A stretch of 64,000 nt of DNA from Candidatus Woesearchaeota archaeon (GTDB lineage: Archaea; Nanobdellota; Nanobdellia; Pacearchaeales; GW2011-AR1), in the NCBI GenBank assembly GCA_964482075.1, contig CAYZVU010000001.1, positions 343 through 64,342 on the forward strand, in the 5' to 3' direction. How positions within the stretch are numbered: position 1 is the first letter of the stretch; each line of letters starts with the position of its first letter. The translations under genes and the position numbers were made by a program. Below, piece after piece: positions 1 through 64,000 of this stretch. The notes under the pieces are model-generated. The model was not told where the DNA came from, did no database searches, and saw nothing but the letters and a program-made list of their open reading frames with translations.

Positions 1-43
1 TATAATTAAGTGATAATTTGTGTTTATAAAATATTCGGTTTGA

Positions 44-220
44 TTAAAAAATGGTTTTCATGATTATTGAAACTATGAATCCAAGTAGCCCGAGAATTAC
101 AATTCCGATTGCTGAAACTTTTGAAACTTGTTCAAATTCCATTCGAGATGGCTTTTTTAGAACGTGCCAAACTCTTTTACATTTTACTAAAAATGATTTT
201 GTTGAAGTCCATAATTCCAT
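44..220 (-). CDS. secE: Protein translocase subunit SecE/Sec61-gamma (58 aa, not in ORF track)
   Basis: Translated by hand from the minus strand: MELWTSTKSFLVKCKRVWHVLKKPSRMEFEQVSKVSAIGIVILGLLGFIVSIIMKTIF. It has one C-terminal TM helix and the KxxR...GxGxxxxG pattern typical of archaeal SecE, and sits next to ftsZ as in many archaea. Coordinates are +/-1. Confidence 0.55.
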   Translation of the reverse strand: MELWTSTKSFLVKCKRVWHVLKKPSRMEFEQVSKVSAIGIVILGLLGFIVSIIMKTIF

Positions 221-251
221 AGAATAAAGTGGGTTGTAGGGTTTTTAAGTT

Positions 252-1355
252 TTATTCATAAAACTCGATTCCTAATTCGTCTTCAATTTCTTGATGTTTT
301 AGGCTTTCTATTGAATGTGAATCTCCAAGGATTTGTGTGCTCTTTACCCCAGTAACAATTAATAAAACTCTTATTGATTTTTCCATGTCTGGAGAAATCT
401 TTGCTCCCCAAATTAACTTTGCATCTGGGGCCAATTTATTTCCAATTTCCTCGATAATTATTTTACATTCATCTAAGCTCATGTCCGGTCCTCCGATTAT
501 ATTTACTAATGCTCCCTTTGCTCCAGAAATATCGACATCTAATAGTGGATTGTCTAGTGCTTTTTCTACAGCGTCTTGGGATCTTTTTTCTGTGTCTGAT
601 TCTCCGAGCCCAATTAATGAAACGCCCCCGTTTACCATAACTGCTTTAATATCTGCGAAGTCTAGATTTACTAAGCCAGAAGTTGTTACAAGTTCTGTTG
701 TTCCTTTGACTGCGTTTGTTAAAATTTCGTCTGCGATTTTGAATGCTGTGTGTAAAGGTAAATCTGGGGCCAAATCTAAAAGTTTATCGTTGGGGATTAC
801 AATTAATGTATCTACATTTGCTTCCATTTTTTCTAATCCAAGTGTTGCGTTTTCGATTCTTTTTTGACCTTCAATGGTAAATGGTAATGTTACAACGCCT
901 ATTGTTAATGCTCCTTGCTTTTTTGCTAAGCCTGCAACAACTGGTGCAGCGCCTGTTCCTGTTCCTCCTCCAAGCCCGCAAGTTATGAAAACCATATCTG
1001 CGCCTGCTAATTTTTTCTTTATTTCAGTCATAGATTCTTTTGCAGCTTCTTCTCCCACTCTTGGATTACTTCCTGCCCCCAATCCTTGAGTTATTTCTCT
1101 ACCAATTAGAATTTTTTGGTCTGCATTAGTATATAATAAATCTTGAGCGTCGGTATTCATTGCGATTAATTCTCCGCCTTTTATTCCAATTTCCCTCATT
1201 CTTGATAAAGAATTATTCCCTCCACCACCAATTCCCACAACCTTTATTTTTGCAGATTGCTTTTGTAATAATGCCTCCAATTCTCTATCTATATCTTTTA
1301 CTTCTTGGGAAACATTAGAAAAATTTTCCTCGTTTTTATTAAACATATCATCCAT
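252..1355 (-). CDS. ftsZ: Cell division GTPase FtsZ
   Basis: Tubulin signature GGGTGTG ([20 protein letters not shown]) and the T7 loop (NVDFADIK); length is 367 aa. Confidence 0.95.
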
Positions 1356-1386
1356 ATTTTATTTAAGTGGGATTGGTTTTTAAGGA

Positions 1387-2040
1387 TTATTGCGATTCTT
1401 TAGTATCTTTCTTCTCAGATTCCTGCAAGTCTAAGTCTAAATCTAAAATTTCTTTAAATTTATCTTTGAATAATTCGAGGAATTTTTTTATTTGCTCTTC
1501 TGTTTTTATTATTAATTTCTTTTCTTTTATTTCGAATGGTAGGTCTTGCCTTGTGAAGAATTCAATTAGGGATTTTGCTTTTTCATTTAAATCTTCTATT
1601 TTTCTTTTTATATCTACCTCATAAACCACATCTCTTCCTGCGAGAGAATTATTAAAATCCACCCTTACTCTTCCTCCTGAAACAGAAAGTATTTTTCCCA
1701 TTTTTCCGTCGAAATTTAAGGTTACCCCTTGAACTGGATTTAAATTATGTTTTCTGAAGAGAATCATTGGCATTAATTTTATCATTGATGGATCTCTTGG
1801 GCCAAATGCTTTTTTTGCTTCAAGTTCGATTGTATGCTTACCAATTTCTTTTCCAATTAAAAAATCATCAATTCCTTTTAGAAACATATCTTCCCCAAGT
1901 GCGAAAACAAATGGCTTTACAGGTTGTTTTGAATTTATTTTATCTAATTCTTGTTTAATATTTGAATCAAAAACTTCTCCTGTTTCTTTTATTTTTCCAG
2001 TAAATTCTATTTCTAGGAAATCTTTTTTTTGTAATGTCAT
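1387..2040 (-). CDS. FKBP-type peptidyl-prolyl cis-trans isomerase (SlyD-like)
   Basis: FKBP fold motifs (FVFALGEDMFLKGIDDFLIG ... VDFNNSLAGRDVVYEVDI) with an insert-in-flap region and an acidic C-terminal tail. Confidence 0.75.
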   Translation of the reverse strand: MTLQKKDFLEIEFTGKIKETGEVFDSNIKQELDKINSKQPVKPFVFALGEDMFLKGIDDFLIGKEIGKHTIELEAKKAFGPRDPSMIKLMPMILFRKHNLNPVQGVTLNFDGKMGKILSVSGGRVRVDFNNSLAGRDVVYEVDIKRKIEDLNEKAKSLIEFFTRQDLPFEIKEKKLIIKTEEQIKKFLELFKDKFKEILDLDLDLQESEKKDTKESQ

Positions 2041-2090
2041 GTAGTTTTGTCAGTAAAAATATTTATAAAGATATCTTTTTTGATTAAATC

Positions 2091-2483
2091 ATGGTTTTAA
2101 AAATAATTAATGCTACAGAGGCGAAAGCAGGTGCTAATATTATTCTTGATGGAGTTTCTTGCGTTGTGAAAAAAATGGATGTTTCTAAGACTGGAAAGCA
2201 CGGGCATGCAAAATGTAGGGTTGAAGCTGTGCCTCTTTTAGGAGGAAATAAAAAAGTTTTAGTTGTCCCAGGCCACGAGAGATTTGAAGTGCCATTAGTT
2301 GAAAAAAGAAAGGCGCAGGTTTTATCTAAAGGGGATGGAAAAGTCAGTGTGATGGATTTAGAATCTTTTGAAACATTGGAAATTAATTGTTCAGATGATG
2401 ATCTTTTTGGGGAATTAGAAGAAAGTGGGAATTGTGAATATTGGGATATAGAAGGGGCAAAAATGATAAAGAGAAAATTGTGA
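2091..2483 (+). CDS. eif5a: Translation initiation factor 5A (aIF-5A)
   Basis: Hypusination loop STSKTGKHGHAK is present (VSKTGKHGHAKC); length is 130 aa. Confidence 0.9.
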   Translation: MVLKIINATEAKAGANIILDGVSCVVKKMDVSKTGKHGHAKCRVEAVPLLGGNKKVLVVPGHERFEVPLVEKRKAQVLSKGDGKVSVMDLESFETLEINCSDDDLFGELEESGNCEYWDIEGAKMIKRKL

Positions 2484-2592
2484 TTTTTACCTCATTCGTC
2501 CGCCCTAGCGATGTCAAACGAAAGGCGCAAAAATGATAAAGCGAAAATTATAGAACACAAACCTTAAAAAACAAGATTTCTGTTAATTAACT

Positions 2593-2757
2593 ATGGCAAA
2601 GAAAATACCTGAAGCTCAAAATAGATTATTTAAGAATATGTTCGTATGTAAAAATTGTCAGTCTAAAATGAAATCAAAGCCTCTTAAAATTCTTGAAGGA
2701 AAAGTTAAATGCAGAAAGTGCGGGAAAAAAGCTTTTAGACCCTTAAAGAAAAAATAG
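2593..2757 (+). CDS. rpl40e: Ribosomal protein L40e (54 aa, below ORF-track cutoff)
   Basis: Hand translation gives MAKKIPEAQNRLFKNMFVCKNCQSKMKSKPLKILEGKVKCRKCGKKAFRPLKKK. It has a CxxC...CxxC zinc ribbon with the L40e-like N-terminus (PEAxxRLF). Coordinates are +/-1. Confidence 0.65.
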   Translation: MAKKIPEAQNRLFKNMFVCKNCQSKMKSKPLKILEGKVKCRKCGKKAFRPLKKK

Positions 2758-2764
2758 GTGTAAA

Positions 2765-4207
2765 ATGAATTTTATAATTTATGATTTGACGTTCTTAGTT
2801 TTATTTGCAATATTAGTTGGACTTTTCCTTTATATTAATAAGAAAAATATCCGAAAAGAAGGATTATTATTATTGTATAAAGCTCGATGGGGAATGAAAT
2901 TAATTGATTATGTTGGAGGGAAATATAAGAAAAGTTTGAAATTCTTGAGTTATATTTCAATTGGACTCGGCTATGTTTTAATGGCTGCAATGATTTATTT
3001 ATTTGGAAAGATAATTTATATTTATATTTTAATGCCGTCGGTGGTTAAGGCGATTAAGATTCCTCCTATTATGCCCTTAATCCCCTATATTGATAAGGTT
3101 GTTCCCAATTTAGGATTGCCTCCTTTTTATTTTACATATTGGATTTTAATTTTAGCGATAGTTGCGATACCTCACGAATTCTTCCATGGAATATTTATGA
3201 AAAGATATGGGGTTAAGGTTAAAGCTACAGGTTTTGGATTTTTTCCATTTTTCTTGCCAATATTTTTAGCAGCATTTGTTGAACAAGATGAGAAGAGTTT
3301 TGAAAAAGCTAGTAATTTTAAACAAATGGCTATTCTATCTGCGGGGACTTTTGCAAATATCTTAACTGCAATTTTCTTTTTCATAATTATGTTTTTGTTT
3401 TTTTCTGCAGCATTTGTTCCGGCAGGGATTACTTTTGATAATTATGCATATACTGGAATTGCTGTTGCAGGAATTAGTATGGTGAACGATGTTAGCTTGG
3501 AGAATCCTTCTTATCAAAATGTTTCAGATTTAATTGAAGAAGATAAACTTAATGAGCTTTTTGTTGGTGAAGAGAAATATTTTTTGACTAAATCTTTAAT
3601 TGAGAATCAAGAAGAAGGGGATTTGCTTTTTGTGTATGATAATGCTCCTGCAATTAAAAATGGGCTTAAGGGTGCAATAATTTATATTGAGCATGGAGAA
3701 GATAATATTATTGTTAATAATTTAGAAGACCTTTCATTATTTATGGTGGACTTATCTCCAGGGGATGCTGTTAATATTACAGTTGGCTTAGAAGAAGGTG
3801 CTCGAGCAAGTTATTATAATATTGAACTTGAAGAAAATCCTGTTAAAGAGGGGGCTGCTTGGTTAGGAATTGGCTTTGTGGATCAAACAAGGTCTGGGCT
3901 TATGGGGAGATTATATAATTTAATGTCGAGCTTTAAAGAACCGCATGTGAATTATGAACCAAAATATGATGGCTTTAGCGAGTTTATTTACAATTTATTA
4001 TGGTGGCTTGTTTTAATTTGTGTTAGTGTTGCCTTGGTTAATATGCTTCCTGTTGGAATCTTTGATGGAGGGAGATTTTTTTATTTGACTATTTTAAGTT
4101 TAACAAAAAGTGAAAGTGTTGCTAAAAAAAGTTTTAAATTTGTAACTTGGCTTTTCTTATTTTTATTGGCATTGTTGATGGTTTTTTGGGCTATTAATTT
4201 TTTCTAA
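2765..4207 (+). CDS. Site-2 protease family membrane metalloprotease (M50)
   Basis: HEFFH zinc-binding motif in a TM segment, the C-terminal NMLPVGIFDGGRF (LDG) motif, and multiple TM helices. Confidence 0.7.
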   Translation: MNFIIYDLTFLVLFAILVGLFLYINKKNIRKEGLLLLYKARWGMKLIDYVGGKYKKSLKFLSYISIGLGYVLMAAMIYLFGKIIYIYILMPSVVKAIKIPPIMPLIPYIDKVVPNLGLPPFYFTYWILILAIVAIPHEFFHGIFMKRYGVKVKATGFGFFPFFLPIFLAAFVEQDEKSFEKASNFKQMAILSAGTFANILTAIFFFIIMFLFFSAAFVPAGITFDNYAYTGIAVAGISMVNDVSLENPSYQNVSDLIEEDKLNELFVGEEKYFLTKSLIENQEEGDLLFVYDNAPAIKNGLKGAIIYIEHGEDNIIVNNLEDLSLFMVDLSPGDAVNITVGLEEGARASYYNIELEENPVKEGAAWLGIGFVDQTRSGLMGRLYNLMSSFKEPHVNYEPKYDGFSEFIYNLLWWLVLICVSVALVNMLPVGIFDGGRFFYLTILSLTKSESVAKKSFKFVTWLFLFLLALLMVFWAINFF

Positions 4208-4239
4208 AACTTTAAAACCAACTTATTTCTTAGAATGTT

Positions 4240-5220
4240 ATGATCCCAGATAAAGTTAAGAAAATTTTAAAAAAACAACATTATGAAATTGTTGGGAAGC
4301 ATTCTGCCGTGCAAATTTGTCGTTGGACAAAGCGAAGTTTAAGAGATGAAGGAGTTTGTTATAAGGAACAATTTTATGGAATTAAAAGTCATCTTTGTTG
4401 TCAAATGACTCCTGCTGTTATGTGGTGTGATAACAAATGTTTGCATTGTTGGAGAGCAATTGAATTAACTCTTGGAAATAAAATTGGAGGGAATGTTGAT
4501 TCACCTTCTGAAATTATTGATGGATGTATTGAAGCGCAGAAAAAATTATTACAGGGATTTAAGATTGACCCAAAAAGTAAAAAAGAGCAGATGAGCAAAG
4601 CAAACCAAGAAAAATATTCTGAAGCGCAAGAACCAATGCAATTTGCAATTAGCTTAAGTGGTGAGCCAACTATTTATCAAAATATTGGAGGATTGATTGC
4701 TGAACTTAGGAAGAGGGGAAAGACTTCTTTTTTAGTTACAAATGGCTTGCATCCTGAGAAACTTAAAGAATTAGTTTCGGAAAATAATTTGCCTACACAA
4801 TTATATATTTCTGTAAATACTTCAAATGAAAAATTGTTTCAAAAATTTCATAGAAGCTCTATGAAAAATGCTTGGGAAAAATTAAATGAAAGTTTGGAAT
4901 TAATGGGAGATTTATCATGCCGTACTATATTCAGAATGAATCTTGTTAAAGATTTGAATATGAATGACGAATATGTTAAAGAATATGCTGAGTTAATTAA
5001 GAAAGCTAAACCTATGTTTGTTGAAATTAAAGGATTTATGAGTGTTGGCTTTGCAAGAGAAAGGTTGGGTTATGATAGGATGCCAGATTATGAAGAAATG
5101 GGGGAATTTGTTAAAAAGTTAAGTTTAGCGACGGGCTTGAAGATTTTAGATGTTCATGAAAGAAGTAGGGCGTGGGTTTTGGGTGAAGATAAAGAGAAGT
5201 TGAAGATTAAGGAGATTTAG
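4240..5220 (+). CDS. taw1: tRNA 4-demethylwyosine synthase Taw1/TYW1 (radical SAM)
   Basis: N-terminal HSAVQICRWTKRSLRDEGVCYKEQFYGIKSHLCCQMTP and the CDNKCLHCWR (Cx3Cx2C) radical-SAM cluster are typical of TYW1. Confidence 0.8.
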   Translation: MIPDKVKKILKKQHYEIVGKHSAVQICRWTKRSLRDEGVCYKEQFYGIKSHLCCQMTPAVMWCDNKCLHCWRAIELTLGNKIGGNVDSPSEIIDGCIEAQKKLLQGFKIDPKSKKEQMSKANQEKYSEAQEPMQFAISLSGEPTIYQNIGGLIAELRKRGKTSFLVTNGLHPEKLKELVSENNLPTQLYISVNTSNEKLFQKFHRSSMKNAWEKLNESLELMGDLSCRTIFRMNLVKDLNMNDEYVKEYAELIKKAKPMFVEIKGFMSVGFARERLGYDRMPDYEEMGEFVKKLSLATGLKILDVHERSRAWVLGEDKEKLKIKEI

Positions 5221-5464
5221 AAATTCTCGAACGATATATAACTATTGCTGCATAATGTAATGCCATCCTTAAAAGATCAGAATTTTGTATTGGACTCTCT
5301 TTTTTTCTTTCTTGAATATTCCCTAAATAATTTCTTATCATATCTCGTGTTAAAATATCCCCTGAACGGAATCCAACTCTATCTTTAGATTCACCAGATT
5401 TATCTCCTGGAAAAAATTCCAGCCCCTTATCTTCAAAATATCTAATTTCTTCATCTAATTTCAT
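5207..5464 (-). CDS. Hypothetical protein (85 aa)
   Basis: The ORF overlaps the taw1 3' end by only 14 nt. It carries no recognisable motif and may be a real small protein or spurious. Confidence 0.25.
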   Translation of the reverse strand: MKLDEEIRYFEDKGLEFFPGDKSGESKDRVGFRSGDILTRDMIRNYLGNIQERKKESPIQNSDLLRMALHYAAIVIYRSRISKSP

Positions 5465-5501
5465 AAAATCTTATCTAAAAAATCTTTTATAAAACTATCA
5501 T

Positions 5502-5852
5502 CTACAAATCAATAACGCCTTCTTTAGTTAAAGCTGCGAATCGAATTCCAACAGGCAAATTGATTAATGCGGAAATTAAGGCCATATGTTCTTTCCCGTC
5601 GCCAGATGCCAAGCTTAATGCAACCTCAAGGCCTTCAAATTTGTTTTTGAGTTTTTGCGAAAACTCCTCTCTTAGATCTTTAATTCTTTTGGATAAATCA
5701 ATTTTGATAAATTCAAATCTCTTTTCGTGTGCAAAATCTTTTGCAGAGTCGTCTCCAATAATAATGATTTTTTCCCAATCCCCAAATTTCATTAATCCTG
5801 AGACTTGCGCCCATGCTTGTTGATCTGATGAGAGTAATGCTACGAGTTCCAT
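5502..5852 (-). CDS. Hypothetical protein (116 aa)
   Basis: Clean ORF with an ATG start, divergent from the L1 operon; I did not recognise a motif. Confidence 0.4.
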   Translation of the reverse strand: MELVALLSSDQQAWAQVSGLMKFGDWEKIIIIGDDSAKDFAHEKRFEFIKIDLSKRIKDLREEFSQKLKNKFEGLEVALSLASGDGKEHMALISALINLPVGIRFAALTKEGVIDL

Positions 5853-6011
5853 AATGAAATGAATAGGAGTATATTTTTAAGAATATCTATGATTTAGGGA
5901 TATAGTAAGTTTTATAAAACAAAATCCTCTCCAATCTTTAACCGATTGTACCATATCGTTGCGAGATAGCATCTAGGCTTGCGGCGCGTTATATGGGAGG
6001 CTTAAAACAAA

Positions 6012-6647
6012 ATGACAGAAATAAAAGACGAACTAAAGAATGCTCTTGCTGAACTTCGACAAGGTAAAGAAAGAAAGTTTGACCAGTCAGTAGACTTAAT
6101 TGTGAATCTTCAAAAGTTCGAGGTTAAAAAACATAATATTAATCTTTTTGTAAGTATCCCACATAAAATTAAAGAAAAAAGAATTGCAGGATTTTTTGAA
6201 ACTCAAAATAAAAATATTGACACAATTACTAAAGACGAATTTAAAAAATATGGAACAGATAAAAAACTTGTTAAAAATTTAGTTAAAAAATATGATTTTT
6301 TTATGGCGCAAGGTTCTCTTATGCCAAAAGTCGCCTCCACATTTGGACGTGTTTTAGGTCCTGCTGGGAAAATGCCTTCTCCTCAACTTGGAATTATTCT
6401 TGATGCCGACGATAAAACTATCGATGAATTGAAAAAGAGAATTAATACAAGTGTTAAGATTAAAATTAAAGAACCTAGCATTAAACTTATTGTTGGGAAA
6501 CAATCGATGAAAGATGAAGAAATTATTGAAAATGTTCTTTCAATTTATAATACAATTATTGCAGAAATGCCAAGAGATAAAGAAAATATAAAAAATGTTG
6601 AATTAAAATTCACTATGAATAAACCTGTTAAGATAAATATAAGATGA
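6012..6647 (+). CDS. rpl1: Ribosomal protein L1
   Basis: L1 family sequence (FDQSVDLIVNL...GKMPSPQLG); it is first in the L1-P0-P1 operon. Confidence 0.9.
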   Translation: MTEIKDELKNALAELRQGKERKFDQSVDLIVNLQKFEVKKHNINLFVSIPHKIKEKRIAGFFETQNKNIDTITKDEFKKYGTDKKLVKNLVKKYDFFMAQGSLMPKVASTFGRVLGPAGKMPSPQLGIILDADDKTIDELKKRINTSVKIKIKEPSIKLIVGKQSMKDEEIIENVLSIYNTIIAEMPRDKENIKNVELKFTMNKPVKINIR

Positions 6648-7531
6648 AAACTAAATCTGGAAACACTGTACCAAAGGGGAAAATTAAGTTAGTTGAAACT
6701 TTAAAAGATTTAATTAAAACTAAACAAACAATTTTAATTGCTTCAATTAAAAGCTTACCCTCTTCACAATTTCAAGAAATTTGTAAGAAATTGAGAGCGT
6801 CTGCAATTGTTAAATTCCCAAAAAAGAATTTAATTTTTAGGGCAATCGATGAATCTAATGATAAAAATCTTCAAGAATTAAAAACTCAAATTACAGATAG
6901 TATGGCCTTGTTGTTTTCAGATGTTGAAAGCTATGAACTTGCTGGAGAATTAATTCGTAATAAAAGTGCTGCAAAAGCTAAACCAGGGCAAGAAGCTCCG
7001 TTTGATATTATTATTTCTGCTGGAATGACTGAATTGGTTCCTGGGCCTGCAATTTCAGAATTAGGTGCTGTTGGGATTACTACAAAAGTTACAAAGGGCA
7101 AGCTTGAAATTATTAAAGATAAAGTTCTTGTTCAAGAAGGGAAAAAAATTTCTCAAAATGCGGCAGATGTTATGGCAAAGTTAGATATTAAGCCGTTTTC
7201 TATTGGGTTTATTCCTGTTTGCTCTTTTGATGTTAAGGAAGGGAAATTGTATTGTGATATTAAAATTGATAAAGCTGAGACTATTGAAAAATTGAAGAAT
7301 GCTCATGGGAAGGCGTTGCCGTTTGCAGTGAATTTGGGTTATGCTTCAAAAGATACAATTAAACATTTGCTTGGAAAAGCTCATGCTCATGGAACTAAAA
7401 TTAATAGAATAATGACTGGAGAACCAGAGCCTGTTGCTGTGGCTCCTGTTGTAGAAGAAAAAGTAGAAGAGAAGCCGAAAGAAGAGAAAAAAGAAGCGGC
7501 TGCTGAAGGACTGGGGGCCTTGTTCGGGTAA
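6644..7531 (+). CDS. rplp0: Ribosomal protein L10 / acidic P0
   Basis: P0 family, with an ATGA overlap onto L1 and a C-terminal EEKKEAAAEGLGALFG tail shared with P1. Confidence 0.9.
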   Translation: MKTKSGNTVPKGKIKLVETLKDLIKTKQTILIASIKSLPSSQFQEICKKLRASAIVKFPKKNLIFRAIDESNDKNLQELKTQITDSMALLFSDVESYELAGELIRNKSAAKAKPGQEAPFDIIISAGMTELVPGPAISELGAVGITTKVTKGKLEIIKDKVLVQEGKKISQNAADVMAKLDIKPFSIGFIPVCSFDVKEGKLYCDIKIDKAETIEKLKNAHGKALPFAVNLGYASKDTIKHLLGKAHAHGTKINRIMTGEPEPVAVAPVVEEKVEEKPKEEKKEAAAEGLGALFG

Positions 7532-7578
7532 AATGAACAATCACATTCAACAACTAAATGTTGAGGGAAACAAATAAA

Positions 7579-7866
7579 ATGGAAAACGTATATGCATCAC
7601 TTCTGCTTCACAAAGCAGGAAAAGAAGTGAATGAAGAAAACATCAAAAGTGTTGTTGCGGCTGCTGGCGCAGAGGCTGATGAATCAAAAATCAAGTCTCT
7701 TATTGCCAGTTTGAAAGGTGTAGATATAGCTAAAGAGCTTGAATCTGCAAGTTTGGTTTCTGCTGCTCCTGTTGGAGAAGCACCTAAGAAGGAAGAAAAA
7801 GAAGAAAAACCAAAAGAAGAAAAGAAAGAAGCTGCAGCAGAAGGCCTTGGTGCACTTTTCGGTTAA
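7579..7866 (+). CDS. rpl12: Ribosomal stalk protein P1 (L12e)
   Basis: MENVYASLLLH start and the acidic EEKKEAAAEGLGALFG C-terminus. The start was moved from the track's 7558 to the in-frame ATG at 7579. Confidence 0.9.
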   Translation: MENVYASLLLHKAGKEVNEENIKSVVAAAGAEADESKIKSLIASLKGVDIAKELESASLVSAAPVGEAPKKEEKEEKPKEEKKEAAAEGLGALFG

Positions 7867-7987
7867 TTATTATAATCCGTGTGCCAAGCCTACACTTCTA
7901 GTTCTAACTGGGGTATAATAGAATTTAAAAAAGTCAGAATTATTAATTAGTTATGGAGAAATTATTTTTGATACGGAATTTATTAAA

Positions 7988-8293
7988 ATGACTGAGAAAA
8001 TATATTTTATCTATAAATTTAGAAATAATCCTAGTCCCAATGAAACATATAAAAAATTTGAAGAAACATTTGGGAAAGGATATATCTTTGATAAAGAACA
8101 TCCAAATGCAAGTGATGGAACTAGAGAAGAAATAAGAAGATTATTCACTAAAGATATGAATGAAGGTCATTTTGACTTAGTTATTGTAGATATTTCTTAT
8201 GGGAAAGGGAGATTTATGGAAGAAGAACTTGCTTTAGCCAATAAACTAAAAATTCCCATTAAAGAAATTAATTTAAATGAAAATTCTATGTAA
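7988..8293 (+). CDS. Hypothetical protein (101 aa)
   Basis: Clean ORF between the L12 and L3 operons; no motif recognised. Confidence 0.4.
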   Translation: MTEKIYFIYKFRNNPSPNETYKKFEETFGKGYIFDKEHPNASDGTREEIRRLFTKDMNEGHFDLVIVDISYGKGRFMEEELALANKLKIPIKEINLNENSM

Positions 8294-8387
8294 AAAGCGA
8301 TACTAAACAATAAGCTTTATATAGGCATTTTTTCTCAGTATCATATTCCAGGGTGAACAAAATGTTAATCTTCGCTAGATTAAAAAT

Positions 8388-9335
8388 ATGCCAACAAAAA
8401 GATCACCAAGAAAAGGAAGTTTGCAATTCTGGCCTCGAAAAAGGGCTAGAAAGTTTTTGCCTAGTGTGAACTGGGATGCTATTGATTCTACAAAATCATT
8501 GAAAGGGTTTATTTGTTATAAGGCTGGAATGGCTTCTGCATATGTTAAAGATAACACTCCTGATTCTATGACAAAGGGAAAAAATATTGCTGTGCCGTGT
8601 ACAATTCTTGAATGCCCTCCAATGAAGATTTTTTCAATAAGATTCTACAAATATGGGAAAGTTGCAAAAGATGTTTTATCTGAAAATTTAGATAAGGAAT
8701 TAAGAAGAAAAGTAAAATTACCTAAAAATAAAACAAGCAAATTAGATTCTGTTAAAATGGAAGATTATGACGATGTTCGATTAATTGTTTATTCTATTGT
8801 TAAAAAAACTGGGTTAAAGAAAAAGCCAGACTTAGTGGAAGTTGGATTAACTGGCAAGTCTCTTGAAGAAAAAATGATTTTTGTTAAGGAAAATTTAAAC
8901 AAAGAAATTTCTGCCCTTGATATTTTTGAGCATGGAGAGTTAGTTGACCTTAGAGGATTAACAAAAGGGAAGGGGCTTTCAGGTCCTGTGAAGAGATTTG
9001 GGATTCAACTTAAAGTTACAAAGTCAGAAAAAGGAAGAAGAAGACCAGGTAATGTTGGGCCTTGGCATCCGGCAAGAGTAATCTTTAGAGTTCCTATGGC
9101 TGGACAATTAGGAATGTTCACAAGAGTAATTTATAATAATAAAATAATTGATTTAGGAAAAGCTTCTGAGAAACCAATTAAGAATATAAAAAATTATGGG
9201 GATGTTAAAACAGATTATATTGTTGTTAAGGGTTCTATCCAAGGTTCTGCAAAAAGACAACTTATTTTAACTCGTGCGCTTAGAGAAACTAAAAGAACTA
9301 AAAAAGTAAATTATGAGGTTGTTGAATTACGATGA
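8388..9335 (+). CDS. rpl3: Ribosomal protein L3
   Basis: L3 signature GPWHPARV; length is 315 aa. Confidence 0.95.
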   Translation: MPTKRSPRKGSLQFWPRKRARKFLPSVNWDAIDSTKSLKGFICYKAGMASAYVKDNTPDSMTKGKNIAVPCTILECPPMKIFSIRFYKYGKVAKDVLSENLDKELRRKVKLPKNKTSKLDSVKMEDYDDVRLIVYSIVKKTGLKKKPDLVEVGLTGKSLEEKMIFVKENLNKEISALDIFEHGELVDLRGLTKGKGLSGPVKRFGIQLKVTKSEKGRRRPGNVGPWHPARVIFRVPMAGQLGMFTRVIYNNKIIDLGKASEKPIKNIKNYGDVKTDYIVVKGSIQGSAKRQLILTRALRETKRTKKVNYEVVELR

Positions 9336-10237
9336 AAGCAAAATTATTAGATATTCACGGAAAAGAAAAATCACAAATTGATTTACCTAAATGTTTTTCT
9401 GTAAAACCTCGTGAAGATGTTGTTGCAAAAGTTTTGGAGACTCGAAAAACAAAACAACCCTATGGATCAAGTCCTCGAGCAGGAGCTCGTTCTGCAAGTG
9501 GGAATCTTGTTCATAGAAGACATGTCTGGAAGTCTCAATATGGACGAGGTATGTCCAGGGTTCCACGAAAAGCTATGTCTCGAAGAGGAACGCAATTCAA
9601 CTGGGTTGCTGCTGTGGCGCCAAATACTCGTGGTGGACGAAGGGCACACCCCCCAAAACCTATTTCTATGATTAACACATTAAAAATCAACAAAAAAGAA
9701 CTTCAGCTTGCGATGTTCTCTGCGTTAAGCGCAACAACTAATTCTAAACTTATTATAAAAAGATATGCTACATTGAATAAAGTAGATCAAAAATTTCCTC
9801 TTGTGGTAGAATCAAAATTAATCTCCCTTAAAGCAAAAGACTTTCTCAAAAGTATTCAAGAAATTTTAGGAAAAGATTTATTTAACTTATTAATTAAGAA
9901 AAAAGTTCAAAGAGCAGGAATTGGGAAAATGAGAGGAAGAAAATATAAATCAAACGCAGGGTTACTTTTAATCCAAGGTGAAAAAGAAAATTTAAAATCA
10001 AAACAAATTGAAGTTGTAAAAGTTAATGAGCTTGGAGTAAATGATTTGGCTAGAGGCGGGCTTGGAAGAATAACAATTTATACTGAAGAAGCAATTAAAT
10101 TTTTAGGTGGGAAAAAAGAAAAAGCGCCTAAGAAAAAACCTCAAATTAAGAAAGAAAGAAAAGTAAAGAAAAAAATTATAAAGAAAAAATCTACTAAAAA
10201 GAAAATGGAAAAGAAAATTAAGGAGAAGAAAAAATGA
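9332..10237 (+). CDS. rpl4: Ribosomal protein L4 (L1e) with Lys-rich C-terminal extension
   Basis: L4/L1e family, ATGA-coupled to L3, with a C-terminal K-rich tail. Confidence 0.9.
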   Translation: MKAKLLDIHGKEKSQIDLPKCFSVKPREDVVAKVLETRKTKQPYGSSPRAGARSASGNLVHRRHVWKSQYGRGMSRVPRKAMSRRGTQFNWVAAVAPNTRGGRRAHPPKPISMINTLKINKKELQLAMFSALSATTNSKLIIKRYATLNKVDQKFPLVVESKLISLKAKDFLKSIQEILGKDLFNLLIKKKVQRAGIGKMRGRKYKSNAGLLLIQGEKENLKSKQIEVVKVNELGVNDLARGGLGRITIYTEEAIKFLGGKKEKAPKKKPQIKKERKVKKKIIKKKSTKKKMEKKIKEKKK

Positions 10238-10470
10238 AACCTCTAGTAACTGAAAAAGCTGTTATGCTAATTGAAAGAGATAATGTTTTAACATTTGAAT
10301 TAGATAAAAGAAAAACAAAGGTTGAAATTAAAGAAGAAGTTGAAAAAGTATTCAATGTTAAAGTAGATGGAATTCGAACACTTATCCACGACAATAAAAA
10401 ACATGCTTATGTTAAATTAAATAAAAAGAATCTTGCTATTGATTTAGCAACGAAGCTGGGGATGATGTAG
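10234..10470 (+). CDS. rpl23: Ribosomal protein L23
   Basis: L23 family at the expected position in the S10-operon order L3-L4-L23-L2. Confidence 0.9.
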   Translation: MKPLVTEKAVMLIERDNVLTFELDKRKTKVEIKEEVEKVFNVKVDGIRTLIHDNKKHAYVKLNKKNLAIDLATKLGMM

Positions 10471-10474
10471 TAAA

Positions 10475-11173
10475 ATGGGAAAAAGAATAATAACACAAAG
10501 ACGGGGAAGAGGGACTTCTACTTATAAAGTTAATAAAAAATCTTTTAGGTATAAAATCCAATACCCAAAATCACTTTCAGGCGAAGCAAAAGTTGTAAAG
10601 ATATTTAATTCTTCAGCTCATAGCTCACCTTTGGCGAAAATTTCAAATAGTGAAGGAAGTTTTTATATTCCTGCGTTTAAAGGAATGTTTGAAGGGCAAA
10701 AAATAAATTTTGATGAAAATAAAGTGTCTGAAGGGAATATATTAAAATTAAAAGACATACCTTTTAAAACAAAAGTATATTGTGTTGAATCAAAACCCGG
10801 AGATGGAGGAAAATTTGTTAAGAGTGCGGGGAATAAAGCGACAGTTAATAAGGAAGCTAATGGATACATTTTTATTGTAATGCCCTCAAAAAAAGAAAAG
10901 AAATTTCATCCAAATTGTAGAGCTGTGATTGGAATTATTGCTGGCGCTGGAAGATTAGATAAGCCAATTGTTAAAGCAGGTAAGCAATTTTATATTAAAA
11001 AAGCAAAAAGTAAATTATGGCCAAGAACTTCAGCGGTAAAGATGAATGCAATAGATCATCCGTTTGGATCGGGTAGAGCAAAGAATGTTAAGAGTAAGAT
11101 TGCTAAAAGAAATGCTCCTCCAGGACGAAAAGTTGGGTTACTAAGACCGAGAAGAACAGGTAAGAAAAAATAA
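10475..11173 (+). CDS. rpl2: Ribosomal protein L2
   Basis: Start MGKRIITQRRGRG... and the conserved DHPFGSGRA/GRNAPPGRK motifs. Confidence 0.95.
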   Translation: MGKRIITQRRGRGTSTYKVNKKSFRYKIQYPKSLSGEAKVVKIFNSSAHSSPLAKISNSEGSFYIPAFKGMFEGQKINFDENKVSEGNILKLKDIPFKTKVYCVESKPGDGGKFVKSAGNKATVNKEANGYIFIVMPSKKEKKFHPNCRAVIGIIAGAGRLDKPIVKAGKQFYIKKAKSKLWPRTSAVKMNAIDHPFGSGRAKNVKSKIAKRNAPPGRKVGLLRPRRTGKKK

Positions 11174-11174
11174 A

Positions 11175-11570
11175 ATGGAATTAAGAAAAAAACAATTTAA
11201 ATACAAAGGGCAAGCAATTGAAGAATTGCAAAAGCTAGATGTTAGAGAATTCTCAAAAATAGTTAAGTCTGGGAATAGAAGAAATATCCTTCGAAATTTC
11301 CAGAAGCATGAAGAATTTATCGCCCTTGCCAAAAAAAGAATTGAAAATAAAAAACAGATTAGAACTCATATTAGGGATTTGGTTATAACACCACAACTTG
11401 TAGGGATGAGACTTAATATTTACAATGGAAATAAATTTGTTCCTGTTGATATAACAGGAGACATGTTAGGACACAAATTTGGAGAATTTGCACCAACAAG
11501 AGCAAAGATTATGCATAGCAAATCTGGTGTTGGAGCAACAAAAGGAAGTAAAGTTATTTCAAAGAAATAA
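11175..11570 (+). CDS. rps19: Ribosomal protein S19
   Basis: S19 motif GHKFGEFAPTR. Confidence 0.95.
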   Translation: MELRKKQFKYKGQAIEELQKLDVREFSKIVKSGNRRNILRNFQKHEEFIALAKKRIENKKQIRTHIRDLVITPQLVGMRLNIYNGNKFVPVDITGDMLGHKFGEFAPTRAKIMHSKSGVGATKGSKVISKK

Positions 11571-11571
11571 A

Positions 11572-12189
11572 ATGGTAAACACAGAAAAACCCACAACAAA
11601 AGCTGAAGCAAAGAAGCAAGCACCAGTGAATGCTTTAAAAAAAGAACAAATTAACAAAGCTCCAGCCGAAGCTAAAGTTAAAAAAGAAGAGATTAAAAAA
11701 GTCGACAAAAAACCAGTTAAAAAAACATCTTCAAAAAAGAACGTAGTTGTTGTAAACGCTCACAGCGTTCCGGTATCAGCCAAAACTGCAAAATATATTT
11801 GTAATTTTATTAAAAATAAATCAATTAAAAAAGCTCTCGAAGATTTGGATTTGGTATCTAATAAAAAAATTCCAGTTCCAATGAAAGGGGAAATCCCACA
11901 TAAGAAAGGAAAAGGAATGATGTCTGGGAGATACCCAAAACGAGCTGCACAAAATTTTGTTCCTTTATTAAAAGGTCTTCAAGGGAATGCAAATAATCAT
12001 GAATTGGAAAATCCAATTATCTCAGAAGCCATTGTTAACAAAGCGCAAAGACCTTTTGGAAGATTTGGGAAATGGCAAAGAAAAAGAGCACATATTACAT
12101 TAAAGGCTCGATCAAAAAAGATTAAAGAAGCAACACCTAAGAAAAATATTAAAGAAAATAAAAAAACAACTACAGAGGTTAAAAAATAA
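11572..12189 (+). CDS. rpl22: Ribosomal protein L22 (Lys-rich N-terminal extension)
   Basis: L22 core (AHSVPVSAKTAKYICNFIKNKSIKKALEDLDLV). The start was moved to the ATG at 11572 straight after the S19 stop, because the track's 11479 start runs through S19 in another frame. Confidence 0.85.
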   Translation: MVNTEKPTTKAEAKKQAPVNALKKEQINKAPAEAKVKKEEIKKVDKKPVKKTSSKKNVVVVNAHSVPVSAKTAKYICNFIKNKSIKKALEDLDLVSNKKIPVPMKGEIPHKKGKGMMSGRYPKRAAQNFVPLLKGLQGNANNHELENPIISEAIVNKAQRPFGRFGKWQRKRAHITLKARSKKIKEATPKKNIKENKKTTTEVKK

Positions 12190-12190
12190 T

Positions 12191-12871
12191 ATGGAAGAAA
12201 GAAACACAGTAAAACTCAAGAAAGAAGAATTATCTATTAAAGAGCATATTCAAAATTATCTTGGGAAGGGAAAAATAAGTAAAATCAGAATTGAATATAC
12301 TCCTGTTGGGGAAAGAATTCACTTAACAACGCACAAGCCAGGTTTAATTATCGGAAGAAAAGGAGAAAGAATCCAAGAACTTACAGCAGAATTAAAAAGA
12401 AATTTCAAGCTTACAAATCCTAAGGTTGAGATTGACGAAGTTACAGAACCGGAATTAGATGCAAAAATTATGGCAGATGAAATTGCATTGGGATTAGAAA
12501 GATTTGGTCCAGTTAAATTTAAAGTTATTGCATATAGAACTCTTCAAAAGATAATGAAAGCTGGTGCTCTTGGTGTTGAAATAAAATTAAATGGGAAGCT
12601 ACCAAGTTCAAGAGCTAAAAATTGGAGATTTGCCCAAGGATATTTAAAAAAAACTGGAGAGCCCTCTAAATTAGTTGATAGAGCACAATCAAGAGCACAA
12701 ACAAAACCTGGAACTGTTGGGGTAAATGTAAGTATACTTACTCCTTATGTTAAAATGATAGACAAAATAGATATTGATGAAAAATTATTAGCTAAATTAA
12801 AAGAAAATTCAGAAAGCGAAGTTGAAGAAGCTCCAAAGAAAAAAATTAAAAAGAAGACACGGAAAAAATGA
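12191..12871 (+). CDS. rps3: Ribosomal protein S3
   Basis: KH domain (GRKGERIQELT) and the S3 C-terminal domain. Confidence 0.95.
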   Translation: MEERNTVKLKKEELSIKEHIQNYLGKGKISKIRIEYTPVGERIHLTTHKPGLIIGRKGERIQELTAELKRNFKLTNPKVEIDEVTEPELDAKIMADEIALGLERFGPVKFKVIAYRTLQKIMKAGALGVEIKLNGKLPSSRAKNWRFAQGYLKKTGEPSKLVDRAQSRAQTKPGTVGVNVSILTPYVKMIDKIDIDEKLLAKLKENSESEVEEAPKKKIKKKTRKK

Positions 12872-13059
12872 AATATAAAGAAATAGAAAAAATAAATAAA
12901 CAAGATTTAGATAAGAAACTGAAAGATTTAAAACTAGAACTTGTTAAATCTAAAGTAGGGGCTTCAAAATCTGGTAGCTCAAGAATTAAACAGATTAAAA
13001 AAATAATCGCACGAATTCATACTCACAACAATAAACAAGTTAGTGAGAAAAATAAATAA
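12868..13059 (+). CDS. rpl29: Ribosomal protein L29
   Basis: L29 family (MKYKEIEKINKQDLDKKLKDLKLELVKSKV...). Confidence 0.85.
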   Translation: MKYKEIEKINKQDLDKKLKDLKLELVKSKVGASKSGSSRIKQIKKIIARIHTHNNKQVSEKNK

Positions 13060-13060
13060 C

Positions 13061-13357
13061 ATGGAAATATGTGCAAAATGTGGCTTGCCAACGCAGGCCT
13101 GTGTGTGTGAGCAGATCGTAAAAAGCTCTCAAAGGATAAAAGTGTCGACAGACAAAAAACGGTACGGGAAGATCGTGACTCTCGTGTCGGGATTCGAAAG
13201 TGAAGTTGATGTAAGGAAGATTGCAAAAGCTCTAAAAAATGAGCTTGCTTGCGGAGGGACTTACAAAGACGACACAATAGAATTACAAGGAAACCATACA
13301 AAAAAAATAAAAGAACTTTTGGTTAAACTTGGATTTGAAGGAGACTCAATAAGTTAA
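13061..13357 (+). CDS. sui1: Translation initiation factor SUI1 (aIF1)
   Basis: N-terminal Cys knuckle (CAKCGLPTQACVCE) and the SUI1 core (KRYGKIVTLVSGFE...LACGGT). The start is at the ATG at 13061 after the L29 stop. Confidence 0.85.
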   Translation: MEICAKCGLPTQACVCEQIVKSSQRIKVSTDKKRYGKIVTLVSGFESEVDVRKIAKALKNELACGGTYKDDTIELQGNHTKKIKELLVKLGFEGDSIS

Positions 13358-13381
13358 ACACACAGAAGAGGTAATAAAAAA

Positions 13382-13744
13382 ATGGAAAACAAAATGAAAA
13401 AACAAAATGAAAAAGAAGCAAACGCAGTTGAAACTTTGCAAAATTGCGAAGATAAAAATTGCTCTGCTCATGGAAGTTTGAAAGTTAGAGGAAGAACCTT
13501 TAAGGGAATTGTTATTAGAAAGTTTAATAAAAGAATTACAATTGAATTTGAAAGAATGATTTATGTTAAAAAATTTGAAAGATATGCTAAATCAAAAACT
13601 AAAATTCATGCAAGACTTCCGGATTGTATGAAAAATTTAGTTCAAATTGGGGATTTAGTAAAAGTTCAAGAATGTAGACCTCTAAGTAAAATTATTCACT
13701 TTGTATTTGTTGAAAAAATTAAATCTATGGTGGATAAAAAATGA
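13382..13744 (+). CDS. rps17: Ribosomal protein S17
   Basis: S17 OB-fold motifs (GIVIRKFNKRITIE...VQECRPLSK). Confidence 0.9.
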   Translation: MENKMKKQNEKEANAVETLQNCEDKNCSAHGSLKVRGRTFKGIVIRKFNKRITIEFERMIYVKKFERYAKSKTKIHARLPDCMKNLVQIGDLVKVQECRPLSKIIHFVFVEKIKSMVDKK

Positions 13745-14142
13745 AAGCAGTAAGCGCAAGAACAACTCCAGGATTAAATCTTGGTGCTAAGATGGTCTCT
13801 TCAGATAATAGTGGAGCTAAAATAGTTAGATTAGTTTCAGTTAAAAGAGGAAAGGGAAGGAAAGGGAAACAAGGTTGCGCGAAAATTGCAGACTGGGTAA
13901 AAGTAAGTGTGCGAAAAGGCATCCCAGATATGAAAGGAAAAGTTTTTGATGCAGTAGTTATTCGACAAAAAAAATCTTATAGAAGATTAAATGGAGAAAG
14001 AATAGCCTTCGAAGATAACGCTGTTTCAATTTTAAAGGATGATAAAGGTAACCCAAAAGGAACTCAAATTAAAGGACCAATTGCAAGGGAGGTAATGGAG
14101 AGATGGCCGCAAGTTGCGAAAATCGCCAGTATTGTATATTAA
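13741..14142 (+). CDS. rpl14: Ribosomal protein L14
   Basis: L14 family sequence (DNSGAKIVRLVSVKRG). Confidence 0.95.
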   Translation: MKAVSARTTPGLNLGAKMVSSDNSGAKIVRLVSVKRGKGRKGKQGCAKIADWVKVSVRKGIPDMKGKVFDAVVIRQKKSYRRLNGERIAFEDNAVSILKDDKGNPKGTQIKGPIAREVMERWPQVAKIASIVY

Positions 14143-14143
14143 A

Positions 14144-14620
14144 ATGAAAAAGAAATTTAGCACAGCATGGAAAGCGAGTAAGCAGCCTCGGAAACAAAGG
14201 AAATATATAGCTAATGCTCCGCTTCACCTAAGAAAAAAATTTGTTAGTGTGAATCTTGCAAAAGATTTAAGAGAGAAGCAAGGCAAAAGAAATCTTCCAT
14301 TAAAAAAAGGAGATAAAGTAAAAGTTATGAGAGGTAAATTTAAAAATAAACAAGGAAATATTTTAGAGGTAAAACTTAAAACAGGTAAAATTTATGTTGA
14401 AGGAATACAAACAAAGAAAAATGACGGTTCAAAAGTAAATGTATCTATGAGGGCTTCAAATCTACAGATCATTGAAATGATTGAAAGAACAAAAAAAGTA
14501 AAAAATAAAGTTGAAAAAACTAAAACGCCCAAGGGCGTACCCCGAGACTTTCCCAATACCCTAAAGGGCACAAGTAAAATGCCTACTGAGGGCAAAAAAT
14601 CAGCGGAAGTTAAAAAATGA
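14144..14620 (+). CDS. rpl24: Ribosomal protein L24 (KOW) with basic C-terminal extension
   Basis: KOW motif GDKVKVMRGKFKNKQGNILEV; the start is at the ATG at 14144 after the L14 stop. Confidence 0.9.
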   Translation: MKKKFSTAWKASKQPRKQRKYIANAPLHLRKKFVSVNLAKDLREKQGKRNLPLKKGDKVKVMRGKFKNKQGNILEVKLKTGKIYVEGIQTKKNDGSKVNVSMRASNLQIIEMIERTKKVKNKVEKTKTPKGVPRDFPNTLKGTSKMPTEGKKSAEVKK

Positions 14621-15270
14621 CAAAACATGTAAAAAGGCATAAAATGCCAAAACAATGGCCAGTGGCAAAGAAAGGTACTACATTTGTAGTTAGACCAAGC
14701 TCAGATAAAGAAAAAGGAATTCCGATACTTATCCTGTTAAGAGATTTAATGCAAATAGCTCAAACTAAAAGGGAAGTTAAAAAAGCCATTCACCAAAAAC
14801 ATATTTTATTGAATAATAAACCAGTTAGAGACGAGAAACAAAGTACTCTTTTGTTTGATGTATTAACAATTGTCCCCTCTAAAAAGAATTACCGAGTAAT
14901 TTTATCTGAAAAGGGCAAATTTGACTTAGAAGAAATTAAAAGCCCTGATCAAGACAAGAAAATTTCAAAGGTAATAAATAAAAAGGTTTTGAAGGGCAAA
15001 AAAGTTCAGCTTAACTTAAGTGATGGAAGAAATATTTTAAGTGATATTAAATGTGAAGTTAATGATTCACTTTTAATTAATTTAAAAAATAGAAAAATTG
15101 AAAAGTGTTTACCATTAGAAGAAAAAGCGAAAGTTATTATTTTTGCTGGAAAGCACACAGGTAAAATGGGAAGTGTGGATAAAATTAAGGGAGAAGAACA
15201 CATCGCTAAACTTAATATTGATGGAGAAGAAGTTAATGTTTTAATTAAACAATTAATGGTGGTGTTATAA
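14617..15270 (+). CDS. rps4e: Ribosomal protein S4e
   Basis: S4e N-terminus MTKHVKRHKMPKQWPVAKKG. Confidence 0.9.
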   Translation: MTKHVKRHKMPKQWPVAKKGTTFVVRPSSDKEKGIPILILLRDLMQIAQTKREVKKAIHQKHILLNNKPVRDEKQSTLLFDVLTIVPSKKNYRVILSEKGKFDLEEIKSPDQDKKISKVINKKVLKGKKVQLNLSDGRNILSDIKCEVNDSLLINLKNRKIEKCLPLEEKAKVIIFAGKHTGKMGSVDKIKGEEHIAKLNIDGEEVNVLIKQLMVVL

Positions 15271-15272
15271 AA

Positions 15273-15797
15273 ATGGCTGAAAATAATAAAAATATTATGA
15301 AAGAAAATATTATGAGAAAAATTAAAATAGAGAAAATTGTTTTAAACATAGGTGGGGTTGGGGAAGATCTTGAAAAGGGGTTTAAACTTTTAGAGTTATT
15401 AACTAAAAAGAAACCCTTGAAAACAAAATCTCGAAAAAGAATTCCGTCTCTTGGAGTTAGGCCTGGCTTAGAAATAGGAGCTGTTGTTACTCTCAGAAAA
15501 GATTATAAGGAATTGTTAGAAAAATTCTTTGTTACAATAGACAGACAGATAAAAAAGAAACAAGTTAGTGAAAATAATTTTTCATTTGGAATAAAAGAAT
15601 ATATTGAAATTCCTGGGATTGAATATCAAAGAGAAATAGGAATTATTGGTTTTGACATAACAATTGTTTTCAAAAGAACTGGCAGAAGAGTTAAGTTAAA
15701 AAAAATTAAGAGAGGAAAAGTTTCGCCAAAACAAATAATTTCAAAAGAAGAAATAATTAAATTTATGGAAGAAAACTTCCAGGTTGAGTTTATATAA
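15273..15797 (+). CDS. rpl5: Ribosomal protein L5
   Basis: L5 family (KIEKIVLNIGGVGE...GFDITIVF). Confidence 0.9.
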   Translation: MAENNKNIMKENIMRKIKIEKIVLNIGGVGEDLEKGFKLLELLTKKKPLKTKSRKRIPSLGVRPGLEIGAVVTLRKDYKELLEKFFVTIDRQIKKKQVSENNFSFGIKEYIEIPGIEYQREIGIIGFDITIVFKRTGRRVKLKKIKRGKVSPKQIISKEEIIKFMEENFQVEFI

Positions 15798-16027
15798 TGG
15801 GCGCTAGTGATTGGAAAAATATCTTGAAGCAGCTAGATGCGAAGCCAGCCGTTAAAGCGAAGTTTTTAAAACATAATAAACCAAAAGAAAGGAAGATTGG
15901 AATCGCTGTTAATAGATGTGAGCGATGTGGGAGATTTGGAGCACACATAAAATCATATGGATTAAATTTATGCCGACACTGTTTCAGAGAAATAGCTGAA
16001 GAAATCGGTTTCAAAAAATATAGTTAA
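15797..16027 (+). CDS. rps14: Ribosomal protein S14 (S29e, zinc type)
   Basis: CERCGRFGAHIKSYGLNLCRHCFRE zinc ribbon. Confidence 0.9.
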   Translation: MGASDWKNILKQLDAKPAVKAKFLKHNKPKERKIGIAVNRCERCGRFGAHIKSYGLNLCRHCFREIAEEIGFKKYS

Positions 16028-16028
16028 A

Positions 16029-16409
16029 ATGTCACACGATATAGTTGCAGATGCACTAAACATGATAAGAAATGCGAAAAAAGCTAGAAAGAGCTCTGTT
16101 AAAGTTAAAATAATTTCTAATCTTTTAATAGAAGTTTTGAAAATTATGAAATCCAAGGGTGCGATTAAGAGATATAAAATAGAAAGTAAAGAAAAGGCCT
16201 TAACAATTGTTATTGGGGATTTAGTTGATTGTAAATCCATTAAACCGAGATTTACTGTTACTCAAGATCAAATCGAAAAATATAGAAGAAGATATTTGCC
16301 TTCAAGAAATATGGGCCAGGTTATTCTTTCAACAAATAAAGGCTTAATGACTCACGAAGAAGCAAAAGAACAAAAAATTGGAGGATGCTTAATTGCATAT
16401 TTTTATTAA
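16029..16409 (+). CDS. rps8: Ribosomal protein S8
   Basis: S8 family (DIVADALNMIRNA...). Confidence 0.9.
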   Translation: MSHDIVADALNMIRNAKKARKSSVKVKIISNLLIEVLKIMKSKGAIKRYKIESKEKALTIVIGDLVDCKSIKPRFTVTQDQIEKYRRRYLPSRNMGQVILSTNKGLMTHEEAKEQKIGGCLIAYFY

Positions 16410-16410
16410 A

Positions 16411-16953
16411 ATGAAAAAAGAATTATATCAAATAATAGAAGTTCCTGAAGGAATTGAAGCTAGTATTAATGGGAATGAATTAATTGTAAAAGGAAAAGAA
16501 GGAGAATTAAAAAGAGAATTTAATTTAGGAAAACTTGAATTTAATAAGAAGGACAATAAAATTACTATTGGAAATAAAAAATCTACTAAAACTGAAAAAA
16601 GGGCTATGAATACTATTGTTGCACATATAAAAAATATGCTAAAGGGAGTGGAAGAAAAATTTGAGTATCAACTTAAAATTTGCTTTAATCATTTTCCAAT
16701 AACAATTGATGCCAAAGAAGACCATGGAATAATTAAAAACTTTTTAGGAGAAAAAATTCCGAGAAGAGTTGAATTCCCAAAGGGGACAGATATTGATATT
16801 AAAAAAGATTTTATTACAGTTAGAGCTATGGATAAAGAATTAGCTGGGCAAGCAGCTGCAAATTTTGAGAAGGCTACAAAAGTTAGAAACAAAGATAGAA
16901 GAGTCTTCCAAGATGGAATTTTCATTACAAATAAAGCAGGAGCTGAAATTTAA
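16411..16953 (+). CDS. rpl6: Ribosomal protein L6
   Basis: L6 two-domain protein; the start is at the ATG at 16411 after the S8 stop. Confidence 0.9.
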   Translation: MKKELYQIIEVPEGIEASINGNELIVKGKEGELKREFNLGKLEFNKKDNKITIGNKKSTKTEKRAMNTIVAHIKNMLKGVEEKFEYQLKICFNHFPITIDAKEDHGIIKNFLGEKIPRRVEFPKGTDIDIKKDFITVRAMDKELAGQAAANFEKATKVRNKDRRVFQDGIFITNKAGAEI

Positions 16954-16954
16954 A

Positions 16955-17356
16955 ATGGTAAAAAAATTTTTAAGAAGAACTTGGCATAAATATTCTAAAC
17001 TTGGGAAAGGAAGAAAGAAAAAACAAATTTGGAGAAGACCAACAGGAAGAGATAATAAGATGAGAGAGAAAAGAAAAGGTTATCCTGCTGTAGTTAGTAT
17101 CGGGTATAAAAAAGATCAAAATGATTCAGGAAAAATAAAAGAAAAAATTCCAGTCATGATTAAAAATGTTAATGAAATGGGCAACCTTAACAAAAATCAA
17201 ATTGCATTGATTGGGAACGTGGGTAAAAAAAGAAAAATTGAACTTGCTGAATTTGCTCAGAAAAATCAAATTGATATTTATAATTTAAACCCAAAAATAT
17301 ATTTGAAAAAAAATAAAAAAGTTGGAGAAAAATCAAAGGAGATAAAAACAAAATGA
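16955..17356 (+). CDS. rpl32e: Ribosomal protein L32e (with Lys-rich C-terminal extension)
   Basis: L32e N-terminus (KKFLRRTWHKYSKLGKGRKKKQIWRRPTGRDNKMR); the start is at the ATG at 16955. Confidence 0.85.
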   Translation: MVKKFLRRTWHKYSKLGKGRKKKQIWRRPTGRDNKMREKRKGYPAVVSIGYKKDQNDSGKIKEKIPVMIKNVNEMGNLNKNQIALIGNVGKKRKIELAEFAQKNQIDIYNLNPKIYLKKNKKVGEKSKEIKTK

Positions 17357-17760
17357 ATTTATTAAAAAAGAAAGAACTTGCGGCAAGAACATTAAAGGTT
17401 GGGAAAGCTCGAATTGTTTTTGTTGAAGAAAGGCTAGAAGAAATTAAAGAAGCGCTTACAAAACAAGATATAAGAGACCTTAAAAAAGATGGAGCAATAA
17501 AAGTAAAAGATGTTGCAGGCAGAAAAAAGGTTGTTAAAAATAAATCAAGAAGCCCAGGGAATATTAGAAAAAAACCAAACACCAGAAAAAAAGATTATGT
17601 TATTATGACTAGAAAATTGAGAAAATATGCTTTAAATATGAAAGAACAAGGAAAAGTATCTAAAGAAGATTTGACTGAAATAAGAAAAAGGATTAGAAAT
17701 AAAAAATTCCGAAGCAAAGCACATTTAAAAGAATATATCGGAGGAAAACAAAATGCTTAA
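17353..17760 (+). CDS. rpl19e: Ribosomal protein L19e
   Basis: L19e family (LAARTLKVGKARIVF). Confidence 0.9.
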   Translation: MNLLKKKELAARTLKVGKARIVFVEERLEEIKEALTKQDIRDLKKDGAIKVKDVAGRKKVVKNKSRSPGNIRKKPNTRKKDYVIMTRKLRKYALNMKEQGKVSKEDLTEIRKRIRNKKFRSKAHLKEYIGGKQNA

Positions 17761-18244
17761 AACAATAAAAAGAAGAAGAAAAGAAAATAAAACAGACTAT
17801 CTTAAGAGAATTAGATTACTTAGAAGTGAAACCCCAAGAATTGTTTTGAGAAGAACAAATAAACATTTTATTGCTCATTACACAACGAGTGAATCTGCCC
17901 AAGATAAAATTGTTTTTGGAATGACCTCTAAAGAACTTTTAAAATATGGCTTGTCAGAATCTGCAAAAGGAAGTTTAAAATCTATCTCTACAGCATATTT
18001 ATTTGGAGTGTTAATCGGTAAACAGATTCTTGATAAAAAACTGACCACGCCAATTGTAGACTTAGGAATGATGAAAACTCTTCACAAATCAAAGCCATAT
18101 GCTTTCTTGAAAGGTTTAATTGAAGCAGGGTTAGAAATTAATTGTAAAGAAGAGGCCTTCCCTTCTGAAGAGAGAATTAGAGGAGAACACTTAAAAAATA
18201 AGATTAATGTTGAAGAAATTAAATTGAAGATTTTAGGAAAATAA
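17753..18244 (+). CDS. rpl18: Ribosomal protein L18 (L5e)
   Basis: L18/L5e N-terminus (RRRKENKTDYLKRIRLL...PRIVLRRTNKH). Confidence 0.9.
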   Translation: MLKTIKRRRKENKTDYLKRIRLLRSETPRIVLRRTNKHFIAHYTTSESAQDKIVFGMTSKELLKYGLSESAKGSLKSISTAYLFGVLIGKQILDKKLTTPIVDLGMMKTLHKSKPYAFLKGLIEAGLEINCKEEAFPSEERIRGEHLKNKINVEEIKLKILGK

Positions 18245-18245
18245 A

Positions 18246-19040
18246 ATGGAAGAAAATAAAAAAGACGAATATGCAGAGAAACCTGAAGAAGTTTTGAATG
18301 AAAAAGACTTAAAGGAACTTGAAGAATTGAAAAAGAAAGCAGCGCCAGTTGTAGAAACAAAAAGGAAAAGATATACTGGACCTACAACAGAAGAGATTCT
18401 TGCAGCATGGAAACCAAAGACAAAATTAGGGAAAGATGTTAATGATAAAAAAATAAAAAATATTGATGAAATCTTAGATGCGAACATGAAAATTCTTGAG
18501 CCAGAAATTGTAGATTCACTTATTACAGTTAAATCTGATTTAATTTCTATTGGACAATCTAAGGGGAAATTCGGTGGCGGAAAAAGACGTGCTTGGAGAC
18601 AAACTCAAAGAAAAACTAAAGAAGGAAATGTCCCGACATTCTCTGCACTTGCTGTTGTCGGTGATGAAAATGGGCATATTGGAATTGGAACTGGAAGGGC
18701 AAAAGAAACTCTTCCTTCAAGAGATAAATCTGTTAGAAAAGCTAAATTAAATTTAATAAAAATTAAGCGAGATTGCGCGGCATTTGATTGTTCTTGTTCA
18801 GAGCCTCATACTGTCCCATTTGAGGTTACAGGGAAGTCTGGGAGTGTTAGAATAACTCTTATCCCTGCTCCACAAGGAACTGGCTTAGTTGTAGGAAATG
18901 AATTAAAGAAGGTTTTAAAACTTGCAGGAATTAAGGATGTTTATTCAAAAACATTTGGAAGAAAGAGAACAACTTTTAATTTTGTTAAAGCTTGTGTTGA
19001 TGCTTTGGAAAAAACAAATGTTAGGGAAGATAAAAAATGA
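18246..19040 (+). CDS. rps5: Ribosomal protein S5 (N-terminal extension)
   Basis: S5 dsRBD and C-terminal domain (VPTFSALAVVGDENGHIGIGTGRAKE). Confidence 0.9.
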   Translation: MEENKKDEYAEKPEEVLNEKDLKELEELKKKAAPVVETKRKRYTGPTTEEILAAWKPKTKLGKDVNDKKIKNIDEILDANMKILEPEIVDSLITVKSDLISIGQSKGKFGGGKRRAWRQTQRKTKEGNVPTFSALAVVGDENGHIGIGTGRAKETLPSRDKSVRKAKLNLIKIKRDCAAFDCSCSEPHTVPFEVTGKSGSVRITLIPAPQGTGLVVGNELKKVLKLAGIKDVYSKTFGRKRTTFNFVKACVDALEKTNVREDKK

Positions 19041-19402
19041 AAATTGCAATAATAAGAATTAAAGGACAAATTGGATTGAGAAAGGCTGTAGCTGAAACTT
19101 TATTTAGACTTCGTCTTCGAAGAAAATATGCTTGTGTCGTAATTGATAATCCTTCTAAAGAACAACTTGGGATGATTAAGAAAGTTCAAAATTTTGTAGC
19201 ATTTGGAGAAATTGGAGAAGAAATGTATAAAGAATTAGTTAAAAAAAGGGGACAAAAAAATGTAAAAGGAGAATTAAAACCTTTTTTCAGATTGCACCCT
19301 CCTAGAAAAGGAATTGAAGCTAAAAAACATTTTGGAGTTGGGAAAGGAGTTTTAGGAGATCATAAAACTAAAATAAATGAATTAATAGAGAGGATGTTAT
19401 AA
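19037..19402 (+). CDS. rpl30: Ribosomal protein L30 (L7e)
   Basis: L30 family (IAIIRIKGQIGLRKAVAETLFRLRL). Confidence 0.9.
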   Translation: MKIAIIRIKGQIGLRKAVAETLFRLRLRRKYACVVIDNPSKEQLGMIKKVQNFVAFGEIGEEMYKELVKKRGQKNVKGELKPFFRLHPPRKGIEAKKHFGVGKGVLGDHKTKINELIERML

Positions 19403-19857
19403 TGAAAATCATAAAAAGAAAAAAAGAATCTAGAATGCATGGAAGAAAAATGGGAACTCATGGCGGAGGATGTAGAAAGAATAGAAAAGGACATGGACAT
19501 CGAGGTGGAGTTGGAATGGCTGGGAGTGGTAAGAGAGCGGACCATAAAAAAACATTGATAATTAAAAATCATGGACATAATTATTTTGGTAAAAAAGGGT
19601 TCACAAGTATTGGAACAAAGAGAGACACTCGACAAAGAATAAATCTTAGAGATATTGAATTAAGTCTTGAAAAATATGGTAAAAAAACTTCTGCAGGATA
19701 TGAAATTAATTTAAAAGATTATAAAATTCTTGGGGTAGGGGAAGTTAAAAATAAATTAATTATAACTTGTAAAGAAGCTTCAAAATCTGCTATAGAAAAA
19801 ATTAAAAAAGCAGGTGGAAGCTTAATCTTTTCTATTGCTAAAGAGGTTAAAAAATAA
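19402..19857 (+). CDS. rpl15: Ribosomal protein L15
   Basis: Gly/His-rich L15 N-terminus (GGGCRKNRKGHGHRGGVGMAGSGKR). Confidence 0.9.
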   Translation: MKIIKRKKESRMHGRKMGTHGGGCRKNRKGHGHRGGVGMAGSGKRADHKKTLIIKNHGHNYFGKKGFTSIGTKRDTRQRINLRDIELSLEKYGKKTSAGYEINLKDYKILGVGEVKNKLIITCKEASKSAIEKIKKAGGSLIFSIAKEVKK

Positions 19858-19858
19858 T

Positions 19859-20134
19859 ATGGGAACTATTGGACTAAAAATCAAATTAATGCCAACCTCT
19901 CCTGATGCTGACTTGGAAAAAATTAAAACAGATGCTATTAAGGTCATTGAAAGCAAAGAAGGGAAAAATATTACTTTTGAAGAAGAGCCAGTTGCATTTG
20001 GACTAAAGGCTGTAATCGCCACCTTTGCCTTAGATGAGGATTCTGGAGATTCAGATGGAATTGAGAATGGCTTGAGTGAGATGGAAAATATTAGTTCTTC
20101 AAAAATTATTGATATGAGAAGAGCTTTTGGATAG
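19859..20134 (+). CDS. ef1b: Elongation factor 1-beta (aEF-1beta)
   Basis: MGTIGLKIKLMPTSPDADLEKI...EEPVAFGLKA is typical of aEF1B; the start is at the ATG at 19859. It occupies the slot where secY usually follows L15. Confidence 0.8.
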   Translation: MGTIGLKIKLMPTSPDADLEKIKTDAIKVIESKEGKNITFEEEPVAFGLKAVIATFALDEDSGDSDGIENGLSEMENISSSKIIDMRRAFG

Positions 20135-20164
20135 GTATAAAAACTTAGAAAATTTATTTTTAAT

Positions 20165-20785
20165 ATGTTACCTGAAGGACAATCTGGACAAATAAAGAAA
20201 CAATTGCTGGAACAGATTAATTCTACTTTCCCAGAGGATAAAAAAGCTGATGCAATTTCCAAAATTGAAGTTATGGATGATGAGCAGCTTGAAGAATTTT
20301 TGAAACAAAATAATCTTATTAAGGGGGAAGGCGCGGGAGAAGAGCAGAAATGTGTTTTTTGCTCAATTGTTTTTGGGGATATTCCTTCTACTAAAATTGG
20401 AGAAAATGAGAAAGCTCTTGCAATTTTGGAAATTAATCCTATTTCAAAATCACATGCAATTGTGATCCCAAAAGAACATGTTTCAAAAGAAAATATTCCT
20501 CAAGAAGCCTTTGATTTAGCAAATGAAATTTCTGAGAAAATTAAAAACAAATTTGGCCCTAAGAATGTTATTATAGAAACATCTAATTTATTTGGACACG
20601 AAATTATTAATGTTCTTCCTATTTATGGGAATGAAACACTTTCTTCTCCAAAAAAGCAAGCTACTCCTGAAGAACTTTTAGAATTGCAAAAAAAATTAGG
20701 CGAGGCGGTTGTCGAGGTTGTTGAAGAGAAACCGACAGAAGAAATTAATGAAAAGAATACTTGGTTACCAAAAAGAATACCCTAG
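20165..20785 (+). CDS. HIT-like domain protein (degenerate histidine triad)
   Basis: HIT N-terminal core CVFCSIV...ALAILEINPISKSHAIVIPKEH. The triad region reads FGHEIINVLP, not the canonical HxHxH, and the protein has an N-terminal acidic extension. Confidence 0.5.
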   Translation: MLPEGQSGQIKKQLLEQINSTFPEDKKADAISKIEVMDDEQLEEFLKQNNLIKGEGAGEEQKCVFCSIVFGDIPSTKIGENEKALAILEINPISKSHAIVIPKEHVSKENIPQEAFDLANEISEKIKNKFGPKNVIIETSNLFGHEIINVLPIYGNETLSSPKKQATPEELLELQKKLGEAVVEVVEEKPTEEINEKNTWLPKRIP

Positions 20786-21598
20786 ATAATAAGATAAAAT
20801 AAATAAAATAAAAGTTATTAAGAAAACTGGGACAAAAGGTATCCCTTGCTTAATTAATACAAATTTCTTTTTCTTTTTTAGGAGAATTATTTCTTTTTCT
20901 GTAAGGCCTTCCCACTTGGCTTTTATTAATTTTTTTCCAATTTTAATATTACTACAAAGCCAATCCCCTTCTCTAAGGTCATTTGTTTTTACTTTTCTTA
21001 CCATGCAGGATTCATCAATTGCCTTGGCATATAAGAATAAGAAAGGTAATATAAAAATAAATATTCCTAAGAAAAAGAAAAGTTGTTGGTAAAAACTAAG
21101 AACCATTATAATTATACCTAAAGCCATTCCAATGTAAACCATTTTTCTATTTTTATTGAAGAGGAAATCAAACTTTTTTCTGAATATTTTTCTATTCCTT
21201 ATGAAGAGAACTGTGCTCCAGATGAGACCATATATAGCTCCTATGAAAAGAAAAATTAAAAAGAAGTTTAGGAATAGTCTAATATTTTCTATTAGAGTCG
21301 TGTGGAGCGGCAGAATTGCCCCTAGCGCCATGAAGAGCTTTGCATCTCCTCCTGCGAATAATCTTGAATAATAAAATATATTACCGAATATAAAGAATAA
21401 TACGAACCCTATTAGTCCTTGGTAGAAGAATGCGAAGTTTGTTTGAGCAAAGAATGAATAAAAGAATCTGAAGCCTAATGCAAAAATTATAAGAGAAAAA
21501 TTCAACCAGTTTGCAACCTCTCTTATTTTTAGGTCTTGGATTGTTGCAAATAAAATCCAAATTAAAGCTAAAGTCAATAAGAAGATTTCTGCGAACAT
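20765..21598 (-). CDS. pibD: Archaeal type IV prepilin peptidase (A24 family, PibD/FlaK-like)
   Basis: Polytopic membrane protein with both catalytic Asp motifs (FATIQDLKIREV and AGGDAKLFMALGA), GxGD presenilin-like. It sits adjacent to the pilin genes. Confidence 0.75.
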   Translation of the reverse strand: MFAEIFLLTLALIWILFATIQDLKIREVANWLNFSLIIFALGFRFFYSFFAQTNFAFFYQGLIGFVLFFIFGNIFYYSRLFAGGDAKLFMALGAILPLHTTLIENIRLFLNFFLIFLFIGAIYGLIWSTVLFIRNRKIFRKKFDFLFNKNRKMVYIGMALGIIIMVLSFYQQLFFFLGIFIFILPFLFLYAKAIDESCMVRKVKTNDLREGDWLCSNIKIGKKLIKAKWEGLTEKEIILLKKKKKFVLIKQGIPFVPVFLITFILFILSYYLGYSFW

Positions 21599-21609
21599 TT
21601 TTTAATAAT

Positions 21610-21729
21610 TTATTTAGATTTTAATATCTCGGTAGCTCTAAATTTTCCTCCTTTTCTATAAGGATGTTTTCGTTTTTCACGCTTTTTGTCTTTGCTTTTA
21701 TTGCGTGATTCAGAATCTGCTTTTGACAT
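21610..21729 (-). CDS. Small highly basic protein (39 aa), function unknown
   Basis: Hand translation gives MSKADSESRNKSKDKKREKRKHPYRKGGKFRATEILKSK. It lies in the gap between the peptidase and the first pilin and was not in the ORF track. Confidence 0.25.
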   Translation of the reverse strand: MSKADSESRNKSKDKKREKRKHPYRKGGKFRATEILKSK

Positions 21730-21772
21730 AGATTAAAATGTTGAAATAAGTTTAAATAAGTTTTGGGGAGAT

Positions 21773-22309
21773 TTATTTTTTACAAAGGTTCGAACAAGCG
21801 TCTTTATCATCCTTATTCCCATCATCACATTCTTCACCTGTATCTACTTTCCCATTTCCACAAAAAGGTATCTCCTTGCAACAGCTTTTACTACCAGAGG
21901 AATCGCTTGCCTTTAAAGTTAAATCTTCGTGAACATTTGGTACACAATCATTAATCATCCAAGAGCCTCCTAAATCAGAACATGAGCCGGGGCAAGGAAT
22001 TGAAGGGCAAGGCTTTACATTATAATCAGGATATTTTTCCTTATCTGAAAATTTCTCACAAGTTGAGGTTGTTTTAATTTTAGCCTTATCTATTAACTCT
22101 TTATCTGATGAACAAAAATTATATGTGTTCCCTGCAGAGCAAGCAACAGAACATGACTGAGCAATTTTATCTACATTTTCTGAAGATAACCATGGAGCCA
22201 TTGTGTCCCATCCCATCATAAATCCTAAAATTAAAAGAACTAAAACAAAAACTCCTAAAACTATTAATATAATTGCGCTTGTGCTCAACCCTTGACCTCT
22301 TTTTTCCAT
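21773..22309 (-). CDS. Pilin-like secreted protein, Cys-rich (class III signal peptide)
   Basis: N-terminus MEKRG-QGLSTSAIILIVLGVFVLVLLILGF (basic, then RG, then a 20+ residue hydrophobic stretch). There are 17 Cys in the C-terminal 120 aa. Confidence 0.6.
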   Translation of the reverse strand: MEKRGQGLSTSAIILIVLGVFVLVLLILGFMMGWDTMAPWLSSENVDKIAQSCSVACSAGNTYNFCSSDKELIDKAKIKTTSTCEKFSDKEKYPDYNVKPCPSIPCPGSCSDLGGSWMINDCVPNVHEDLTLKASDSSGSKSCCKEIPFCGNGKVDTGEECDDGNKDDKDACSNLCKK

Positions 22310-22351
22310 GATTGTTTAAAGAAAAATTTATTTATAAATGTTTGTAAATTA

Positions 22352-22762
22352 TTAGGAAAGTTCATATTGAACATGATAAAGTTCTTTTCGGTCTCCTGAA
22401 AAAGAAAATTCACTAGAATAATAAATCGCATGCAATATTTTTTTATCGCCGTCCATTTCAACATAAAATTTCCTGTTATTAGAAATACCTTCGTCTATTT
22501 TTTTGTTAAGTTCTTTAATTAAATCTTCTGGGTTTTTTTTAATATTTTCATAAAATTTTATTTGGTCTATTATTGAATTAACTTCAGAAATAATTATTAT
22601 CCCTGAAAAATCTTTTTTCACCTGATCATTTGGAAAATAAAATGCCATTATAGAAAGCACACAAATTGCTACAACCCCTATTACTAAAATCAATATTGGT
22701 ATGTTTGCTTTTTTGTTTTTCATTTTAAACATCCACGAACATCCCCTCAAGATATCTCCCAT
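22352..22762 (-). CDS. Pilin-like protein (class III signal peptide)
   Basis: An internal start MKNKKA-NIPILILVIGVVAICVLSIMAFYF fits the K/R-A/G cleavage motif; the real start is probably the Met at ~22724. Confidence 0.5.
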   Translation of the reverse strand: MGDILRGCSWMFKMKNKKANIPILILVIGVVAICVLSIMAFYFPNDQVKKDFSGIIIISEVNSIIDQIKFYENIKKNPEDLIKELNKKIDEGISNNRKFYVEMDGDKKILHAIYYSSEFSFSGDRKELYHVQYELS

Positions 22763-23216
22763 CTTTATTTAAATTTATTTTTTCCACTACATAAGGGGAA
22801 ATTTTATCATTATTTTTTCCAAGGATACTCACTAGGCGAGACCCAAAATATGAATTCTTCCTTATCCCAATCCCATTAAAATTTATCCCAATCCAAACCC
22901 CAACACTATAATCTGCCCAATAATCCTCTTTAAATATTTCTGCTGCGAGATCTCCATTGTCGCCTTCTATATTATTTATTTGAAGTTGTTTAAAAATTAT
23001 TTCCCTTCCACCAGATATTCCTGAATCTACCTCTGTCGCCAAATAAGAGAACATTGATTTTTCAGCAACAGTTTCTCTTACAAGAGGCTGTATTTCCTTG
23101 TTGCCTACAAATTTTGTAGAAGTTATAAAAATAGAAATTGAAAGAATTACAATTATCACGATTGTTGCAACTAGCCAAACCATTGTGTCGCTTATTTGTG
23201 CTTTTTTATTTTGCAT
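22725..23216 (-). CDS. Pilin-like protein (class III signal peptide)
   Basis: MQNKKA-QISDTMVWLVATIVIIVILSISIF. Confidence 0.55.
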   Translation of the reverse strand: MQNKKAQISDTMVWLVATIVIIVILSISIFITSTKFVGNKEIQPLVRETVAEKSMFSYLATEVDSGISGGREIIFKQLQINNIEGDNGDLAAEIFKEDYWADYSVGVWIGINFNGIGIRKNSYFGSRLVSILGKNNDKISPYVVEKINLNKDGRYLEGMFVDV

Positions 23217-23781
23217 TTTTTTCTATTTTTCTTATACTTGTGAAAATATTTATTTTATAAGGTGTTTGCCCATTTAGATTTTTATCTAAAATATACATTG
23301 TCCGATTCATACAATAAGGAAAAGTATCTGCGAGATTACAATTATCTTTGAGGTCTATATTTCCTTCTTGAATAGGCTCTCTAAAAATTTTTGAAGACCC
23401 AAAAGGATATATCTTAACTTCAATATAATACTGGTCATTATCCCATTCATAAATCTCTTCTGAATTAAAATTTAAATTGCATTTTGTTAAAAAATTTTTT
23501 CTTAATATAAAATTTCCTTCATCATCCAAAAGTTGTTGATCTAAATCCCCTCCTTGAGATAAACAATTTGCAACATGGTCTGTTAAAAGTTGAGCTTCTA
23601 TTTTTCTTACATCTAAAGGCTCTCCTTGAAAAATTGCGACCATATAAACAATTGCTGCTGCTACTAAGAAGAGAATTACAAACCAATATAGGGACATTAT
23701 TTTGCCTGTTGCTTTTTTATTCATTTTCTTTAATTTCAAAATAGTATTTATTTGAGTCAATAGATTCATGAGCGATAACAT
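23206..23781 (-). CDS. Pilin-like protein (class III signal peptide)
   Basis: Internal MNKKA-TGKIMSLYWFVILFLVAAAIVYMVAIF; the true start is probably the second Met (~23724). The C-terminal domain has 4 Cys. Confidence 0.5.
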   Translation of the reverse strand: MLSLMNLLTQINTILKLKKMNKKATGKIMSLYWFVILFLVAAAIVYMVAIFQGEPLDVRKIEAQLLTDHVANCLSQGGDLDQQLLDDEGNFILRKNFLTKCNLNFNSEEIYEWDNDQYYIEVKIYPFGSSKIFREPIQEGNIDLKDNCNLADTFPYCMNRTMYILDKNLNGQTPYKINIFTSIRKIEKNAK

Positions 23782-24103
23782 CTACATTATTAAAAAAAGA
23801 ATAAGAATTCCCTGTTCCAGACTCAAGCCTTACTGTAACAATATTTTCTTCAATAATTACTTCAGGAAAATTTTTTCCTTCTGCCTTATCAAAAGCATCT
23901 TCCATGTCTAAAATTATTTTCATTCCTGGTTGAGCTGCGTCAATCATTAAAGCTATTTGTTTTGAATATGCCTTTTCCATCATTGCTGTGTTGGAAACTT
24001 GGGAGTGTATAAATAAAATTAAAATTGTTAAAAAAAGTAAATTTAGGACAATAAAAACTATGTTCTCTACTAAGAGAGTTGCTTTTTTATTCCTCTTTTT
24101 CAT
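23717..24103 (-). CDS. Pilin-like protein (class III signal peptide)
   Basis: MKKRNKKA-TLLVENIVFIVLNLLFLTILILFI. Confidence 0.55.
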   Translation of the reverse strand: MKKRNKKATLLVENIVFIVLNLLFLTILILFIHSQVSNTAMMEKAYSKQIALMIDAAQPGMKIILDMEDAFDKAEGKNFPEVIIEENIVTVRLESGTGNSYSFFNNVDVIAHESIDSNKYYFEIKENE

Positions 24104-24178
24104 AGCGAATTAAGGAAATCTAAATTAATAAAGTTTTAGTAGAGTAATATTTAAATATTAAGATTTGTTTGGGAAGAG

Positions 24179-24523
24179 ATGAAGGGAAAGTCTAAAATTT
24201 ATACTCTTGCATTGAGTTTATTAATTTCTACTATACTTCTTAAAACAGGATATAGGCCATCTTGTTTAGAAAAAATTGCATTGGAAAATTCATCCCATAA
24301 AATAGAAAAAGCCAATAATGAAAAACCTATCGTGGATAGCGCTTCTTCAGAGTTTTTTTCTGGGGGGAATACTTCTTCACCCCTCCCTCCAAAAAAAATA
24401 AGGAGGGCTAAAATTAAAAATTCGAGAGCCACCACTACAACTACTACTTACTATAGAAATACCACCATTCCTCCATCCAGGGCTACAACTTATGAAAGCC
24501 CTACTCCCCCCGAAAAATTTTGA
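24179..24523 (+). CDS. Hypothetical secreted protein, Thr/Pro-rich
   Basis: N-terminal hydrophobic signal (IYTLALSLLISTILL) and a low-complexity TTTTTT/PP tail. The upstream antisense overlap is weak evidence against it. Confidence 0.3.
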   Translation: MKGKSKIYTLALSLLISTILLKTGYRPSCLEKIALENSSHKIEKANNEKPIVDSASSEFFSGGNTSSPLPPKKIRRAKIKNSRATTTTTTYYRNTTIPPSRATTYESPTPPEKF

Positions 24524-25062
24524 AAAGTAAAGATATTGAAAATATTAAAAGAAATTTCATAACTAAACATGATGAAGATTGTTATGTTGAATTAAAAGAC
24601 CTTAAACCCATTTTGAGATATAATAAAATAATTTCTCCTGAAGATGCCATTTTATTTTATTTGGCAAGTTTATATCATGGAAGATATGTAAAAAATCTAT
24701 TTTCTAAAACATCGACCCCTGAAGAGATAAATAATTTTATTTCTAAAACAAAGGGTAATTTTTCTTGGGGGAAAATGAAAATCCTCCCCTCAAAAATAAG
24801 AGAAAATTCAAGAAATCTTGTTTGTATTCCCACTGTTTATTATGAGATATTCCCTCGCGAAGCAATTTGTTTTGCGAATGAAGAAGGGGAACTAAAAATA
24901 GTTCCAAAATATTCCAAAAAGACAGACGATTACAAAAAAATGAAACAAATAAGTTTTTCATTCCACCCATATCTTCTTAAAACTTTTTCAAAGGAGGAAA
25001 GAAAATATATGAAAAAAGATAAATATGGTTGGGTAATTTTCCCGAGGGAATTAATCGAATGA
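24520..25062 (+). CDS. Hypothetical protein (180 aa)
   Basis: ORF is ATGA-coupled to its neighbours; no motif recognised. Confidence 0.4.
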   Translation: MKSKDIENIKRNFITKHDEDCYVELKDLKPILRYNKIISPEDAILFYLASLYHGRYVKNLFSKTSTPEEINNFISKTKGNFSWGKMKILPSKIRENSRNLVCIPTVYYEIFPREAICFANEEGELKIVPKYSKKTDDYKKMKQISFSFHPYLLKTFSKEERKYMKKDKYGWVIFPRELIE

Positions 25063-26510
25063 AATTTGGAGAAATTGCATCAGATATTGCGAGTAAACTT
25101 TCTTTTTGGGGGTCTATTACATTAGGAACTTTCGTTGTGGGGACAGCACTATTAGTCAACACATTCTCCACAGAGGCACCTTCAAAAAAATTAATTATCC
25201 CCCCGATTAGTTCTGAAAAAATTTGTGATAAAACAGAACTTGTTTCTATGCCGATGGGGGGAACAACGGGTTCAAAATTTGCTCCTGAAAATAAAAACCC
25301 TAGAAAAGAAAAAGTTCGTATTCGTTCTTTTGTAGATAAAGAATCAAACGAAATATTTTTAGAATATCTTCCAGAAGGATTTGATAAAGAGAGGACTTCT
25401 TCCAGAACCCCTTTAGAATCAGATTATGCTGTTATAAATAGCAGTTGGACTGGGGCTGCAATAAATATGCCTTCTTGTGCGAAAATTGAATCCCAAGACC
25501 AACAATCATTTAGAATTGAAAAAGGATGGGATACAAATATGAAATCTTTGGAAGATCATCCTGAAGCAAAATTCGTTATGGTTGGGGGAGATATTGTTAT
25601 GGAAGCTCTTACATCAAGGATTCCATATTCTGAAAAACTTTTTCAAAAAATGATGGATTATTCTGAAAAAAATAACCTTCTGAATATAAAAGCTATTCCA
25701 AATCTTCTCCCAGAAAAATTGAATGGAAGCGAGGTTGCAAGAAAAACTAGGATAAAATTAAATTTGGAAGATTGTGTAGGGGAGGTTAAATTTTTATTGG
25801 CTCCAGTAGTTTATATTGGAAGAGAATTTGACGCAAACCGACAAGGAAATTTTGGAAGTGGTAGATTAGAAGGAATGATTACTTTTGCGATGCAAGGGGG
25901 GATGACTGAAGAAGAAAAAGTAGGAATAGAAAAATATTTTTTGCAAGGAAAAGAACTTCAATATGCAACCCTTGCAAGACATAACGCACTTTTTGGGAAA
26001 AATGTTAAAAAAAATCCTTATATAATTGGCCAAGAAAAAAACAAAGCTGAAATGTCTGAAGATCTCAAAGAAGTCGGGGGTGTATCATATAGGTTTGGTG
26101 AAGAACGAATGCTGGAGAACACCAATATTACAATCAATGTGGTCCAAGTTAAAAAAGACCTTAAAAAAATTATATCCCGGCTAAGCGAGACTGGATTTGA
26201 AACAAAGCCTCTTTTTGAACACACTTTTTTGATTGAGGGAGATGTAATTTCTAATTTTATGCTAAATGGTATTGATACAGGACAAATTCTGACATACATA
26301 AAAATCTTATTGGAATATCAAAAGAGAACAAAAGGGAAGTTAATTCTCAAAACAAGTAATTTTGAGGATAAAGAATACTTTAAATTATTGGAAACAATTA
26401 AAAAAAATTATTCTGGTTTTAGTTCTAAGGAACTTACATATGAATATATAATAGCCCCCCATTCCATAGAACTACTAAAGGCATCAGTCAATCCAATTAG
26501 AGGACGTTAA
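25029..26510 (+). CDS. Hypothetical membrane-anchored protein (about 480 aa)
   Basis: N-terminal TM anchor (SFWGSITLGTFVVGTALLVNTF) followed by a large soluble domain. The start is more likely MKFGEIAS at ~25060. No motif recognised. Confidence 0.45.
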   Translation: MGNFPEGINRMKFGEIASDIASKLSFWGSITLGTFVVGTALLVNTFSTEAPSKKLIIPPISSEKICDKTELVSMPMGGTTGSKFAPENKNPRKEKVRIRSFVDKESNEIFLEYLPEGFDKERTSSRTPLESDYAVINSSWTGAAINMPSCAKIESQDQQSFRIEKGWDTNMKSLEDHPEAKFVMVGGDIVMEALTSRIPYSEKLFQKMMDYSEKNNLLNIKAIPNLLPEKLNGSEVARKTRIKLNLEDCVGEVKFLLAPVVYIGREFDANRQGNFGSGRLEGMITFAMQGGMTEEEKVGIEKYFLQGKELQYATLARHNALFGKNVKKNPYIIGQEKNKAEMSEDLKEVGGVSYRFGEERMLENTNITINVVQVKKDLKKIISRLSETGFETKPLFEHTFLIEGDVISNFMLNGIDTGQILTYIKILLEYQKRTKGKLILKTSNFEDKEYFKLLETIKKNYSGFSSKELTYEYIIAPHSIELLKASVNPIRGR

Positions 26511-26546
26511 TATAATTTATTTAATTATTTTAAAATTCAACCGAAA

Positions 26547-27290
26547 TTAATAAGAACTAACTCCAAATAAGTCACAAGGGGAAAGTTTTCCCTCTTTATT
26601 TGTTTCAACAATTAATGGATGAATATATTCATTTGCAGAAGCAAAATCATAACGCATTCCTGTGAAAATAGAATATTTTTTACTTGTTTCAATGAAAGAA
26701 TCTGAACCTAAATTTATCTGATGTTTTGGCTTGAAATTATCTAAATGTTTAATATCATTAATCCCATATAAATATCTTAAATAAGTTTCTGATTTATCTA
26801 TTTTATTTTCATATAAATGATCATACAATTCTTTATAAGTTATTTTTTCAACTATTCCTCTTATTGAAGAATCAAATTTTATTTGAGAACAGATTGCACA
26901 ATGATAATCATTCTTTAAATTCTCTGGGCCATTCCCAACATAAGGTATTTCTCCTTCCCCAAACATCCACCAACAATCTGCCATTTCCTCTGTTATAATT
27001 TTTTTTATTTGATATTCCACATTCCCCTTTAAATCTACAGGGATTTTTCTTTTTTCATTAAATTGGTCACATTCTTCACCTCCGGAAATGCAAATTGTAT
27101 CTATCTTGCAATCAACAGCACCACTTAATCCACTTGACTTTCCTTGGAGCACAACAGAATTGTGGCAAATTTCTTTATCTGTTATGTCCCCCGGATTTAA
27201 TCTAAATAATAATGTTAATATAACTGCGAAGCTAAGAATTAAAACTATTAACATTACAATTTGCTGGGTTGTTAATTCTGCTTTTTTCAT
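26547..27290 (-). CDS. Pilin-like protein, Cys-containing (class III signal peptide)
   Basis: MKKA-ELTTQQIVMLIVLILSFAVILTLLF, with 8 Cys in the extracellular part. Confidence 0.5.
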   Translation of the reverse strand: MKKAELTTQQIVMLIVLILSFAVILTLLFRLNPGDITDKEICHNSVVLQGKSSGLSGAVDCKIDTICISGGEECDQFNEKRKIPVDLKGNVEYQIKKIITEEMADCWWMFGEGEIPYVGNGPENLKNDYHCAICSQIKFDSSIRGIVEKITYKELYDHLYENKIDKSETYLRYLYGINDIKHLDNFKPKHQINLGSDSFIETSKKYSIFTGMRYDFASANEYIHPLIVETNKEGKLSPCDLFGVSSY

Positions 27291-27397
27291 TTTATGTGGG
27301 AATTGTTAATCTATTTAATAATAAATATAACCCTGCTAAAGCGATTGTAAATAGAACAATCCATGAGAGATATTTTATAAAAAAATCTAAATTCATT

Positions 27398-27934
27398 TTA
27401 TGCTTTTGAGATTATTCCATCCTTATAATCTATATTTAATTTTATTGGAGGCTCTATATTGATTGCGCCATTTGCTATATTAAAATCTTCTTTAAGTTCC
27501 GAACAAGCCCCGTTTTCTCCGCAAAATTCAGAGAAATATTTTATGTTAAGATTTTTTAGATTAATTCTATTTACTGGGCAAAAACACAAGCATCTCTCCC
27601 ACCCCATAGAAGAGCATCGTGTTGGGAGTGGCCCCTCTGAACCCCAAATATGAATTCTTCCAAAGAAAATATTCCCATTATTATTTTTTATCCCCTTATT
27701 AGGCCATGAAAAAATTGCCCAATTATTTGGATTATAAATCTCAACCTCTGGAATTTTGTTATTCATTTCTTCTATTAAATGCTTTAGTGAAGCCTCTGCA
27801 AATTTAAGATTTTTTTCTTGCTTATTTGTCAAATATAAAGATGTTAAAAAATAAATTAAAAAAGCAATTGCTATAACTGCTATTATTATCTTCACTGTTT
27901 CTTCTGCAAGTAAAAAAGCTCTTTTATTATTCAT
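27398..27934 (-). CDS. Pilin-like protein, Cys-containing (class III signal peptide)
   Basis: MNNKRA-FLLAEETVKIIIAVIAIAFLIYFL, plus a Cys-rich C-terminal part (CSSMGWERCLCFCPV...CGENGAC). Confidence 0.5.
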   Translation of the reverse strand: MNNKRAFLLAEETVKIIIAVIAIAFLIYFLTSLYLTNKQEKNLKFAEASLKHLIEEMNNKIPEVEIYNPNNWAIFSWPNKGIKNNNGNIFFGRIHIWGSEGPLPTRCSSMGWERCLCFCPVNRINLKNLNIKYFSEFCGENGACSELKEDFNIANGAINIEPPIKLNIDYKDGIISKA

Positions 27935-28296
27935 TTACTAGTACACTTCCCCCCGAAAATCTTCATTCCAAGAATTTTATTAGGAGTATATTGACATCCT
28001 AAAGAGAGACACTCTTTCTTCGTGCAAGTATCCCAAAAACTTTTCCTACAAGATTTACAATTCCCCTCTTTAAAAGAATCTTCTTTTGGAGGGTTTATTA
28101 TCGAGGAATCTCCTGCCCCTGAATTTAAATTGTCTGAATTTTCAGAACCATTCCCCACAAGATTATCAAAAAAAGGAATTACCTGCCCATTAAAAAAAAA
28201 GTAAACTCCTACTACAACTGTTACAAATACAAAAATTCCTAAAATTATTTTTATTAATTGTCCTATTGTAAGCTCTGCCAAATTAAATTCCTCCAA
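27931..28296 (-). CDS. Pilin-like protein, Cys-rich
   Basis: N-terminus LA-ELTIGQLIKIILGIFVFVTVVVGVYFFF is similar to the 26547 pilin; the C-terminus is CKSCRKSFWDTCTKKECLSLGCQYTP...GGKC. Confidence 0.45.
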   Translation of the reverse strand: MEEFNLAELTIGQLIKIILGIFVFVTVVVGVYFFFNGQVIPFFDNLVGNGSENSDNLNSGAGDSSIINPPKEDSFKEGNCKSCRKSFWDTCTKKECLSLGCQYTPNKILGMKIFGGKCTSK

Positions 28297-28316
28297 ATAA
28301 ATTTTTAAATTGATCT

Positions 28317-28433
28317 ATTAAACTTATTCCCTTGACTTTTAAAATTCCTATAAAAATTGCTAAAATTGCTAAAATTGCTATTGCAATTAATAACCAAGGA
28401 AGATAATCTGAAACAATGCCTCTTTTTTTCATA
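28317..28433 (-). CDS. Small pilin-like protein (about 49 aa, not in ORF track)
   Basis: Hand translation gives MKKRG-IVSDYLPWLLIAIAILAILAIFIGIL... (KRG then a hydrophobic stretch); it contains a (gctaaaatt)x3 tandem repeat. Coordinates are approximate. Confidence 0.3.
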
Positions 28434-28468
28434 TTTTAAAGAAAGAAAAAAGATTAATAAATCTATCT

Positions 28469-30664
28469 CTAAATTAGATTCCCGAGCACAACTGTTGTTA
28501 AAAAGAATAATGCTACAATAGCTAGGAATGCGGTTACAAAATATAATAAAATTCCTCTCTTAAGATATTTTGCTTTTTTATTTAATTCTTCTAATTTGTC
28601 TTCTCCAGAATCAATTGTTACTAAAGCACTTGTTAAAATAAAGATTATCTGAATTATATAAACTCCTATTGCAATTTGCAAATAGTACGGTGGGATCATT
28701 TTTGTTAAGTCAAATATATTTAATATTGCATCTAAATTTCCAGCGCCTGCTCCTCCGCCCATTGCAAATGCTTCAGACATTTTATTTAAAATTGCTGTAA
28801 TCATCCCAGCCAAACCAACAACAATTCCTGAAAGTAATGGTGCTAAAAAAGTCATGTTTGATTTCATGTCTGATATTATTTCTGCAAGCATATCCCTAAG
28901 ACGAGTTGTTATTTTTTGTATATTTTTTACATATTCTGAAATACTCATTAAGCTTATTGCTGAAATTTTTAAACCTTTTTTTGAAGAATCTATAAGAACC
29001 CTCATGCTTGTTGCGATTAATTCTGAAGGATAATTCACAATTGCCCCACGGCGAGGATGGAATATTGCTTTTTCCACACTCATCCCTAATTGTTTTATAT
29101 TATAATCAACTTTTCTAAAAAAATCCCCTGTTCTTAAGCCCATGGAAGATTTTGCAATTTTTCCAAAAACAAGTTCTGGAGGGACTCCGTTTCCTAATCT
29201 GTTTCCTAATTGAAATAATGAATTATTAAATTCTTGTTCTAACTGTTTTGTTTTCGTTCTCTCTTTAATTAAATCTCTTGTTCGCGCACCATAGGAAATC
29301 CAAAAAAAGAGGGCTATCCCGAAGGGGATAAATAAACTCATCAATAAAGCCCCAAACCCAAAAGGCCCTATCATTGTAAGATTCCCATCACTATTAGTAA
29401 TTTCTTTAAAATCAAGCATCTTTTCCGCATTCCCATTTATCATAATTGAAAAATCATCTTGAATGCCAACCCAATTATTTATGGGGGTATATTGAAAAAT
29501 TAATGGGAGTAATCCAATTAAAAGAAATGGCAAGCAAATTAAAAATGCCTTTAAATAAATAGATTTATCTTTGAATTTTGGATAAAGAGGATTTTTTTCT
29601 AAAAGATTTGATTCCCCATGCCCACCAGGTCTTAAAAGCAATATTTTATCTGTTAAATAAAAAACCATGAAAGGTACAATTAAATTGAAAATTATAATCA
29701 CATGATACCATTTTAGATAATCCCCAATCATTGCTGAAGCAAGAGGCAATAGGGCTAACCCAAGTGTTGGAAGAACGACCCCCAACATATAAACATTTGT
29801 TAAAGGACTTCTTACATTGTGTGTAAATTTTAGCATCTTATCATAAACCCCGTCGAGAATTACTTGAAGAGATTTTTCTAAGGTTAAAATTCTTCTTGCA
29901 TTATCTGGCTCAAATAAACTAGATTCAATTAAATGAAACGCCTCAACAAATTCAATAGAATAATCTTTCCACTGAAAAAGATAATTATCTAAACTTTCTT
30001 TTATTGTAGAAAACTTTCCGATTTGGACATTATAAAAAACTTTTTTAAAATCTAGGGAAAGGGGATATTGTAAATGCTCTGCTGCAAAAGAAATTGCTCT
30101 TTCTAAATTTGGTGTGTGCCTCATATAAACTACGATGTATAAAATTGCCGGAACCATTTGTGAAGATGCCTTTAATCTCCATTTATTTGCTAGTCTTTCT
30201 GGATAGCCATTAACAAAATAAAATAAAAAGATAGATACAACTGCAATTAAAATAAAAAAAATCATTGGGAAATTTGCTAAGAATTCTACAACAAAATTTG
30301 AAGAGGATCTTGATTTTATTAATGCATATGCTACTGAACTTAAAAGGCCGAATAAAAAAACAGAAATAAAAGCCATAACCCCTAATCCTAATGCTTGCCA
30401 TGGCTCAACATCTAAGTGGGCAATTTCCAAATGTTTCTTTATTTTTTCCTCGTCTTTTTTTGAAGGCTTTATCTTGATTATATTTCCTAGGCTAGTGCAC
30501 CATCTTTCATATTTTGATAAATCTGGCGCCATTTCATTCTTGAATTTGGCATATTCTCGACTATAATTTACATTGTTGAGGGATGTAGTTTTTATTTGGC
30601 CTTCAATTCTAGAACTATGTTTTGCGAGGATATCTTCTACAGTTGGCTTTTTAGGAGATTTCAT
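28469..30664 (-). CDS. Type IV pilus/archaellum assembly platform membrane protein (TadC/FlaJ/GspF-like)
   Basis: 731-aa polytopic membrane protein with two large cytoplasmic domains, lying directly next to the secretion ATPase. The assignment is by architecture and context, not by a sharp motif. Confidence 0.55.
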   Translation of the reverse strand: MKSPKKPTVEDILAKHSSRIEGQIKTTSLNNVNYSREYAKFKNEMAPDLSKYERWCTSLGNIIKIKPSKKDEEKIKKHLEIAHLDVEPWQALGLGVMAFISVFLFGLLSSVAYALIKSRSSSNFVVEFLANFPMIFFILIAVVSIFLFYFVNGYPERLANKWRLKASSQMVPAILYIVVYMRHTPNLERAISFAAEHLQYPLSLDFKKVFYNVQIGKFSTIKESLDNYLFQWKDYSIEFVEAFHLIESSLFEPDNARRILTLEKSLQVILDGVYDKMLKFTHNVRSPLTNVYMLGVVLPTLGLALLPLASAMIGDYLKWYHVIIIFNLIVPFMVFYLTDKILLLRPGGHGESNLLEKNPLYPKFKDKSIYLKAFLICLPFLLIGLLPLIFQYTPINNWVGIQDDFSIMINGNAEKMLDFKEITNSDGNLTMIGPFGFGALLMSLFIPFGIALFFWISYGARTRDLIKERTKTKQLEQEFNNSLFQLGNRLGNGVPPELVFGKIAKSSMGLRTGDFFRKVDYNIKQLGMSVEKAIFHPRRGAIVNYPSELIATSMRVLIDSSKKGLKISAISLMSISEYVKNIQKITTRLRDMLAEIISDMKSNMTFLAPLLSGIVVGLAGMITAILNKMSEAFAMGGGAGAGNLDAILNIFDLTKMIPPYYLQIAIGVYIIQIIFILTSALVTIDSGEDKLEELNKKAKYLKRGILLYFVTAFLAIVALFFLTTVVLGNLI

Positions 30665-30720
30665 TTTATCACTTCTTTTAATAAATAAAATAAGGAGAAA
30701 TGATTAATAAATGTTTGGAG

Positions 30721-31425
30721 TTATTTTTTTATCGCATAAAAAACACCATAATTAAGGTATTCCCAAGTCTGACTAACTTTTTTAAATCCTGCTTCTTTTA
30801 ACCAAATTAATTGATTTTCTATTGTCTCAGGGATATCTTCTTCAAGATAATTATCAAACCAAAAATTTCCTTCTTCTTCGCCCAATTCTTGAATTAAAAA
30901 CTTTTTCCATTCCTCTTCTTTTTCTTTTGTCTCCTTCTCGGAATCAAATTTAATTATATCCCCCACAATTAAAATTCCTCCTTTATTTAGGAGATTAAAT
31001 AAAGTCCGATAAAATTTTTGTTTTTCTTCATAAGTTAAATGATGTATACTTAAAACCGCAACGATTAAATCATATTTATTTTCAAATTTAATCTTTTTCA
31101 TATCTTTATTATAGAACATAACTCTGTTAAGATAATTCCTTAACCTTCTTCTCCCCTTTTTGATCATATCTTCGGAAATATCAACCCCCTCTATTGTGGA
31201 ATTAGAAAAAATTTTTAATATTTCTAATGCTGTCTGCCCCGATCCAATACCCAAATCAAGAACATTTATTTTCTTATCTTTTGGGAAGGGAATTAATTTT
31301 ATTATTTTATCATGCATTTGTTCATATTTGGGAATTAGCTTTCTAATTAAATCATCATATTCCCAATTCTTATGGTATCTATTTGTGAAATGCTCTTTAA
31401 CTAATTCAGAATGATCTGATTTCAT
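30721..31425 (-). CDS. Class I SAM-dependent methyltransferase
   Basis: Motif I VLDLGIGSGQTALEI, post-I acidic residue (EGVDISEDM) and motif II/III (DLIVAVLSIHHL...LLNKGGILIV). Its 3' end is in the pilus operon and its start overlaps the ATPase stop by 4 nt. Confidence 0.75.
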   Translation of the reverse strand: MKSDHSELVKEHFTNRYHKNWEYDDLIRKLIPKYEQMHDKIIKLIPFPKDKKINVLDLGIGSGQTALEILKIFSNSTIEGVDISEDMIKKGRRRLRNYLNRVMFYNKDMKKIKFENKYDLIVAVLSIHHLTYEEKQKFYRTLFNLLNKGGILIVGDIIKFDSEKETKEKEEEWKKFLIQELGEEEGNFWFDNYLEEDIPETIENQLIWLKEAGFKKVSQTWEYLNYGVFYAIKK

Positions 31426-33716
31426 TTAATCCTCTTCGCGACTTCTTCATCTAGCCATTTTTTCCATTCTGGAAAAACATATTCGCTTAAAGGTAATCCT
31501 TTTTCTTGAATTATTTTATCTGAAAATTTATGGAACATGCTATTTGAAAGATTATTAAATTTAGATTCTAGTAAATCATGGATTTTTGTTTGTTCAGAAA
31601 CTTGAACAATTTCTGTTTTCATTTTTGCTCTTAGTAAAATATTATCCCAAACAGCGTCCCAATTTCCAGCCCAACCTTTTACATTAGAGGCTATTCCTTT
31701 TATTATTTCAGAATCTCCGTTGATTAAATCATCTGTTGCTTCTAGCTCATCTTTTTCTACATTATATCTCATTAAATCTACAAAACCCCCTTCAAGTAAA
31801 GGATCTTTTTGCCAGTGTTTTCTTATCTCTGAAATTTGTACAACTCTTTTCCAAGAGCGCATTCCATCTGCAGATTTTATTGGGTTACAAACCACAATTA
31901 TATCTGTTGCTTTGAAACTTGTAGCAGGAACCCCCAAATCATTTACAACTCTATCAAAAACTCCGTAAGGTGATGCTCCATGAATTGTTCCAGCCACAAC
32001 ATTTGCCAAGGCTCCAACACGCATTGCTTCGTAAAGTGCCTTTGCCTCTGAGCTTCTAACTTCACCAATTATTAAAGAGCTATCTCCCAATCTCAAACTT
32101 GTTCTAATTCCATCTTCTGCAGAAACTTCTGCTGTTGATTTTAACATTGAAGAACGAACTTTCATTCGGATAATATCATATTTTAATTTTCTTAAAGATT
32201 CTACAGGTAATTCTAAAGTATCTTCAATTACAATTATTCTAAATTTGGGGAGAATCTCTAAGAGTAAACTTCCAAGTAAAGAAGTTTTCCCAGAAGATCT
32301 TGTTCCTGCAACTAATAATGTTCTTGAACCGTCTATTAAAAAACTTAATAGTCCTGCTGCCAAAGGATTGAGCATTTTATTTTGGATAAATAATGGAAGA
32401 GTCCAAGGTGCCTCCCGATGTCTTCTAATTGAATAGGCCATTCCGTCTGGAGAAAGTGGTCTTTGGATTATAGCAATTCTCGCCCTTATCTTTCCTATTT
32501 CTAATTGAGTATCTAAAATTGGGTTTGCTTCATCCAATGGTCTTCCAGAAATCATTCTAAATTTAGCTGCCCATGAGTCTACATCTTCTTGACTTGGTAA
32601 AATATTTGTTGAACATTCATCATAATCTTGATGTCTTAAAAAAATATTTGTTAAGGGTATTGGTGCATTTAGAGAAATATCATGAAGCCTTTTGTCTTGT
32701 AATAAAACTTCTATCAACCCAAATCCAATAGTATTTCTCACAAGAATAGTTGATAATTGATTTAAATCAGAATAATTTAATTTTATACTTTTTGCTTGTG
32801 CTAAATCTTGTAGTAAATCTTTTGCAATATTAAAGAAGACTTGCCTCGTCCTATCTGTATCTGTGAACTCTTCTGCTTTAGGCTGATGTTCAATTAAAAC
32901 TCCTCTTGCGAGATTTAAAAGAATATTTTGATCTTCATTTAATGAATTTTCTGGGGGGACTAAATGATAAATTAATTTTGCCTCTTCTTTCATTCTTAAA
33001 ATAGTCACGAGAGATTCATCATATTTACTTCCTGAAATTTTATATTGATCCACAATTTCAGCTTCAGTTGGTAAATCCTGAACAAGACGTGTGAATGTAA
33101 AATTGGGGATTACATCTGGCTTAAATATTTTTTTATAAATTTCTCTTTCTCCTTTTCTATAATGTTCTGTATATTGAGAAATTGTTTGGATTATTTTTGT
33201 TTCGTCTAAAATATCAAAAATTCTTTCTAGAAGATTTATGTAACTTGATTGATCTGTTCTAAACATTTCTTCAATATGATCTAAATTAATTCTCGCCTTG
33301 ATTAATATTTTTTTTAATTCATAATGTGCAGATAAGGGGTCTTGTTTTAATAAAAATAAAAAAGTAAAAAGATCATTATATCTTTGGGAAAAGAATTGTT
33401 GATAATTTTGATCTGATATTAATTTTTCAGGGGATAGAATCTTTTCTTGTTTGATTAAATAAATATACAATTGAGCAATTTCTAGCAAAAAGGATGTTTC
33501 TTTAAAATCATAGTTATAATTTTTTTGTTGAACAAATACTACTCTTGAAGCATTTGGATTTTCAATTAAAGCGTCGACTGTTTTTCCCATTATTTCTGGG
33601 GACTCTGCTAAATTTGGCACAAAAGGAGCTCCGAGATAATTAATATAAAGTACATCTTCTCCGCTTTCTCTTTCTATCTGGTAAGAATATAATGGCGCCT
33701 CTTTTTCAAATTGCAT
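31422..33716 (-). CDS. Type IV pilus/archaellum secretion ATPase (FlaI/PilB/GspE family) with ~450-aa N-terminal extension
   Basis: Walker A LLVAGTRSSGKTSLL and Walker B FRIIVIEDTLEL, plus a His box in the C-terminal ~300 aa. The N-terminal ~450 aa is unassigned. Confidence 0.8.
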   Translation of the reverse strand: MQFEKEAPLYSYQIERESGEDVLYINYLGAPFVPNLAESPEIMGKTVDALIENPNASRVVFVQQKNYNYDFKETSFLLEIAQLYIYLIKQEKILSPEKLISDQNYQQFFSQRYNDLFTFLFLLKQDPLSAHYELKKILIKARINLDHIEEMFRTDQSSYINLLERIFDILDETKIIQTISQYTEHYRKGEREIYKKIFKPDVIPNFTFTRLVQDLPTEAEIVDQYKISGSKYDESLVTILRMKEEAKLIYHLVPPENSLNEDQNILLNLARGVLIEHQPKAEEFTDTDRTRQVFFNIAKDLLQDLAQAKSIKLNYSDLNQLSTILVRNTIGFGLIEVLLQDKRLHDISLNAPIPLTNIFLRHQDYDECSTNILPSQEDVDSWAAKFRMISGRPLDEANPILDTQLEIGKIRARIAIIQRPLSPDGMAYSIRRHREAPWTLPLFIQNKMLNPLAAGLLSFLIDGSRTLLVAGTRSSGKTSLLGSLLLEILPKFRIIVIEDTLELPVESLRKLKYDIIRMKVRSSMLKSTAEVSAEDGIRTSLRLGDSSLIIGEVRSSEAKALYEAMRVGALANVVAGTIHGASPYGVFDRVVNDLGVPATSFKATDIIVVCNPIKSADGMRSWKRVVQISEIRKHWQKDPLLEGGFVDLMRYNVEKDELEATDDLINGDSEIIKGIASNVKGWAGNWDAVWDNILLRAKMKTEIVQVSEQTKIHDLLESKFNNLSNSMFHKFSDKIIQEKGLPLSEYVFPEWKKWLDEEVAKRIK

Positions 33717-33770
33717 GATTAAAATAAGAATAGAAAGTTTAAAATGTTTTGTATAGAAAAGTATTTCTTT

Positions 33771-34661
33771 TTATTCTAATTTTTGTTTTAGCTTCCTTGT
33801 TTTTGAATAATGGAAAATCCCAAACAAACACAAAATGAATAAAATTCCTCCAATATAACTTGAAGAATTCTTAGAAAGGTTTCCTACGGCATTTCCAGTT
33901 ATGTTAGTTGAGAGAAAAAATATTGCTAGGATGAATGCTCCCACAATCGCCAAGACTGGGCTTATTTTAGAAATTAATCTCCTCTCAGAAAAGTTATTCT
34001 CTCTCAAAAAACTTTCGAGAGTTCCCTCAAGCCTCTCAACGTCCTCCTTTCTCCCCTCCCGAGAAGAATCTTTTATTGCTTGCCTATACAAATTAGGAAT
34101 CTTATCTGTCCTGTCTTCTACCCCAAGCCCTCCTGCCCTTACTGCTTCGACTTCTTCTCTAATTGCTCTTATAGCTTCTTCATATACTTCTGGCGCCCGC
34201 GGATCATGTTTTTTACTTAAATGCCCTGCCCAATAAATTTTTGGGAGACTGTTTTTGGGATTTAAATTTTGGAGAGCATTATGGCCTTTTGCAAATTTAG
34301 AAAATTCATATTCATTTTTTTCTAAAATAGTCCCATCAACATCAACTCCACCCACAACATCTCCTTGCTCATCTAAGAGGTCCCCCTCATAATTAAATCC
34401 CAAAGGTCCTAAAGGAGTTTTATAGTTATGAATAAATCCTTCCCTATTAGAAATCTCTGCGGGCCTAAAATTTCCATCTTTGAGACTTCCATGGATATAC
34501 TTGCCCCTTGATGCTTCTCCTAATGCTTGGGGGTCAGAATTATTATCGAGTTCTGCTCGGATTTGTTTATCAGAATCATAAGGAATAAAAAATCCTCCCT
34601 TGTAAACACCCATTTCAATATCACTATGTCTTGAATCCTTCGAACTTACTTTTCTCGCCAT
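33771..34661 (-). CDS. Hypothetical protein with C-terminal TM anchors
   Basis: Soluble N-terminal domain followed by two C-terminal TM helices; no motif recognised. Confidence 0.4.
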   Translation of the reverse strand: MARKVSSKDSRHSDIEMGVYKGGFFIPYDSDKQIRAELDNNSDPQALGEASRGKYIHGSLKDGNFRPAEISNREGFIHNYKTPLGPLGFNYEGDLLDEQGDVVGGVDVDGTILEKNEYEFSKFAKGHNALQNLNPKNSLPKIYWAGHLSKKHDPRAPEVYEEAIRAIREEVEAVRAGGLGVEDRTDKIPNLYRQAIKDSSREGRKEDVERLEGTLESFLRENNFSERRLISKISPVLAIVGAFILAIFFLSTNITGNAVGNLSKNSSSYIGGILFILCLFGIFHYSKTRKLKQKLE

Positions 34662-34762
34662 AATAATAAAATAACTTTCTCCTTTTTAATTATTTCTATA
34701 TTTATCAATTTCATTAATTCATAAATCAAAACAAATTTAAACTAATTAAACTTTAATTTTCC

Positions 34763-35101
34763 ATGGAAGAAAACGAAGGTGATTACTCTTACCAAGATTT
34801 TGGCGGTGCGAATACTAAGATAAGAGACTTGGAAGAGAAACAAAATATTATGAAAGACCGATTACTTTTAATAGGACGAAATCTTATTGAAACTAGAGAA
34901 GAATTAAATGGAAAAATTTTGGAAATAAAAAAAGATATTGAAATTCTTAAACAGGTTATGGAGAGGACAAAATCTTTTTTAGAGGCTGCCTCATCAGAAT
35001 TTTCAAAATTTGCAAAAAAAGAGGATTTGGAAATTTTAACAAAACAGGCAAAAATGTTTCAGCCATTAGAATTTGTTAGAAAATCTGAATTAAAAAATTA
35101 A
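34763..35101 (+). CDS. Hypothetical coiled-coil protein (112 aa)
   Basis: Heptad-rich sequence (KIRDLEEKQNIMKDRLLLIGRNLIETREELNGKILEIKKDIEILKQVME). Confidence 0.4.
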   Translation: MEENEGDYSYQDFGGANTKIRDLEEKQNIMKDRLLLIGRNLIETREELNGKILEIKKDIEILKQVMERTKSFLEAASSEFSKFAKKEDLEILTKQAKMFQPLEFVRKSELKN

Positions 35102-35107
35102 AATACA

Positions 35108-35734
35108 ATGGCTTTAATAGAACAAGTTACTCAAATGAAAAATCAAGGAATGGACGAAAGCCAGATTTCTGAAAATTTACAACAACAAGGATTTGCCCCA
35201 AGGGAAGTTCAAGATGCATTAGGACAATCTCAAGTTAAGAATGCTGTAATGGGAAATGAGCCACAAGAGGCCCAAAGTGTACCTCAAGAAAGCTATTCCC
35301 CCCAACAAGAACAATATGCTCCGCAAGAAAATTATTCTCAAGAAGGATATGCCCCTCAAGCAGGTGGGTATCCCGAAGCTGAGGGCTATGGAAATTATCC
35401 TGCTGTGCAGACCGGAGGAACAGATAATATGATTGAAATTTCAGAACAAGTTTTTTCTGAAAAAATTAAAAAAGTAGATAAAAATATTCATGACTTAGTT
35501 GAATTTAAAACACTTGCTGGAACAAAAATTGATTTATTTGAAGATAGAATTAAAAGAATAGAAGCTATGATTGATAATTTACAAATTAAAGTTTTGGAAA
35601 AAATAGGTTCTTATGGGAAAGAATTGGCAAAAACAAAAAAAGAAGTTGCAATGGTAGAAGATAGTTTTGGGAAAATGGTTAATAGAATAGCAGACAAACC
35701 ATTGAGAAAAAAAGTTCATAAAAAGAGAAAATAA
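35108..35734 (+). CDS. Hypothetical protein with Q/P/Y-rich low-complexity region and coiled-coil C-terminus
   Basis: Repetitive (Q/E)xY(S/A)PQ units in the middle, a C-terminal coiled coil and a basic tail. Confidence 0.4.
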   Translation: MALIEQVTQMKNQGMDESQISENLQQQGFAPREVQDALGQSQVKNAVMGNEPQEAQSVPQESYSPQQEQYAPQENYSQEGYAPQAGGYPEAEGYGNYPAVQTGGTDNMIEISEQVFSEKIKKVDKNIHDLVEFKTLAGTKIDLFEDRIKRIEAMIDNLQIKVLEKIGSYGKELAKTKKEVAMVEDSFGKMVNRIADKPLRKKVHKKRK

Positions 35735-35772
35735 AATTTTTATAAAAAAATAATTAATTCTTAATTAAAAAA

Positions 35773-36363
35773 TTATGCTGGTTTTGCAGGAGATGTAGCA
35801 CTTAATGCCTGAGAAAGAAGGGTATTCGTATTCTCCTCAGTAGATTTTGTTGCACTTCCTACAACTACAAGCACCACAATTGCTAGAACAATTAAAGGGC
35901 CCCAACCCTGAGGAATAAAATCAAAGAATCCTCCACTAGTAAAATCAAAAATTCCTAATGAATTTAATGCAATAAAAACAACCATTGCCAAAGATCCCCA
36001 AAGGAAAATCTTGCTCACTACCTTATTTGCTGGCCCTACAAATAACCCCATTACAATTAAAATTAATAATATAATTGATATTACAATGCCCAATTGAGGG
36101 AAAAGTTTTTGGAAAAATATTGAGACCATCCCAAATTGAAGAGACATTAATGCTGTTGATAAAGCAATAATTGCATTTATCGCCTTACTTTTATCGTCTC
36201 CGAAAAGATTTACTTTGTTTAAAATTCCGTATATTAATGAAAAAATTAAAAGAAAAGGAAGAACATAACTAAAGACTCCCATTTGTTCCCACTGGGCTAA
36301 AATATTTCCAAATTCTCCACCATAAAAATTTGCTGAAGCGAGCATCATCCCTTTTAATAACAT
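35773..36363 (-). CDS. Integral membrane protein (paralog A)
   Basis: 5-6 TM helices; the N-terminal region VLPFLLIFSLIYGILNK..AINAII matches the next ORF. Confidence 0.5.
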   Translation of the reverse strand: MLLKGMMLASANFYGGEFGNILAQWEQMGVFSYVLPFLLIFSLIYGILNKVNLFGDDKSKAINAIIALSTALMSLQFGMVSIFFQKLFPQLGIVISIILLILIVMGLFVGPANKVVSKIFLWGSLAMVVFIALNSLGIFDFTSGGFFDFIPQGWGPLIVLAIVVLVVVGSATKSTEENTNTLLSQALSATSPAKPA

Positions 36364-36407
36364 ATTAATAATTAATTAAAGATGTTTATAAATATTGTGT
36401 TATAAAA

Positions 36408-36893
36408 TTATTTGCTCTTGAGAATAACCGCTAGCACAATTGCTATCATTGCCATAAATGAAAAATTAGTCCAGAAAGATGCACTCCAACTTTCTCTAAA
36501 TAAAAAATTAAAAACTGAATTTTCAACACCAGTTGCCCAAAGAACTGCAATTATAATAATCATGAACCCTACTATACCAACAACCCACTTAACTTTTCCA
36601 TCCAATATATCTGCATCTAATTTATTCCCTGAAACAAAACCCCAAAGCATCAAAGCCACAAAAACAATAACTAGAGATACTGTTAAGAATAAAATCATAT
36701 TACCCACAACATCTTTAGGATAAGCAACACCGACGAAAATTAGGCCAATTACAAAAGAAATAATTGCATTTACTTGTTGATTTTCTCCAAGAAGTTTTGT
36801 CTTGGCGAGGACTGCATAAACTAACACAAATATTAAAAGAAAAGGGAGTATAAACTTAGTTACTACCCAATGTTGTAAAATTGTTTCACTCAT
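36408..36893 (-). CDS. Integral membrane protein (paralog B)
   Basis: ILPFLLIFVLVYAVLAK...VNAII is shared with the upstream paralog; 4-5 TM helices. Confidence 0.5.
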   Translation of the reverse strand: MSETILQHWVVTKFILPFLLIFVLVYAVLAKTKLLGENQQVNAIISFVIGLIFVGVAYPKDVVGNMILFLTVSLVIVFVALMLWGFVSGNKLDADILDGKVKWVVGIVGFMIIIIAVLWATGVENSVFNFLFRESWSASFWTNFSFMAMIAIVLAVILKSK

Positions 36894-36911
36894 TTATTTT
36901 TCCTCTTTTTA

Positions 36912-37181
36912 TTATAAATCAAGCTGATCCAGATCTGACTCTGGATTTGGCAAAGCGCCCTTGCTTATTATAAAAACATCACTAATTGCCTTAACAAATT
37001 GGTGCGGGATAATTACTCCTCTTGCCCCAGATAAAAGAGATGCCATTGAACCATCAACTTTTATTCTCCATCCATCTATTTTATTCTCAGATAAATTTGC
37101 TTCTTCGATGCTCCCAAAAAAATCTCCACCATCTGTAAAAACTTTTGAACCAATTACTTCACTTATTTTTTTAATTCTCAT
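36912..37181 (-). CDS. PRC-barrel domain protein
   Basis: ~89 aa, with the PRC-barrel-like pattern (VIGSKVFTDGGDFFGSIEEANLSENKIDGWRIKV). Confidence 0.45.
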   Translation of the reverse strand: MRIKKISEVIGSKVFTDGGDFFGSIEEANLSENKIDGWRIKVDGSMASLLSGARGVIIPHQFVKAISDVFIISKGALPNPESDLDQLDL

Positions 37182-37229
37182 ATAGAAAAATATCTAAACT
37201 TATTTAAATACTTTTCCATTATCCAATAT

Positions 37230-37889
37230 ATGCTAAATAGAAGAGAGATTACAACTATATTAATTTCCTCATTAATATTAGGCTTTATAATAAGTTTAGT
37301 TGAAACATGGCAGATTTTTCTTTACAGCTTGCTCTTGATTTTTTTAGTTATTTTAGTAAATGTTTTTGCAAAAAAAGTTGCTGGTTTTTATCTTGAATCA
37401 GATATAGAAATTGGTTTGTGGGAAATTCGTAGAATGGGACTTTTCCATTTTTTTAATGTTTCCCCGAAGAAGACTCATCCTTCACAAGAATTGAAAAGAC
37501 CTTTCCCTGCAGGATTATTTTTTCCAATTGTTCTGAAAGTTATAACTCTTGGTTTTTTTAATTGGCTTGCTTGTTTAACTTTTGAAGTTAAGCCAAGAAT
37601 TTATCGAGCTGCAAAAAAGCATGGGTTGTATAAATATTCTGAAATGACTGAATGGCATATTGGATTGATTGCGGCGGCAGGTGTTTTTGCAAATCTTGTT
37701 TTTGCAATTATTGGATATTTTGTTGGATATGGAGATTTTGCAAGATTAAGTATTTATTTTGCGTTTTTTAGCATTATCCCTCTTTCTGATTTAGATGGGA
37801 ACAAGATCTTTTTTGGAAGTATAATTTTATGGAGCTTTTTGAGTGCATTAGTTTTAATTGGCCTAGGTTATGCTTTTTTTCTTATTTAG
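37230..37889 (+). CDS. Hypothetical polytopic membrane protein (S2P-like C-terminal LDG motif, no HExxH)
   Basis: 6 TM helices; IIPLSDLDGNKIFFGS resembles the M50 LDG motif, but no HExxH is present. Confidence 0.4.
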   Translation: MLNRREITTILISSLILGFIISLVETWQIFLYSLLLIFLVILVNVFAKKVAGFYLESDIEIGLWEIRRMGLFHFFNVSPKKTHPSQELKRPFPAGLFFPIVLKVITLGFFNWLACLTFEVKPRIYRAAKKHGLYKYSEMTEWHIGLIAAAGVFANLVFAIIGYFVGYGDFARLSIYFAFFSIIPLSDLDGNKIFFGSIILWSFLSALVLIGLGYAFFLI

Positions 37890-37930
37890 AGGTACTAAAT
37901 TAATATAAAGAGTTTACGTTTTTTCTCCTA

Positions 37931-39469
37931 ATGAAATATCTTCAAGGAATTGAACCACGAGAATATCAGCAAAAGATTTTTGAAACTTGTGTTGAGAAAA
38001 ATTGCTTAGTTGTTTTGCCAACTGGCTTAGGGAAAACTCTTATTGCATTGATGTTAACTATCGAGCGGATGATGAAATTTCCTGGGCAGAAAGTTGTAAT
38101 TCTTGCCCCGACAAAACCCCTTGCTGAACAGCATTTAAATTCTTTTAAAAAATATCTCCCTGAATTATTTGGAGAACTGCAATTATTTACTGGGGCTGTG
38201 ACTGCTGAGAATAGGAAGAAAATTTGGAGAACTGCAGATATTATCTTTTCAACTCCGCAATGTGTTGCAAATGATATTAAGAAAAATCTTTATGATTTAT
38301 CAGAAGTTTGTTTGCTTGTTGAAGATGAGGCTCATCGTTGTGTTAAAAATTATGATTATAATTTTCTTGCGAAGAGATATTTGTATCAGGCAGAAAATCC
38401 TAGAATTATTGGGCTGACTGCTTCGCCAGGAAGTGATGCTGGGAAGATTAAAACTATTTGTAGGAATTTGTCTGTGAACGCTGTTGAGTTGAGGACGCGG
38501 GAAAGTGAAGATGTTAAGAAATATTTGCAGGAGAGAGAATATGAGAAGGTTATGGTTGATTTTCCTCCAGAGTTTGAAGAAATGAGACATGTTCTTTTGA
38601 AATTATTTAATAAATATGTGGAAGAATTAAAATATAGGAAGGTTCTTTTTGGCCCTGTTTCAAAAATTGCTTTGATTAAACTTCAACAGAGAATCATGGG
38701 AACTTTGGCGAAGGGATTGAAGAATTGGAATTATATGCTTGGCGCTTCAGCTTGTGCACAGGCGATTAAAATCCAGCATGCCTTGGAATTATTAGAGACT
38801 CAGACTTTAGAAAGTTTTCATGTTTATTTGAAAAAACTTTTTGACGAGGCTGCAAAGAAAAAAAGCAAAGGGGTTGTAAAATTAGTTGCAAAGCCGGAAT
38901 TTAATTATGTTTTTATGACTTCAAATGAATTGCTTTCTAAAAAACGGGAACATCCGAAGATTCAGAAATTGATGGAAATTGTAGAAAGAGAAAGAAAAAA
39001 CAATAGTAAGATGAAAATAATATTATTCACACAATTTAGAGACAGCGCGGTTGTTATTAATAAAAATTTAAATGAGTTGGAAGGAATTAAAGCTAAAATT
39101 TTTGTTGGGCAGGCGAAGAAGAAAGGATTGGGGATGAATCAAAAAGAGCAGAAGAAAATTATTGAAGAATTTTCTGCAGGAGATTTTAATGTTTTGTGTG
39201 CGACTTGTATTGCTGAAGAGGGATTAGATATTCCTGAAGTTAATGCTGTGATTTTTTATGAACCTGTTGCGTCTGCTATTCGAACCATTCAGAGGGCAGG
39301 AAGAACTGCGCGTTTGATGAAGGGCAAGATGATTATGCTGATAACAAAAAAAACTAGGGATGAAGTTTATTTTTATGTTTCAAGGGCTCGAGAGAAAGGA
39401 ATGAGCAAGGCGATTGAGAGTGTTAGAGATGGTTTAGGGGAAAAAAGTGAGAGGCAGAAAGTTTTATAA
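37931..39469 (+). CDS. hef: Hef/FANCM-like SF2 helicase (helicase domain only)
   Basis: Motif I VLPTGLGKT, motif II VEDEAHRC (DEAH) and motif VI QRAGRTAR; the N-terminus EPREYQQKIFE matches Hef/Mph1. There is no ERCC4 nuclease domain. Confidence 0.65.
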   Translation: MKYLQGIEPREYQQKIFETCVEKNCLVVLPTGLGKTLIALMLTIERMMKFPGQKVVILAPTKPLAEQHLNSFKKYLPELFGELQLFTGAVTAENRKKIWRTADIIFSTPQCVANDIKKNLYDLSEVCLLVEDEAHRCVKNYDYNFLAKRYLYQAENPRIIGLTASPGSDAGKIKTICRNLSVNAVELRTRESEDVKKYLQEREYEKVMVDFPPEFEEMRHVLLKLFNKYVEELKYRKVLFGPVSKIALIKLQQRIMGTLAKGLKNWNYMLGASACAQAIKIQHALELLETQTLESFHVYLKKLFDEAAKKKSKGVVKLVAKPEFNYVFMTSNELLSKKREHPKIQKLMEIVERERKNNSKMKIILFTQFRDSAVVINKNLNELEGIKAKIFVGQAKKKGLGMNQKEQKKIIEEFSAGDFNVLCATCIAEEGLDIPEVNAVIFYEPVASAIRTIQRAGRTARLMKGKMIMLITKKTRDEVYFYVSRAREKGMSKAIESVRDGLGEKSERQKVL

Positions 39470-39490
39470 ACAGAAAATTGTCTCTATTTC

Positions 39491-39612
39491 TGAAACGGCC
39501 ATAGTAAGTTGGTAATACCTGTTCCCTTTCCGAACACAGAAGTCAAGCATCTTACGCGGTTTGTGTTAGTGCCCGGCAAGGTGTCAAGCATCCGTGCTGT
39601 TTCGTTTTTATT
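39491..39612 (+). rRNA. rrf: 5S ribosomal RNA
   Basis: GC-rich island ACGGCCATAG...CCUGUUCCCUUUCCGAACACAGAAGUCAAGC...GCGG...UAGUGCCCGGCAAGGUG. It carries the conserved loop C/helix III CCGAACnnnGAAGUyAAGC signature, and its ends can pair (GAAACGG/CUGUUUC). Ends are +/-5 nt. Confidence 0.7.
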
Positions 39613-39652
39613 TTTTCGAGCAATTTTTATACTATTAATCATTCTTTATTTT

Positions 39653-39916
39653 ATGAAAATTAAGGAATCTAGAACAGAAGTTGAAAAAGAAGTTAATGAA
39701 TTTTTTGAAAATATTCAAAATAAAACTCCCAAGGAAATTAAGAAAATTAAAAGACGCGCCATGGGAAAGAATATTGCCTTGAAAGATAGAAAAAAATTAT
39801 TCTGTGGAAAATGCTTAAATCCATATTCGGGTAAGGAAAAAGTTCGAATTAAAGATGGGATTAAATCTATAACTTGTAATAATTGTGAAAAAATTTCTAG
39901 ATGGAAAATTAAATAA
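39653..39916 (+). CDS. rnp4: RNase P protein subunit Rpp21/Rpr2
   Basis: Helical N-terminus followed by a CGKCLNPYSG...VRIKDGIKSITCNNCEK zinc ribbon, typical of Rpp21. The start is the ATG at 39653, because the track's 39509 start would run through the 5S rRNA. Confidence 0.65.
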   Translation: MKIKESRTEVEKEVNEFFENIQNKTPKEIKKIKRRAMGKNIALKDRKKLFCGKCLNPYSGKEKVRIKDGIKSITCNNCEKISRWKIK

Positions 39917-39938
39917 AGTAGAGTAAACTAAATAAATT

Positions 39939-40151
39939 ATGGCTTATGAATTGTCTGATAAAAGGAAAAATGAAATAAGAGACCGTATGGCTTTAGCGAG
40001 AAAAGTTATTACAGAAGACCCTAATAAATTGATAAGCATGATTGAGGATGTGAAATATGCTGCGAAAATGTCTTTAAGAAAATTAGCAACTGGACAAAGG
40101 GAAGAGATATATAATTTAAGACTCCAAAAATATTCTCTTGGTTCTTGTTAA
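39939..40151 (+). CDS. Hypothetical small helical protein (70 aa)
   Basis: Clean ORF after rpp21; no motif recognised. Confidence 0.35.
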   Translation: MAYELSDKRKNEIRDRMALARKVITEDPNKLISMIEDVKYAAKMSLRKLATGQREEIYNLRLQKYSLGSC

Positions 40152-40208
40152 AATTATTGTGATTATGATTTCTTAAAATCTTTTAAAAATTTAAATGTGG
40201 AAAATTAA

Positions 40209-40436
40209 TTAACATACCTTTTTCGGTTCTGTAGTCCATAAACTTTTGCGTTTCATTAAAGATAATTCTACTTCTGAAAATTCCTTCTTAATTCCCAATC
40301 TTTGAATTAGTGAAGGACCATCATCAGATTTTTGCCTGGCCTCAACATCATTTTTTGCATAGAATCCTACAGACCTCTGTTTCCCATTTATAGAATAAAT
40401 TGCACGATAATTATTTTGGGGTGGACCTAAAGACAT
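40209..40436 (-). CDS. Hypothetical small protein (75 aa) downstream of rpoN
   Basis: Co-oriented with rpoN across a 40-nt gap; no motif recognised. Confidence 0.35.
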   Translation of the reverse strand: MSLGPPQNNYRAIYSINGKQRSVGFYAKNDVEARQKSDDGPSLIQRLGIKKEFSEVELSLMKRKSLWTTEPKKVC

Positions 40437-40476
40437 AATAAAATAAAAGATAGTTTATTTATAAGAATTATTGTGA

Positions 40477-40674
40477 TTAACTTTTCTTAAACTTTCCAAC
40501 TAACTCAATTAAATCTGTTTGTCCAAGAAACATTGATCTGCAACAGTATCTTTCTAAGCCAAGCTCATCAAGAACCTTTTTCGCGTTTTCGCCTTCTGAG
40601 ACTCGCTTTTTGAATTGTTCCCAAAGCTGAGCAATTGGCTTTCCGCATGAAAAACATCTAACTGGAATTATCAT
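40477..40674 (-). CDS. rpoN: DNA-directed RNA polymerase subunit N (Rpo10/RPB10)
   Basis: MIIPVRCFSCGKPIA...YCCRSMF is the canonical RpoN zinc bundle. Confidence 0.9.
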   Translation of the reverse strand: MIIPVRCFSCGKPIAQLWEQFKKRVSEGENAKKVLDELGLERYCCRSMFLGQTDLIELVGKFKKS

Positions 40675-40748
40675 ATAATTAATGCTGAAATTTAGTTTAT
40701 AAAACTTACGACAGATATATTTAAATAGAAAAACAGAGAATATACTCT

Positions 40749-41525
40749 ATGGCAGAAAAAAGGTCTACGGTGATTCAATTAAAGGATGTTTTTAAATATT
40801 ATAAAATGGGGGATGTGACTGTTAAGGCAGTTGATGGAGTTAATATTTCAATTAAGAAAGGTGAGTTTGTTGCGATTATGGGGCCTTCTGGTTCTGGGAA
40901 ATCTACTAGCATGAATCTTGTTGGAAGCTTGGATGTTCCAACAAAAGGGAAGATTTTCTTAGGTGGAGAAGATATTTCAAAATTAGAAGAATCTGACTTA
41001 GCTCAAATTCGTGGAAAGAAAATTGGATTTATTTTTCAGTCATTTAATTTAATTCCTAACTTAACTGTTAAAGAAAATATTATGTTGCCGATGATGTTTC
41101 AAGGTGTTGAAAAAGAAGAGAGGTCAGAAATTGCTGAGAAATTATTAGATAAGGTGGATTTAGGAGATAGAGGAGACCATTATCCTAATCAGATTTCTGG
41201 GGGACAAATGCAAAGAGTTGCGATTGCGCGTGCTTTATCAAATGACCCGGAAGTTATTTTGGCTGATGAACCAACAGGAAATTTAGATACAAAAACTGGA
41301 GAAAAAGTTATGGATTTTTTGAAGCAGTTGAATAAAGAAGGAAAGACAATAATTATGGTTACTCACGAGCCTGAATTAGCTGAGGCTTATGCTGAAAAAG
41401 TTTATTGGCTGAAAGATGGGAAGGTTGCAAAAATAACTCATAAAAAAAATGGTTTTAAAGTCGTGCATACAGAAAGAAGTTTGTATGGAAAGAAAAGTTC
41501 TAAAGGTAAAAAGAGGAAGAGGTAG
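40749..41525 (+). CDS. ABC transporter ATP-binding protein (MacB/LolD/FtsE-like)
   Basis: Walker [13 protein letters not shown] signature [15 protein letters not shown], Walker [12 protein letters not shown] and an H-loop. Confidence 0.9.
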
Positions 41526-42743
41526 ATGATCCAAGATTATTTTGCATTATCCTTGAAAAACTTAAAACATAGAGGTATTCGTTCGTGGCTAACTCTTCTT
41601 GGAATCTTTATTGGAATTCTCGCTGTGGTGTCCTTAATTAGTTTGGGAAGTGGATTGAAGCTTGGTGTGATGTCTCAGTTTGGAGTTAGCTCTACAGATA
41701 TAATTACTGTTCAAGCAGGAGGGTTGAATAATTATGGGCCTCCAGGTTCTGGTGTAGTAAATGCTCTAACTGAGGAAGATGCTGAAGCAATTGAAAAGTT
41801 AAGTTTAGTTGAAAAAGCAATTCCAAGGTACCTCCCTTCTGGAAAATTAGAATTTAATGATAAAGTTAATTTTGGTTATGCTATGTCTGTTCCAGATAAT
41901 CCAAATAGGAAATTAACTTATGATATATTAGAGTTAGAGGCAGAATATGGGAGATTGCTTAAGGATGGAGATATGAATAAAGTTCTTTTGGGAAATAATT
42001 TTTATGCAGACAAAGCTGGTTTTGATAAAAAAATTGTTCCGGGAAATACAATTATTTTGCAGGATAGAAAATTTCAAGTTGTTGGAATTGCAAAAAGGAA
42101 AGGAAGTTTTGTTTTTGATAATGTTGTTTATGTAAATGAAGATGTTTTAAAAGATTTAATGAATATTGGGGATGAAGTAGATATTATTGCTGTTAGAGTT
42201 AAGGATAAAGATTCCATAGGAAAAGCTAAGGAGGATATTGAAAAACTTTTGAGGAAGATAAGGAGTGTTAAGGAAGGGGAAGAGGATTTTGAGGTTTCAA
42301 CTCCAGATTCTTCCTTGAAAACGGTTAATAGTATTCTTGGGGGGGTTCAGGCGTTTATTATTGTGATTGCAAGTATGTCTATTTTGGTTGGATCATTGGG
42401 AATTGTAAATACTATGACAACTTCTGTTTTAGAAAGAAAAAAACAAATTGGAATTATGAAAGCAATTGGTGCACGGAATAAAGATATTTTTTATAACTTT
42501 TTTATTGAGGCTGGTTTGATGGGATTGATTGGAGGAATTTTTGGAGTTGTGTTTGGAGTTATTATTGGTTATATTGGAACTGTTGGAATTAATAATTTTA
42601 TTGGAGCTTCTGTAAAACCTGAAATTGATTTTATTTTTATAATTCTTGTTTTAATTGGAAGTTTTTTAATTGGGTCTGTTGCAGGAATTACTCCTGCTAT
42701 GAATGCGGCTAAACAAAATCCCGTGGAGGCCTTGAGAGGATGA
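41526..42743 (+). CDS. ABC transporter permease, FtsX/MacB family (with large periplasmic domain)
   Basis: N-terminal TM helix, a ~230-aa extracytoplasmic domain and a C-terminal 3-TM FtsX domain (VLERKKQIGIMKAIGA). It is ATGA-coupled to the ATPase. Confidence 0.85.
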   Translation: MIQDYFALSLKNLKHRGIRSWLTLLGIFIGILAVVSLISLGSGLKLGVMSQFGVSSTDIITVQAGGLNNYGPPGSGVVNALTEEDAEAIEKLSLVEKAIPRYLPSGKLEFNDKVNFGYAMSVPDNPNRKLTYDILELEAEYGRLLKDGDMNKVLLGNNFYADKAGFDKKIVPGNTIILQDRKFQVVGIAKRKGSFVFDNVVYVNEDVLKDLMNIGDEVDIIAVRVKDKDSIGKAKEDIEKLLRKIRSVKEGEEDFEVSTPDSSLKTVNSILGGVQAFIIVIASMSILVGSLGIVNTMTTSVLERKKQIGIMKAIGARNKDIFYNFFIEAGLMGLIGGIFGVVFGVIIGYIGTVGINNFIGASVKPEIDFIFIILVLIGSFLIGSVAGITPAMNAAKQNPVEALRG

Positions 42744-43690
42744 AAATAAGAGATGAAAAAATAATTGAGAAAGTGATCAAATCAGTCTTTGCAAATTCTA
42801 CTCTTGAAAAGCATGAAAGGTTTTCTACTGGGCTAGTAAGCCCTACCTTTAAGGTGTTTATTAAAAACCCAACTAAAGTGATTGTTACAAAATTTACTAA
42901 ATTAAAAAGAGAAAAAATTTCTCGCAAAAATAATAAGATATTGAATTACCTAAATGAGAAATCAATTTCTGTGCCGAAAGTTTTTTTTGAAGGCGTTAGA
43001 AATAAAAAATTTATTACTCTTATGGAATTTCTTCCAGGAGATGTTGGAAGTGAAATTTATAGAAACTCTAAGAATAATTTAAAGAAAAAGATTTTAGTTA
43101 ATTTTGGAAGAATTTTGAAAAATATTCATAATCTCAAAATACCCTCTTTTTGGTCACACCAAAAACATGAGATAAAAAATAAAAAAGAATGGAAAGCTTG
43201 GACAAAACTAAGAATTGATAAATATCTTAAATTTTTTAAAAGAAAATTAACTAATTATAAACTATTGGAAGAAGAGCTAAATGTTTTCTGGGATATCTTG
43301 AAAGAAGAAAAAATTGACCTTGTTCCCTTACATTGGGATTTCCATCTCCATAACGTTAATGTTAATTCTAAGGGGGATATTGTTGGAGTTTTTGATTTTG
43401 ATAATGCGATGAAGGGACATAGCCTTTCAGATATTGGGCAGGCTTTCTATTGGATGATTTTTGAGATGGATGATCCCAAAAGTTTTGGAAATTTCTTAAA
43501 AGGATATAAAAATAATTTTTCCAAAAAAGAATTGAAACTTATTCAGGGGTATTTCTTATTACATCTCTTGGCTGTATCTAGAAGTATTTGGTTTAGAAAA
43601 AATAGTTTGGAGTGGATTATTGAGAAACATAAAAATATCTTAGATGATTTTTTTAGGGGCAAAATAAATTTGGAGAAAATATCAAAATGA
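42740..43690 (+). CDS. Aminoglycoside/choline-kinase-like phosphotransferase (APH fold)
   Basis: Catalytic loop HWDFHLHNVNV (HxDxxxxN) and the DFD motif (VFDFDNA), embedded in the ABC operon by overlapping stop/start. Confidence 0.65.
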   Translation: MKIRDEKIIEKVIKSVFANSTLEKHERFSTGLVSPTFKVFIKNPTKVIVTKFTKLKREKISRKNNKILNYLNEKSISVPKVFFEGVRNKKFITLMEFLPGDVGSEIYRNSKNNLKKKILVNFGRILKNIHNLKIPSFWSHQKHEIKNKKEWKAWTKLRIDKYLKFFKRKLTNYKLLEEELNVFWDILKEEKIDLVPLHWDFHLHNVNVNSKGDIVGVFDFDNAMKGHSLSDIGQAFYWMIFEMDDPKSFGNFLKGYKNNFSKKELKLIQGYFLLHLLAVSRSIWFRKNSLEWIIEKHKNILDDFFRGKINLEKISK

Positions 43691-44070
43691 AACTTTATCA
43701 TGGCTCCACAAAAAAATTGAAAGTGCTAAAGCCTACCCTAGCCAAAGGAATTAATAAATTTGAAAATCAGAAAGCTATTTTTTTATGTAAAACTTTTAAT
43801 CATGCTGCGCTCTATGCAATTGGAAAAAATTTAAAGAATAAAAATTCTTTTTTAATTAAACCAAATAAATTAATAATTGCTGGAAAACCAAAATTATCTT
43901 CAGGCTATGTTTATGAAGTTAATGTTTCTGCAAAAAAAGGACCAAGAGAACAATATTCTTTTGATAAAGAAATTAAAGATTTTAAAATTAAAAAAGTCTC
44001 TTGGAAAGATTATTTTAGTAAAATTCTTTTTGTAAAAACAAAGGAGGAATTATTAAAACATTTAAAATGA
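43687..44070 (+). CDS. Hypothetical protein (127 aa)
   Basis: ATGA-coupled both to the kinase upstream and to the permease downstream. The N-terminus is MKLYHGSTKK; no confident family assignment. Confidence 0.4.
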   Translation: MKLYHGSTKKLKVLKPTLAKGINKFENQKAIFLCKTFNHAALYAIGKNLKNKNSFLIKPNKLIIAGKPKLSSGYVYEVNVSAKKGPREQYSFDKEIKDFKIKKVSWKDYFSKILFVKTKEELLKHLK

Positions 44071-45278
44071 TAATCTCAGAAGAAAACATAAAATATTCGT
44101 TGAAGAATTTGTATCAACGAAAGTCTAGAAGTTTGCTAACGATTGTTTCAATCTTCGTCGGAATAATGACTATTTTTGTTTTTATTAGCTTCGGACTTGG
44201 GCTCTATAGTTATGTTGGAGAATTTACAACAGGTTCGTCTGCAGATAAAGTAATTATTCAGCCAAGAGGGTCTGGTATGCCAGGATTAGATAATACATTT
44301 GCTTTGACTGACGATGATTTAGATGCTATTTCAAAAACGTCTGGAGTTTATGAAGCAAGTGGTGTGGTTTTCAAGGTTGTTGAAGTTGAAAAAAGTGGGG
44401 CTAAAAAATATACTTTTATGATGGGTTATGATCCGAAGACGCCGTTAATTATGGAATTTTTTGATATGGATATGGATAAGGGAAGATGGTTAAAATCAGG
44501 TGAAAAAAATAAAGCTATTTTTGGTTATAATTATCAAATTGATGATAGGATTTTTTCAAGAGGTTATGATTTAAATGATAATTTAAAAGTTGATGGTGGG
44601 AAAATAAAAGCTGTTGGGTTTTTTGAATCTGTTGGGAGCCCGCCAGATGATGCACAGATTTATGTTACAAATGATTTTATTGAGGAATTGTATCCCAATG
44701 AAACCATTTCTTATGGTTGGATTATTGCAAGAGTTGACCCCTCAAATATAGATAATGTTGTTGAAAATATTGAAAAAAATTTAAGAAAAGAAAGAGATTT
44801 AGAAAAAGGAAAAGAAGATTTCTATGTTCAATCATTTCAAGATATGATGGAAACTTATGCAAATGTTTTAAATGGTATTGTTGGCTTTATTATTTTAATT
44901 GCTTTGATTTCTGTTTTTGTTTCTGCTATTAATACTGCCAATACTATGATTACCTCTGTGTTGGAAAGATATAAAGAAATTGGGATTATCAAATCTATTG
45001 GGGCTAGAAACTCTGAGATTTTTAAAATCTTTTTATTTGAATCTGGATTTTTAGGATTTGTTGCAGGGGTTGTTGGTGTTTGGTTTGGGTTTTCATTTAG
45101 TTTTATTGGAGGAAAATTATTAACTAATTTAGGCTGGGGATTTTTAAGTCCAAGTTATCCTGCTTCACTTTTTATTGGATGTATTTTATTTGCAACAATA
45201 ACTGGTGCAATTTCTGGAGTTATTCCTGCTATGAAAGCTTCGAAGATTAATCCTGTAGATGCCTTACGTTACGAATAA
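44067..45278 (+). CDS. ABC transporter permease, FtsX/MacB family (second copy)
   Basis: Same architecture as the 41526 permease (VLERYKEIGIIKSIGA; 4 TM helices), clearly paralogous. Confidence 0.85.
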   Translation: MIISEENIKYSLKNLYQRKSRSLLTIVSIFVGIMTIFVFISFGLGLYSYVGEFTTGSSADKVIIQPRGSGMPGLDNTFALTDDDLDAISKTSGVYEASGVVFKVVEVEKSGAKKYTFMMGYDPKTPLIMEFFDMDMDKGRWLKSGEKNKAIFGYNYQIDDRIFSRGYDLNDNLKVDGGKIKAVGFFESVGSPPDDAQIYVTNDFIEELYPNETISYGWIIARVDPSNIDNVVENIEKNLRKERDLEKGKEDFYVQSFQDMMETYANVLNGIVGFIILIALISVFVSAINTANTMITSVLERYKEIGIIKSIGARNSEIFKIFLFESGFLGFVAGVVGVWFGFSFSFIGGKLLTNLGWGFLSPSYPASLFIGCILFATITGAISGVIPAMKASKINPVDALRYE

Positions 45279-45432
45279 ATTTTAGAGGATTTATTATATT
45301 CTTAGAAGGTTGAAGATAAAAAACTAAAATTATCTACTTAATTAATGAGAAAACTCCGCGGTTTTATCAAAGATAAATCCAAATAATTAGCTTCACCGAA
45401 AATATTTTAAACAACTATTCCCCTAATTCTTT

Positions 45433-45651
45433 ATGAAAAATCAAATATTAGATTCAATAAAAAAATATTTTTTTAGATTCATAAAAAAAATGAAATGGTG
45501 GATTGTCTTTGGATTTTTATTTTTTGGATTAACTGGTTTAAGTAGTTCCGAAGGAGATTTTATAATTTTTCTTTATACTTTCTTGCCTTATATTTTAGGT
45601 TTTTCTGTTGCTTTAATAATTATTTATTATTTTAAATATGGAGAAAAATAA
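45433..45651 (+). CDS. Small membrane protein (72 aa)
   Basis: Two predicted TM helices; no motif. Confidence 0.3.
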   Translation: MKNQILDSIKKYFFRFIKKMKWWIVFGFLFFGLTGLSSSEGDFIIFLYTFLPYILGFSVALIIIYYFKYGEK

Positions 45652-45660
45652 AAATTAACG

Positions 45661-45993
45661 ATGGTAAGCGAATGGATAATTGAAGCAAGAGAAAATTGGG
45701 CTTATCAAAAACTTAAACAAAAATTTAAGGATGAAGAGATTTTAAAATTTAATATAACCATCACAAACCAACATTTTTCTTATTTAATAAAGAAAGATGA
45801 TTTGAAATTTTCTGGAAAAACAATTATATTCCCAAGTGATTTTTATATGTTTTTTTGGTTTATAAAAAATCTTTTCGAAAAAGATGAAGAAGTCAAATTT
45901 AAAAGATATGAGGCGGATAGAATGGACATGATATTTGTAGGCCCAGGAGTTCCGGGACAAGAAAGCTTTGTATATAACCTTAAAATTAAATAA
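45661..45993 (+). CDS. Hypothetical protein (110 aa)
   Basis: Clean ORF; no motif recognised. Confidence 0.35.
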   Translation: MVSEWIIEARENWAYQKLKQKFKDEEILKFNITITNQHFSYLIKKDDLKFSGKTIIFPSDFYMFFWFIKNLFEKDEEVKFKRYEADRMDMIFVGPGVPGQESFVYNLKIK

Positions 45994-46030
45994 AAACAAA
46001 CTTCTTTTTTAAAAAAAAGAAACAAAAAAA

Positions 46031-46897
46031 TCACTTATGCAAACTTTTATGTTTTGCCTTTTTCTTTTTTTGTCTTCTATAAATCCAATAAATAAATCCA
46101 GCAATTACTATTAAAATTAAAATATATGTTGAAGTTGATAATCCTTTACTTTCCCCATTTCTCCCTTCAAACATTTCTGGATTAAAGTAAACTTTTTCCG
46201 TAGTAGTTCGTCGTGTGTTGATTTCGTCGCTGTAATAAATTGTTAATTCAATTTCCCCTTCTTCTGGACTTGCCTCAAACTCTGCGGTTGTGTAATCATT
46301 TGAATCTAAATCCCCTACAATATTAATACTTGAACCCTTTACATTAATATTTTCTTGTTCAGGAATTTCAATTGTTAAAGCCTCTACATCGCTTTCCCCA
46401 ATGTTTAAAATTTCTAATGTTAAAATTTTTGTAGAGGGTTGATAATCTTTAATATAAACTTCGAAATCAACTCTAACATCTTCTACATGTAAATTAAATT
46501 GCTTTGAAAGTGTTGATTGGGTTATTAATCCTGAGGAATATAAAACCTCAAGAGGGTTATCTCCTTCAAGAGCATCTGGGTCTACCCTCACTTTGAAGGG
46601 CACCATTAAAGAAGAACTATAATCCTTTGTAAATGTCCCTGCTTTTATTTCTACTCTTGACTCCACATTTGGGTCAAAAGAAATTGGGTATTTTGGGACA
46701 AGCTCAAACACAACATTTTGACAATCTGCATTTTCTACACCTGTTATTTGAAAAACTAATTTTACATAATCCCCTGGGACAGCAGGATATGGGTCTTGAT
46801 TTAATAGAGAAACCTCTAAATTACAAGGAGAACTAGCACTTACAAGTGTAATTAATAATAAAGCGCATGCAAATAACATCAATCCTCTTTTTAACAT
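46031..46897 (-). CDS. Cell-surface protein with signal peptide, beta-rich ectodomain and C-terminal TM anchor
   Basis: Signal peptide MLKRGLMLFACALLLITLVSASS, ectodomain repeats resembling CARDB/S-layer-type beta-sandwich domains, and a C-terminal TM helix plus a KKKKAKHK tail. Confidence 0.5.
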   Translation of the reverse strand: MLKRGLMLFACALLLITLVSASSPCNLEVSLLNQDPYPAVPGDYVKLVFQITGVENADCQNVVFELVPKYPISFDPNVESRVEIKAGTFTKDYSSSLMVPFKVRVDPDALEGDNPLEVLYSSGLITQSTLSKQFNLHVEDVRVDFEVYIKDYQPSTKILTLEILNIGESDVEALTIEIPEQENINVKGSSINIVGDLDSNDYTTAEFEASPEEGEIELTIYYSDEINTRRTTTEKVYFNPEMFEGRNGESKGLSTSTYILILIVIAGFIYWIYRRQKKKKAKHKSLHK

Positions 46898-47031
46898 ATA
46901 TCCTATATTAGATTACTATTTATAAATCTTATGAAAAATCTAAATAAAAACCTTTAAATACCTTCAATATTTCAATTTTTTACCTGCGAGTTCACGCGTA
47001 AGCAGAAGATATTTTCTTCTGTAAATTTAAA

Positions 47032-47400
47032 ATGAAAAGTAAAACTAAAATTTCAAACCAAGCGAAAAGAAAATTTAATCCAGAATTAGTTGAAACTATT
47101 AAATTGTGTAAGAAAAAAGAAAATTCTTTAAAAATTGCTTCAATACTTTCTCAACCCAGAAGACAAAGAGTTAATTTAAATCTTAGAGAAATTAATGAGA
47201 AATCAAAAGAAGGGGAAAAAGTTCTCATCCCAGGAAAAGTTTTATCTCAAGGAGAATTAGATAAAAAAATTAAGATTGTTGCATTTAATTTTTCAGAAAA
47301 AGCAAGAGAAAAACTATTAAATTCAAAATGTGATATAAAAACGATTTTAGAAGAAATTAAATCAAATCCTGAAATGAAGGATATAAAAATAATCAGATGA
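47032..47400 (+). CDS. rpl18e: Ribosomal protein L18e
   Basis: KVLIPGKVLSQGELDKKIKIVAFNFSEKAREKL matches the L18e family; the gene is followed by L13 and S9 as in archaeal operons. Confidence 0.8.
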   Translation: MKSKTKISNQAKRKFNPELVETIKLCKKKENSLKIASILSQPRRQRVNLNLREINEKSKEGEKVLIPGKVLSQGELDKKIKIVAFNFSEKAREKLLNSKCDIKTILEEIKSNPEMKDIKIIR

Positions 47401-47789
47401 AAATTATAGACGGAACAAATGCGGTATTGGGAAGATTGGCTAGTTATGTTGCCAAAGAAACTCTAAAGGGTGAAGAAGTTGTTATTTTAAATTGTGATAA
47501 AGTAATTATTACTGGAAATCAAAAAACAACTGAAAGAGAATTTTTGGAAAAAAGAAGTAGATTTGGACATAGTCAAAAAGGGCCAAAACATATTAAGACT
47601 TCGGAGAGAATTGTAAAAAGAGCTATTAGGGGAATGTTGCCAAATCATAGGTTTGGGAGAGGAAGAGAGGCTTGGAAAAGAGTTATGTGCCACAATAAAG
47701 TCCCAAAAGAATTTGAAGATAAAAAAATGATCAAGGCTGGAAAGCCAAAAACATGTAAATATTCTGAGGTAAAACACTTTTCAAAATAA
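47397..47789 (+). CDS. rpl13: Ribosomal protein L13
   Basis: MKIIDGTNAVLGRLASYVAKETLKGEEVVILNCDKVIITG. Confidence 0.9.
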   Translation: MKIIDGTNAVLGRLASYVAKETLKGEEVVILNCDKVIITGNQKTTEREFLEKRSRFGHSQKGPKHIKTSERIVKRAIRGMLPNHRFGRGREAWKRVMCHNKVPKEFEDKKMIKAGKPKTCKYSEVKHFSK

Positions 47790-47790
47790 A

Positions 47791-48210
47791 ATGGCAATTG
47801 AAACAAAATATAAAAAAATTATAACTTCAGGTAAGAGAAAGCGAGCAGTTGCAAGAGCTGTAATTATTGGGGGAACTGGTAAAGTTAAGATTCATAATAA
47901 AGATTATAATCACTTACAAATGTTTGATAAACTTAAAATTCAAGAACCACTTAAAATCGCAGAACATGTCTTGGGGAAAATTGATTTTAATGTTGATATT
48001 ACTGTAAAGGGCGGTGGAGAAAAAGGCCAAATTGATGCTGCAAGAACTGCTTTAGCAAGAGCAATTGTTGAATTTTCAAAATCTCAAGAACTTGAAAAAT
48101 CTTTTTTAGAATATGATAGAAATCTTTTAATCGCAGATGTTCGAAGGAAAGAAGCTTACAAGCCAGGAGATTCTAAGGCGAGAGCGAAGAGACAAAGTTC
48201 TAAGAGATAG
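47791..48210 (+). CDS. rps9: Ribosomal protein S9
   Basis: S9 family with the basic C-terminus ...KPGDSKARAKRQSSKR. Confidence 0.9.
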   Translation: MAIETKYKKIITSGKRKRAVARAVIIGGTGKVKIHNKDYNHLQMFDKLKIQEPLKIAEHVLGKIDFNVDITVKGGGEKGQIDAARTALARAIVEFSKSQELEKSFLEYDRNLLIADVRRKEAYKPGDSKARAKRQSSKR

Positions 48211-48212
48211 TT

Positions 48213-48569
48213 TTATTTTCCATAAGGAGTTAATAATTTTTTTGACGTTTCCCAATATAAATTTTTACAAACAGGTCTTCCATGCCCCATATAACATCTA
48301 TGACTTTCAACTTCTTCAACACATAAATATTTATTATGAGCATTACAAAAAATTCTATCTTGAGTGGCCAATCTTAATATTTTAATTCTTCTTTTCGCAA
48401 TTCTTTTTTGAGTTTGCGTTGAATTAAAATTATTTTTTAATTTTGGGTCAATTATTTCAACTAATTTTGATTCTTTAGGTTTATTCTTTTTCCTAATCCC
48501 AATTTGAATTGGCTTTGTTTTTTCTTGAGGGACTGTTTTTTTCGGTTTTTTACCTCTCGCCATTAAAAT
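48213..48569 (-). CDS. Hypothetical basic protein with C-terminal Cys/His cluster
   Basis: The likely start is MARGKKPKK (internal Met at ~48569), because the track's longer N-terminus runs through a promoter-like repeat. The C-terminus reads CNAHNKYLC...HRCYMGHGRPVC. Confidence 0.35.
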   Translation of the reverse strand: MLMARGKKPKKTVPQEKTKPIQIGIRKKNKPKESKLVEIIDPKLKNNFNSTQTQKRIAKRRIKILRLATQDRIFCNAHNKYLCVEEVESHRCYMGHGRPVCKNLYWETSKKLLTPYGK

Positions 48570-48614
48570 TTTTAATATTAAAATAATATAAAAGATTATT
48601 GGTGTTTGAAATAA

Positions 48615-48656
48615 TTTCAAAAACATTTATAAATTGGAAATCTATTTAATTATATG
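48615..48656. repeat. 42-bp promoter/5'UTR direct repeat, copy 1
   Basis: tttcaaaaacatttataaattggaaatctatttaattatatg is identical at 49161-49202. It contains a TATA-like TTTATAAA element and ends in an ATG start codon. Confidence 0.85.
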
Positions 48657-48881
48657 GTTAAAAAAATACAAGGCAAATCAAAAAAGAAGGTTAATTGGTT
48701 AGCTGCATTATTACTTTCAATATTTTTAGGTGGACTTGGCGTGGATAGATTTATTATGGGACAAGTTGGAATTGGAATTTTAAAATTAATTACTTTCGGA
48801 GGTTGTGGAATTTGGGCACTTATTGATATAATCCTAATTGCCACAAAACACGAATTTGATGGTGTTGAATGGGAATTTTAA
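48654..48881 (+). CDS. TM2 domain-containing membrane protein
   Basis: WLAALLLSIFLGGLGVDRFIMGQ...GGCGIWALIDII is a TM2 domain, two helices with the conserved DRF motif. Confidence 0.6.
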   Translation: MVKKIQGKSKKKVNWLAALLLSIFLGGLGVDRFIMGQVGIGILKLITFGGCGIWALIDIILIATKHEFDGVEWEF

Positions 48882-49195
48882 AGAACTTTTCTTCAAAAAT
48901 ATTCACATTAAGTTATCCAAAATATAGATTTTTTGTTTTTTTAATTGTTTTAATTTTATTATTTATAATTCCTGTTGAAGTTTTAGAAAATTCTCCTAAT
49001 CTTTCAATTTGTTCAAGAATTTTAGGGGATAAATGTTATTCTGTTGGGATTACCCGAGGAGTTTCAAGTTTACTCAAGGGAAATTTTTCACAAGCATTAG
49101 AATATAATTTTCTTAGCTTTGGTGTTTTATTTATTTTAATTTGTTTTATTATGCATGATTTTTCAAAAACATTTATAAATTGGAAATCTATTTAA
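48869..49195 (+). CDS. Hypothetical membrane protein (108 aa)
   Basis: 2-3 TM helices; the 3' end coincides with one copy of the 42-bp repeat. Confidence 0.35.
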   Translation: MGILKNFSSKIFTLSYPKYRFFVFLIVLILLFIIPVEVLENSPNLSICSRILGDKCYSVGITRGVSSLLKGNFSQALEYNFLSFGVLFILICFIMHDFSKTFINWKSI

Positions 49196-49202
49196 TTATA
49201 TG
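49161..49202. repeat. 42-bp promoter/5'UTR direct repeat, copy 2
   Basis: See copy 1. Confidence 0.85.
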
Positions 49203-49475
49203 AGTGAAAGAGTAGAAATATTAATGCGTGTTGTTGTTGCAATTGTTACTGGAGTTATTCTTAGTGTTTGGAAATGGCTTATTCTTGCACTAGGAGTTAT
49301 TAATTGGATTTTCACTTTATTTGCTGGGCGAAGATTAAAAGATCTCGCAGATTTATGTGAAGTTTGGAACACTCAGACGTATATATTTATTAGATATATG
49401 ACTTTAATTACAAATGAAAGACCCTTCCCATTTAGAAGCTTAACAAAAAATATTAGTAAATTTAGTAAGAAATAA
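49200..49475 (+). CDS. Hypothetical membrane protein (91 aa)
   Basis: Two TM helices; preceded by the second copy of the 42-bp promoter-like repeat. Confidence 0.4.
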   Translation: MSERVEILMRVVVAIVTGVILSVWKWLILALGVINWIFTLFAGRRLKDLADLCEVWNTQTYIFIRYMTLITNERPFPFRSLTKNISKFSKK

Positions 49476-49605
49476 TTTTTATTTTTTCTTCATTAGTTCT
49501 CTTTGATTTAATAACATTAAAATTACTGCAGGAATTATAAAAAGCCAATCAATTGTGAATGCTAAAGCTAAACAAACTAATGCAATTATGGAGAATAAAA
49601 CTACT

Positions 49606-50385
49606 TTAGGATTTTTCATTGGGTTTTCCTATTTTTTCTAGTTTATTTTGAACGTGATTAAATAATGTTGAGGAAAGTAATGGTTGGTGATTCCCGGGAT
49701 GAATTTGCCCGTCAAATTTGATTTTCCCTAAATAAGTCTGGTTTTTTAGAATCTTTTTCACACCATTTACTGAAAAGCCAAACTTTTTTGAAAGCTGAGT
49801 TAAACTAATTGTTGAATTCAGAAATTCTTGAAAAATTTCCTGAACTTGGTAAGAATGCTCGGCAGGGATAAGCTTTTTCTCTTCTAATCTATACCCAAAT
49901 GGAGCCCTAGTAACTACATCTCCATCTCTTGCCTTTTTATCCATTGCAAACTTTGTTCGTTCCCCAGTCACATTTCTCTCAAATTCTGCGAAAGCAGAAA
50001 TTATATGAAACATTAATTTTCCTGAGGCAGATGTAGTTTCAATTTTATCTTGCAATGAAATAAAATCTATATCCCATTCTTTTAGCTTTTCAATTGTTTC
50101 AATCAAATCTTTTAGTGATCTTGAGAACCTATCCAATTTGTAAATAAAGATTGCTTGGAATTTTCTGAGTTCTGCATCTTCTAAAAGTTGCGTCATTTCA
50201 GGTCTTCCTTTGATATCTTTTGCAGATTTTCCCTCCTCTCTGTAAATTTTTGAAATTTCGTATCCTAAAGCCTTTGCATAATTTTGTAGGGCCTCTTCTT
50301 GGGCTGCGAGAGAAATCCCATGCCTTACTTGCTCTTCTGTTGAAACACGGATATATATTACTGCTTTTGGTTTTTGGTCTATCAT
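49606..50385 (-). CDS. Serine recombinase (resolvase/invertase family)
   Basis: Catalytic N-terminus AVIYIRVSTEEQVRHGISL...Q (Ser nucleophile), a resolvase core (DRFSRS, KLMFHIISAFAEFER), and a C-terminal HTH-like tail. Confidence 0.85.
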   Translation of the reverse strand: MIDQKPKAVIYIRVSTEEQVRHGISLAAQEEALQNYAKALGYEISKIYREEGKSAKDIKGRPEMTQLLEDAELRKFQAIFIYKLDRFSRSLKDLIETIEKLKEWDIDFISLQDKIETTSASGKLMFHIISAFAEFERNVTGERTKFAMDKKARDGDVVTRAPFGYRLEEKKLIPAEHSYQVQEIFQEFLNSTISLTQLSKKFGFSVNGVKKILKNQTYLGKIKFDGQIHPGNHQPLLSSTLFNHVQNKLEKIGKPNEKS

Positions 50386-50510
50386 TTTCCTCTTTTATAT
50401 AGAAAGGCGTGCACTAAGGTTTATAAAACTATAGTTCACGTTCTCTTAGGATGCCCTTGGTGCACACATTATACACTGAGAATAGAGGTTTTTGGGATTT
50501 AGAGAAAAAT

Positions 50511-50807
50511 TTATCCTAAAGCTTCTATTTCTTGTTCTAAAAGTTGGGCATAATAACCCAAGGCAGTATAAATATTTCCTTCTCCCGGCTCAAAAGTCCT
50601 CTTTAATCTAAATTGTAACTGAGTTAAATAATTGCTATGTGAAACCATTGAATCTGGCCCAGTAATTTTTATTAAAGGTAGAAGCATATTTAATGGACTT
50701 TTTTGAGCTAATTTTTTCTGAAGATCCGAAATCTTCCCCCTTGCTAAGTCAAATGCCACCTCTACATTTGTCTCTGCAAGATTTCCCCATTCTATTGGAT
50801 AACTCAT
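50511..50807 (-). CDS. Hypothetical protein (98 aa)
   Basis: Clean ORF next to the recombinase; no motif recognised. Confidence 0.35.
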   Translation of the reverse strand: MSYPIEWGNLAETNVEVAFDLARGKISDLQKKLAQKSPLNMLLPLIKITGPDSMVSHSNYLTQLQFRLKRTFEPGEGNIYTALGYYAQLLEQEIEALG

Positions 50808-50854
50808 GAAAAAAGATAATTTTATTCTTTTTAAAAATATATATCTTAAACCAG

Positions 50855-50922
50855 GTAAATTTTTTGGTAATTTTATTGTGGCCTGCCGGCCTTGTGCACT
50901 TAGGTTGCCTTAGTTATTATAT
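50855..50922. repeat. 68-bp direct repeat copy A with GC-rich near-palindrome GGCCTGCCGGCC
   Basis: gtaaattttttggtaattttattgtggcctgccggccttgtgcacttaggttgccttagttatta recurs at 51447-51514 with 2 mismatches. Confidence 0.8.
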
Positions 50923-50967
50923 TTTAGAAGATATATAAAAATATAAAAGAATCTAATTTAACTTTGT

Positions 50968-51450
50968 ATGATTAATCCAGAAATTATATCTCTTGGAAAT
51001 GCTGGAAAAATAATAAGAATAATCCCAAATAAAGAAAGTGTTTTTCAAGAAAAGGCTTGGAGAGTATTTATGGGATTAAACCCCGAATGGGTCTATAGAG
51101 CTATGAAAATTGATCAGGGAAAAGTGAAGGATGAATTTAAAAGAAGGGGTTATGAATGGAGAAATTCTGCTAATTATTCTGAGGATTATTGTGCAGCAGA
51201 GGAAGGGGAAAGTGAAGAGTTTTTTACTTTTAGAAAAAATCATGGGGGATTGGCAAAAGCAATCCTACAAATTTGCATGGACCCTGAAGAAGATTTAGAC
51301 TTTTTATTTAAAATATTAAAATACCCAATATATGCTAGAGTTATCTATCTTGATTATAATGAAACTAATATGGACACCCCAAAACAACAAATGGAATTAA
51401 TCTCACTCTGTAAAGAGTATATTGAAATAATTGATGTCTTGATGGAGTAA
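50968..51450 (+). CDS. Hypothetical protein (160 aa) flanked by 68-bp direct repeats
   Basis: Clean ORF bounded exactly by the two repeat copies; no motif recognised. Confidence 0.4.
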   Translation: MINPEIISLGNAGKIIRIIPNKESVFQEKAWRVFMGLNPEWVYRAMKIDQGKVKDEFKRRGYEWRNSANYSEDYCAAEEGESEEFFTFRKNHGGLAKAILQICMDPEEDLDFLFKILKYPIYARVIYLDYNETNMDTPKQQMELISLCKEYIEIIDVLME

Positions 51451-51514
51451 ATTTTTTGGTAATTTTATTGTGGCCTGCAGGCCTTGTGCACTTAGGTTGC
51501 CTTAGTTATTAGAT
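51447..51514. repeat. 68-bp direct repeat copy B with perfect palindrome GGCCTGCAGGCC
   Basis: See copy A. In this copy the 12-bp core is a perfect palindrome. Confidence 0.8.
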
Positions 51515-51526
51515 GTTTAAGGGGTT

Positions 51527-51800
51527 TTCTTTATTTTAAGGTGTTTGGACAGGCTGTTTGTTTGTTTTATCGACGGGAATATTAACTTAAACAAACAGCT
51601 GTTTGAATTAAATTTATCTGCTTTTTGGCTGTTTAAAGGTGTTTGTGAGTGTTTGGACAGGCTGTTTGTCTGTTTTTTTTCTGACAAACAGCTGTTTTTT
51701 AGGGTATTTTTATTAATTTTTAGTAGTAATTTTTTAATTTTATCGACGAGGGAAAAAAGATATCCACGACGTAAACAAAACATTTTTAAACAATGTTTTG
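51527..51800. promoter_or_regulatory. Iteron/palindrome array (plasmid-origin-like or operator region)
   Basis: 2x GTTTGGACAGGCTGTTTGT (51543, 51651), 2x perfect palindrome AAACAGCTGTTT (51593, 51686), 2x AAGGTGTTTG and 2x TTTATCGACG, all in ~270 bp upstream of the wHTH gene. Confidence 0.55.
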
Positions 51801-51810
51801 CAGATTATAT

Positions 51811-52411
51811 TATGTTTGGTTGGTTTAATAAAAAAAAAGATGTGGAAGAAGTAAGAGAAGAAACAAAAAAAGGTTTTGAAGCAGTTAAAAAAGATATTGT
51901 TTCTGTTAGTGGCTGGATCAAACACCTTGATTCTGAGAAAAAAATACAAAAAAAGGAGTTACAAGACATAAAAGAAGTTTTATCGACGATTCAAATAGAA
52001 ATGGATGGGCTAAAAAATGTACTTTCTTTGATGAATGAGTTAAATCCTAAACAGGTGTTTAAAACACCTAAGAGGGTGTCCAACAAACAAACAGCTGTTT
52101 ATGCTGTTCAAACAGGTGTTCAAACAGGTGTTCAAACACCAAATTTAGGCCAATTTTCAATTACTGAAAGAGCAATAATAAGCATCTTATTAAACACAGA
52201 TTTAAAGCTAAGTTATGATGATTTAGGAGCAATGCTTGGAAAAGAAAGATCTACTATAAGAGGCCAAATAAACTCAATAAAACAGAAAAGTGAGATTATT
52301 TCTGAAAAAATAGAGAAAAATGGTAAAAAGAGGGTGTATATAGAGGAAGATATAAAGGAAAAAATACTCAAAAAGTCGAAAGTGAGAGTTAATAGTGCTA
52401 AAAAAAATTGA
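51811..52411 (+). CDS. Coiled-coil + winged-helix (wHTH) DNA-binding protein with internal VQTG x3 repeat
   Basis: Start MFGWFNKKK at the ATG at 51811. Upstream of this the track ORF runs through the iteron array and was rejected. The protein has an N-terminal coiled coil and a C-terminal wHTH-like domain (ITERAIISILLNTDLKLSYDDLGAMLGKERSTIRGQINSIKQK). It contains a (gttcaaacaggt)x3 repeat at 52106-52140 and an AAACAGCTGTTT palindrome at 52089-52100. Confidence 0.5.
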
Positions 52412-52631
52412 AAAAGGTGAAATAAAATAAAAAAAGTTGTTTTTAAATTCTAAAAGTGAGAGTTTTAAACAATAAAAAAGAGTCAGACTCTCTAAAAAGA
52501 GTGTATTAAGGGTAATATCTAAAAAAAGATATAAAAAAGAACAAAAAAAGGGATTAATATCAACTTAAAGTGAGGATAAAAACAAGTTGATAATAGTTTA
52601 AACTATTTATTCGGTTAGGGGAATAACTTAC

Positions 52632-53288
<657 letters not shown>

Positions 53289-53346
53289 TTATTAAATAAA
53301 ATTTAGAAGTATAAAAACTTTCAGATGATAAAACATATCTTTTTGG

Positions 53347-53613
53347 TTATTGTCTATTCTTATATGCAGTATAAGTCTCTTCACTTAATGCCCATCTAGC
53401 CCTTCGAAGATATTGTTTTCCTTTGGGATTTTTATTAATTTTTTTAATTAATTTTTTTGAATTTAAATCAATTAATAATTTTTTAATAAATTCTTCATCT
53501 CTAGCTAACTCTCTTGCTATATGTGATGTAAAAATTGGTTTAGGGGAGATTAAGAATAATGTGGCTAAAATTTGTTCAGATATCTTATCTTTTTTTTCTT
53601 TAGAAATTTTCAT
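53347..53613 (-). CDS. Small wHTH transcriptional regulator-like protein (88 aa)
   Basis: TSHIARELARDEEFIKKLLIDLNSKKLIKKI resembles a MarR/PadR-type recognition helix plus wing. Confidence 0.4.
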   Translation of the reverse strand: MKISKEKKDKISEQILATLFLISPKPIFTSHIARELARDEEFIKKLLIDLNSKKLIKKINKNPKGKQYLRRARWALSEETYTAYKNRQ

Positions 53614-53649
53614 GAATTAAAGAAGTTATTCGGTTTTAAAAAAGTATGT

Positions 53650-54066
53650 CTATTCTTTTTTTTCTGGTGCCTTAAGTGTGGGAAAAGGCACATGATATGG
53701 AAGGTTCATTTCATCTTCTAATTGAAGCGCCTTTATATTGGCTTTTCTAATAATTAAATTAAATAAAGTAATTTTAAAATCATCTTCTAATTCTTTATCC
53801 TTCCACTGTTTTAATACCTCTCTTGATACCTTTGCCTCAACTTCGATCGCTATTGCTCCTGAAAGCTCTATTTTTGCTATTTCTGGTGAATATTCAATAG
53901 TATATTTGAATTTTATTTCTAATAATTCCCCTTTTGGTTTGAAAAACCCAGAATTTGGAGAATTTATTTCAGATATGTCTATACTTGTGTTAATTTTTGT
54001 TTCTCTTGTCGCAGGAGAAAATTTTTCTACACTAATTTTATTAAAACTAAATCCTATTAATTTCAT
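53650..54066 (-). CDS. Hypothetical protein (138 aa)
   Basis: Clean ORF; no motif recognised. Confidence 0.4.
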   Translation of the reverse strand: MKLIGFSFNKISVEKFSPATRETKINTSIDISEINSPNSGFFKPKGELLEIKFKYTIEYSPEIAKIELSGAIAIEVEAKVSREVLKQWKDKELEDDFKITLFNLIIRKANIKALQLEDEMNLPYHVPFPTLKAPEKKE

Positions 54067-54159
54067 TTTAATATTAAAAAAAACTTGTTTTTAAAGATTT
54101 ATATTAATTATTAAATAGGTTTTAAAGAAGAATATTTAAATTAAGTAGAAAGAATGGCT

Positions 54160-54417
54160 TTAAACAAGATCTTCTTCAGAGATAACTAAAAAGTCGCTTA
54201 TAGAGATTATTGCACTATGTGGGACTAATAATTCATTAGTTGATATTTTCTCTAAATTAAGGTTTTTTGTATAAGGTGTCGCATCTTTTAATAAAACGTT
54301 TATTAATTCCCCTGAATTTGTTTCAAATGTTATGTCTTTAACAAACCCCAGTCTCTTACCTTCCTTTGTTACAACCATCTTTCCTATTAAACTATTAAAA
54401 GAATTTTTATCTTGCAT
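54160..54417 (-). CDS. PRC-barrel domain protein
   Basis: SLIGKMVVTKEGKRLGFVKDITFETNSGELINVLLKD shows the PRC-barrel pattern and parallels the 36912 ORF. Confidence 0.4.
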   Translation of the reverse strand: MQDKNSFNSLIGKMVVTKEGKRLGFVKDITFETNSGELINVLLKDATPYTKNLNLEKISTNELLVPHSAIISISDFLVISEEDLV

Positions 54418-54507
54418 GATAAATCCAGAAGAAAATAATTTATAAACTTTTCTGTGAATTTATATAGAGTTAAAAGACTCTATGATTGATGATTTTTGGA
54501 CTTTTTG

Positions 54508-55052
54508 AGTGTGTGTCCCCATGATTTCCTATAGAAGTATTTATAAATAAAAATTTTGTTTTTTTTTATTTTTATTTTATTTATATTATTATATATATTA
54601 TAGTATATATATTATATATTATATATAAAATTTAATATTTTTAGATTTTTTTATTAATTTTTTTATTAAAAATATTTTATTTTTATTTTTTAAAAATTAG
54701 ATTTTTTTATTAGATTATATTTATAATTAAATTAAATTATAAATTTTATTTTATTATAAAAAATAAATATAATAATATAAATATTAAGTTAATTTATAGA
54801 TTTAAGGTAATTTTTTAATTTAAATAATATTTAAAAATAATTTTTTAATAAATATCTTAATATAATTCTTTTTTTCCATTGGAAATGTTGGTGTTCTTAT
54901 TTTTTAGTGATTATAATCTTTTATATAATAAATTTTGTTTTTTTCGTTGGGTTATAATTTGTATAACATTTTTCCATAGGAAATCATACTGTGAGAGATT
55001 ATATATTTCATATAACCTAAGAGTTTAAATATGAAACAAAATTTAATTTAAA
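54508..55052. promoter_or_regulatory. oriC: Chromosomal replication origin (oriC): AT-rich DUE flanked by inverted ORB-like dyads, immediately upstream of orc1/cdc6
   Basis: About 320 bp (54540-54860) of essentially 100% A+T with ATATAT runs. Two direct-oriented dyads sit on the orc1 side: TTTTCCATTGGAAAT (54873-54887) and TTTTCCATAGGAAATCAT (54971-54988). An inverted half-copy CATGATTTCCTATAG sits on the far side (54512-54526). Confidence 0.75.
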
Positions 55053-56264
55053 ATGGGGTCGGATCTAGATAATATTTTTGAATCTTTTGATAAAAATAGA
55101 ATTTTTCAAGATAAAATTATTTTACAAGTTCATCATCAACCAGATGAAATTATTCATCGAGGGGATCAGATAAATCAAATTGCATCTATTCTTGCGCCTG
55201 TTTTGAGAGGAGAGAAGCCAAGTAATCTTTTTTTATATGGTAAAACTGGAACAGGAAAAACATTATCTATACAAAAAGTTAAAGAGGAACTTTTGAAAAG
55301 AATGAAACCTGCTGCAGATTTTAAATTGAGGGTGGAATATTTAAATTGTAAATTAAAGAAAGTTTCTGATACAGAATATAGGATTTTGGCAGAGCTTATT
55401 CGAAAGATGGGTGGGATGGTTCCTGCAACTGGGCTTCCTACAGAATCTGTTTATAATAAATTTATAGATATTATTGATAATGAGAAACAAATTGTTGTTT
55501 TGATTTTAGATGAGATTGATCAAACTGTGAAGAAAATTTCAGATAGTTTTCTTTATAATCTTACCAGGTTAAATTCCGAGCTTTCTAAAACTCAGATTTG
55601 TTTAGTTGGGATTAGTAATAATTTAACTTTTTTAGATGAGATTGATCCTCGTGTTAGAAGTTCTTTATCTGAAGAGGAGATTATTTTTCCTCCATATAAT
55701 GCTTTGCAGTTGCAGGAAATTTTGAGTAAGAGGGCTGAGGTTGCCTTTAGAAAGGGTGTATTGCAAGAGGGTGTTATTGCAAAGTGCTCTGCCTTTGCGG
55801 CTCGTGAACATGGGGATGCGAGAAGGGCTTTGGATTTATTGAGGATAGCTGGGGAGTTGGCTGAAAGAAATGATTCTAAAAAAGTTTTATTAAAACATAT
55901 TGATGAAGCAAATAGTAAATTAGAGAGAGATAAAATTTTAGATATTATTCGTACTGAGCCCAAACAGTTTCAGTTGGTTCTTTATTCTATAATGAGATTA
56001 TTAGAAGAAAGTAAAGAAGAGGCAATTTTTACAGGAGATGTTTATAATCATTATCAAGATTTATGTAAAAAGAATAATTGTGAGGTTTTGACTCAAAGGA
56101 GAATGAGTGATATTCTTCAAGAATTTGATATGTTGGGGATAATTAATGTTCGTATTATTTCAAAGGGTCGTGGGGGGAGAATGAGGGAAATTAGGTTGGC
56201 GATTGCGAAAAATCTTGTTGTTCAGGCAAAAAAAATAATTGAAGATTCTTTAAATTATAATTGA
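55053..56264 (+). CDS. orc1: Orc1/Cdc6 replication initiator
   Basis: AAA+ Walker A LFLYGKTGTGKT, Walker B VLILDEID, sensor motifs and a C-terminal winged helix. Confidence 0.9.
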   Translation: MGSDLDNIFESFDKNRIFQDKIILQVHHQPDEIIHRGDQINQIASILAPVLRGEKPSNLFLYGKTGTGKTLSIQKVKEELLKRMKPAADFKLRVEYLNCKLKKVSDTEYRILAELIRKMGGMVPATGLPTESVYNKFIDIIDNEKQIVVLILDEIDQTVKKISDSFLYNLTRLNSELSKTQICLVGISNNLTFLDEIDPRVRSSLSEEEIIFPPYNALQLQEILSKRAEVAFRKGVLQEGVIAKCSAFAAREHGDARRALDLLRIAGELAERNDSKKVLLKHIDEANSKLERDKILDIIRTEPKQFQLVLYSIMRLLEESKEEAIFTGDVYNHYQDLCKKNNCEVLTQRRMSDILQEFDMLGIINVRIISKGRGGRMREIRLAIAKNLVVQAKKIIEDSLNYN

Positions 56265-56278
56265 ATCTTTGTTTTAAA

Positions 56279-57829
56279 ATGGAAAATAAAGAGATACTTA
56301 AATTTTGTTTACAGAAGGGACTTTTATTAGATGGAGACGCACTTTCTTTGTTTAATGGGTTAAGTGATATTAATTCTGTGAAACTTCTTCTTGAAAAAAT
56401 TAAAATTAATACAGGGGAAAAAATTATTACTCGTGGTCTTTTTGAAAGAAATAGAGAACAATTAAATGAGTTTGTTTTAACTTTACCAGAGGAGAATCAA
56501 AAAAGTTTTGAAAAATTTAAAATTAAATTAGGGTTAAATATAGAGATTTCTCGTGAGGTGTCGTCTGTTATTGAAAATAAGGTTCTTAATGAGACTTCTG
56601 TTTTGGTTTTTTCTGAAAATGTTGTTAAGGGGAAGAAGGTGGTGGTTTCTGATTTTGTAAATTATTTTAGAAATAGGTTTTATGATATGAAAAGTATTTT
56701 ACAAGAAAAACCTGAATTAAATGGATTAACTTCTATAAATAAATTGTCTCGTGATTCTCAAAGTGTTTCTTTAATAGGAATTATTTCAAATAAAACTATT
56801 ACTAAAAATAAAAATATAATTTTTGAAATAGAAGATTTAACTGGGAAAATTAAAGTTTTGGTTAATTGTAAGAAAGAGGCTCTTTTTAAGGAAGCAGAGG
56901 ATATTAGTTTAGATTCTGTTATTGGTTTTAAGGGGTCTGGGAATAGAGAGATTTTTTTTGTAAATGATATTTTTTTCCCTGATGCAGTACTTTCTGAAAG
57001 GAAAAAATCTCTTAAAGATGAGTCTGTTGTTTTTATTGGAGATCTTCATTATGGGAGTAAGCTTTTTCTTGAGGAAAATTTTTTAAAATTTATAGATTAT
57101 CTTAATGGGAATGTTCCAAATACACCAGAGGCTGAAAAAATAAAATATCTTTTTATTGTAGGAGATCTTATTACGGGGGTTGGAAATTATCCTAATCAGG
57201 AGGCTGATTTAAAAGTAGGCGGGGTTGAAGAGCAATTTTCTTGTATCGCAAATTTATTAGGGAAAATTAGAAGTGATATTAAAATTATTATTTCTCCTGG
57301 GAATCATGATTGTGTTCGATTAATGGAGCCTCAGCCTAAAATTAATGAAAAATATGCCTGGCCATTGTATAAGATGAAAAATGTATTTATTACTGAGAAT
57401 CCTTGTAATATTAATATTGGGGCTGTTCCTGGTTTTTCTGGTTTTAATATTTTAACTTATCATGGTTTTTCTTTTTTTTATTATGTTAATAATGTTCAAT
57501 CTTTAATGAGTGTTAAAGCTGCAAGTTCACCTGAATTAATTATGAAATACCTTTTGAAAAATAGACATCTTGCACCATCTCAGGGTTCGACGCAGTATTT
57601 TCCTTTAGAAAAGGATCCTTTTATTATTAGGGATATTCCAGATATTTTTGTTTCTGGGCATACTCATAAAGGGGCTACTTCTTATTATAATAATATTTTA
57701 ATTATTTCTATTTCTTGTTGGGAGGCGATGACTCCTTATATGGAGAAAGTTGGGAGTAAGCCTGATTTTTGTAAGGTTCCTATGTTTAATTTAAAGACGA
57801 GGGAAATTAAAATTTTGGATTTTGAATAA
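56279..57829 (+). CDS. polB (dp1): DNA polymerase II (PolD) small subunit DP1 (3'-5' exonuclease, calcineurin-like phosphoesterase)
   Basis: Phosphoesterase motifs (FIGDLHYGS, FIVGDLITG, GNHD, SGHTH) and an N-terminal OB-like region; ATG at 56279. Confidence 0.9.
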   Translation: MENKEILKFCLQKGLLLDGDALSLFNGLSDINSVKLLLEKIKINTGEKIITRGLFERNREQLNEFVLTLPEENQKSFEKFKIKLGLNIEISREVSSVIENKVLNETSVLVFSENVVKGKKVVVSDFVNYFRNRFYDMKSILQEKPELNGLTSINKLSRDSQSVSLIGIISNKTITKNKNIIFEIEDLTGKIKVLVNCKKEALFKEAEDISLDSVIGFKGSGNREIFFVNDIFFPDAVLSERKKSLKDESVVFIGDLHYGSKLFLEENFLKFIDYLNGNVPNTPEAEKIKYLFIVGDLITGVGNYPNQEADLKVGGVEEQFSCIANLLGKIRSDIKIIISPGNHDCVRLMEPQPKINEKYAWPLYKMKNVFITENPCNINIGAVPGFSGFNILTYHGFSFFYYVNNVQSLMSVKAASSPELIMKYLLKNRHLAPSQGSTQYFPLEKDPFIIRDIPDIFVSGHTHKGATSYYNNILIISISCWEAMTPYMEKVGSKPDFCKVPMFNLKTREIKILDFE

Positions 57830-57836
57830 TATAAAA

Positions 57837-58400
57837 ATGAATGAAGAAATAATAGAAAAAGTGAGAATGTTTGTTGAAGAAGAATGTAAGAAGCCTATCT
57901 CTAAGTATGGGATGGATGCCTTGGAGAATCATTTTAAATCGGTAGTTTTTCATGTAGAAAAATTATCTGATGAATTTGGAGGAGATAAGGAAATTCTTAT
58001 AATTTCTGCTTGGTTACATGATATTGGTTCGGTTATTTACGATCGAAAAAATCATCATATTACAGGGGCTGATATTGCTGAAAAAAAATTGAATGAATTT
58101 AATTATCCTTTAGAAAAAGTTAAAAAAGTTAAACATTGCATTCTTTGCCATAGGGGTTCCCAAAATATTCCTCCAGAGACGATTGAGGCTAAAATTCTTA
58201 TTGAGGCTGATGCTCTTTCTGCTTTTGATTGTTTGAGTGGTCATTTTAAAGCTGCTTTTATATATGAGGGAAAAAATCAATTGGAGGCAAAAAAAGTTGT
58301 AAAAGAAAAATGGATAAATAAATATAAACAACTTTCTGAAATATCAAAAAAATTAGTTAAACCAAAATATGAGGCAGCAATGTTGCTTTTGGGAGATTAA
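57837..58400 (+). CDS. HD-domain phosphohydrolase
   Basis: HD motif AWLHDIG...H...D(ALSAF). It is located between DP1 and DP2 with 7-nt and 0-nt gaps. Confidence 0.65.
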   Translation: MNEEIIEKVRMFVEEECKKPISKYGMDALENHFKSVVFHVEKLSDEFGGDKEILIISAWLHDIGSVIYDRKNHHITGADIAEKKLNEFNYPLEKVKKVKHCILCHRGSQNIPPETIEAKILIEADALSAFDCLSGHFKAAFIYEGKNQLEAKKVVKEKWINKYKQLSEISKKLVKPKYEAAMLLLGD

Positions 58401-61400
58401 ATGGCATACACAAAAACAACGGAAAAATATTTTAAAGATTTAGAAAAGCAAGTTAGAAAAGTTTATGATATGGCTGAGGAGGCTAAAAAAACAGGATTGG
58501 ATCCTGTGGATAAAGTTGAGATTCCTTTGGCGATGAGTATGGCTGAAAAAGTTGTGGGATTAATTTCTACTGTTTATCCTCAAGTAGAGGGTTCTGGAAT
58601 TGCCAAAAGGATTTTGGAGTTGGAAGATGAATATGGAAAGTTAGACCCTACGGTTGTTTTTAAAATTGCTGAAGAGGTTGCGAAGCAAAAGTATTGTGAA
58701 TTTGTTAGTTTGATTGAGGCTATTACTGCGGGAATTAGGGTTGGAATGGCTTATTATACCCTTGCTGTTGTTGCAAGTCCAATTGAAGGGTTTACTGGAT
58801 TAAAGATTGAGAAGACACGAGAGGGGAAGGAATATTTTAAGGCATATTTCTCGGGGCCTATTCGTAGTGCAGGAACTACTGCTGGGTGTGTTAATTTAAT
58901 GTTGATAGATTATTTGAGAGAACTTTTTGGTTATGCAAAATATGATCCTAGTGATGATGAAGTTGAAAGATATGTTACGGAAATTAATGATTTTCAGGAG
59001 AGAATTACAAATTTACAATATTTCCCATTAGAGGAAGAGATGAGATTTTTGGCAAAGCGTTTGCCAATTCAAGTTGCTGGCGAGCCTAGTGAAAAATTAG
59101 AGGTTTCTAATTATAAAAATTTAGAGAGAGTTGAAACAAATAGATTACGGAGTGGGGTTTGTTTAATTTTAGCAGAAGGGTTGGCGCAAAAAGCTGCGAA
59201 GGGGTTTAGATTATACAATAAGGCAAAAAAAGATGGAATTAAGATGACTGGGTTTGATTGGATTAAAGAGTATGTTGAATTGCATGAAAAATTAACTAAT
59301 GGGGCTGGAAAAAAGATTGGAGATTCTGTGCCGGTTTATATTAAAGATATTGTTGCTGGTCGTCCTGTTTATGGGCATCCTTCGCGTTCAGGTGGTTTTA
59401 GATTTAGATATGGGCTTGCAAGAAATTCTGGGTTTAGTGCTGCTTCGGTTCATCCTGCTACAATGGCAATTACAGATGATTTTATTGCAATTGGTACTCA
59501 GTTAAAAATTGAAAAGCCGACTAAAGGTTGTGTTGTTACTTCTTGTGATTGTATAGATGGGCCTATTATTAAATTATTTAATGGAAGTGTGAAAAAGCCT
59601 CAGACCGCGGAGGAAGCAAGGCGGTTTTACAAAGATACAGAAGAAATAATTTATCTTGGTGATTTTCTTTTTCCGTTTGGCGATGTTGTTAATCGAAATT
59701 CAATGTTGCCAAAGCCAGGCTATGTTGAAGAATGGTGGAATTTAGAATTGGAGAAACTTGGAGGGGAGGTTAAAGATTACTTTAATGTTAGTTTTTTAGA
59801 GGCTGTTGAATTAAGTAAAAAGTTTAATATCCCTTTACATCCGAAATTTATTTTTTATTGGAATGAAATTTCTAAAGAACAATTTTTGGGATTATTAGAA
59901 TGGTTGAAAAATTCTCAGATAAATGAAAAGATTATTTTTCCTTATACTAAAAAAGATCAGGATAAATTTAAGGTTGGGAAAAGAGCGTTGGAATTATTGG
60001 GTATTGGACATGATGTTATTGATGAAAATGTTATTTTAAGTAAAGAAAATAGCTTGGCGCTTTTGGCTAATTTGGGAATTGAAATAAAAGAGGGGGAATT
60101 AAAGGAAAAGATTGAAGATTTTAATAAAAAGTTATTTTTAGAAAATTTAGAAAATAAAAAAACTTTAGAGGTAATTAATAATTTTTCTGAATTTAAAATT
60201 AAAGATAAATCTGGAGACTTTATTGGTTCTCGAATGGGGCGTCCTGAAAAGGCAAAGTTGAGAAAATTAATTGGAAGTCCGAATGTTTTATTTTCTGTTG
60301 GTAAGGAAGGAGGGAGATTAAGAAGTATCCAAGCTGCTTTGGAAGTTGGAAAAATTAGAAGTCAATTCCCGATTTTTTATTGTGAAAAATGTAAGAAAGA
60401 ATCAATTTATGGGAAGTGTGTTTTTTGTGGGGAAAAAACAAAAAAACAATTTTATTTTCATAAATTAAAAGAAAAATCTTTTAGTAAGGTTAGGGATGAT
60501 TCTGAAATGGAAGGGGTTCCTTATTGTACTCAGAATTTGGAGATTAATGATTATTATAATTGTGCTGTTGAAAAAATAAAGATGAAAAAAGAAGAGATTC
60601 CTGCTTTAATTAAGGGAATTCGTGGGATGTCTTCTGAAGAGCGTGTTCCTGAAAATCTTTGTAAGGGTTTACTGAGGGCAAAATATGGACTACAGGTAAA
60701 TAAGGATGGAACGATTCGGATTGATGGAACGGAGTTGCCTTTAACTTCATTTAAACCTAAGGAGATTTTTGTGGGGGTTGAAAAATTAAAAGAGTTGGGT
60801 TATGAAAAAGATATTTATGGGGATGATTTAATTAATGAAAATCAGATTTTAGAACTTTTTCCTCATGATATTCTATTACCATGTTCTCCTAAAACTCCAG
60901 ATGAAAAAGCTGATGAGGTTTTTTTAAATATTGGAAATTTTGTTGATGAGGAGCTAGAGAGATTTTATGGTTTGGATAAATTTTATAATTTTAAGAAAAG
61001 AGAAGATTTAATTGGTGTTCTTGGAGTTTGTATGGCTCCTCATAATTGTGCAGGAGTTGTTTGCAGAATTATTGGATTTGCAAATGTTCTTGGATTATAT
61101 GCTTCTCCTTATATGCATGCTGCAATTCGTCGTGATTGTGATGGGGATGAGATGGCAATTATGTTATTGGGGGATGTTTTGTTAAATTTTTCTAGAAAGT
61201 TTTTGCCAGGGCATAGAGGGGGAACTCAGGATGCGCCATTGGTTTTAAATGCAAAAATTAATGCAGGGGAAGTTGACGATCAAATTTTAGATTTTGAATT
61301 TGTTTCTGGAAGTTATCCTTTAGAATTGTATGAAAAAGCAGAGAAGAGATTGCATTCTTCAGAGGTTAAAGAAATTAAATTATGTAGTGATATTTTAAAG

Positions 61401-61880
61401 GAGGATAGTGATCCTTTTGTTGGGATTGGATTTACTCATGATACTTCTGATTTTAATAAGGGGGTTGTGTGTTCTTCTTATAAAACTTTACCGACGATGC
61501 AAGATAAAGTTAATCATCAGATGGCACTTGTGGAGAAATTGCGTTCTGCGGATACTTCTGATACTGCGCGGTTGATTATTGAAAGACATTTTATGAGAGA
61601 TATTAGGGGTAATTTAAGAAATTTCTCTACGCAGAGTTTTAGGTGTGTTGGGTGTAATGAAATTATTAGGCGTCCTCCGTTGTCTGGAAATTGCCCTATT
61701 TGTAATGGCAAAATAATTTTTACTGTTCATGAGGGTGGGATAAAAAAATATTTAGAACCTGCTTTAACTTTAGCAAAGAAATATAATTTGTCTCCTTATT
61801 TGAAACAAAATTTAGAATTAGTTAAAAGTTATTTAGATAGTATTTTTGGAGAAGAAACAATAAAGGAGGAGAAAGCATAA
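58401..61880 (+). CDS. polC (dp2): DNA polymerase II (PolD) large subunit DP2
   Basis: 1159 aa with DP2 hallmark regions (double-psi beta-barrel catalytic core ...GLARNSGFSAASVHPATM..., C-terminal zinc fingers CVGCNEIIRRPPLSGNCPICNG). No intein-sized insertion is present. Confidence 0.95.
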   Translation: MAYTKTTEKYFKDLEKQVRKVYDMAEEAKKTGLDPVDKVEIPLAMSMAEKVVGLISTVYPQVEGSGIAKRILELEDEYGKLDPTVVFKIAEEVAKQKYCEFVSLIEAITAGIRVGMAYYTLAVVASPIEGFTGLKIEKTREGKEYFKAYFSGPIRSAGTTAGCVNLMLIDYLRELFGYAKYDPSDDEVERYVTEINDFQERITNLQYFPLEEEMRFLAKRLPIQVAGEPSEKLEVSNYKNLERVETNRLRSGVCLILAEGLAQKAAKGFRLYNKAKKDGIKMTGFDWIKEYVELHEKLTNGAGKKIGDSVPVYIKDIVAGRPVYGHPSRSGGFRFRYGLARNSGFSAASVHPATMAITDDFIAIGTQLKIEKPTKGCVVTSCDCIDGPIIKLFNGSVKKPQTAEEARRFYKDTEEIIYLGDFLFPFGDVVNRNSMLPKPGYVEEWWNLELEKLGGEVKDYFNVSFLEAVELSKKFNIPLHPKFIFYWNEISKEQFLGLLEWLKNSQINEKIIFPYTKKDQDKFKVGKRALELLGIGHDVIDENVILSKENSLALLANLGIEIKEGELKEKIEDFNKKLFLENLENKKTLEVINNFSEFKIKDKSGDFIGSRMGRPEKAKLRKLIGSPNVLFSVGKEGGRLRSIQAALEVGKIRSQFPIFYCEKCKKESIYGKCVFCGEKTKKQFYFHKLKEKSFSKVRDDSEMEGVPYCTQNLEINDYYNCAVEKIKMKKEEIPALIKGIRGMSSEERVPENLCKGLLRAKYGLQVNKDGTIRIDGTELPLTSFKPKEIFVGVEKLKELGYEKDIYGDDLINENQILELFPHDILLPCSPKTPDEKADEVFLNIGNFVDEELERFYGLDKFYNFKKREDLIGVLGVCMAPHNCAGVVCRIIGFANVLGLYASPYMHAAIRRDCDGDEMAIMLLGDVLLNFSRKFLPGHRGGTQDAPLVLNAKINAGEVDDQILDFEFVSGSYPLELYEKAEKRLHSSEVKEIKLCSDILKEDSDPFVGIGFTHDTSDFNKGVVCSSYKTLPTMQDKVNHQMALVEKLRSADTSDTARLIIERHFMRDIRGNLRNFSTQSFRCVGCNEIIRRPPLSGNCPICNGKIIFTVHEGGIKKYLEPALTLAKKYNLSPYLKQNLELVKSYLDSIFGEETIKEEKA

Positions 61881-64000
61881 TGGGATTTGTTCATTTACAC
61901 CTGCATACGGAATATAGTTTATTAGATGGAGCAATAAAAATTAGTGAATTATTTAAGAGGGTTAAGGAGCTTGGGCAAGATGCGGTTGCAATTACAGAAC
62001 ATGGAAATTTACATGCAGTAATTAAAAAATATCAACTTGCAAAAAAGGAAGGTGTTAAATTAATTTTTGGATGCGAGCCTTACTTGGTTGATGATATGAC
62101 TGTGAGGGATAAAAATCAAAAAAGACGTCATTTAATTCTTTTGGCAAAAAATTTAGAGGGGTATAAAAATTTAGTAAAACTTATTTCAATCGCTAATAAA
62201 GAGGGTTTTTATTATGCTCCAAGAATTGATAAGAATCTTCTTAAAAAATATAGTAAAGGGTTGATTTGTACTAGTGCATGTTTGGCAAATGATATTGCTC
62301 AAATGTTAGTTAAAGATGAGGAGGAGAAAGCTAAGGAATTGATTAGGGGATATATTGATATTTTTGGGAAAGATGATTTTTATTTAGAGGTGCATAATCA
62401 TGAAATTCCTGAAGAAGAAAAAGTTAGGGAGTTTTATTATAAGGTTGCAGATGAGTTTGGGGTTAAAATTATTGCAGCTTGTGATGCTCATTATTTAAAA
62501 AAAGAAGATACTCGTGCTCATGAGGTAATGCTTTCTATTCAAACTAATGGAAATATGTCTGACCCAAAGAGGTTCAGATTTAGTGGTGGAGGATATCATA
62601 TTATGAGTGAGGATGAAATGAGAAAATTATTTCCAGGGAGGGATGATGTTATTGAGAATACATTGGAGATTGCAAAGAAGTGTAATGTTGAATTAGATAT
62701 AGGCGATTCTATTTTTCCTGATTTTGAAGTTCCTAAGGAATATGATCATGCTAGTTATTTACATAAATTATGTGAGGAATCTTTAAATATAAAATATAAG
62801 GATGCGGAAAATTTTAAAATTGCGAGAGAGAGAATGGAATTTGAGCTTTCTGTAATCAATAAGATGGGTTTCGCAACTTATTTTTTAATTGTTCATGATT
62901 TTATTTGTGATGCAAAAAAGCATTGTCAGGTTGGTCCTGGTCGTGGAAGTGGGGCGGGTTCAATTGTTGCATATCTTTTGGGGATTACTCAATTAGAACC
63001 TTTGTCTTTAGGGCTTTTGTTTGAAAGATTTCTTAATCCAGATAGAATTTCTCTTCCTGATTTTGATATTGATTTTGGAGATAAGGATGTTGTATTGGAT
63101 TATGTTAGGAAAAAATATGGTTTAGATAAAATTGCGATGATTGGAACTTTTGGAACTATGAGTGCGAAGTCTGTTTTGAAAGATGTAATGAGGGTATTTA
63201 GGATTCCTTTTGAGGAGGCGAATGCAATTACAAAGTTTGTAAATGAAAAAACTATTCAAAAATCTTTAGATGCAAAATCAGAAAAAGGGGATTTTATTGA
63301 GGATGCTTTTGAATTAAGAAAATATAAAGAAAAATATCCAGAAATTTTTAAAATTGCGCAAAGACTTGAGGGAAGTGTAAGACATAGAGGGGTTCATGCT
63401 TGTGGAGTTGTTTGGGGGAAAAAGGCAATTGATGAATATCTTCCTGTCCGATTTGCAAAAGGGGAGATTGTTACACAGGTTGAGGGAGGAGATGTTGAGG
63501 CTTATGGTTTGGTGAAGTTTGATTTTTTAGGGCTAGAGACTTTAAATGTTATAAAAAAAGTTCTTGATAGAATTGGCAAGAGCAGTGAATGGTTAGAGAA
63601 AATTCCAATGGATGATGATTCTGTTTATGAAATGTTGCGGCAACAAAAAAGTATTGGTGTCTTTCAAGTTGAGAGTGAAGGAATGAGAAAAACTTTGAAT
63701 TTGGTTCAACCAACTTGTTTTGATGATATTATTGCAATTGTTGCACTTTATCGTCCAGGCCCGATGCAATATTTGGAAGTTTATGCTGATGGGAAGCATG
63801 GGAGGGGGAAAGTAACTTATCCTCATCCAAAAGCAAAGGATATTTTGGCGCCAACTTATGGGATTATGGTTTATCAAGAACAGGTTATGCAGTTATCAAG
63901 GGCTTTGGCGAATTTTAGTGCAGGAGATTCTGATGTTTTAAGAAAAGCGATTGGTAAGAAAAAAATAGATTTAATGAAAAAGATGGAAGGGCAATTTAAG
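61880..64000 (+). CDS. dnaE: Bacterial-type C-family DNA polymerase (DnaE-like, PHP + pol III alpha core), 5' partial - runs off window
   Basis: The ATG overlaps the DP2 stop (gcaTAATGgga). It encodes a PHP domain (MGFVHLHLHTEYSLLDGA...ITEHGNL) and pol III alpha motifs (GPGRGSGAGSIVAYLLGIT, RFLNPDRISLPDFDIDF, GVHACGVV, KFDFLGLETL, ALYRPGPM, YQEQVMQ). The gene was absent from the ORF track because it has no stop in the window. Confidence 0.85.
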   Translation, partial: MGFVHLHLHTEYSLLDGAIKISELFKRVKELGQDAVAITEHGNLHAVIKKYQLAKKEGVKLIFGCEPYLVDDMTVRDKNQKRRHLILLAKNLEGYKNLVKLISIANKEGFYYAPRIDKNLLKKYSKGLICTSACLANDIAQMLVKDEEEKAKELIRGYIDIFGKDDFYLEVHNHEIPEEEKVREFYYKVADEFGVKIIAACDAHYLKKEDTRAHEVMLSIQTNGNMSDPKRFRFSGGGYHIMSEDEMRKLFPGRDDVIENTLEIAKKCNVELDIGDSIFPDFEVPKEYDHASYLHKLCEESLNIKYKDAENFKIARERMEFELSVINKMGFATYFLIVHDFICDAKKHCQVGPGRGSGAGSIVAYLLGITQLEPLSLGLLFERFLNPDRISLPDFDIDFGDKDVVLDYVRKKYGLDKIAMIGTFGTMSAKSVLKDVMRVFRIPFEEANAITKFVNEKTIQKSLDAKSEKGDFIEDAFELRKYKEKYPEIFKIAQRLEGSVRHRGVHACGVVWGKKAIDEYLPVRFAKGEIVTQVEGGDVEAYGLVKFDFLGLETLNVIKKVLDRIGKSSEWLEKIPMDDDSVYEMLRQQKSIGVFQVESEGMRKTLNLVQPTCFDDIIAIVALYRPGPMQYLEVYADGKHGRGKVTYPHPKAKDILAPTYGIMVYQEQVMQLSRALANFSAGDSDVLRKAIGKKKIDLMKKMEGQFK

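What the first reader, a model, noticed from the sequence alone, without database searches (positions are those of the whole stretch)
20765..33716. Complete type IV pilus-like locus with nine pilin-like genes, several of them unusually cysteine-rich
The locus contains a prepilin peptidase (GxGD-type A24), nine ORFs with class III signal peptides (basic residues, then K/R-A/G, then a >20-residue hydrophobic helix), a FlaJ/TadC-like platform and a FlaI/PilB-like ATPase, all on the minus strand. Several pilin-like proteins have dense Cys content in the exported part: 17 Cys in 21773-22309, plus CKSCRKSFWDTCTKKEC..GC and CLCFCPV motifs in two others. Archaeal pilins rarely rely on many disulfides. 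For a small-genome archaeon, possibly host-attached, a disulfide-stabilised adhesive tip or minor-pilin set would be a plausible attachment apparatus.
Basis: partly seen in the sequence, partly recalled or inferred. Interest (0 to 1): 0.6.

Follow-up and report, generated by a model that had tools for sequence, protein, structure and literature searches.

The report
Pacearchaeal pilus operon, disulfide-rich pilins
This is a real type IV pilus-like gene cluster, with the same gene order in dozens of tiny Pacearchaeota archaea; several of its pilin-like proteins carry conserved cysteine pairs, and in related genomes some carry enzymes that cut bacterial cell walls, hinting that the apparatus contacts bacteria.

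Summary
On the minus strand of 20765-33716 lie an A24 prepilin peptidase, a PilB/FlaI/CpaF-type ATPase, a 731-aa polytopic membrane protein and eight ORFs with conserved NKK[G/A]|hydrophobic-helix N-termini. There is also a leaderless ninth ORF and a conserved 34-aa one-helix ORF.

Corrections: 21773-22309 has 14 Cys, not 17. The 121-aa ORF has no basic leader and really starts at 28281. The "platform" only weakly resembles T2SSF/FlaJ.

The order atp-platform-p49-p121-p178-tm34-p247-p128-p191-p163-p136-pC14-peptidase is seen complete or nearly so in about 40 of 49 Pacearchaeota-type loci with enough flank.

Conserved Cys (6, 6, 8 and 4 in four families) are even in number and are lost in pairs. 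That argues for disulfides.

The two most striking Cys-rich stretches are lineage-specific C-terminal add-ons. One is a TIGR02232 Cys-rich acidic repeat.

In 8 relatives, syntenic pilin-like genes carry murein amidase or lytic transglycosylase domains confirmed by Pfam.

Best reading: a lineage-specific type IV filament machine with modular, disulfide-stabilised minor pilins, probably for contact with other, possibly bacterial, cells. It is a new variant of a known kind, and its function is inferred, not shown.

The parts
20765..21598 (-). Dedicated class III signal (prepilin) peptidase, A24 family, 277 aa
   Evidence: PF01478 E=2.2e-12, above cutoff. Weak FlaK and Arc_PepC hits. D22 and A-G-G-D85 are invariant in 31 syntenic orthologs. 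It is the last gene of the conserved order.
21610..21729 (-). 39-aa highly basic ORF between the peptidase and the last pilin-like gene; membership uncertain
   Evidence: Translation. Called as a gene in a public assembly. tblastn hits at the same position in only 6 loci.
21773..22309 (-). pC14: pilin-like protein, 178 aa, 14 Cys. It has a KRG|QGLST leader and TM helix, a conserved 6-Cys core (res 36-106) and a window-specific 8-Cys tail that ends in a Cys-rich acidic repeat.
   Evidence: Cys 53, 57, 66, 84, 101 and 106 are invariant or nearly so in 65 homologs; tails of 0-119 aa hold 0-10 Cys. TIGR02232 32.4 bits (cutoff 20.8) at res 150-177. AF2 core pLDDT is 84-97 and the tail is below 50. 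No PDB fold match.
22352..22723 (-). p136: pilin-like protein, 123 aa from the internal start MKNKKA|NIPILILV; one Cys, in the TM helix
   Evidence: 34 syntenic orthologs. Orthologs L050 (Pfam) and L109/L138 (phmmer only) carry an SLT-type module.
22725..23216 (-). p163: pilin-like protein, 163 aa, MQNKKA|QISDTMVWLV, no Cys
   Evidence: 24 syntenic orthologs. No Pfam hit.
23206..23724 (-). p191: pilin-like protein, 172 aa from the internal start MNKKA|TGKIMSLYWF; 4 conserved Cys
   Evidence: Cys 54 and 82 are invariant; 129 and 138 are lost together in 3 orthologs. Orthologs in L014, L034 and L064 carry an inserted Amidase_2 domain; L030 and L074 carry an SLT-type insert at a different loop.
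23717..24103 (-). p128: pilin-like protein, 128 aa, KKA|TLLVENIVFIVL (Glu at +5), no Cys
   Evidence: 46 loci with a hit. Ortholog L044 carries a C-terminal SLT domain.
24179..26510 (+). Window-specific plus-strand insertion of three ORFs (114, 180 and 483-493 aa) that splits the operon; not part of the conserved system
   Evidence: No Pfam hits. 0, 0 and 2 weak tblastn hits in 80 loci. The same junction (p247/p128) holds other opposite-strand ORFs in L001, L014 and L034.
26547..27290 (-). p247: largest pilin-like protein, 247 aa, MKKA|ELTTQQIV, 8 conserved Cys
   Evidence: 495 homologs, all unnamed and without Pfam. Cys 42, 61, 67, 74, 106, 131, 134 and 239 are conserved; 131+239 and 67+74 are lost as pairs. 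AF2 pLDDT 87.3, pTM 0.82. No Foldseek match in PDB or BFVD.
27292..27396 (-). tm34: conserved 34-aa single-helix micro-protein, no leader motif
   Evidence: Translation. tblastn hits in 39 loci at the same position; lengths 33-35 aa, 53% median identity.
27398..27934 (-). p178: pilin-like protein, 178 aa, NKRA|FLLAEETVKIII (Phe +1, Glu +5, as in bacterial type IV pilins), 6 conserved Cys including CxCxC
   Evidence: Cys 107, 115, 117, 119, 138 and 144 are conserved; 119+138 are lost together in 3 orthologs.
27931..28281 (-). p121: leaderless one-helix protein (M-AELTIGQLIK) with a lineage-specific 6-Cys C-terminal tail; revised TTG start at 28281
   Evidence: Orthologs are 54-55 aa with no Cys and start M(A)ELTI. 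The DNA shows TAA-T-TTG-GCA-GAG with GGAGG upstream. A homologous 6-Cys tail occurs in L014.
28283..28432 (-). p49: tiny pilin-like protein (49 aa, mature about 44 aa), MKKRG|IVSDYLPWLLIA; candidate head-less Flp/Epd-type filament subunit
   Evidence: 45 orthologs of 47-57 aa; the most conserved of the pilin-like set (63% median identity). The motif [KR]G|xxx[ED]YLPW is shared. No Pfam Flp or Class_III_signal hit.
28469..30664 (-). Putative platform: 731-aa polytopic membrane protein with two cytoplasmic helical domains
   Evidence: Always directly downstream of the ATPase region; 59-76% identity in 60 loci. No family hit on its own. Weak T2SSF hits at res ~481-597 in 7/20 orthologs. Distant homologs reach 24.4 bits against a cutoff of 25.2, in both domains. 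EpsF cytoplasmic domain E=0.076 with a diverse profile.
30721..31425 (-). SAM-dependent methyltransferase, overlapping the ATPase stop by 4 nt; a window-specific insertion
   Evidence: PF13649 and PF13847 at E~1e-19. Only one weak hit, in L054, among 80 loci. The ATPase/platform junction is an insertion hot-spot in 29 loci.
31422..33716 (-). Secretion/assembly ATPase, 764 aa, with an N-terminal extension of about 280 aa that has no family match
   Evidence: PF00437 at res 418-604. NCBIfam TadA-family and FlaI hits at E~1e-36, below equivalog cutoffs. PDB: 2OAP 2.8e-27, CpaF 2.3e-24, FlaI 1.2e-16. More than 120 clusters at 74-80% identity.
33771..34661 (-). 296-aa protein with C-terminal TM helices; loosely associated
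   Evidence: No Pfam hit. C-terminal part hits in 12 loci. In L022, L025, L030, L050 and L074 the hit lies between the ATPase and the platform.
34763..36893 (.). Conserved neighbours outside the finding: divergent coiled-coil pair (34763-35101 +, 35108-35734 +) and two paralogous 4-TM proteins (35773-36363 -, 36408-36893 -)
   Evidence: tblastn hits in 72, 71, 67 and 67 of 80 loci at fixed offsets upstream of the ATPase. The paralogy has E=1e-8. Only a weak FlaC_arch hit, E=0.024.

Best explanation
The region is the Pacearchaeota version of a type IV filament (pilus-like) assembly operon.

Shown or directly read from sequence:
- One PilB/CpaF/FlaI-class ATPase.
- A dedicated two-aspartate A24 peptidase.
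- Eight neighbouring genes whose products start with a short basic leader ending in [KR][GA], followed by a hydrophobic helix of about 20 residues. There are also two to three one-helix micro-proteins.
- All are held in one fixed gene order across the order.

Inferred:
- The 731-aa membrane protein is a very divergent GspF/TadBC/FlaJ-type platform.
- The peptidase removes the leaders, and the ATPase-platform motor extracts the helices from the membrane and polymerises them.
- The bulk subunit is either the 44-residue head-less p49 (like Flp/Epd pilins) or pC14, which has a conserved N-terminus and a hypervariable C-terminal tail.
- p178, p247, p128, p191, p163 and p136 are low-abundance minor pilins that prime or cap the fibre.
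- Their exported heads are stabilised by disulfides: three in the pC14 core, three in p178, four in p247 and two in p191.
- These small pilin-like modules act as carriers onto which lineages graft functional modules. In this genome the grafts are two Cys-rich tails. In relatives they are murein amidase or lytic transglycosylase domains.

The most likely job is contact with, and local breaching of, the surface of another cell, plausibly a bacterium. Within the overall confidence, about 0.85 applies to 'type IV filament-like machine with disulfide-bonded pilin-like substrates' and about 0.4 to 'attachment to a (bacterial) host'.
For: - Machine parts.
- Eight class III-like N-termini clustered in 6.7 kb, against one false positive in the rest of the 64 kb. 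The consensus NKK[G/A]| is kept in each family.
- Fixed synteny across about 40 loci.
- Tight spacing and overlaps (ATGA-type overlaps, 1-nt gaps) read from the coordinates.
- AF2 places an N-terminal helix at 10-32 (pC14) and 8-30 (p247), followed by a confident globular part.
- Disulfides: Cys are confined to the exported part. Counts are even in 62/65 (pC14) and 105/118 (p247) members. Pairwise co-loss is seen for C131+C239, C67+C74, C57+C106, C119+C138 and C129+C138.
- Modularity: pC14 tails range from 0 to 119 aa with 0-10 Cys. p121 is 54 aa in most relatives but 121 aa with 6 Cys here and in L014.
- Murein hydrolase modules sit in one ORF with the pilin-like N-terminus in L014, L034, L064, L022 (Amidase_2) and L030, L044, L050, L063 (SLT). 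They are inserted at two different loops of p191 or appended to three other carriers.
- Platform: near-threshold T2SSF hits in both cytoplasmic domains of distant full-length homologs.
- Context from papers: pili-like appendages connect ultra-small groundwater cells to hosts (PMC7906910). Pacearchaeota and Woesearchaeota encode extracellular murein transglycosylase proteins proposed to act on bacterial hosts (PMC8204110). Modular pilins are a known design in bacteria (PMC8179133).
Against: - No pilin-like protein hits any pilin family (PF04021, PF07963, Flp) at a meaningful E-value.
- The two AF2 models have no Foldseek match to any solved pilin or archaellin. 'Pilin' therefore rests on the N-terminus and the gene context only.
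- A basic stretch before a TM helix is also what an ordinary signal-anchor looks like, and cleavage is untested.
- Platform membership is not established.
- No filament, expression or host is known for this organism.
- The window's own genes lack hydrolase modules, so the bacterial-wall link is by orthology only.
- There is only one ATPase, so retraction is unexplained.
- The operon is split here by a plus-strand insertion.
Confidence: 0.62

Rival explanations
1. The same machine builds a short pseudopilus rather than an adhesive pilus. It would be a DNA-uptake (Com-like) or protein-secretion (type II-like) piston. That would feed a nucleotide-scavenging archaeon or export the Cys-rich enzymes encoded in the same loci.
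For: - There are many minor-pilin-like genes and a single ATPase, as in Com and T2SS systems.
- The insertion hot-spots of relatives hold Sec-signal secreted enzymes and lectins (subtilase, chondroitinase-B-like, ConA-like), which could be cargo.
- Pacearchaeota are described as nucleotide scavengers (PMC8204110 abstract).
Against: - The cargo-like genes carry ordinary Sec signals and vary from genome to genome.
- No ComEC/ComEA-like gene was seen next to the locus in the window or in the 80 loci, by Pfam on the ORFs examined.
- Hydrolase modules grafted onto the pilin-like proteins themselves fit a tip that touches a wall better than a piston does.
Confidence: 0.2
2. The 'pilins' are not cleaved or polymerised. 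They are bitopic (N-in, C-out) membrane proteins that form a static, disulfide-rich surface complex. The ATPase, membrane protein and peptidase would serve another substrate, for example only p49.
For: - No pilin family or fold match was found.
- p191 has Lys at +3 and p121 has no leader.
- Positive-inside leaders are generic.
Against: - Gly or Ala at -1, directly after Lys/Arg, is kept in eight separate families across dozens of genomes.
- A dedicated A24 peptidase closes the operon in every complete locus.
- Glu at +4/+5 in p178, p128, p163 and p49 recalls pilin assembly signals.
Confidence: 0.12
3. The cysteines bind metals (Zn or Fe-S) rather than forming disulfides. Alternatively, the enrichment is a general compositional trait of this lineage's exoproteome with no special meaning for the pilus.
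For: - CxCxC and CxxC spacings occur in p178 and p121.
- There is a weak Fe-S family hit, E=0.053.
- Other secreted proteins in relatives have 28-53 Cys, so Cys-richness is not specific to the pilins.
Against: - Cys lie only in exported parts.
- Totals are even, and losses occur strictly in pairs of distant positions such as 131+239. This is the signature of disulfide partners.
- The general-trait reading is compatible with disulfides rather than opposed to them.
Confidence: 0.05

Closest known systems
Epd pilus cluster of Methanococcus maripaludis ('system 1' of archaeal type IV filaments)
   Same: An operon of about 11 genes with its own A24 peptidase, one ATPase, several pilin-like genes and a main pilin that lacks a globular head. 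System 1 is reported in some DPANN (bioRxiv 10.64898/2026.04.22.720090). pC14 would have Gln at +1, as EppA substrates do (my recollection of Szabo et al. 2007, not tested).
   Different: System 1 has two platform genes, whereas this locus has a single 731-aa gene. No sequence match to PF04021-type pilins was found. The heads are Cys-rich and their predicted folds are unmatched among solved structures.
Bacterial Tad/Flp pilus
   Same: CpaF is among the best solved relatives of the ATPase (2.3e-24). The peptidase has no methyltransferase domain. The tiny pilin has a G|xxx[ED]Y motif close to the Flp G|xxxxEY motif (the Flp motif is from memory). Extra pseudopilin-like genes are present.
   Different: There is no Pfam Flp or TadE hit. 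The Glu-Tyr pair sits one residue closer to the cleavage site. There are no TadZ, secretin or RcpC equivalents, and this is an archaeal lineage.
Thermoproteales subclade 4E type IV pili systems (Makarova et al. 2016)
   Same: Almost all components carry multiple conserved Cys expected to form disulfides (PMC4858521).
   Different: Those organisms are hyperthermophilic Thermoproteota. No sequence relation was tested or seen. Here the ATPase and platform are Cys-poor (0.3%).
Modular type IV pilins of bacteria (S. sanguinis PilB/PilC; GspK with an inserted domain)
   Same: A small pilin module carries a grafted or inserted functional module that is presented by the filament (PMC8179133). Here these are Cys-rich tails in the window and amidase or SLT modules in relatives.
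   Different: These are archaeal carriers with no IPR012902/N_methyl signature. That paper does not mention peptidoglycan or hydrolase modules (0 occurrences of those words).
Type IV pili of episymbiotic Saccharibacteria (CPR)
   Same: An ultra-small, host-dependent cell uses type IV pili for host binding (PMC9894109 and PMC11623550). This is the functional analogy behind the attachment reading.
   Different: Those are bacterial PilA-type systems with retraction ATPases, and they have experimental support. None of that is available here.

Membership tests
Type IV filament (T4P/T2SS/Tad/archaellum) superfamily machine | Secretion ATPase of the PilB/GspE/TadA/FlaI family | tested here: met
   PF00437 at 53.5 bits against a cutoff of 24.9. 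PDB relatives afGspE2, CpaF and FlaI. The Walker A motif GTRSSGKTS can be read.
Type IV filament (T4P/T2SS/Tad/archaellum) superfamily machine | Polytopic platform protein of the GspF/PilC/TadBC/FlaJ (T2SSF) family | tested here: inconclusive
   The window protein has no hit. 7/20 orthologs give weak T2SSF hits, best E=0.013, at res ~481-597. Distant homologs reach 24.4 and 24.1 bits against a cutoff of 25.2, in both cytoplasmic domains. EpsF E=0.076. The internal repeat has E~0.05.
Type IV filament (T4P/T2SS/Tad/archaellum) superfamily machine | A24 prepilin peptidase with two catalytic aspartates (second in GxGD) | tested here: met
   PF01478 at 47.8 bits against a cutoff of 26.5. D22 and GGD85 are invariant in 31 orthologs.
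Type IV filament (T4P/T2SS/Tad/archaellum) superfamily machine | Substrates with a class III signal peptide: short basic leader, G/A at -1, hydrophobic helix | tested here: met
   Eight ORFs pass a FlaFind-like rule, against one elsewhere in the window. The motif is conserved in orthologs. It is not met by p121 or tm34.
Type IV filament (T4P/T2SS/Tad/archaellum) superfamily machine | Leader actually cleaved and subunits polymerised into a filament | not testable with these tools
   This needs proteomics, heterologous processing assays or cryo-ET.
Canonical type IV pilin / archaeal pilin fold | Globular head resembling solved pilins or archaellins | tested here: not met
Archaeal TFF 'system 1' (Epd-like) | Two separate platform genes; Epd-type pilins (PF04021/DUF361 motif) | tested here: not met
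   There is a single 731-aa gene. No PF04021 hit at E<=0.1 for any pilin-like ORF, nor at E<=10 for p49 orthologs.
Flp/Fap pilin family | Match to the Flp profile; G|xxxxEY motif | tested here: not met
   No Flp_Fap hit in 45 p49 orthologs at E<=10. The motif is similar but shifted by one residue.
Cys-rich acidic repeat (TIGR02232 / DUF4215) | Profile match above the curated cutoff | tested here: met
   TIGR02232 at 32.4 bits against a cutoff of 20.8, res 150-177 of pC14. Pfam DUF4215 at 25.1 bits, just below its cutoff of 27.
Modular pilins carrying murein hydrolases (seen in relatives only) | Pilin-like N-terminus and an Amidase_2 or SLT domain in one uninterrupted ORF at a syntenic position | tested here: met
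   Met for L014, L034, L022 (Amidase_2 at 64-76 bits) and L044, L050, L063, L030 (SLT at 21.3-54.9 bits). The flanking halves align to window p191. The window's own genes are the short forms and do not meet it.

The most novel reading that the evidence does not exclude
The conserved Pacearchaeota operon builds a filament whose tip is a set of interchangeable, disulfide-braced carrier pilins. Lineages arm these carriers with murein amidases, lytic transglycosylases or hypervariable Cys-rich binding tails. It would then be a cross-domain attachment and wall-piercing device that lets an archaeon live on, or prey on, bacteria. The variable tails, such as the 8-Cys tail of 21773-22309, would act as host-specificity determinants.
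Probability: 0.3. Interest if true: 0.8.

Novelty: new variant of a known kind. Interest (0 to 1): 0.55.

Why it matters
Pacearchaeota are abundant and uncultured, and no host is known for them. How they contact other cells is an open question. This analysis turns a block of 'hypothetical proteins' into a defined operon of about 13 genes, with testable parts:
- a processing site for each substrate;
- predicted disulfide pairs;
- two candidate main subunits;
- a carrier-plus-module logic.

The recurrent grafting of murein hydrolases onto these carriers in relatives gives a concrete, genome-encoded reason to look for bacterial rather than archaeal partners. It also links two observations that the papers I read treat separately: pili-like appendages on ultra-small cells, and murein hydrolases in DPANN genomes.

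Tried and rejected
- Exact-protein look-up of the ATPase found nothing. The pC14 look-up returned only a 9.5-kb Logan contig with no environmental information.
- Pfam and NCBIfam on all pilin-like ORFs gave no pilin family. 45 p49 orthologs scanned at E<=10 gave only noise, with N_methyl at E>=0.26.
- Platform tests:
  - A single sequence and a shallow profile against PDB gave nothing.
  - hhalign of the N-half against the C-half with the shallow alignment gave nothing.
  - With the diverse alignment it gave only E~0.05.
  - The top PDB hits of the diverse profile are TM-helix noise such as presenilin.
- The knottin/EGF idea for the Cys-rich tails could not be assessed, because the AF2 tail is below pLDDT 50.
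- The bacterial-type promoter and terminator scan was uninformative: 68 sites against 68.2 expected.
- The methyltransferase as a pilin N-methylase was rejected as a system component, because it is absent from relatives.
- The metagenome scan with the p191 profile returned only short-form matches. It cannot give the frequency of insertions, though it yielded two more p136-SLT-like ORFs.
Predicted Cys-Cys distances could not be checked against the co-loss pairs.

Full report
**What is there**

The window is AT-rich (about 31% GC). The ATPase gene at 31422-33716 has more than 120 homolog clusters at 74-80% identity. Where these are named, the names are Pacearchaeota, Nanoarchaeota or Woesearchaeota. 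The organism is therefore a DPANN archaeon of the Pacearchaeota type.

Reading from 33716 down to 20765 on the minus strand:
- ATPase, 764 aa
- SAM methyltransferase
- 731-aa polytopic membrane protein
- ORFs of 49, 121, 178, 34 and 247 aa
- a plus-strand block of three ORFs (24179-26510)
- ORFs of 128, 172, 163, 123 and 178 aa
- a 39-aa basic ORF
- an A24 peptidase

Genes overlap or are 1-56 nt apart, apart from the plus-strand block.

**Check of the observation**

The peptidase is a solid A24 member (PF01478 at 47.8 bits). Both catalytic aspartates, D22 and GGD85, are invariant in 31 orthologs.

The ATPase matches PF00437. Its closest solved relatives are A. fulgidus GspE2 (2.8e-27), the Tad ATPase CpaF (2.3e-24) and FlaI (1.2e-16).

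I applied a FlaFind-like rule: a hydrophilic leader of at most 20 residues containing [KR][GA], followed by an 18-residue window with mean Kyte-Doolittle hydropathy of at least 2.5. It was run on every ATG-started ORF of at least 40 aa in all six frames. It selects eight ORFs between 21.7 and 28.4 kb and only one elsewhere, an FtsX-like permease.

Its orthologs are 54-55 aa and begin M(A)ELTI. The DNA shows a TTG one base after the stop of the 49-aa ORF, with GGAGG upstream, so the protein most likely starts M-AELTIGQ at 28281.

Cys counts: 21773-22309 has 14, not 17. This is still 7.9% against a window background of 0.93% (P about 2e-9).

**The locus is a conserved operon**

A scan of one genome per species with the ATPase returned 80 loci. 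Local tblastn of all window proteins shows the order ATPase, membrane protein, p49, p121, p178, tm34, p247, p128, p191, p163, p136, pC14, peptidase. It is complete or nearly so in about 40 of 49 loci that have at least 8 kb of downstream sequence.

Median identities fall from 74% (ATPase) and 66% (membrane protein) to 63% (p49) and then 36-56% for the other pilin-like proteins.

The 34-aa ORF has hits in 39 loci, so it is a real gene.

The methyltransferase and the plus-strand block are absent from relatives. They sit at two of three recurrent insertion hot-spots: ATPase/membrane protein, membrane protein/p49, and p247/p128.

Conserved neighbours also extend upstream of the finding. A divergent coiled-coil pair and two paralogous 4-TM proteins are present in 67-72 of 80 loci.

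**The N-termini**

Each of the eight families keeps a consensus NKK[G/A] immediately before the hydrophobic helix. After the putative cleavage site:
- p178 reads FLLAEETLKIII, with Phe +1 and Glu +5 as in bacterial type IV pilins.
- p128 reads TILIEN, with Glu +5.
- p247 reads ELTTQQIV.
- pC14 reads QGLSTNAIILI.
- p49 reads I(I/V)S(E/D)YLPWLLIA.

The last resembles the Flp G|xxxxEY motif (recalled from memory), shifted by one residue. No Flp or other pilin profile matches it.

**The cysteines**

Four families have fixed Cys sets in the exported part:
- pC14 core: 6 Cys (53, 57, 66, 84, 101, 106)
- p178: 6 Cys (107, 115, 117, 119, 138, 144)
- p247: 8 Cys (42, 61, 67, 74, 106, 131, 134, 239)
- p191: 4 Cys

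Totals are even in 62 of 65 pC14 homologs and 105 of 118 p247 homologs. The odd seventh Cys of many p178 orthologs was seen in the TM helix in the examples inspected.

When a conserved Cys is missing, its loss is paired: 131+239 (six to eight times), 67+74, 57+106, 119+138 and 129+138. Even counts plus pairwise co-loss of sequence-distant positions is the expected signature of disulfide partners. It argues against metal clusters.

The 72-residue, 8-Cys tail of pC14 is window-specific. Homologs have tails of 0-119 aa with 0, 2, 4, 6, 8 or 10 Cys (one has 7), and the median tail is 13 aa with no Cys. The last 28 residues of the window's tail match the TIGR02232 Cys-rich acidic repeat above its cutoff. 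The CKSCRKSF...GC stretch is a C-terminal extension of p121 that is shared with only a few relatives, such as L014.

**Structure**

AF2 with 65 homologs gives pC14 a confident core: pLDDT 84-97 for residues 10-110, with an N-terminal helix at 10-32, then two helices and a hairpin. The tail is unmodelled.

AF2 with 118 homologs gives p247 pLDDT 87.3 and pTM 0.82.

**The 'platform'**

The 731-aa protein has about ten hydrophobic segments and no family match on its own. The evidence for T2SSF membership is as follows:
- Seven of 20 orthologs give weak T2SSF hits at residues ~481-597.
- An exhaustive search found 1034 representative clusters.
- Among the most distant full-length relatives, T2SSF reaches 24.4 and 24.1 bits (cutoff 25.2). 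The hits fall in the first cytoplasmic domain and, in another relative, in the second. A related Spore_III_AB signal also appears.
- A diverse profile hits the EpsF/GspF cytoplasmic domain at E=0.076.
- An internal repeat is only hinted at, E~0.05.

I regard membership in the GspF/TadBC/FlaJ superfamily as likely but not demonstrated.

**An unexpected lead from relatives**

Length outliers among the syntenic orthologs turned out to carry murein hydrolase domains within the same ORF:
- p191 orthologs of L014 and L034 have an Amidase_2 domain (E 2e-17 and 3e-21) inserted between the parts that align to window residues 1-126 and 127-171.
- L064 has the same insert, but it is frameshifted.
- L030 and L074 have an SLT-type insert at a different loop, between residues 68 and 75.
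- L044 (p128), L050 (p136) and L063 have C-terminal or internal SLT domains (up to 8e-15).
- L022 has an Amidase_2 on the gene at the p163 position (3.5e-20).
- Two metagenome contigs carry a p136 ortholog with an SLT-like module.

Eight genomes are supported by Pfam and L074 by similarity only, out of roughly 50 loci with adequate flank. The SLT modules keep the E-S motif and the amidase keeps its His-containing motifs (read).

These represent several independent grafting events onto different carriers. Archaea lack murein (established knowledge), so the simplest reading is that the exported pilin-like proteins meet bacterial walls.

Murein hydrolases in Nanoarchaeota, Woesearchaeota and Pacearchaeota are already reported (PMC12352652, PMC9723730, PMC8204110). 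None of those three papers contains the words pili or pilin, so the physical link to this operon appears undescribed in the papers I could read.

The design matches the 'modular pilin' concept from bacteria (PMC8179133).

The window's own genes are the short, module-free forms. Its modules are the two Cys-rich tails.

**Mechanism proposed**

Shown: the parts list, the motif, the synteny and the Cys behaviour.

Inferred:
- The peptidase cleaves after [KR][GA].
- The ATPase and the membrane protein polymerise the helices.
- p49 (head-less, the most conserved) or pC14 (conserved N-terminus, hypervariable exposed tail) is the main subunit.
- The others form a priming or tip complex whose disulfide-braced heads carry lineage-specific modules.
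- The apparatus mediates contact with another cell.

Rivals are a DNA-uptake or secretion pseudopilus, a static complex of uncleaved bitopic proteins, and metal-binding Cys. None is excluded by computation alone, although the last is disfavoured.

**Comparison and novelty**

Functionally and architecturally the closest systems are:
- the Epd cluster of methanogens ('system 1', also reported in some DPANN);
- the bacterial Tad/Flp pilus.

The locus fails their specific membership tests: it has one platform gene, and it gives no Epd or Flp pilin profile match.

Disulfide-rich type IV pilus components have a precedent in Thermoproteales, and Cys-rich secreted proteins are common in these loci. 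Cys-richness alone is therefore not exceptional.

I rate it a new variant of a known kind. It is a widespread, unannotated, lineage-specific type IV filament operon with pilin-like carriers whose predicted folds match nothing in the PDB.

**Verdict**

The finding is real and mostly correctly read, with numerical and annotation corrections. Interest is moderate (0.55). It would rise if the bacterial-wall link in relatives were confirmed experimentally.

Noticed in passing
L014:18114-19316, L034:16711-17901, L064:8159-9417, L022:17563-18795, L030:19005-20108, L074:19003-20151, L044:10618-11628, L050:18500-19315, L063:14697-15455, L109:5015-5950, L138:1168-2103: Syntenic orthologs of the window's pilin-like genes carry murein hydrolase modules (Amidase_2 or SLT). 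These are inserted at two different loops of p191 or appended to p128, p136 and a p163-position gene. L074, L109 and L138 are SLT-like only by phmmer similarity, not by Pfam. The L064 copy is split by a frameshift.
   Followed up: yes
window 30721-31425 (-): A SAM-dependent methyltransferase is translationally coupled to the ATPase (4-nt overlap) but absent from 79 of 80 related loci. It sits in an insertion hot-spot, and a role in pilin N-methylation is unsupported.
   Followed up: partly
window 24179-26510 (+): Three plus-strand ORFs with no family match split the operon between p247 and p128. The 483-493-aa ORF has a signal-anchor-like N-terminus and weak relatives in L003 and L025. Other opposite-strand, lipoprotein-like ORFs occupy the same junction in L001, L014 and L034.
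   Followed up: partly
window 34763-35101 (+), 35108-35734 (+), 35773-36363 (-), 36408-36893 (-): A divergent pair of coiled-coil proteins (one with a weak FlaC_arch hit, E=0.024) and two paralogous 4-TM proteins are conserved upstream of the ATPase in 67-72 of 80 loci. They may belong to the system.
   Followed up: partly
window 27292-27396 (-) and 21610-21729 (-): Two micro-ORFs. One is a 34-aa single-helix protein with hits in 39 loci. The other is a 39-aa, extremely basic peptide called as a gene in a public assembly but found in only 6 loci.
   Followed up: partly
L076:12329-13837, L051:12762-14645, L078:9325-11955, L018:4346-9097, L026:11753-17329, L003:12477-14651, L051:18869-21247, L027:11661-14336: The insertion hot-spots of related loci hold Sec-signal secreted proteins. 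Several are extremely Cys-rich (28-53 Cys). They include a subtilase, a chondroitinase-B-like beta-helix, a ConA-like lectin, DUF285 repeats and a DUF4215-containing protein. Cys-rich exoproteins therefore seem to be a lineage trait.
   Followed up: partly
window 33771-34661 (-): A 296-aa protein with C-terminal TM helices lies upstream of the ATPase here. Its relatives lie between the ATPase and the membrane protein in L022, L025, L030, L050 and L074.
   Followed up: no
L024 (DAIQOR010000004.1), L045 (DATKUW010000085.1), L036 (MWBV01000001.1): Records titled 'bacterium', 'Bacillota bacterium' and 'Diapherotrites archaeon' carry this Pacearchaeota-type ATPase at 73-75% identity. L036 and L045 also carry the operon; in L024 only the ATPase was detected. 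These are probably taxonomic mislabels of MAGs.
   Followed up: no
window 37230-37889 (+): A polytopic protein with a sub-threshold Peptidase_M50 hit (23 bits against a cutoff of 27.2) is conserved 3-5 kb upstream of the ATPase in 52 loci.
   Followed up: no

What the first reader, a model, noticed from the sequence alone, without database searches (positions are those of the whole stretch)
51527..52140. Iteron/palindrome array upstream of, and continuing into, the wHTH gene
A 270-bp noncoding stretch contains four motif families, each present at least twice: GTTTGGACAGGCTGTTTGT, AAGGTGTTTG, TTTATCGACG and the perfect 12-bp palindrome AAACAGCTGTTT. A further palindrome copy (52089-52100) and the third TTATCGACG lie inside the downstream wHTH ORF itself. 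Repeated binding sites for a cognate winged-helix protein are typical of iteron-type plasmid origins or autoregulated operators. The track ORF starting at 51545 is therefore probably non-coding through this region.
Basis: seen in the sequence. Interest (0 to 1): 0.55.

Follow-up and report, generated by a model that had tools for sequence, protein, structure and literature searches.

The report
Binding-site array written into a regulator gene
A conserved cluster of short DNA-binding sites lies upstream of, and is written into the protein-coding sequence of, an uncharacterised DNA-binding protein gene next to the replication origin of a tiny (DPANN) archaeon; it most likely lets the protein control its own gene.

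Summary
Motif 1 is the half-site SSTGTTT, arranged as direct repeats about 10 bp apart and as the palindromes AAACAGCTGTTT, AAACAGGCTGTTT and TGTTTAAACA. Motif 2 is the palindrome TATCG(A/T)CGATA.

The window is an archaeal chromosome (Pace-/Woesearchaeota type), not a plasmid. The true oriC, with classical ORB boxes around an AT-rich stretch, lies 3 kb downstream, next to cdc6 and PolD.

In 75 other species the orthologous gene carries the same two arrays. The median is 8 half-sites upstream and 9 inside the ORF. Control 350-nt windows average 0.53.

The in-ORF copies lie in a predicted disordered linker. They are held at synonymous positions and are read in two or three reading frames, so the conserved KQTAVYAVQTGVQTGVQT peptide largely follows from a DNA constraint.

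Best reading (0.5): a multi-site operator for the locally encoded coiled-coil winged-helix protein. It brackets a leaderless promoter and the 5' half of the gene and autoregulates it.

Main rival (0.27): an origin-linked architectural or segregation complex. The paralogous neighbour gene carries an ORB in its coding sequence.

The iteron plasmid origin reading is not supported. The 51545 ORF extension is non-coding. No protein–DNA binding was tested.

The parts
51540..51604 (+). Distal motif-1 module. GGTGTTT (51540), GCTGTTT (51553) and the palindrome AAACAGCTGTTT (51593-51604), with motif-2 box TTTATCGACG (51566-51575) in between.
   Evidence: The same module (SSTGTTTAAACAGCTGTTTG followed by TTATCGWCG) is present in most close orthologous loci.
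51628..51697 (+). Proximal motif-1 module. Tandem half-sites GCTGTTT (51628), GGTGTTT (51638) and AGTGTTT (51648) at 10-nt spacing, then GGACAGGCTGTTTG (51655-51668), a T-run, and the palindrome AAACAGCTGTTT (51686-51697).
   Evidence: The architecture is conserved in orthologous loci. A 10-nt spacing dominates across 77 loci.
51739..51771 (+). Promoter-proximal motif-2 boxes: TTTATCGACG (51739-51748) and a degenerate CACGACG (51765-51771), directly 5' of the BRE.
   Evidence: One or two TCGWCG boxes, often about 24 nt apart, abut the BRE in many orthologous loci.
51775..51790 (+). Archaeal core promoter: BRE-like ACAAAACA plus TATA TTTTTAAA. The TATA centre is about 25 nt from the ATG, so the mRNA is predicted to be leaderless.
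   Evidence: Read from the sequence. ACAAAAcaTTTTTAAA is conserved at this position in nearly all loci. The promoter assignment is inferred from the archaeal BRE/TATA consensus.
51812..52411 (+). wHTH_A gene (199 aa). One long N-terminal helix (residues 2-77), a disordered QT-rich linker (78-113) and a C-terminal winged HTH (117-189).
51979..51991 (+). In-ORF motif-2 palindrome TTTATCGACGATT, which encodes L-S-T-I.
   Evidence: It is conserved at about +165 in roughly 45 of 77 loci. The two Ser codons are TCG in 86-88% of sequences, against 11% background.
52049..52140 (+). In-ORF motif-1 array in inverted orientation relative to the upstream array. It comprises AAACAGGTGTTT (52049), AAAACACC (52061), AAACAGCTGTTT (52089), two copies of AAACAGGTGTT (52110, 52122) and CAAACACC (52133). 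It encodes KQVFKT...KQTAVYAVQTGVQTGVQTP in the disordered linker.
51919..51926 (-). Isolated in-ORF half-site (GGTGTTTG on the minus strand).
   Evidence: Reverse-orientation half-sites are enriched at +100 to +200 across loci.
52632..53288 (-). wHTH_B, a distant paralogue of wHTH_A arranged convergently. Its linker coding sequence carries an ORB-like box (53043-57, degenerate here) and a (CTGT)11 run (52990-53033) that encodes (QTDR)n.
   Evidence: hhalign of the A and B families gives probability 94.6%, E 6.7e-8.
54505..54984 (.). Probable chromosomal oriC, given as context and not part of the array. Direct ORBs lie at 54871-54886 and 54969-54984, an inverted ORB-like box at 54524-54536, and they flank an AT-rich stretch at about 54540-54860, upstream of cdc6 (55053-56264).

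Best explanation
The stretch is a composite cis-regulatory array for the gene it precedes.

Proposed mechanism (inferred):
- The gene product is wHTH_A: a long dimerising helix, a flexible linker of about 35 residues, and a winged HTH.
- Each winged-helix domain recognises one 7-bp half-site, SSTGTTT.
- Because the two DNA-binding domains of a dimer are flexibly tethered, they can use half-sites in direct (10-bp), inverted (AAACAGCTGTTT) or everted (TGTTTAAACA) arrangement.
- Many dimers load cooperatively on two arrays in opposite orientation. One lies at -270 to -115 upstream. The other lies at +237 to +330 inside the ORF.
- The two arrays bracket the BRE/TATA promoter and the 5' half of the gene, about 450-500 bp centre to centre.
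- Occupancy sets the gene's own transcription, through bridging or looping of the two arrays, an intragenic roadblock, or both.
- A second factor, possibly one of the two other wHTH proteins of the cluster, uses TATCGWCGATA. Boxes for it abut the BRE and recur at +165.

Shown here:
- the motifs, their local enrichment and their conservation in about 75 species;
- synonymous-site constraint on the in-ORF copies and their use in more than one reading frame;
- the position of the in-ORF array in a predicted disordered linker;
- the chromosomal, origin-proximal context.

Inferred, not shown:
- which protein binds which motif;
- cooperativity and looping;
- the sign of regulation.
For: 1. Local enrichment in the window.

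2. Conservation. Counts are per 350 nt. The upstream array has a median of 8 half-sites and the ORF array a median of 9. At least 4 half-sites are present upstream in 67 of 75 loci and in the ORF in 73 of 75. Control windows average 0.53, and 11 of 1578 have 4 or more.

3. DNA-level constraint inside the ORF.
- In V/KQT repeats, Val is GTT or GTC only: GTA/GTG are 0 of 215, against 49% elsewhere in the same genes.
- Gln is CAA in 98% (59% elsewhere). Thr is ACA in 96% (49% elsewhere).
- Fisher p values are 1e-40 to 1e-55.
- The variable residue in QTxVQT is G, A or P, always as GGT, GCT or CCT.
- The KQ[VL]F copy uses CAG and [GC]TG, which is the same DNA motif in another reading frame.
- In 33-39%-identical relatives the unit CTGTCCAAACAG is read as [VL]SKQ, SVQT or TDSCP.

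4. The array sits in the disordered linker (pLDDT below 50-60).

5. Specificity. In a metagenome scan for GTGTTTAAACAGCTGTTT, 89 of 97 informative hits lie within 450 nt of a wHTH_A start. Composite sites number 273 in 70.5 kb at the gene, against 24 in 607 kb of flanks.

6. Promoter links.
- BRE/TATA is conserved about 25 nt from the ATG.
- In the 49-53%-identity clade a half-site lies between TATA and ATG.
- In more distant relatives the few upstream sites flank or overlap the TATA box.

7. A few extra full sites lie in or near HAD-hydrolase genes, as expected for a transcription factor with a small regulon.

8. The fold is a MarR/ArsR-like wHTH, and palindromic sites fit a dimer.

9. Upstream spacing peaks at 10, 20-21 and 30 nt, which puts the sites on one face of the helix.
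Against: - No binding data exist. That wHTH_A is the binder rests only on association; wHTH_B, the small wHTH or Orc1/Cdc6 could be the binder.
- In the window's own clade the nearest motif-1 site ends 86 nt upstream of TATA. This is not the usual archaeal repressor position.
- About 17 half-sites is far more than simple autoregulation needs.
- The in-ORF array persists in lineages where the upstream array is almost gone (L084), so looping cannot be the universal mechanism.
- The locus also carries other dual-coded motifs: an ORB in wHTH_B, and AAAGTGAGAG in the 3' part of wHTH_A. It lies 3-4 kb from oriC in most lineages. Both point to a role beyond transcription.
- No covariation test was possible, because the motif core and the recognition helix are both invariant.
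Confidence: 0.5

Rival explanations
1. Origin-linked architectural complex. The arrays are the chromosomal loading or nucleation sites of a higher-order wHTH_A/wHTH_B nucleoprotein complex next to oriC. That complex would be centromere-like, an origin tether, or a control on initiation. The protein's own gene is its main genomic target, and autoregulation is only a side effect. Comparable cases are parS inside spo0J/parB, parC upstream of parMR, and RacA/ram.
For: - The block wHTH_A / wHTH_B / small wHTH / hypothetical / PRC-barrel / [AT-rich ORB region] / cdc6 / PolD-DP1 is conserved across relatives of 46-77% identity. cdc6 lies within 5 kb in 36 of 76 loci, and many of the rest are limited by flank or contig length.
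- A canonical ORB (TTTCCAnnGGAAAT nnn GGG) is embedded in the wHTH_B coding sequence in about 66 of 68 species, with TCC, GGA and GGG codons fixed.
- An ORB lies at -117 within the upstream region in L004, L006, L007 and L031.
- The distal cdc6-side ORB is followed by GGTGTT(T/C), which resembles a motif-1 half-site.
- There are about 17 sites with helical phasing.
- The protein has a long helix and a conserved N-terminal MFxWF-KKK motif that could be membrane-binding; this is inference.
- The motif is almost exclusive to this locus.
Against: - No partner NTPase (ParA, SegA or ParM type) is in the conserved cluster.
- In one sub-clade (L058-L077), and in L084, no cdc6 is seen within 4-5 kb.
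- Extra sites at HAD-hydrolase genes look like a regulon.
- Sites overlap the core promoter in distant lineages.
- No experimental system exists for these organisms.
Confidence: 0.27
2. Iteron-type replication origin. The repeats are iterons bound by a Rep-like winged-helix initiator of a plasmid, an integrated element or a second chromosomal origin.
For: - Repeated, helically phased sites lie next to a winged-helix gene.
- A serine recombinase gene lies 1.1 kb upstream.
- ORBs occur in the same position in four other genomes.
Against: - The context is chromosomal and its synteny is deeply conserved.
- There are no Rep, RepA or initiator family hits, and the protein has a single wHTH plus a long helix.
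- The repeat unit is a 7-bp half-site or a 12-bp palindrome, not a 17-22-bp iteron.
- There is no ORB and no long AT-rich unwinding stretch inside 51527-51810 in this window.
- A canonical oriC lies at 54.5-55.0 kb.
- Five viral-contig hits to the motif are unrelated to the gene.
Confidence: 0.04
3. RNA-level element. The conserved nucleotides act in the mRNA or in a non-coding transcript, as structure or as a protein- or sRNA-binding site, rather than as duplex DNA sites.
For: - Synonymous-site conservation alone cannot tell DNA constraint from RNA constraint.
- The upstream array (UGUUU sense) is complementary to the in-ORF array (AAACA sense), so a read-through transcript could pair (I7-I20).
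Against: - The conserved BRE/TATA lies downstream of the upstream array, which should therefore not be in the mRNA.
- Sites occur as perfect palindromes without loops and in both orientations.
- The 10/21/30-nt phasing upstream fits one face of duplex DNA.
- No Rfam family matches.
Confidence: 0.06
4. Recombination sites. The oppositely oriented arrays, or the A and B linkers, are crossover sites for the conserved neighbouring serine recombinase. Recombination would invert the promoter segment or swap the C-terminal domains of the convergent paralogues.
For: - A serine recombinase (Resolvase plus Recombinase domains) is conserved upstream in 23 of 76 loci, and in the distant locus L084.
- The arrays are inverted relative to each other, including a 14-nt perfect inverted repeat at 51553-66 / 52082-95.
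Against: - All 76 species show the same orientation, with intact full-length A and B genes.
- Odd-length homologues inspected are frameshift or assembly chimeras, not N_A-HTH_B fusions.
- The multi-copy 7-bp half-site layout is unlike hix/gix-type 26-bp sites.
Confidence: 0.03
5. Protein-level repeat only, or chance. The in-ORF motif copies merely reflect a conserved VQT peptide repeat, and the upstream copies are low-complexity coincidence.
For: - The linker peptide KQTAVYAVQTxVQTxVQT is itself well conserved.
Against: - Codon choice is fixed well beyond what the peptide requires, and it changes (CAA to CAG, GTT to GTG/CTG) exactly when the motif is in another frame.
- Peptides differ while the DNA is kept in distant lineages.
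- The upstream non-coding array has the same motif in about 75 species.
- Shuffles never reach the observed counts.
Confidence: 0.01

Closest known systems
Auxiliary intragenic operators with DNA looping (lac O1/O2, where O2 lies in lacZ; gal OE/OI, where OI lies in galE). From established knowledge.
   Same: Sites for one regulator lie both upstream of and inside a coding sequence, a few hundred bp apart, and bracket a promoter. The sites are palindromic, as for a dimeric HTH protein. The coding sequence has to carry a DNA signal as well.
   Different: - There are whole arrays (about 8 plus 9 half-sites) rather than single operators.
- The intragenic array is inside the regulator's own gene.
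- It is placed in a disordered linker and read in two or three frames.
- The promoter is archaeal BRE/TATA and leaderless.
- Binding and looping are untested.
Centromere-like arrays that double as operators (parC-ParR of plasmid R1; parS inside spo0J/parB of Bacillus subtilis). From established knowledge.
   Same: - A phased multi-copy site array lies directly upstream of the gene for the presumed binding protein.
- A site lies inside the binding protein's own gene.
- The location is origin-proximal.
   Different: - There is no partner ParA/ParM-type NTPase in the conserved cluster.
- The protein is a long helix plus wHTH, not an RHH or ParB fold.
- Extra sites at other genes suggest a regulon.
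Archaeal oriC with ORB/mini-ORB elements bound by Orc1/Cdc6
   Same: - The locus lies 3 kb from a canonical ORB/AT-rich/cdc6 origin.
- A true ORB is embedded in the paralogue's coding sequence.
- In four other genomes an ORB sits inside the homologous upstream region.
   Different: - Motif 1 (SSTGTTT) is not an ORB dyad.
- This window has no ORB and no unwinding element within 51527-51810.
- The array accompanies the wHTH gene even where cdc6 is not within 5 kb.
Plasmid iterons with dual winged-helix Rep initiators (pPS10 RepA, F RepE, R6K pi). From established knowledge.
   Same: Helically phased repeats lie next to a winged-helix gene, and such sites serve both autoregulation and a second function.
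   Different: The locus is chromosomal, and the protein has a single wHTH with no Rep homology. The half-site is 7 bp, not an iteron of about 20 bp, and no DUE is adjacent.
Sulfolobus ucm element and UBP (PMC12141716)
   Same: A non-initiator DNA-binding protein recognises a short conserved motif associated with an archaeal origin.
   Different: UBP is a saddle-shaped beta-rich nucleoid protein with hundreds of genomic sites. Here the protein is a wHTH and the motif is almost confined to one locus.

Membership tests
Iteron-type plasmid replication origin | Located on a plasmid or other extrachromosomal or integrated replicon | tested here: not met
   Neighbours are ribosomal proteins, cdc6 and PolD. 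Gene order is conserved in 76 species.
Iteron-type plasmid replication origin | Adjacent gene encodes a Rep-type (dual winged-helix) initiator | tested here: not met
   There are no Rep family hits in Pfam, NCBIfam or PDB. The model shows one long helix plus a single wHTH.
Iteron-type plasmid replication origin | Tandem direct repeats of about 17-22 bp next to an AT-rich unwinding element | tested here: not met
   The unit is a 7-bp half-site in direct, inverted and everted arrangements. The long AT-rich stretch lies at 54.54-54.86 kb.
Archaeal oriC (ORB + DUE + orc1/cdc6) | ORB or mini-ORB dyads (TTCCAnnGGAAA with a G-rich flank) inside the element | tested here: not met
   There is none in window 51460-51811. 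ORBs lie at 54871, 54969 and about 54524. A degenerate one lies in wHTH_B at 53043-57. The homologous upstream region has an ORB in only 4 of 77 loci.
Archaeal oriC (ORB + DUE + orc1/cdc6) | Directly adjacent to the initiator gene | tested here: inconclusive
   The element lies 3.2 kb from cdc6, with four genes between. Proximity is conserved in many lineages but not all.
Autoregulated operator with auxiliary intragenic site (lac/gal type) | Sites of one motif on both sides of the regulator gene's own promoter | tested here: met
   Arrays lie at -270 to -115 and at +237 to +330 in the window and in about 75 species.
Autoregulated operator with auxiliary intragenic site (lac/gal type) | Dyad-symmetric sites matched to a dimeric HTH protein | tested here: inconclusive
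   Perfect palindromes are present, and the wHTH fold and long helix are predicted. The oligomeric state is not tested.
Autoregulated operator with auxiliary intragenic site (lac/gal type) | The encoded protein binds the sites and changes promoter output | not testable with these tools
   This needs EMSA, footprinting or in-vitro transcription.
Autoregulated operator with auxiliary intragenic site (lac/gal type) | A site overlapping the core promoter or TSS | tested here: inconclusive
   Not for motif 1 in this window, where the nearest site ends 86 nt 5' of TATA. Motif-2 boxes abut the BRE. Motif-1 half-sites lie between TATA and ATG, or flank TATA, in more distant lineages.
Partition centromere (parC/parS type) | Partner NTPase gene (ParA/ParM/TubZ/SegA) in the same cluster | tested here: not met
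   None of the conserved neighbours has an NTPase domain.
Partition centromere (parC/parS type) | Multi-copy phased site array at the gene of the binding protein, origin-proximal | tested here: met

The most novel reading that the evidence does not exclude
The two convergent paralogous coiled-coil wHTH genes next to oriC are themselves the cis-acting scaffold of a Nanoarchaeota-specific origin-organising module.

- Their disordered-linker coding sequences have been taken over as DNA elements: motif-1 arrays in wHTH_A, and an Orc1/Cdc6 ORB plus an (ACAG)n run in wHTH_B.
- The encoded proteins and Orc1/Cdc6 would therefore assemble on the genes that encode them.
- This would couple origin architecture, firing or segregation to expression of the module.
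- The conserved peptides VQTGVQTGVQT and ISTGN would then be translation by-products of DNA signals.
Probability: 0.25. Interest if true: 0.8.

Novelty: new variant of a known kind. Interest (0 to 1): 0.62.

Why it matters
- It gives a concrete, testable DNA motif and target for an uncharacterised protein family. The family is restricted to Pace-/Woesearchaeota-type lineages and is widespread among their assemblies: more than 2500 sequences, no Pfam family and no solved relative. These organisms are uncultivated, and almost nothing is known about their gene regulation or chromosome biology.
- It is an unusually clear case of dual coding. Arrays of protein-binding sites, and in the neighbouring paralogue a replication-initiator box, are embedded in coding sequence and held at synonymous positions over deep divergence. 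They are read in different frames and sit in a disordered linker where the peptide is nearly free to vary.
- For annotation, it shows that conserved low-complexity peptides can be a shadow of DNA signals. It also locates the likely oriC and its accessory elements in these genomes.
- If the origin-linked reading holds, it would point to accessory factors of replication or segregation in DPANN archaea.

Tried and rejected
- Rfam scan of 48.0-55.2 kb at a permissive threshold: only two chance-level matches.
- tRNA scan of the window: none.
- Sequence search of PDB with the family profile: only coiled-coil noise and weak generic HTH hits.
- NCBIfam and Pfam: no family for wHTH_A or the two window-specific ORFs.
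- A 24%-identical homologue from a higher-GC organism (L081) has no arrays and no QT linker, so no covariation test between recognition helix and motif was possible. Within the clade, the motif core AAACAG and the helix STIRGQIN are both invariant.
- The shufflon or domain-swap idea was dropped. All species have the same orientation, and the odd-length homologues are assembly or frameshift chimeras.
- GC skew in the window follows gene orientation and does not locate the origin.
- Viral-contig scan for the motif: 5 hits without the gene, treated as chance.
- Literature searches found no description of this family, motif or dual-coded ORB.
- The sigma-70 promoter and terminator scanner was not used, because it does not apply to archaea.
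Full report
**1. The observation**

- AAACAGCTGTTT is exact at 51593, 51686 and 52089, with a one-mismatch copy at 52049. These are the only four matches (up to 1 mismatch) in 64 kb. The expectation is 0.30, and 0 of 100 dinucleotide-preserving shuffles reached 4.
- TTTATCGACG is exact at 51566, 51739 and 51979 and nowhere else.
- The 19-mer occurs at 51543 and 51651, against 0.00 expected.

Three of the four 'families' share one half-site, SSTGTTT. Twelve of the 19 window matches to SSTGTTTG lie in 51540-52140, against 4.3 expected for the whole window. The fourth family is a separate palindrome, TATCG(A/T)CGATA.

**2. Context**

The window is a low-GC (about 30%) archaeal chromosome. Its genes run as follows:

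- ribosomal proteins L18e, L13 and S9 (47.0-48.2 kb);
- a serine recombinase (49606-50385, minus strand);
- two ORFs without relatives in other genomes;
- the winged-helix gene, here called wHTH_A (true ATG at 51812, 199 aa);
- a convergent second one, wHTH_B (52632-53288, minus strand);
- an 88-aa wHTH, a hypothetical gene and a PRC-barrel gene;
- a 635-bp intergenic region;
- orc1/cdc6 (55053), PolD DP1, an HD protein and PolD DP2.

That intergenic region has two direct ORB boxes, TTTTTCCATTGGAAAT at 54871 and TTTTTCCATAGGAAAT at 54969. An inverted ORB-like box lies at 54524-36. The boxes flank about 300 bp of nearly pure A+T. This is the textbook archaeal oriC layout, 3 kb from the finding.

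**3. The protein**

wHTH_A has more than 2500 homologues, all about 200 aa and 70-77% identical among the best hits. Where named, they come from Nanoarchaeota, Woesearchaeota or Pacearchaeota MAGs. At 50% clustering only 203 representatives are found among 1.84 billion, so the family is lineage-restricted. It has no Pfam or NCBIfam family and no solved relative.

An AF2 model (mean pLDDT 80.6) shows three parts:

- a single helix over residues 2-77;
- a disordered stretch over 78-113;
- a C-terminal winged HTH.

Foldseek aligns the C-terminal domain with MarR, ArsR and Lrs14-type domains. Profile-profile comparison shows that wHTH_B is a distant paralogue (hhalign probability 94.6%, E 6.7e-8). 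Pairwise BLAST does not detect the relationship.

The 51545 TTG extension is not coding. Homologues start at MFGWF. In 69 of 70 orthologous loci an in-frame stop lies within 219 nt upstream of the ATG, and only this window lacks one.

**4. Comparative evidence**

Eighty loci from different species were fetched.

*Synteny.* The order wHTH_A(+), wHTH_B(-), small wHTH(-), hypothetical(-), PRC(-), cdc6(+), DP1(+) recurs throughout. In the closer clade, rpS9 and a serine recombinase lie upstream.

*Half-site density.* Away from the gene, half-sites occur at about 0.08 per 100 nt per strand. Density rises to 1.4-3.6 per 100 nt at -300 to -100 in TGTTT orientation. It rises to 1-3 per 100 nt at +100 to +400 in the opposite (AAACA) orientation.

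| Region (350 nt) | Half-sites | Windows or loci with 4 or more |
|---|---|---|
| Upstream of ATG | median 8 | 67 of 75 |
| ORF, +100 to +450 | median 9 | 73 of 75 |
| Control windows | mean 0.53 | 11 of 1578 |

(All values.)

*Upstream layout.* The layout is conserved. From distal to proximal it reads:

1. a distal module: SSTGTTTAAACAGCTGTTTG followed by TTATCGWCG;
2. an AT-rich spacer;
3. a proximal module: tandem SSTGTTT, then GCTGTTTAAACAGGCTGTTTG, a T-run, and GACAAACAGCTGTTT;
4. one or two TCGWCG boxes abutting ACAAAAcaTTTTTAAA (BRE/TATA);
5. about 22 nt, then the ATG, which implies a leaderless mRNA.

*Spacing.* Consecutive upstream half-sites are most often 10 nt apart (101 cases), then 12-13, 20-21 and 30 nt. 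In the ORF the spacing is 12 or 21 nt, both multiples of three.

**5. The in-ORF copies are DNA-level elements**

They encode the conserved linker KQ[VL]FKT...NKQTAVYAVQT[GAP]VQT[GAP]VQTP, but codon choice goes well beyond what the peptide needs.

| Position | Codon use in the repeats | Elsewhere in the same genes |
|---|---|---|
| Val in V/KQT | GTT or GTC only; GTA/GTG 0 of 215 | GTA/GTG 49% |
| Gln in V/KQT | CAA 98% | CAA 59% |
| Thr in V/KQT | ACA 96%; ACT 0% | ACA 49%; ACT 32% |
| x in QTxVQT | GCT 63 of 63; GGT 43 of 44; CCT 20 of 21 | not measured |

(Fisher p values 1e-40 to 1e-55.)

- The G/A/P variation at position x is exactly the S-S centre of AAACA-SS-TGTT.
- The KQ[VL]F copy is AAA CAG [GC]TG TTT. 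It uses the otherwise rarer CAG, GTG and CTG codons because here the same motif lies in another frame.
- In 33-39%-identical relatives the unit CTGTCCAAACAG recurs 5-7 times. It is translated as [VL]SKQ, SVQT or TDSCP depending on frame.
- Motif 2 behaves the same way. At about +165 the sequence TTATCG(A/T)CGAT(A/T) encodes LS[ST]I, with Ser as TCG in 86-88% against an 11% background.
- A third motif, AAAGTGAGAG, is fixed at Ser160 (AGT 100%) and Val191 (GTG 94%). It recurs in the A-B intergenic region.

**6. Specificity**

Composite motif-1 sites number 273 in the 70.5 kb around the gene starts, against 24 in 607 kb of flanks.

A scan of public metagenomes for GTGTTTAAACAGCTGTTT returned 120 loci:

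- 89 have the site within 450 nt of a wHTH_A start;
- 23 are too close to a contig end to judge;
- 8 are elsewhere.

Five viral-contig hits lack the gene. The few extra full sites in the fetched loci fall in or just upstream of HAD-family hydrolase genes. In the more distant clades, half-sites lie between TATA and ATG or flank the TATA box. The wHTH_B promoter has no such array.

**7. Links to replication**

The wHTH_B linker encodes I-S-x-G-N-x-G from ATTTCCAnnGGAAATnnnGGG, a canonical ORB with its G-rich flank. The TCC, GGA and GGG codons are fixed in about 66 of 68 species. The window copy is degenerate (TTTCCATAAGAAAT, 53043-57). It is followed by a (CTGT)11 run that encodes (QTDR)n.

Four species have an ORB at -117 in the wHTH_A upstream region. 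This window does not.

**8. Interpretation**

*Best-supported reading.* The array is a multi-site operator for the locally encoded protein. Two oppositely oriented arrays bracket a leaderless promoter and the 5' half of the gene. Flexible tethering of two wHTH domains to a dimerising helix would explain the use of direct, inverted and everted half-site pairs. Established precedents for intragenic auxiliary operators are lac O2 and gal OI.

*What is not shown.* Binding, cooperativity, looping and the sign of regulation are all inferred.

*Main rival.* The number of sites, the co-conserved origin-proximal cluster and the dual-coded ORB keep an origin-linked architectural or segregation role alive. 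That reading lacks a partner NTPase in the cluster. The extra sites at other genes also fit it poorly.

*Readings not supported.* The iteron or plasmid origin fails on every defining feature tested. An RNA-level role is disfavoured by the promoter position, the loopless palindromes and the helical phasing. A recombination-site role is disfavoured by the uniform orientation in 76 species.

**9. Novelty**

No paper in the searchable library describes this family, the motif or a coding-embedded ORB. The Sulfolobus ucm/UBP system is only an analogy.

The kind of element is known: an autoregulatory multi-operator, possibly one that also serves as an architectural element. The variant is new: arrays dual-coded in a disordered linker in several frames, conserved across an order-level archaeal clade, and paired with an ORB inside the paralogue.

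Noticed in passing
window 53043-53057 (minus-strand sense) and 52990-53033: The coding sequence of wHTH_B carries an ORB-like box, degenerate here (TTTCCATAAGAAAT). In about 66 of 68 other species it is a canonical ORB (ATTTCCAnnGGAAATnnnGGG, encoding I-S-x-G-N-x-G) with TCC, GGA and GGG codons fixed. It is followed by a (CTGT)11 microsatellite that encodes (QTDR)n. This is an initiator-binding site embedded in a gene about 1.8 kb from the AT-rich origin region.
   Followed up: partly
window 54505-54984: Probable chromosomal oriC. Two direct ORBs (54871, 54969) and an inverted ORB-like box (54524-36) flank about 300 bp of nearly pure A+T, upstream of orc1/cdc6, PolD-DP1, an HD protein and PolD-DP2. 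In several species the cdc6-proximal ORB is followed by TGTGAGAG and the distal one by GGTGTT(T/C). These flanks resemble motif 3 and the motif-1 half-site.
   Followed up: partly
window 50855-50925 and 51447-51517 (also 50412): A 71-nt direct repeat (96% identical, 592 nt apart) brackets ORF 50968-51450, which has no relative in the 80 other loci. The repeat contains a GGCCTGCNGGCC hairpin and the box GTGCACTTAGGTTGCCTTAGTTA. That box is conserved at -230 to -400 upstream of wHTH_A in about 33 close species. A looser third copy lies 27 nt from the serine recombinase start. This may be a cassette-like insertion or a recombinase site, but its function is unknown.
   Followed up: partly
window 49606-50385 (minus strand): A short serine recombinase (Resolvase plus Recombinase domains, 259 aa) is conserved between rpS9 and wHTH_A in all 15 loci whose flank reaches rpS9. 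It is also upstream of the gene in a 38%-identical relative (L084). It therefore looks like a resident chromosomal gene rather than a mobile-element marker.
   Followed up: partly
window 52287-52295, 52379-52390, 52453-52464, 52567-52577: A third conserved motif, AAAGTGAGAG(TT). Two copies are dual-coded in the 3' part of wHTH_A: Ser160 is AGT in 100% and Val191 is GTG in 94% of orthologues. One to three copies lie in the A-B intergenic region across species.
   Followed up: partly
window 52607-52626: A conserved small hairpin (TTATTC-GGTTAGGG-GAATAA) lies just 3' of the wHTH_B stop codon and is present in most close species. It may be a transcript 3'-end element.
   Followed up: no
L001, L011, L026, L042, L046, L050 (1.4-4.6 kb upstream of wHTH_A): Additional full motif-1 sites (TGTTTAAACAGCTGTTT) lie inside or just upstream of HAD-family hydrolase genes in several species. 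This suggests a small regulon. No HAD gene or extra site is present in this window.
   Followed up: partly
window 51812-51841 (protein residues 1-10): A conserved N-terminal MF(G)WF-x-KKK motif precedes the long helix of wHTH_A and is absent from wHTH_B. It resembles an amphipathic membrane-targeting sequence, but this is speculation.
   Followed up: no

What the first reader, a model, noticed from the sequence alone, without database searches (positions are those of the whole stretch)
54508..55052. Canonical archaeal oriC: ~320 bp pure-AT DUE with inverted ORB dyads, immediately upstream of orc1
Positions 54540-54860 are essentially 100% A+T (ATATAT/TTTTTAAT runs) in a genome that is already AT-rich, which is a duplex unwinding element. 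On the orc1-proximal side there are two direct-oriented copies of TTTTCCAtnGGAAAT (54873-54887 and 54971-54988). The TTCCAnnGGAAA dyad corresponds to the mini-ORB core bound by Orc1/Cdc6. On the distal side an inverted partial copy (CATGATTTCCTATAG, 54512-54526) mirrors the second dyad including its flanking AAATCAT. The arrangement of inverted ORBs bracketing a DUE next to orc1 is the textbook archaeal origin.
Basis: partly seen in the sequence, partly recalled or inferred. Interest (0 to 1): 0.6.

Follow-up and report, generated by a model that had tools for sequence, protein, structure and literature searches.

The report
Pacearchaeal chromosome replication origin beside orc1
This is a textbook-style archaeal replication origin (initiator-binding boxes bracketing an extremely AT-rich unwinding region next to the initiator gene) in an uncultured Pacearchaeota-like genome; it is expected biology, but the layout is sharply conserved and includes one extra initiator box hidden inside a neighbouring gene.

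Summary
Window 54538-54871 is about 97% A+T and is the least stable duplex in the 64 kb. It is bracketed by an inverted ORB (54513-54538, minus) and two direct ORBs (54872-54897 and 54970-54995, plus). All lie directly upstream of an Orc1-1-type orc1/cdc6 gene (55053-56264), followed by PolD DP1, an HD protein and DP2.

A 26-nt ORB matrix built only from relatives finds four sites above 22 bits in the window. The next best is 7.4, and the null maximum is 16.5. The same layout recurs in about 25 Pacearchaeota relatives, with ORB-a to ORB-b spacing fixed at 97-99 bp. More distant DPANN loci also have inverted ORBs flanking an AT-rich tract.

New details:
- All boxes are full ORBs with G-rich tails pointing away from the AT tract.
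- A TATA box lies between ORB-a and ORB-b, which puts ORB-b in the orc1 leader.
- A clade-specific 28-bp block follows ORB-a.
- A fourth ORB (53032-53057) lies in the disordered linker of a MarR-like gene and is conserved at the DNA level.

Origin firing is inferred, not shown, and skew is inconclusive. Verdict: a new member of a known kind, of modest interest.

The parts
54513..54538 (-). Distal (left) ORB. On the minus strand it reads ACTTCTATAGGAAATCATGGGGACAC. Core dyad at 54525-54536; GGGG tail at 54517-54520, pointing away from the AT tract.
   Evidence: 22.9 bits with the relatives-only matrix. Conserved at the far edge of the AT tract in 25 relatives as yTTCyAyA.GAAAy.A.GGGGTgAG.
54539..54871 (.). 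Duplex unwinding element: about 97% A+T tract between the inverted ORBs.
   Evidence: Lowest GC and least stable duplex in the whole 64 kb. The equivalent spacer in 21 relatives is 95-484 bp at 76-95% A+T.
54537..54602 (.). Conserved A/T block inside the DUE, abutting the distal ORB. It contains TATA-like TTTATAAAT motifs. Function unknown.
   Evidence: Footprint ATATAaAttTTTaTAAAtAAA...ccTTTtTAAAtat is conserved across 26 aligned loci.
54872..54897 (+). ORB-a: TTTTCCATTGGAAATGTTGGTGTTCT. Core at 54874-54885; GGTG tail at 54890-54893, pointing away from the AT tract.
   Evidence: Exact pattern hit. 23.4 bits. Conserved in 26 loci.
54890..54917 (+). Clade-specific conserved block after ORB-a (GGTGTTCTTATTTTTTAGTGATTATAAT). 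Function unknown.
   Evidence: Near-invariant in the 26-locus alignment. Its 3' 20 nt (pattern TTCTTTNTNAGTRGTYATAA) occurs once per locus, at this position only, in 21 relatives. No consensus RNA structure.
54919..54928 (+). Putative TATA box of the orc1 promoter (TTTTATATAA). The predicted start is near the conserved tCG at about 54944-54951. This is an inference.
   Evidence: TTTATATAA is conserved in 26 loci at a fixed distance from both ORBs. The match to the archaeal TATA consensus is from general knowledge.
54970..54995 (+). ORB-b: TTTTCCATAGGAAATCATACTGTGAG. Core at 54972-54983. It lies in the predicted orc1 5' leader.
   Evidence: 27.2 bits, the top site in the window. Start-to-start spacing to ORB-a is 98 bp here and 97-99 bp in 21 of 21 loci.
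55053..56264 (+). orc1/cdc6 initiator gene, Orc1-1 type.
   Evidence: Pfam, NCBIfam and PDB homologues 2qby_A and 2v1u. Homologues at 75-81% identity in Pacearchaeota MAGs.
53032..53057 (-). Outlying fourth ORB (GTTTCCATAAGAAATGAAGGGGTTCA), in the same orientation as the distal ORB. It is embedded in a coding sequence and codes VSIRNEGVQ.
   Evidence: 24.1 bits. Present in the same frame of the orthologous gene in 19 relatives, and in non-coding DNA in two more distant ones. Codon test in 18 of these plus the window: Ser=TCC in 19/19 and Gly=GGG in 18/19, while folded-domain codons are synonymously saturated.
52990..53033 (-). Perfect (CAGA)11 tetranucleotide run directly after the fourth ORB. 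It codes QTDR repeats.
   Evidence: Runs of several CAGA units, or degenerate ACA-rich versions, occur in all orthologues.
52632..53288 (-). MarR-like winged-helix protein: N-terminal long helix, disordered linker carrying the ORB, and a C-terminal wHTH domain.
   Evidence: Weak Pfam HTH_36 and DnaD_N hits. AF2 model has pLDDT below 50 for residues 49-105. Foldseek top hits are MarR-family proteins. At least 1795 homologues.
54160..54417 (-). Divergent neighbour, a PRC-barrel protein. It has its own conserved promoter (about 54434-54456), with the TATA about 25 nt before the ATG.
   Evidence: Pfam PRC. Conserved CACAGAAAAGTTTATAtATTATTT footprint. Same neighbour in L081 and L083.
56261..61880 (+). 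Replication gene cluster downstream: PolD DP1 (56261-57829), HD-domain protein (57822-58400) and PolD DP2 (58401-61880).
   Evidence: Pfam. The same orc1-DP1-x-DP2 order occurs in L081, L082 and L083.

Best explanation
This is the chromosomal replication origin (oriC) of a Pacearchaeota-like DPANN archaeon, of the Orc1-1/ORB type.

Shown by sequence and comparison:
- Three full-length ORBs lie upstream of orc1. One (54513-54538) is inverted relative to the other two (54872-54897 and 54970-54995).
- The inverted pair nearest each other brackets a 333-bp, ~97% A+T tract that is the easiest place to melt in the 64 kb.
- The G-rich tails of all the boxes point away from that tract.
- A fourth box of the same polarity as the distal one lies 1.5 kb further left, inside a gene.

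Inferred from solved Orc1-ORB complexes and Sulfolobus/Pyrococcus biochemistry:
- One Orc1 monomer binds each box, with the winged helix on the TTCCA..GAAA dyad and the AAA+ ISM on the G-rich tail.
- The two monomers facing each other across the AT tract recruit MCM onto it in the ATP state.
- The tract melts and bidirectional replication starts there.

Further inference:
- The conserved TATA box between ORB-a and ORB-b drives orc1.
- ORB-b then sits about 20-45 nt into the transcript, so Orc1 occupancy would repress its own gene.
- The outlying gene-internal ORB is an additional Orc1 site. It is comparable to the ORB cluster inside dp1 that Cdc6 binds in Pyrococcus. Its role (looping, titration or regulation of the MarR-like gene) is unknown.
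For: - Motifs and coordinates.
- Extreme, unique AT tract.
- The matrix built from relatives picks exactly these sites: 22.9-27.2 bits, next best 7.4, null maximum 16.5.
- About 25 Pacearchaeota relatives share the order ORB(-) | AT tract | ORB(+) - 97-99 bp - ORB(+) | orc1. Most of 80 DPANN loci have a minus-strand box beyond an AT-rich tract and plus-strand box(es) next to orc1.
- The initiator is Orc1-1 type: 2qby_A E=6e-106 and 2v1u E=6e-91.
- The orc1-DP1-DP2 gene order matches the Pyrococcus origin region (PMC1904270).
- Chromosomal context: a 5S rRNA gene in the window and ribosomal-protein genes at the syntenic position in relatives.
- The defining architecture of validated origins is described in PMC12141716, PMC5333045 and PMC1904270.
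- DNA-level constraint on the fourth ORB.
Against: - There is no functional evidence: no marker-frequency, binding or initiation-point data.
- Cumulative GC skew shows no local minimum at 54.5 kb.
- After separating gene orientation, the plus strand is G-rich on both sides, in the window and in two relatives. There is a step but no sign change.
- Some archaea (Thermococcus, Haloferax) grow without using, or without having, their ORB/orc1 origins (PMC5663688 title and abstract). A canonical origin sequence therefore need not be the main start site.
- ORB-a and ORB-b have weaker G-tails (GGTG and CTGTG) than classical ORBs.
- The G-run is 4 nt from the core here, against 9 nt in the P. furiosus ORB oligos.
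Confidence: 0.85

Rival explanations
1. The boxes are only transcriptional operators. Orc1 (or another winged-helix protein) binds them to regulate the divergent orc1 and PRC-barrel promoters. The AT tract is just an AT-rich divergent promoter region, and replication starts elsewhere or without a fixed origin.
For: - ORB-b lies between a conserved TATA box and the orc1 ATG, and ORB-a lies just upstream of that TATA.
- TATA-like motifs abut the distal ORB.
- Skew shows no sign change here.
- Origin-independent growth is known in Thermococcus (PMC5663688).
Against: - Regulation does not explain a conserved inverted ORB placed across a 95-484 bp tract of 76-96% A+T.
- The PRC-barrel gene has its own promoter about 25 nt from its ATG, well away from the distal ORB.
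- The layout equals that of experimentally validated origins.
- Autoregulation and origin function are not exclusive.
Confidence: 0.08
2. The AT tract is an assembly artefact: collapsed or chimeric low-complexity sequence. On this reading the apparent DUE, or the juxtaposition of the two flanks, is not real.
For: - 19 of 80 related loci have their contig ending less than 720 bp upstream of orc1. Assemblers often fail here.
- The window's tract is the most AT-rich of those measured.
Against: - Both flanks, their orientation and the first ~66 bp of the tract are conserved in many independently assembled genomes.
- The tract length of 337 bp lies within the 95-484 bp range seen in relatives.
- The tract is not a simple repeat.
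- The left and right neighbours are the same genes as in L081 and L083.
Confidence: 0.04
3. It is the origin of an integrated plasmid or virus that carries its own orc1, not the chromosomal origin.
For: - A serine recombinase (49606-50385), duplicated 57- and 71-nt repeats, and paralogous HTH genes lie 2-6 kb to the left.
Against: - orc1 is fused into the PolD DP1-DP2 cluster.
- The whole neighbourhood, recombinase included, is syntenic in relatives, next to ribosomal-protein genes.
- Composition is uniform, and the window holds a 5S rRNA gene.
- The Orc1 protein has thousands of close chromosomal homologues.
Confidence: 0.03

Closest known systems
Sulfolobus (Saccharolobus) oriC1, the Orc1-1-dependent origin
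   Same: - It has three ORBs that each bind one Orc1-1 monomer with defined polarity.
- Two of them are inverted and flank an AT-rich DUE.
- The orc1-1 gene is immediately adjacent (PMC12141716).
- The initiator here is a close homologue of Orc1-1 (2qby_A, E=6e-106).
   Different: - The DUE here is much longer and more AT-rich: 333 bp at about 97% A+T, against a roughly 130-bp ORB3-DUE-ORB2 unit.
- The ucm motif (ATTATACAAAC) that is essential in Sulfolobus is absent from this DUE.
- Instead there is a clade-specific 28-bp block after ORB-a and a conserved A/T block next to the distal ORB.
- A fourth ORB lies 1.5 kb away, inside a gene.
Pyrococcus / Thermococcales oriC
   Same: - The gene order oriC-cdc6/orc1-dp1-dp2 is the same.
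- Long ORBs form an inverted repeat around AT-rich DNA.
- TTCC and GAA are the invariant core.
- An additional ORB cluster lies inside a neighbouring protein-coding gene, is conserved across the order, and is bound by Cdc6 in vivo and in vitro (PMC1904270).
   Different: - The gene-internal ORB here is a single box in a MarR-like gene on the other side of the origin, not a cluster in dp1. dp1 has no site above 7.4 bits.
- There is no swarm of 13-bp mini-ORBs.
- The G-run lies 4 nt after the core, against 9 nt in the P. furiosus ORB1 and ORB2 oligos.
Methanothermobacter-type origins built from many 13-bp mini-ORBs
   Same: They share the same TTCCA..GAAA-like core recognised by Cdc6-1 (PMC1904270).
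   Different: Here there are only four long boxes, each with a G-rich tail, and no array of short repeats.

Membership tests
Archaeal Orc1/ORB-type oriC | An orc1/cdc6 initiator gene adjacent to the element | tested here: met
   orc1 at 55053-56264 starts 58 nt after the end of ORB-b.
Archaeal Orc1/ORB-type oriC | Repeated ORB boxes with an invariant TTCC...GAA dyad core | tested here: met
   ORB-a, ORB-b and the far ORB have TTCCAnnnGAAA. The distal box has TTCTAnnGGAAA, a variant shared by about half of its orthologues.
Archaeal Orc1/ORB-type oriC | Full ORB: a G-rich element on one side of the dyad, which gives the box polarity | tested here: met
   GGGG follows the distal and far boxes. 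GGTG follows ORB-a, and (G)TGTGAG follows ORB-b. The spacing differs from the P. furiosus oligos.
Archaeal Orc1/ORB-type oriC | At least two ORBs in inverted orientation flanking an AT-rich unwinding element | tested here: met
   The distal box (minus strand) and ORB-a (plus strand) flank 54539-54871, which is about 97% A+T and the global stability minimum.
Archaeal Orc1/ORB-type oriC | Specific binding of the cognate Orc1 to the boxes | not testable with these tools
   Only homology to Orc1 proteins solved on ORB DNA is available.
Archaeal Orc1/ORB-type oriC | Replication actually initiates here (marker frequency, initiation-point mapping, or a skew switch) | tested here: inconclusive
   There is no V-shaped minimum in cumulative skew. 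Third-position skew of plus-strand genes steps from a mean of 0.37 on the left to 0.68-0.87 on the right (p=7e-4). The orientation-corrected skew is positive on both sides in the window, and on the left side of L081 and L083.
Sulfolobales-type oriC with ucm/UBP | The 11-bp ucm motif inside the DUE | tested here: not met
   ATTATACAAAC with up to 1 mismatch gives 5 hits in the window, none in 54400-55052, at chance frequency.
Thermococcales-type second ORB cluster in dp1 | ORB or mini-ORB cluster inside the dp1 coding sequence | tested here: not met
   No site above 7.4 bits in 56261-57829. The gene-internal ORB is instead in the MarR-like gene at 53032-53057.
Mini-ORB array origin (Methanothermobacter type) | Many tandem or dispersed 13-bp mini-ORBs | tested here: not met
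   Only three core matches lie in the intergenic region, and each extends to a 26-nt conserved box.

The most novel reading that the evidence does not exclude
The Pacearchaeota origin may be a larger nucleoprotein module than the textbook ORB-DUE-ORB unit. On this reading it includes:
- a gene-internal, DNA-level-conserved Orc1 site that abuts a (CAGA)n run in the disordered linker of a MarR-like regulator, 1.5 kb from the DUE;
- a clade-specific 28-bp block after ORB-a that binds a so far unknown origin factor, functionally analogous to ucm/UBP in Sulfolobus.

Together these would couple initiation to expression of the neighbouring regulator, or form an Orc1-mediated loop.
Probability: 0.25. 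Interest if true: 0.55.

Novelty: new member of a known kind. Interest (0 to 1): 0.3.

Why it matters
No origin architecture for Pacearchaeota or other DPANN archaea turned up in the searchable literature. These organisms are uncultured, so a sequence-defined oriC has several uses:
- It gives an anchor for growth-rate estimates from metagenome read depth.
- It helps in orienting and closing MAGs. Assemblies frequently break exactly here.
- It allows in-vitro tests with recombinant Orc1.

The fixed 98-bp ORB spacing, the clade-specific block and the ORB under DNA-level selection inside a coding linker are concrete, testable additions. Conceptually the locus confirms rather than challenges the Orc1-1/ORB paradigm.

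Tried and rejected
1. Structured RNA between ORB-a and ORB-b. RNAalifold on 26 loci gives 0 pairs. Rfam finds only a 5S rRNA elsewhere, and there are no tRNAs.

2. Sulfolobus ucm in the DUE. It is absent.

3. Skew as proof of the origin. Window-wide skew tracks gene strand. Orientation-corrected third-position skew gives a step but no sign change. I tried to extend the contig to the right via the 100%-identical DnaE protein P0241, but it is not on record.

4. An iterated matrix trained on all 80 loci became contaminated by a protein-level look-alike in PolD DP2 (the motif LFPVGxEGGRLRS; window 60291-60316). I reverted to the curated matrix, which scores that site at 2.0 bits. The look-alike served as a control, because it shows synonymous variation and the far ORB does not.

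5. The (CAGA)n run as a phase-variable contingency repeat. Near-identical homologue pairs do not differ in repeat number, and all orthologues are in frame. This is not supported, though frameshifted alleles would not be visible in a protein database.

6. The MarR-like neighbour as a replication factor (WhiP/Cdt1- or DnaD-like). The fold search gives ordinary MarR-family hits only.

7. An integrated element carrying orc1. Rejected on synteny.

8. I could not retrieve Samson et al. 2016 (PMC4724246) to check which Orc1 domain faces the DUE. That point is left as an inference.

Full report
**What is there**

The intergenic region 54418-55052 lies between a minus-strand PRC-barrel gene (54160-54417) and a plus-strand 403-aa gene (55053-56264). 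The 403-aa gene is an Orc1/Cdc6 initiator:
- Pfam Cdc6_C, Cdc6_lid and AAA domains.
- NCBIfam TIGR02928 at 416 bits.
- Its closest solved homologues are S. solfataricus Orc1-1 (2qby_A, E=6e-106) and A. pernix ORC1 (2v1u, E=6e-91). Both were crystallised on origin DNA.

Downstream follow PolD DP1, an HD-domain protein and PolD DP2. The best protein matches (75-81% identity) come from Pacearchaeota / Nanoarchaeota MAGs. The window also carries a 5S rRNA gene, and in relatives the syntenic region adjoins ribosomal-protein genes. This is chromosomal DNA of a ~31% GC DPANN archaeon.

**Checking the observation**

The AT tract:
- Window 54540-54860 contains only 10 G/C in 321 nt.
- The 300-bp window 54550-54849 has 3% GC. 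The next lowest 300-bp window in the 64 kb has 20.7%.
- The least stable 100 bp of the whole window lies here (dG -85.8, against a median of -120.1 and SD 7).
- It is not a clean tandem repeat.

The three boxes exist, with small coordinate errors:
- TTTTCCATTGGAAAT is at 54872-54886.
- TTTTCCATAGGAAATCAT is at 54970-54987.

The pattern TTCCATNGGAAAT with up to 1 mismatch occurs 7 times against 1.57 expected. Three of those hits fall in this 470-bp stretch.

**Comparative evidence**

I fetched 80 loci encoding relatives of this Orc1 from species-representative genomes. In about 25 Pacearchaeota-level relatives (66-78% Orc1 identity) the same layout recurs:
- a minus-strand box at the far edge of an AT-rich tract;
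- then two plus-strand boxes just upstream of orc1.

The start-to-start spacing of the two proximal boxes is 97-99 bp in 21 of 21 loci. The AT-rich spacer varies from 95 to 484 bp at 76-96% A+T. The window (337 bp, 96.4%) is the most AT-rich but well inside the length range.

Aligning the sites shows they are full ORBs, not bare dyads:
- ORB-a class: tTTCCAta.GAAATa.AGGTGT.
- ORB-b class: TTTCCAtagGAAAtaAa.GTGTgaG.
- Distal class: TTCtAtA.GAAAc.A.GGGGTgAG.

A 26-nt matrix built from relatives only (window excluded) scores four window sites at 22.9-27.2 bits. The next best of about 128,000 positions scores 7.4, and the maximum over 20 simulated windows is 16.5. More distant DPANN loci (53-65% identity) also mostly show a minus-strand box beyond an AT-rich tract and plus-strand box(es) next to orc1.

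**Anatomy and polarity**

The distal box has its dyad at 54525-54536 and its GGGG at 54517-54520. ORB-a has its dyad at 54874-54885 and GGTG at 54890-54893. Both DUE-flanking boxes therefore turn their dyad toward the AT tract and their G-tail away from it.

In the solved complexes, and in footprints reported in PMC3089459 and PMC3607249, the winged helix sits on the conserved dyad and the AAA+ ISM on the adjacent DNA. By inference, two Orc1 monomers would face each other across the DUE. This matches Sulfolobus oriC1, where inverted ORB2 and ORB3 flank the DUE and both are needed for firing (PMC12141716).

**Further conserved elements**

The 26-locus alignment of the proximal side shows four features in order after ORB-a:
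- a near-invariant block, GGTGTTTTTCTTTTTTAGTAGTTATAAT (window 54890-54917);
- TTTATATAA (window 54919-54928), which matches the archaeal TATA consensus (general knowledge);
- about 25 nt later, a conserved TTTT..tCG;
- then ORB-b.

I infer that this is the orc1 promoter and that ORB-b lies in the 5' leader, which would allow autorepression.

The 28-bp block's conserved 3' 20 nt occur once per locus, only at this position, in 21 relatives. The block has no consensus RNA structure. Its function is unexplained.

On the distal side, about 66 bp of the DUE next to the ORB are conserved. The PRC-barrel gene has its own promoter about 25 nt from its ATG. The Sulfolobus ucm motif is absent.

**The fourth ORB**

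The matrix's second-best window site, 53032-53057 (minus strand, GTTTCCATAAGAAATGAAGGGGTTCA), lies inside ORF 52632-53288. It is immediately followed by a perfect (CAGA)11 run.

A high-scoring minus-strand ORB lies 1.7-3.2 kb upstream of orc1 in about 21 relatives. In 19 of them it sits in the same reading frame of the orthologous gene, in the motif (I/F)S x G N x G V x T D R Q T. In two more distant genomes it lies in non-coding DNA.

The protein has three parts:
- an N-terminal long helix;
- a disordered linker (AF2 pLDDT below 50 for residues 49-105) that carries the ORB;
- a MarR-like winged-helix C-terminal domain.

Codon analysis of the window plus 18 orthologues argues for DNA-level constraint:
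- The ORB serine is TCC in 19/19, although TCC is only 5% of Ser codons in this window.
- The G-tail glycine is GGG in 18/19.
- Invariant residues in the folded domain show saturated synonymous variation (Ser 1.2-1.6 bits, Leu about 2 bits).
- The amino acids at the ORB's degenerate positions vary freely.

A useful negative control is an ORB look-alike in PolD DP2 (LFPVGxEGGRLRS). It does show synonymous variation and scores only 2.0 bits with the clean matrix.

Gene-internal ORBs near oriC have a precedent. Cdc6 binds a conserved ORB cluster inside dp1 in Pyrococcus (PMC1904270). Here dp1 has none, and the site is on the other side of the origin.

**What is not shown**

Nothing here demonstrates initiation.
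- Cumulative GC skew follows gene orientation and has no minimum at 54.5 kb.
- Plus-strand genes right of the locus have higher third-position skew (0.68-0.87, five genes) than plus-strand genes to the left (mean 0.37, SD 0.18). The Mann-Whitney p=7e-4 was computed on the four complete right-hand genes.
- After correcting for orientation, the plus strand is G-rich on both sides in the window, and on the left side in L081 and L083.

So there is a step but no sign switch, and I call this inconclusive. Some archaea do not depend on their canonical origin (PMC5663688).

**Artefact question**

19 of 80 relatives' contigs end within 720 bp upstream of orc1. The tract is clearly hard to assemble, and its exact length here is unverified. 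However, conserved flanks, a conserved first 66 bp, a within-range length and conserved synteny on both sides make a chimeric join unlikely.

**Verdict**

This is a canonical Orc1-1/ORB origin, newly described for this clade as far as the searchable literature shows. It comes with some clade-specific, testable extras. Interest is modest.

Noticed in passing
window 61883-64000 (+), runs off the window end: A bacterial-type DNA polymerase III alpha (DnaE; PHP, NTPase and finger domains) is encoded directly after archaeal PolD DP2. Homologues at 65-74% identity are common in Pacearchaeota MAGs, but the gene is not at this position in two relatives (L081, L083). It has the same strong third-position skew as its neighbours, so it does not look like contamination.
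   Followed up: partly
window 52990-53033: A perfect (CAGA)11 microsatellite lies inside a coding linker and codes QTDR repeats. Shorter or degenerate versions occur in every orthologue. No repeat-number differences were seen between near-identical homologues.
   Followed up: partly
relatives L008, L011, L017, L021, L022, L024, L029, L031, L037, L048, L061, L067, L071, L073 and others: About a quarter (19 of 80) of related MAG contigs terminate within 720 bp upstream of orc1. Assemblies break in the origin's AT tract. This is useful for MAG finishing, and a caution about tract lengths.
   Followed up: partly
window 50855-50925 and 51447-51517; 48615-48671 and 49161-49217: A 71-nt direct repeat (96% identical) brackets ORF 50968-51450. 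A second, 57-nt repeat (89%) lies 2 kb to the left, near a serine recombinase (49606-50385). A recombinase is also a conserved neighbour in relatives. These may be small duplicated cassettes or promoters.
   Followed up: no
window 51812-52411 (+): A paralogue of the ORB-bearing MarR-like gene: a helical N-terminal region, a VQTGVQTGVQT linker and a C-terminal HTH. It is divergently oriented and has no ORB. A gene of similar size sits at the same relative position in L081 and L083.
   Followed up: no
window 39491-39605 (+): A 5S rRNA gene (Rfam, 60.6 bits). The mechanical ORF 39509-39916 overlapping it is probably spurious.
   Followed up: no
L081 13384-18363, L083 13611-18497: PolD DP2 in two relatives carries an intein with a LAGLIDADG domain (1628-1659 aa). 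The window's DP2 (1159 aa) has none.
   Followed up: no
window 60291-60316 (+) and the equivalent position in many loci: The conserved PolD DP2 peptide LFPVGxEGGRLRS is encoded by DNA that resembles an ORB. It contaminated an iteratively trained motif matrix. This is a trap for automated ORB scans.
   Followed up: yes
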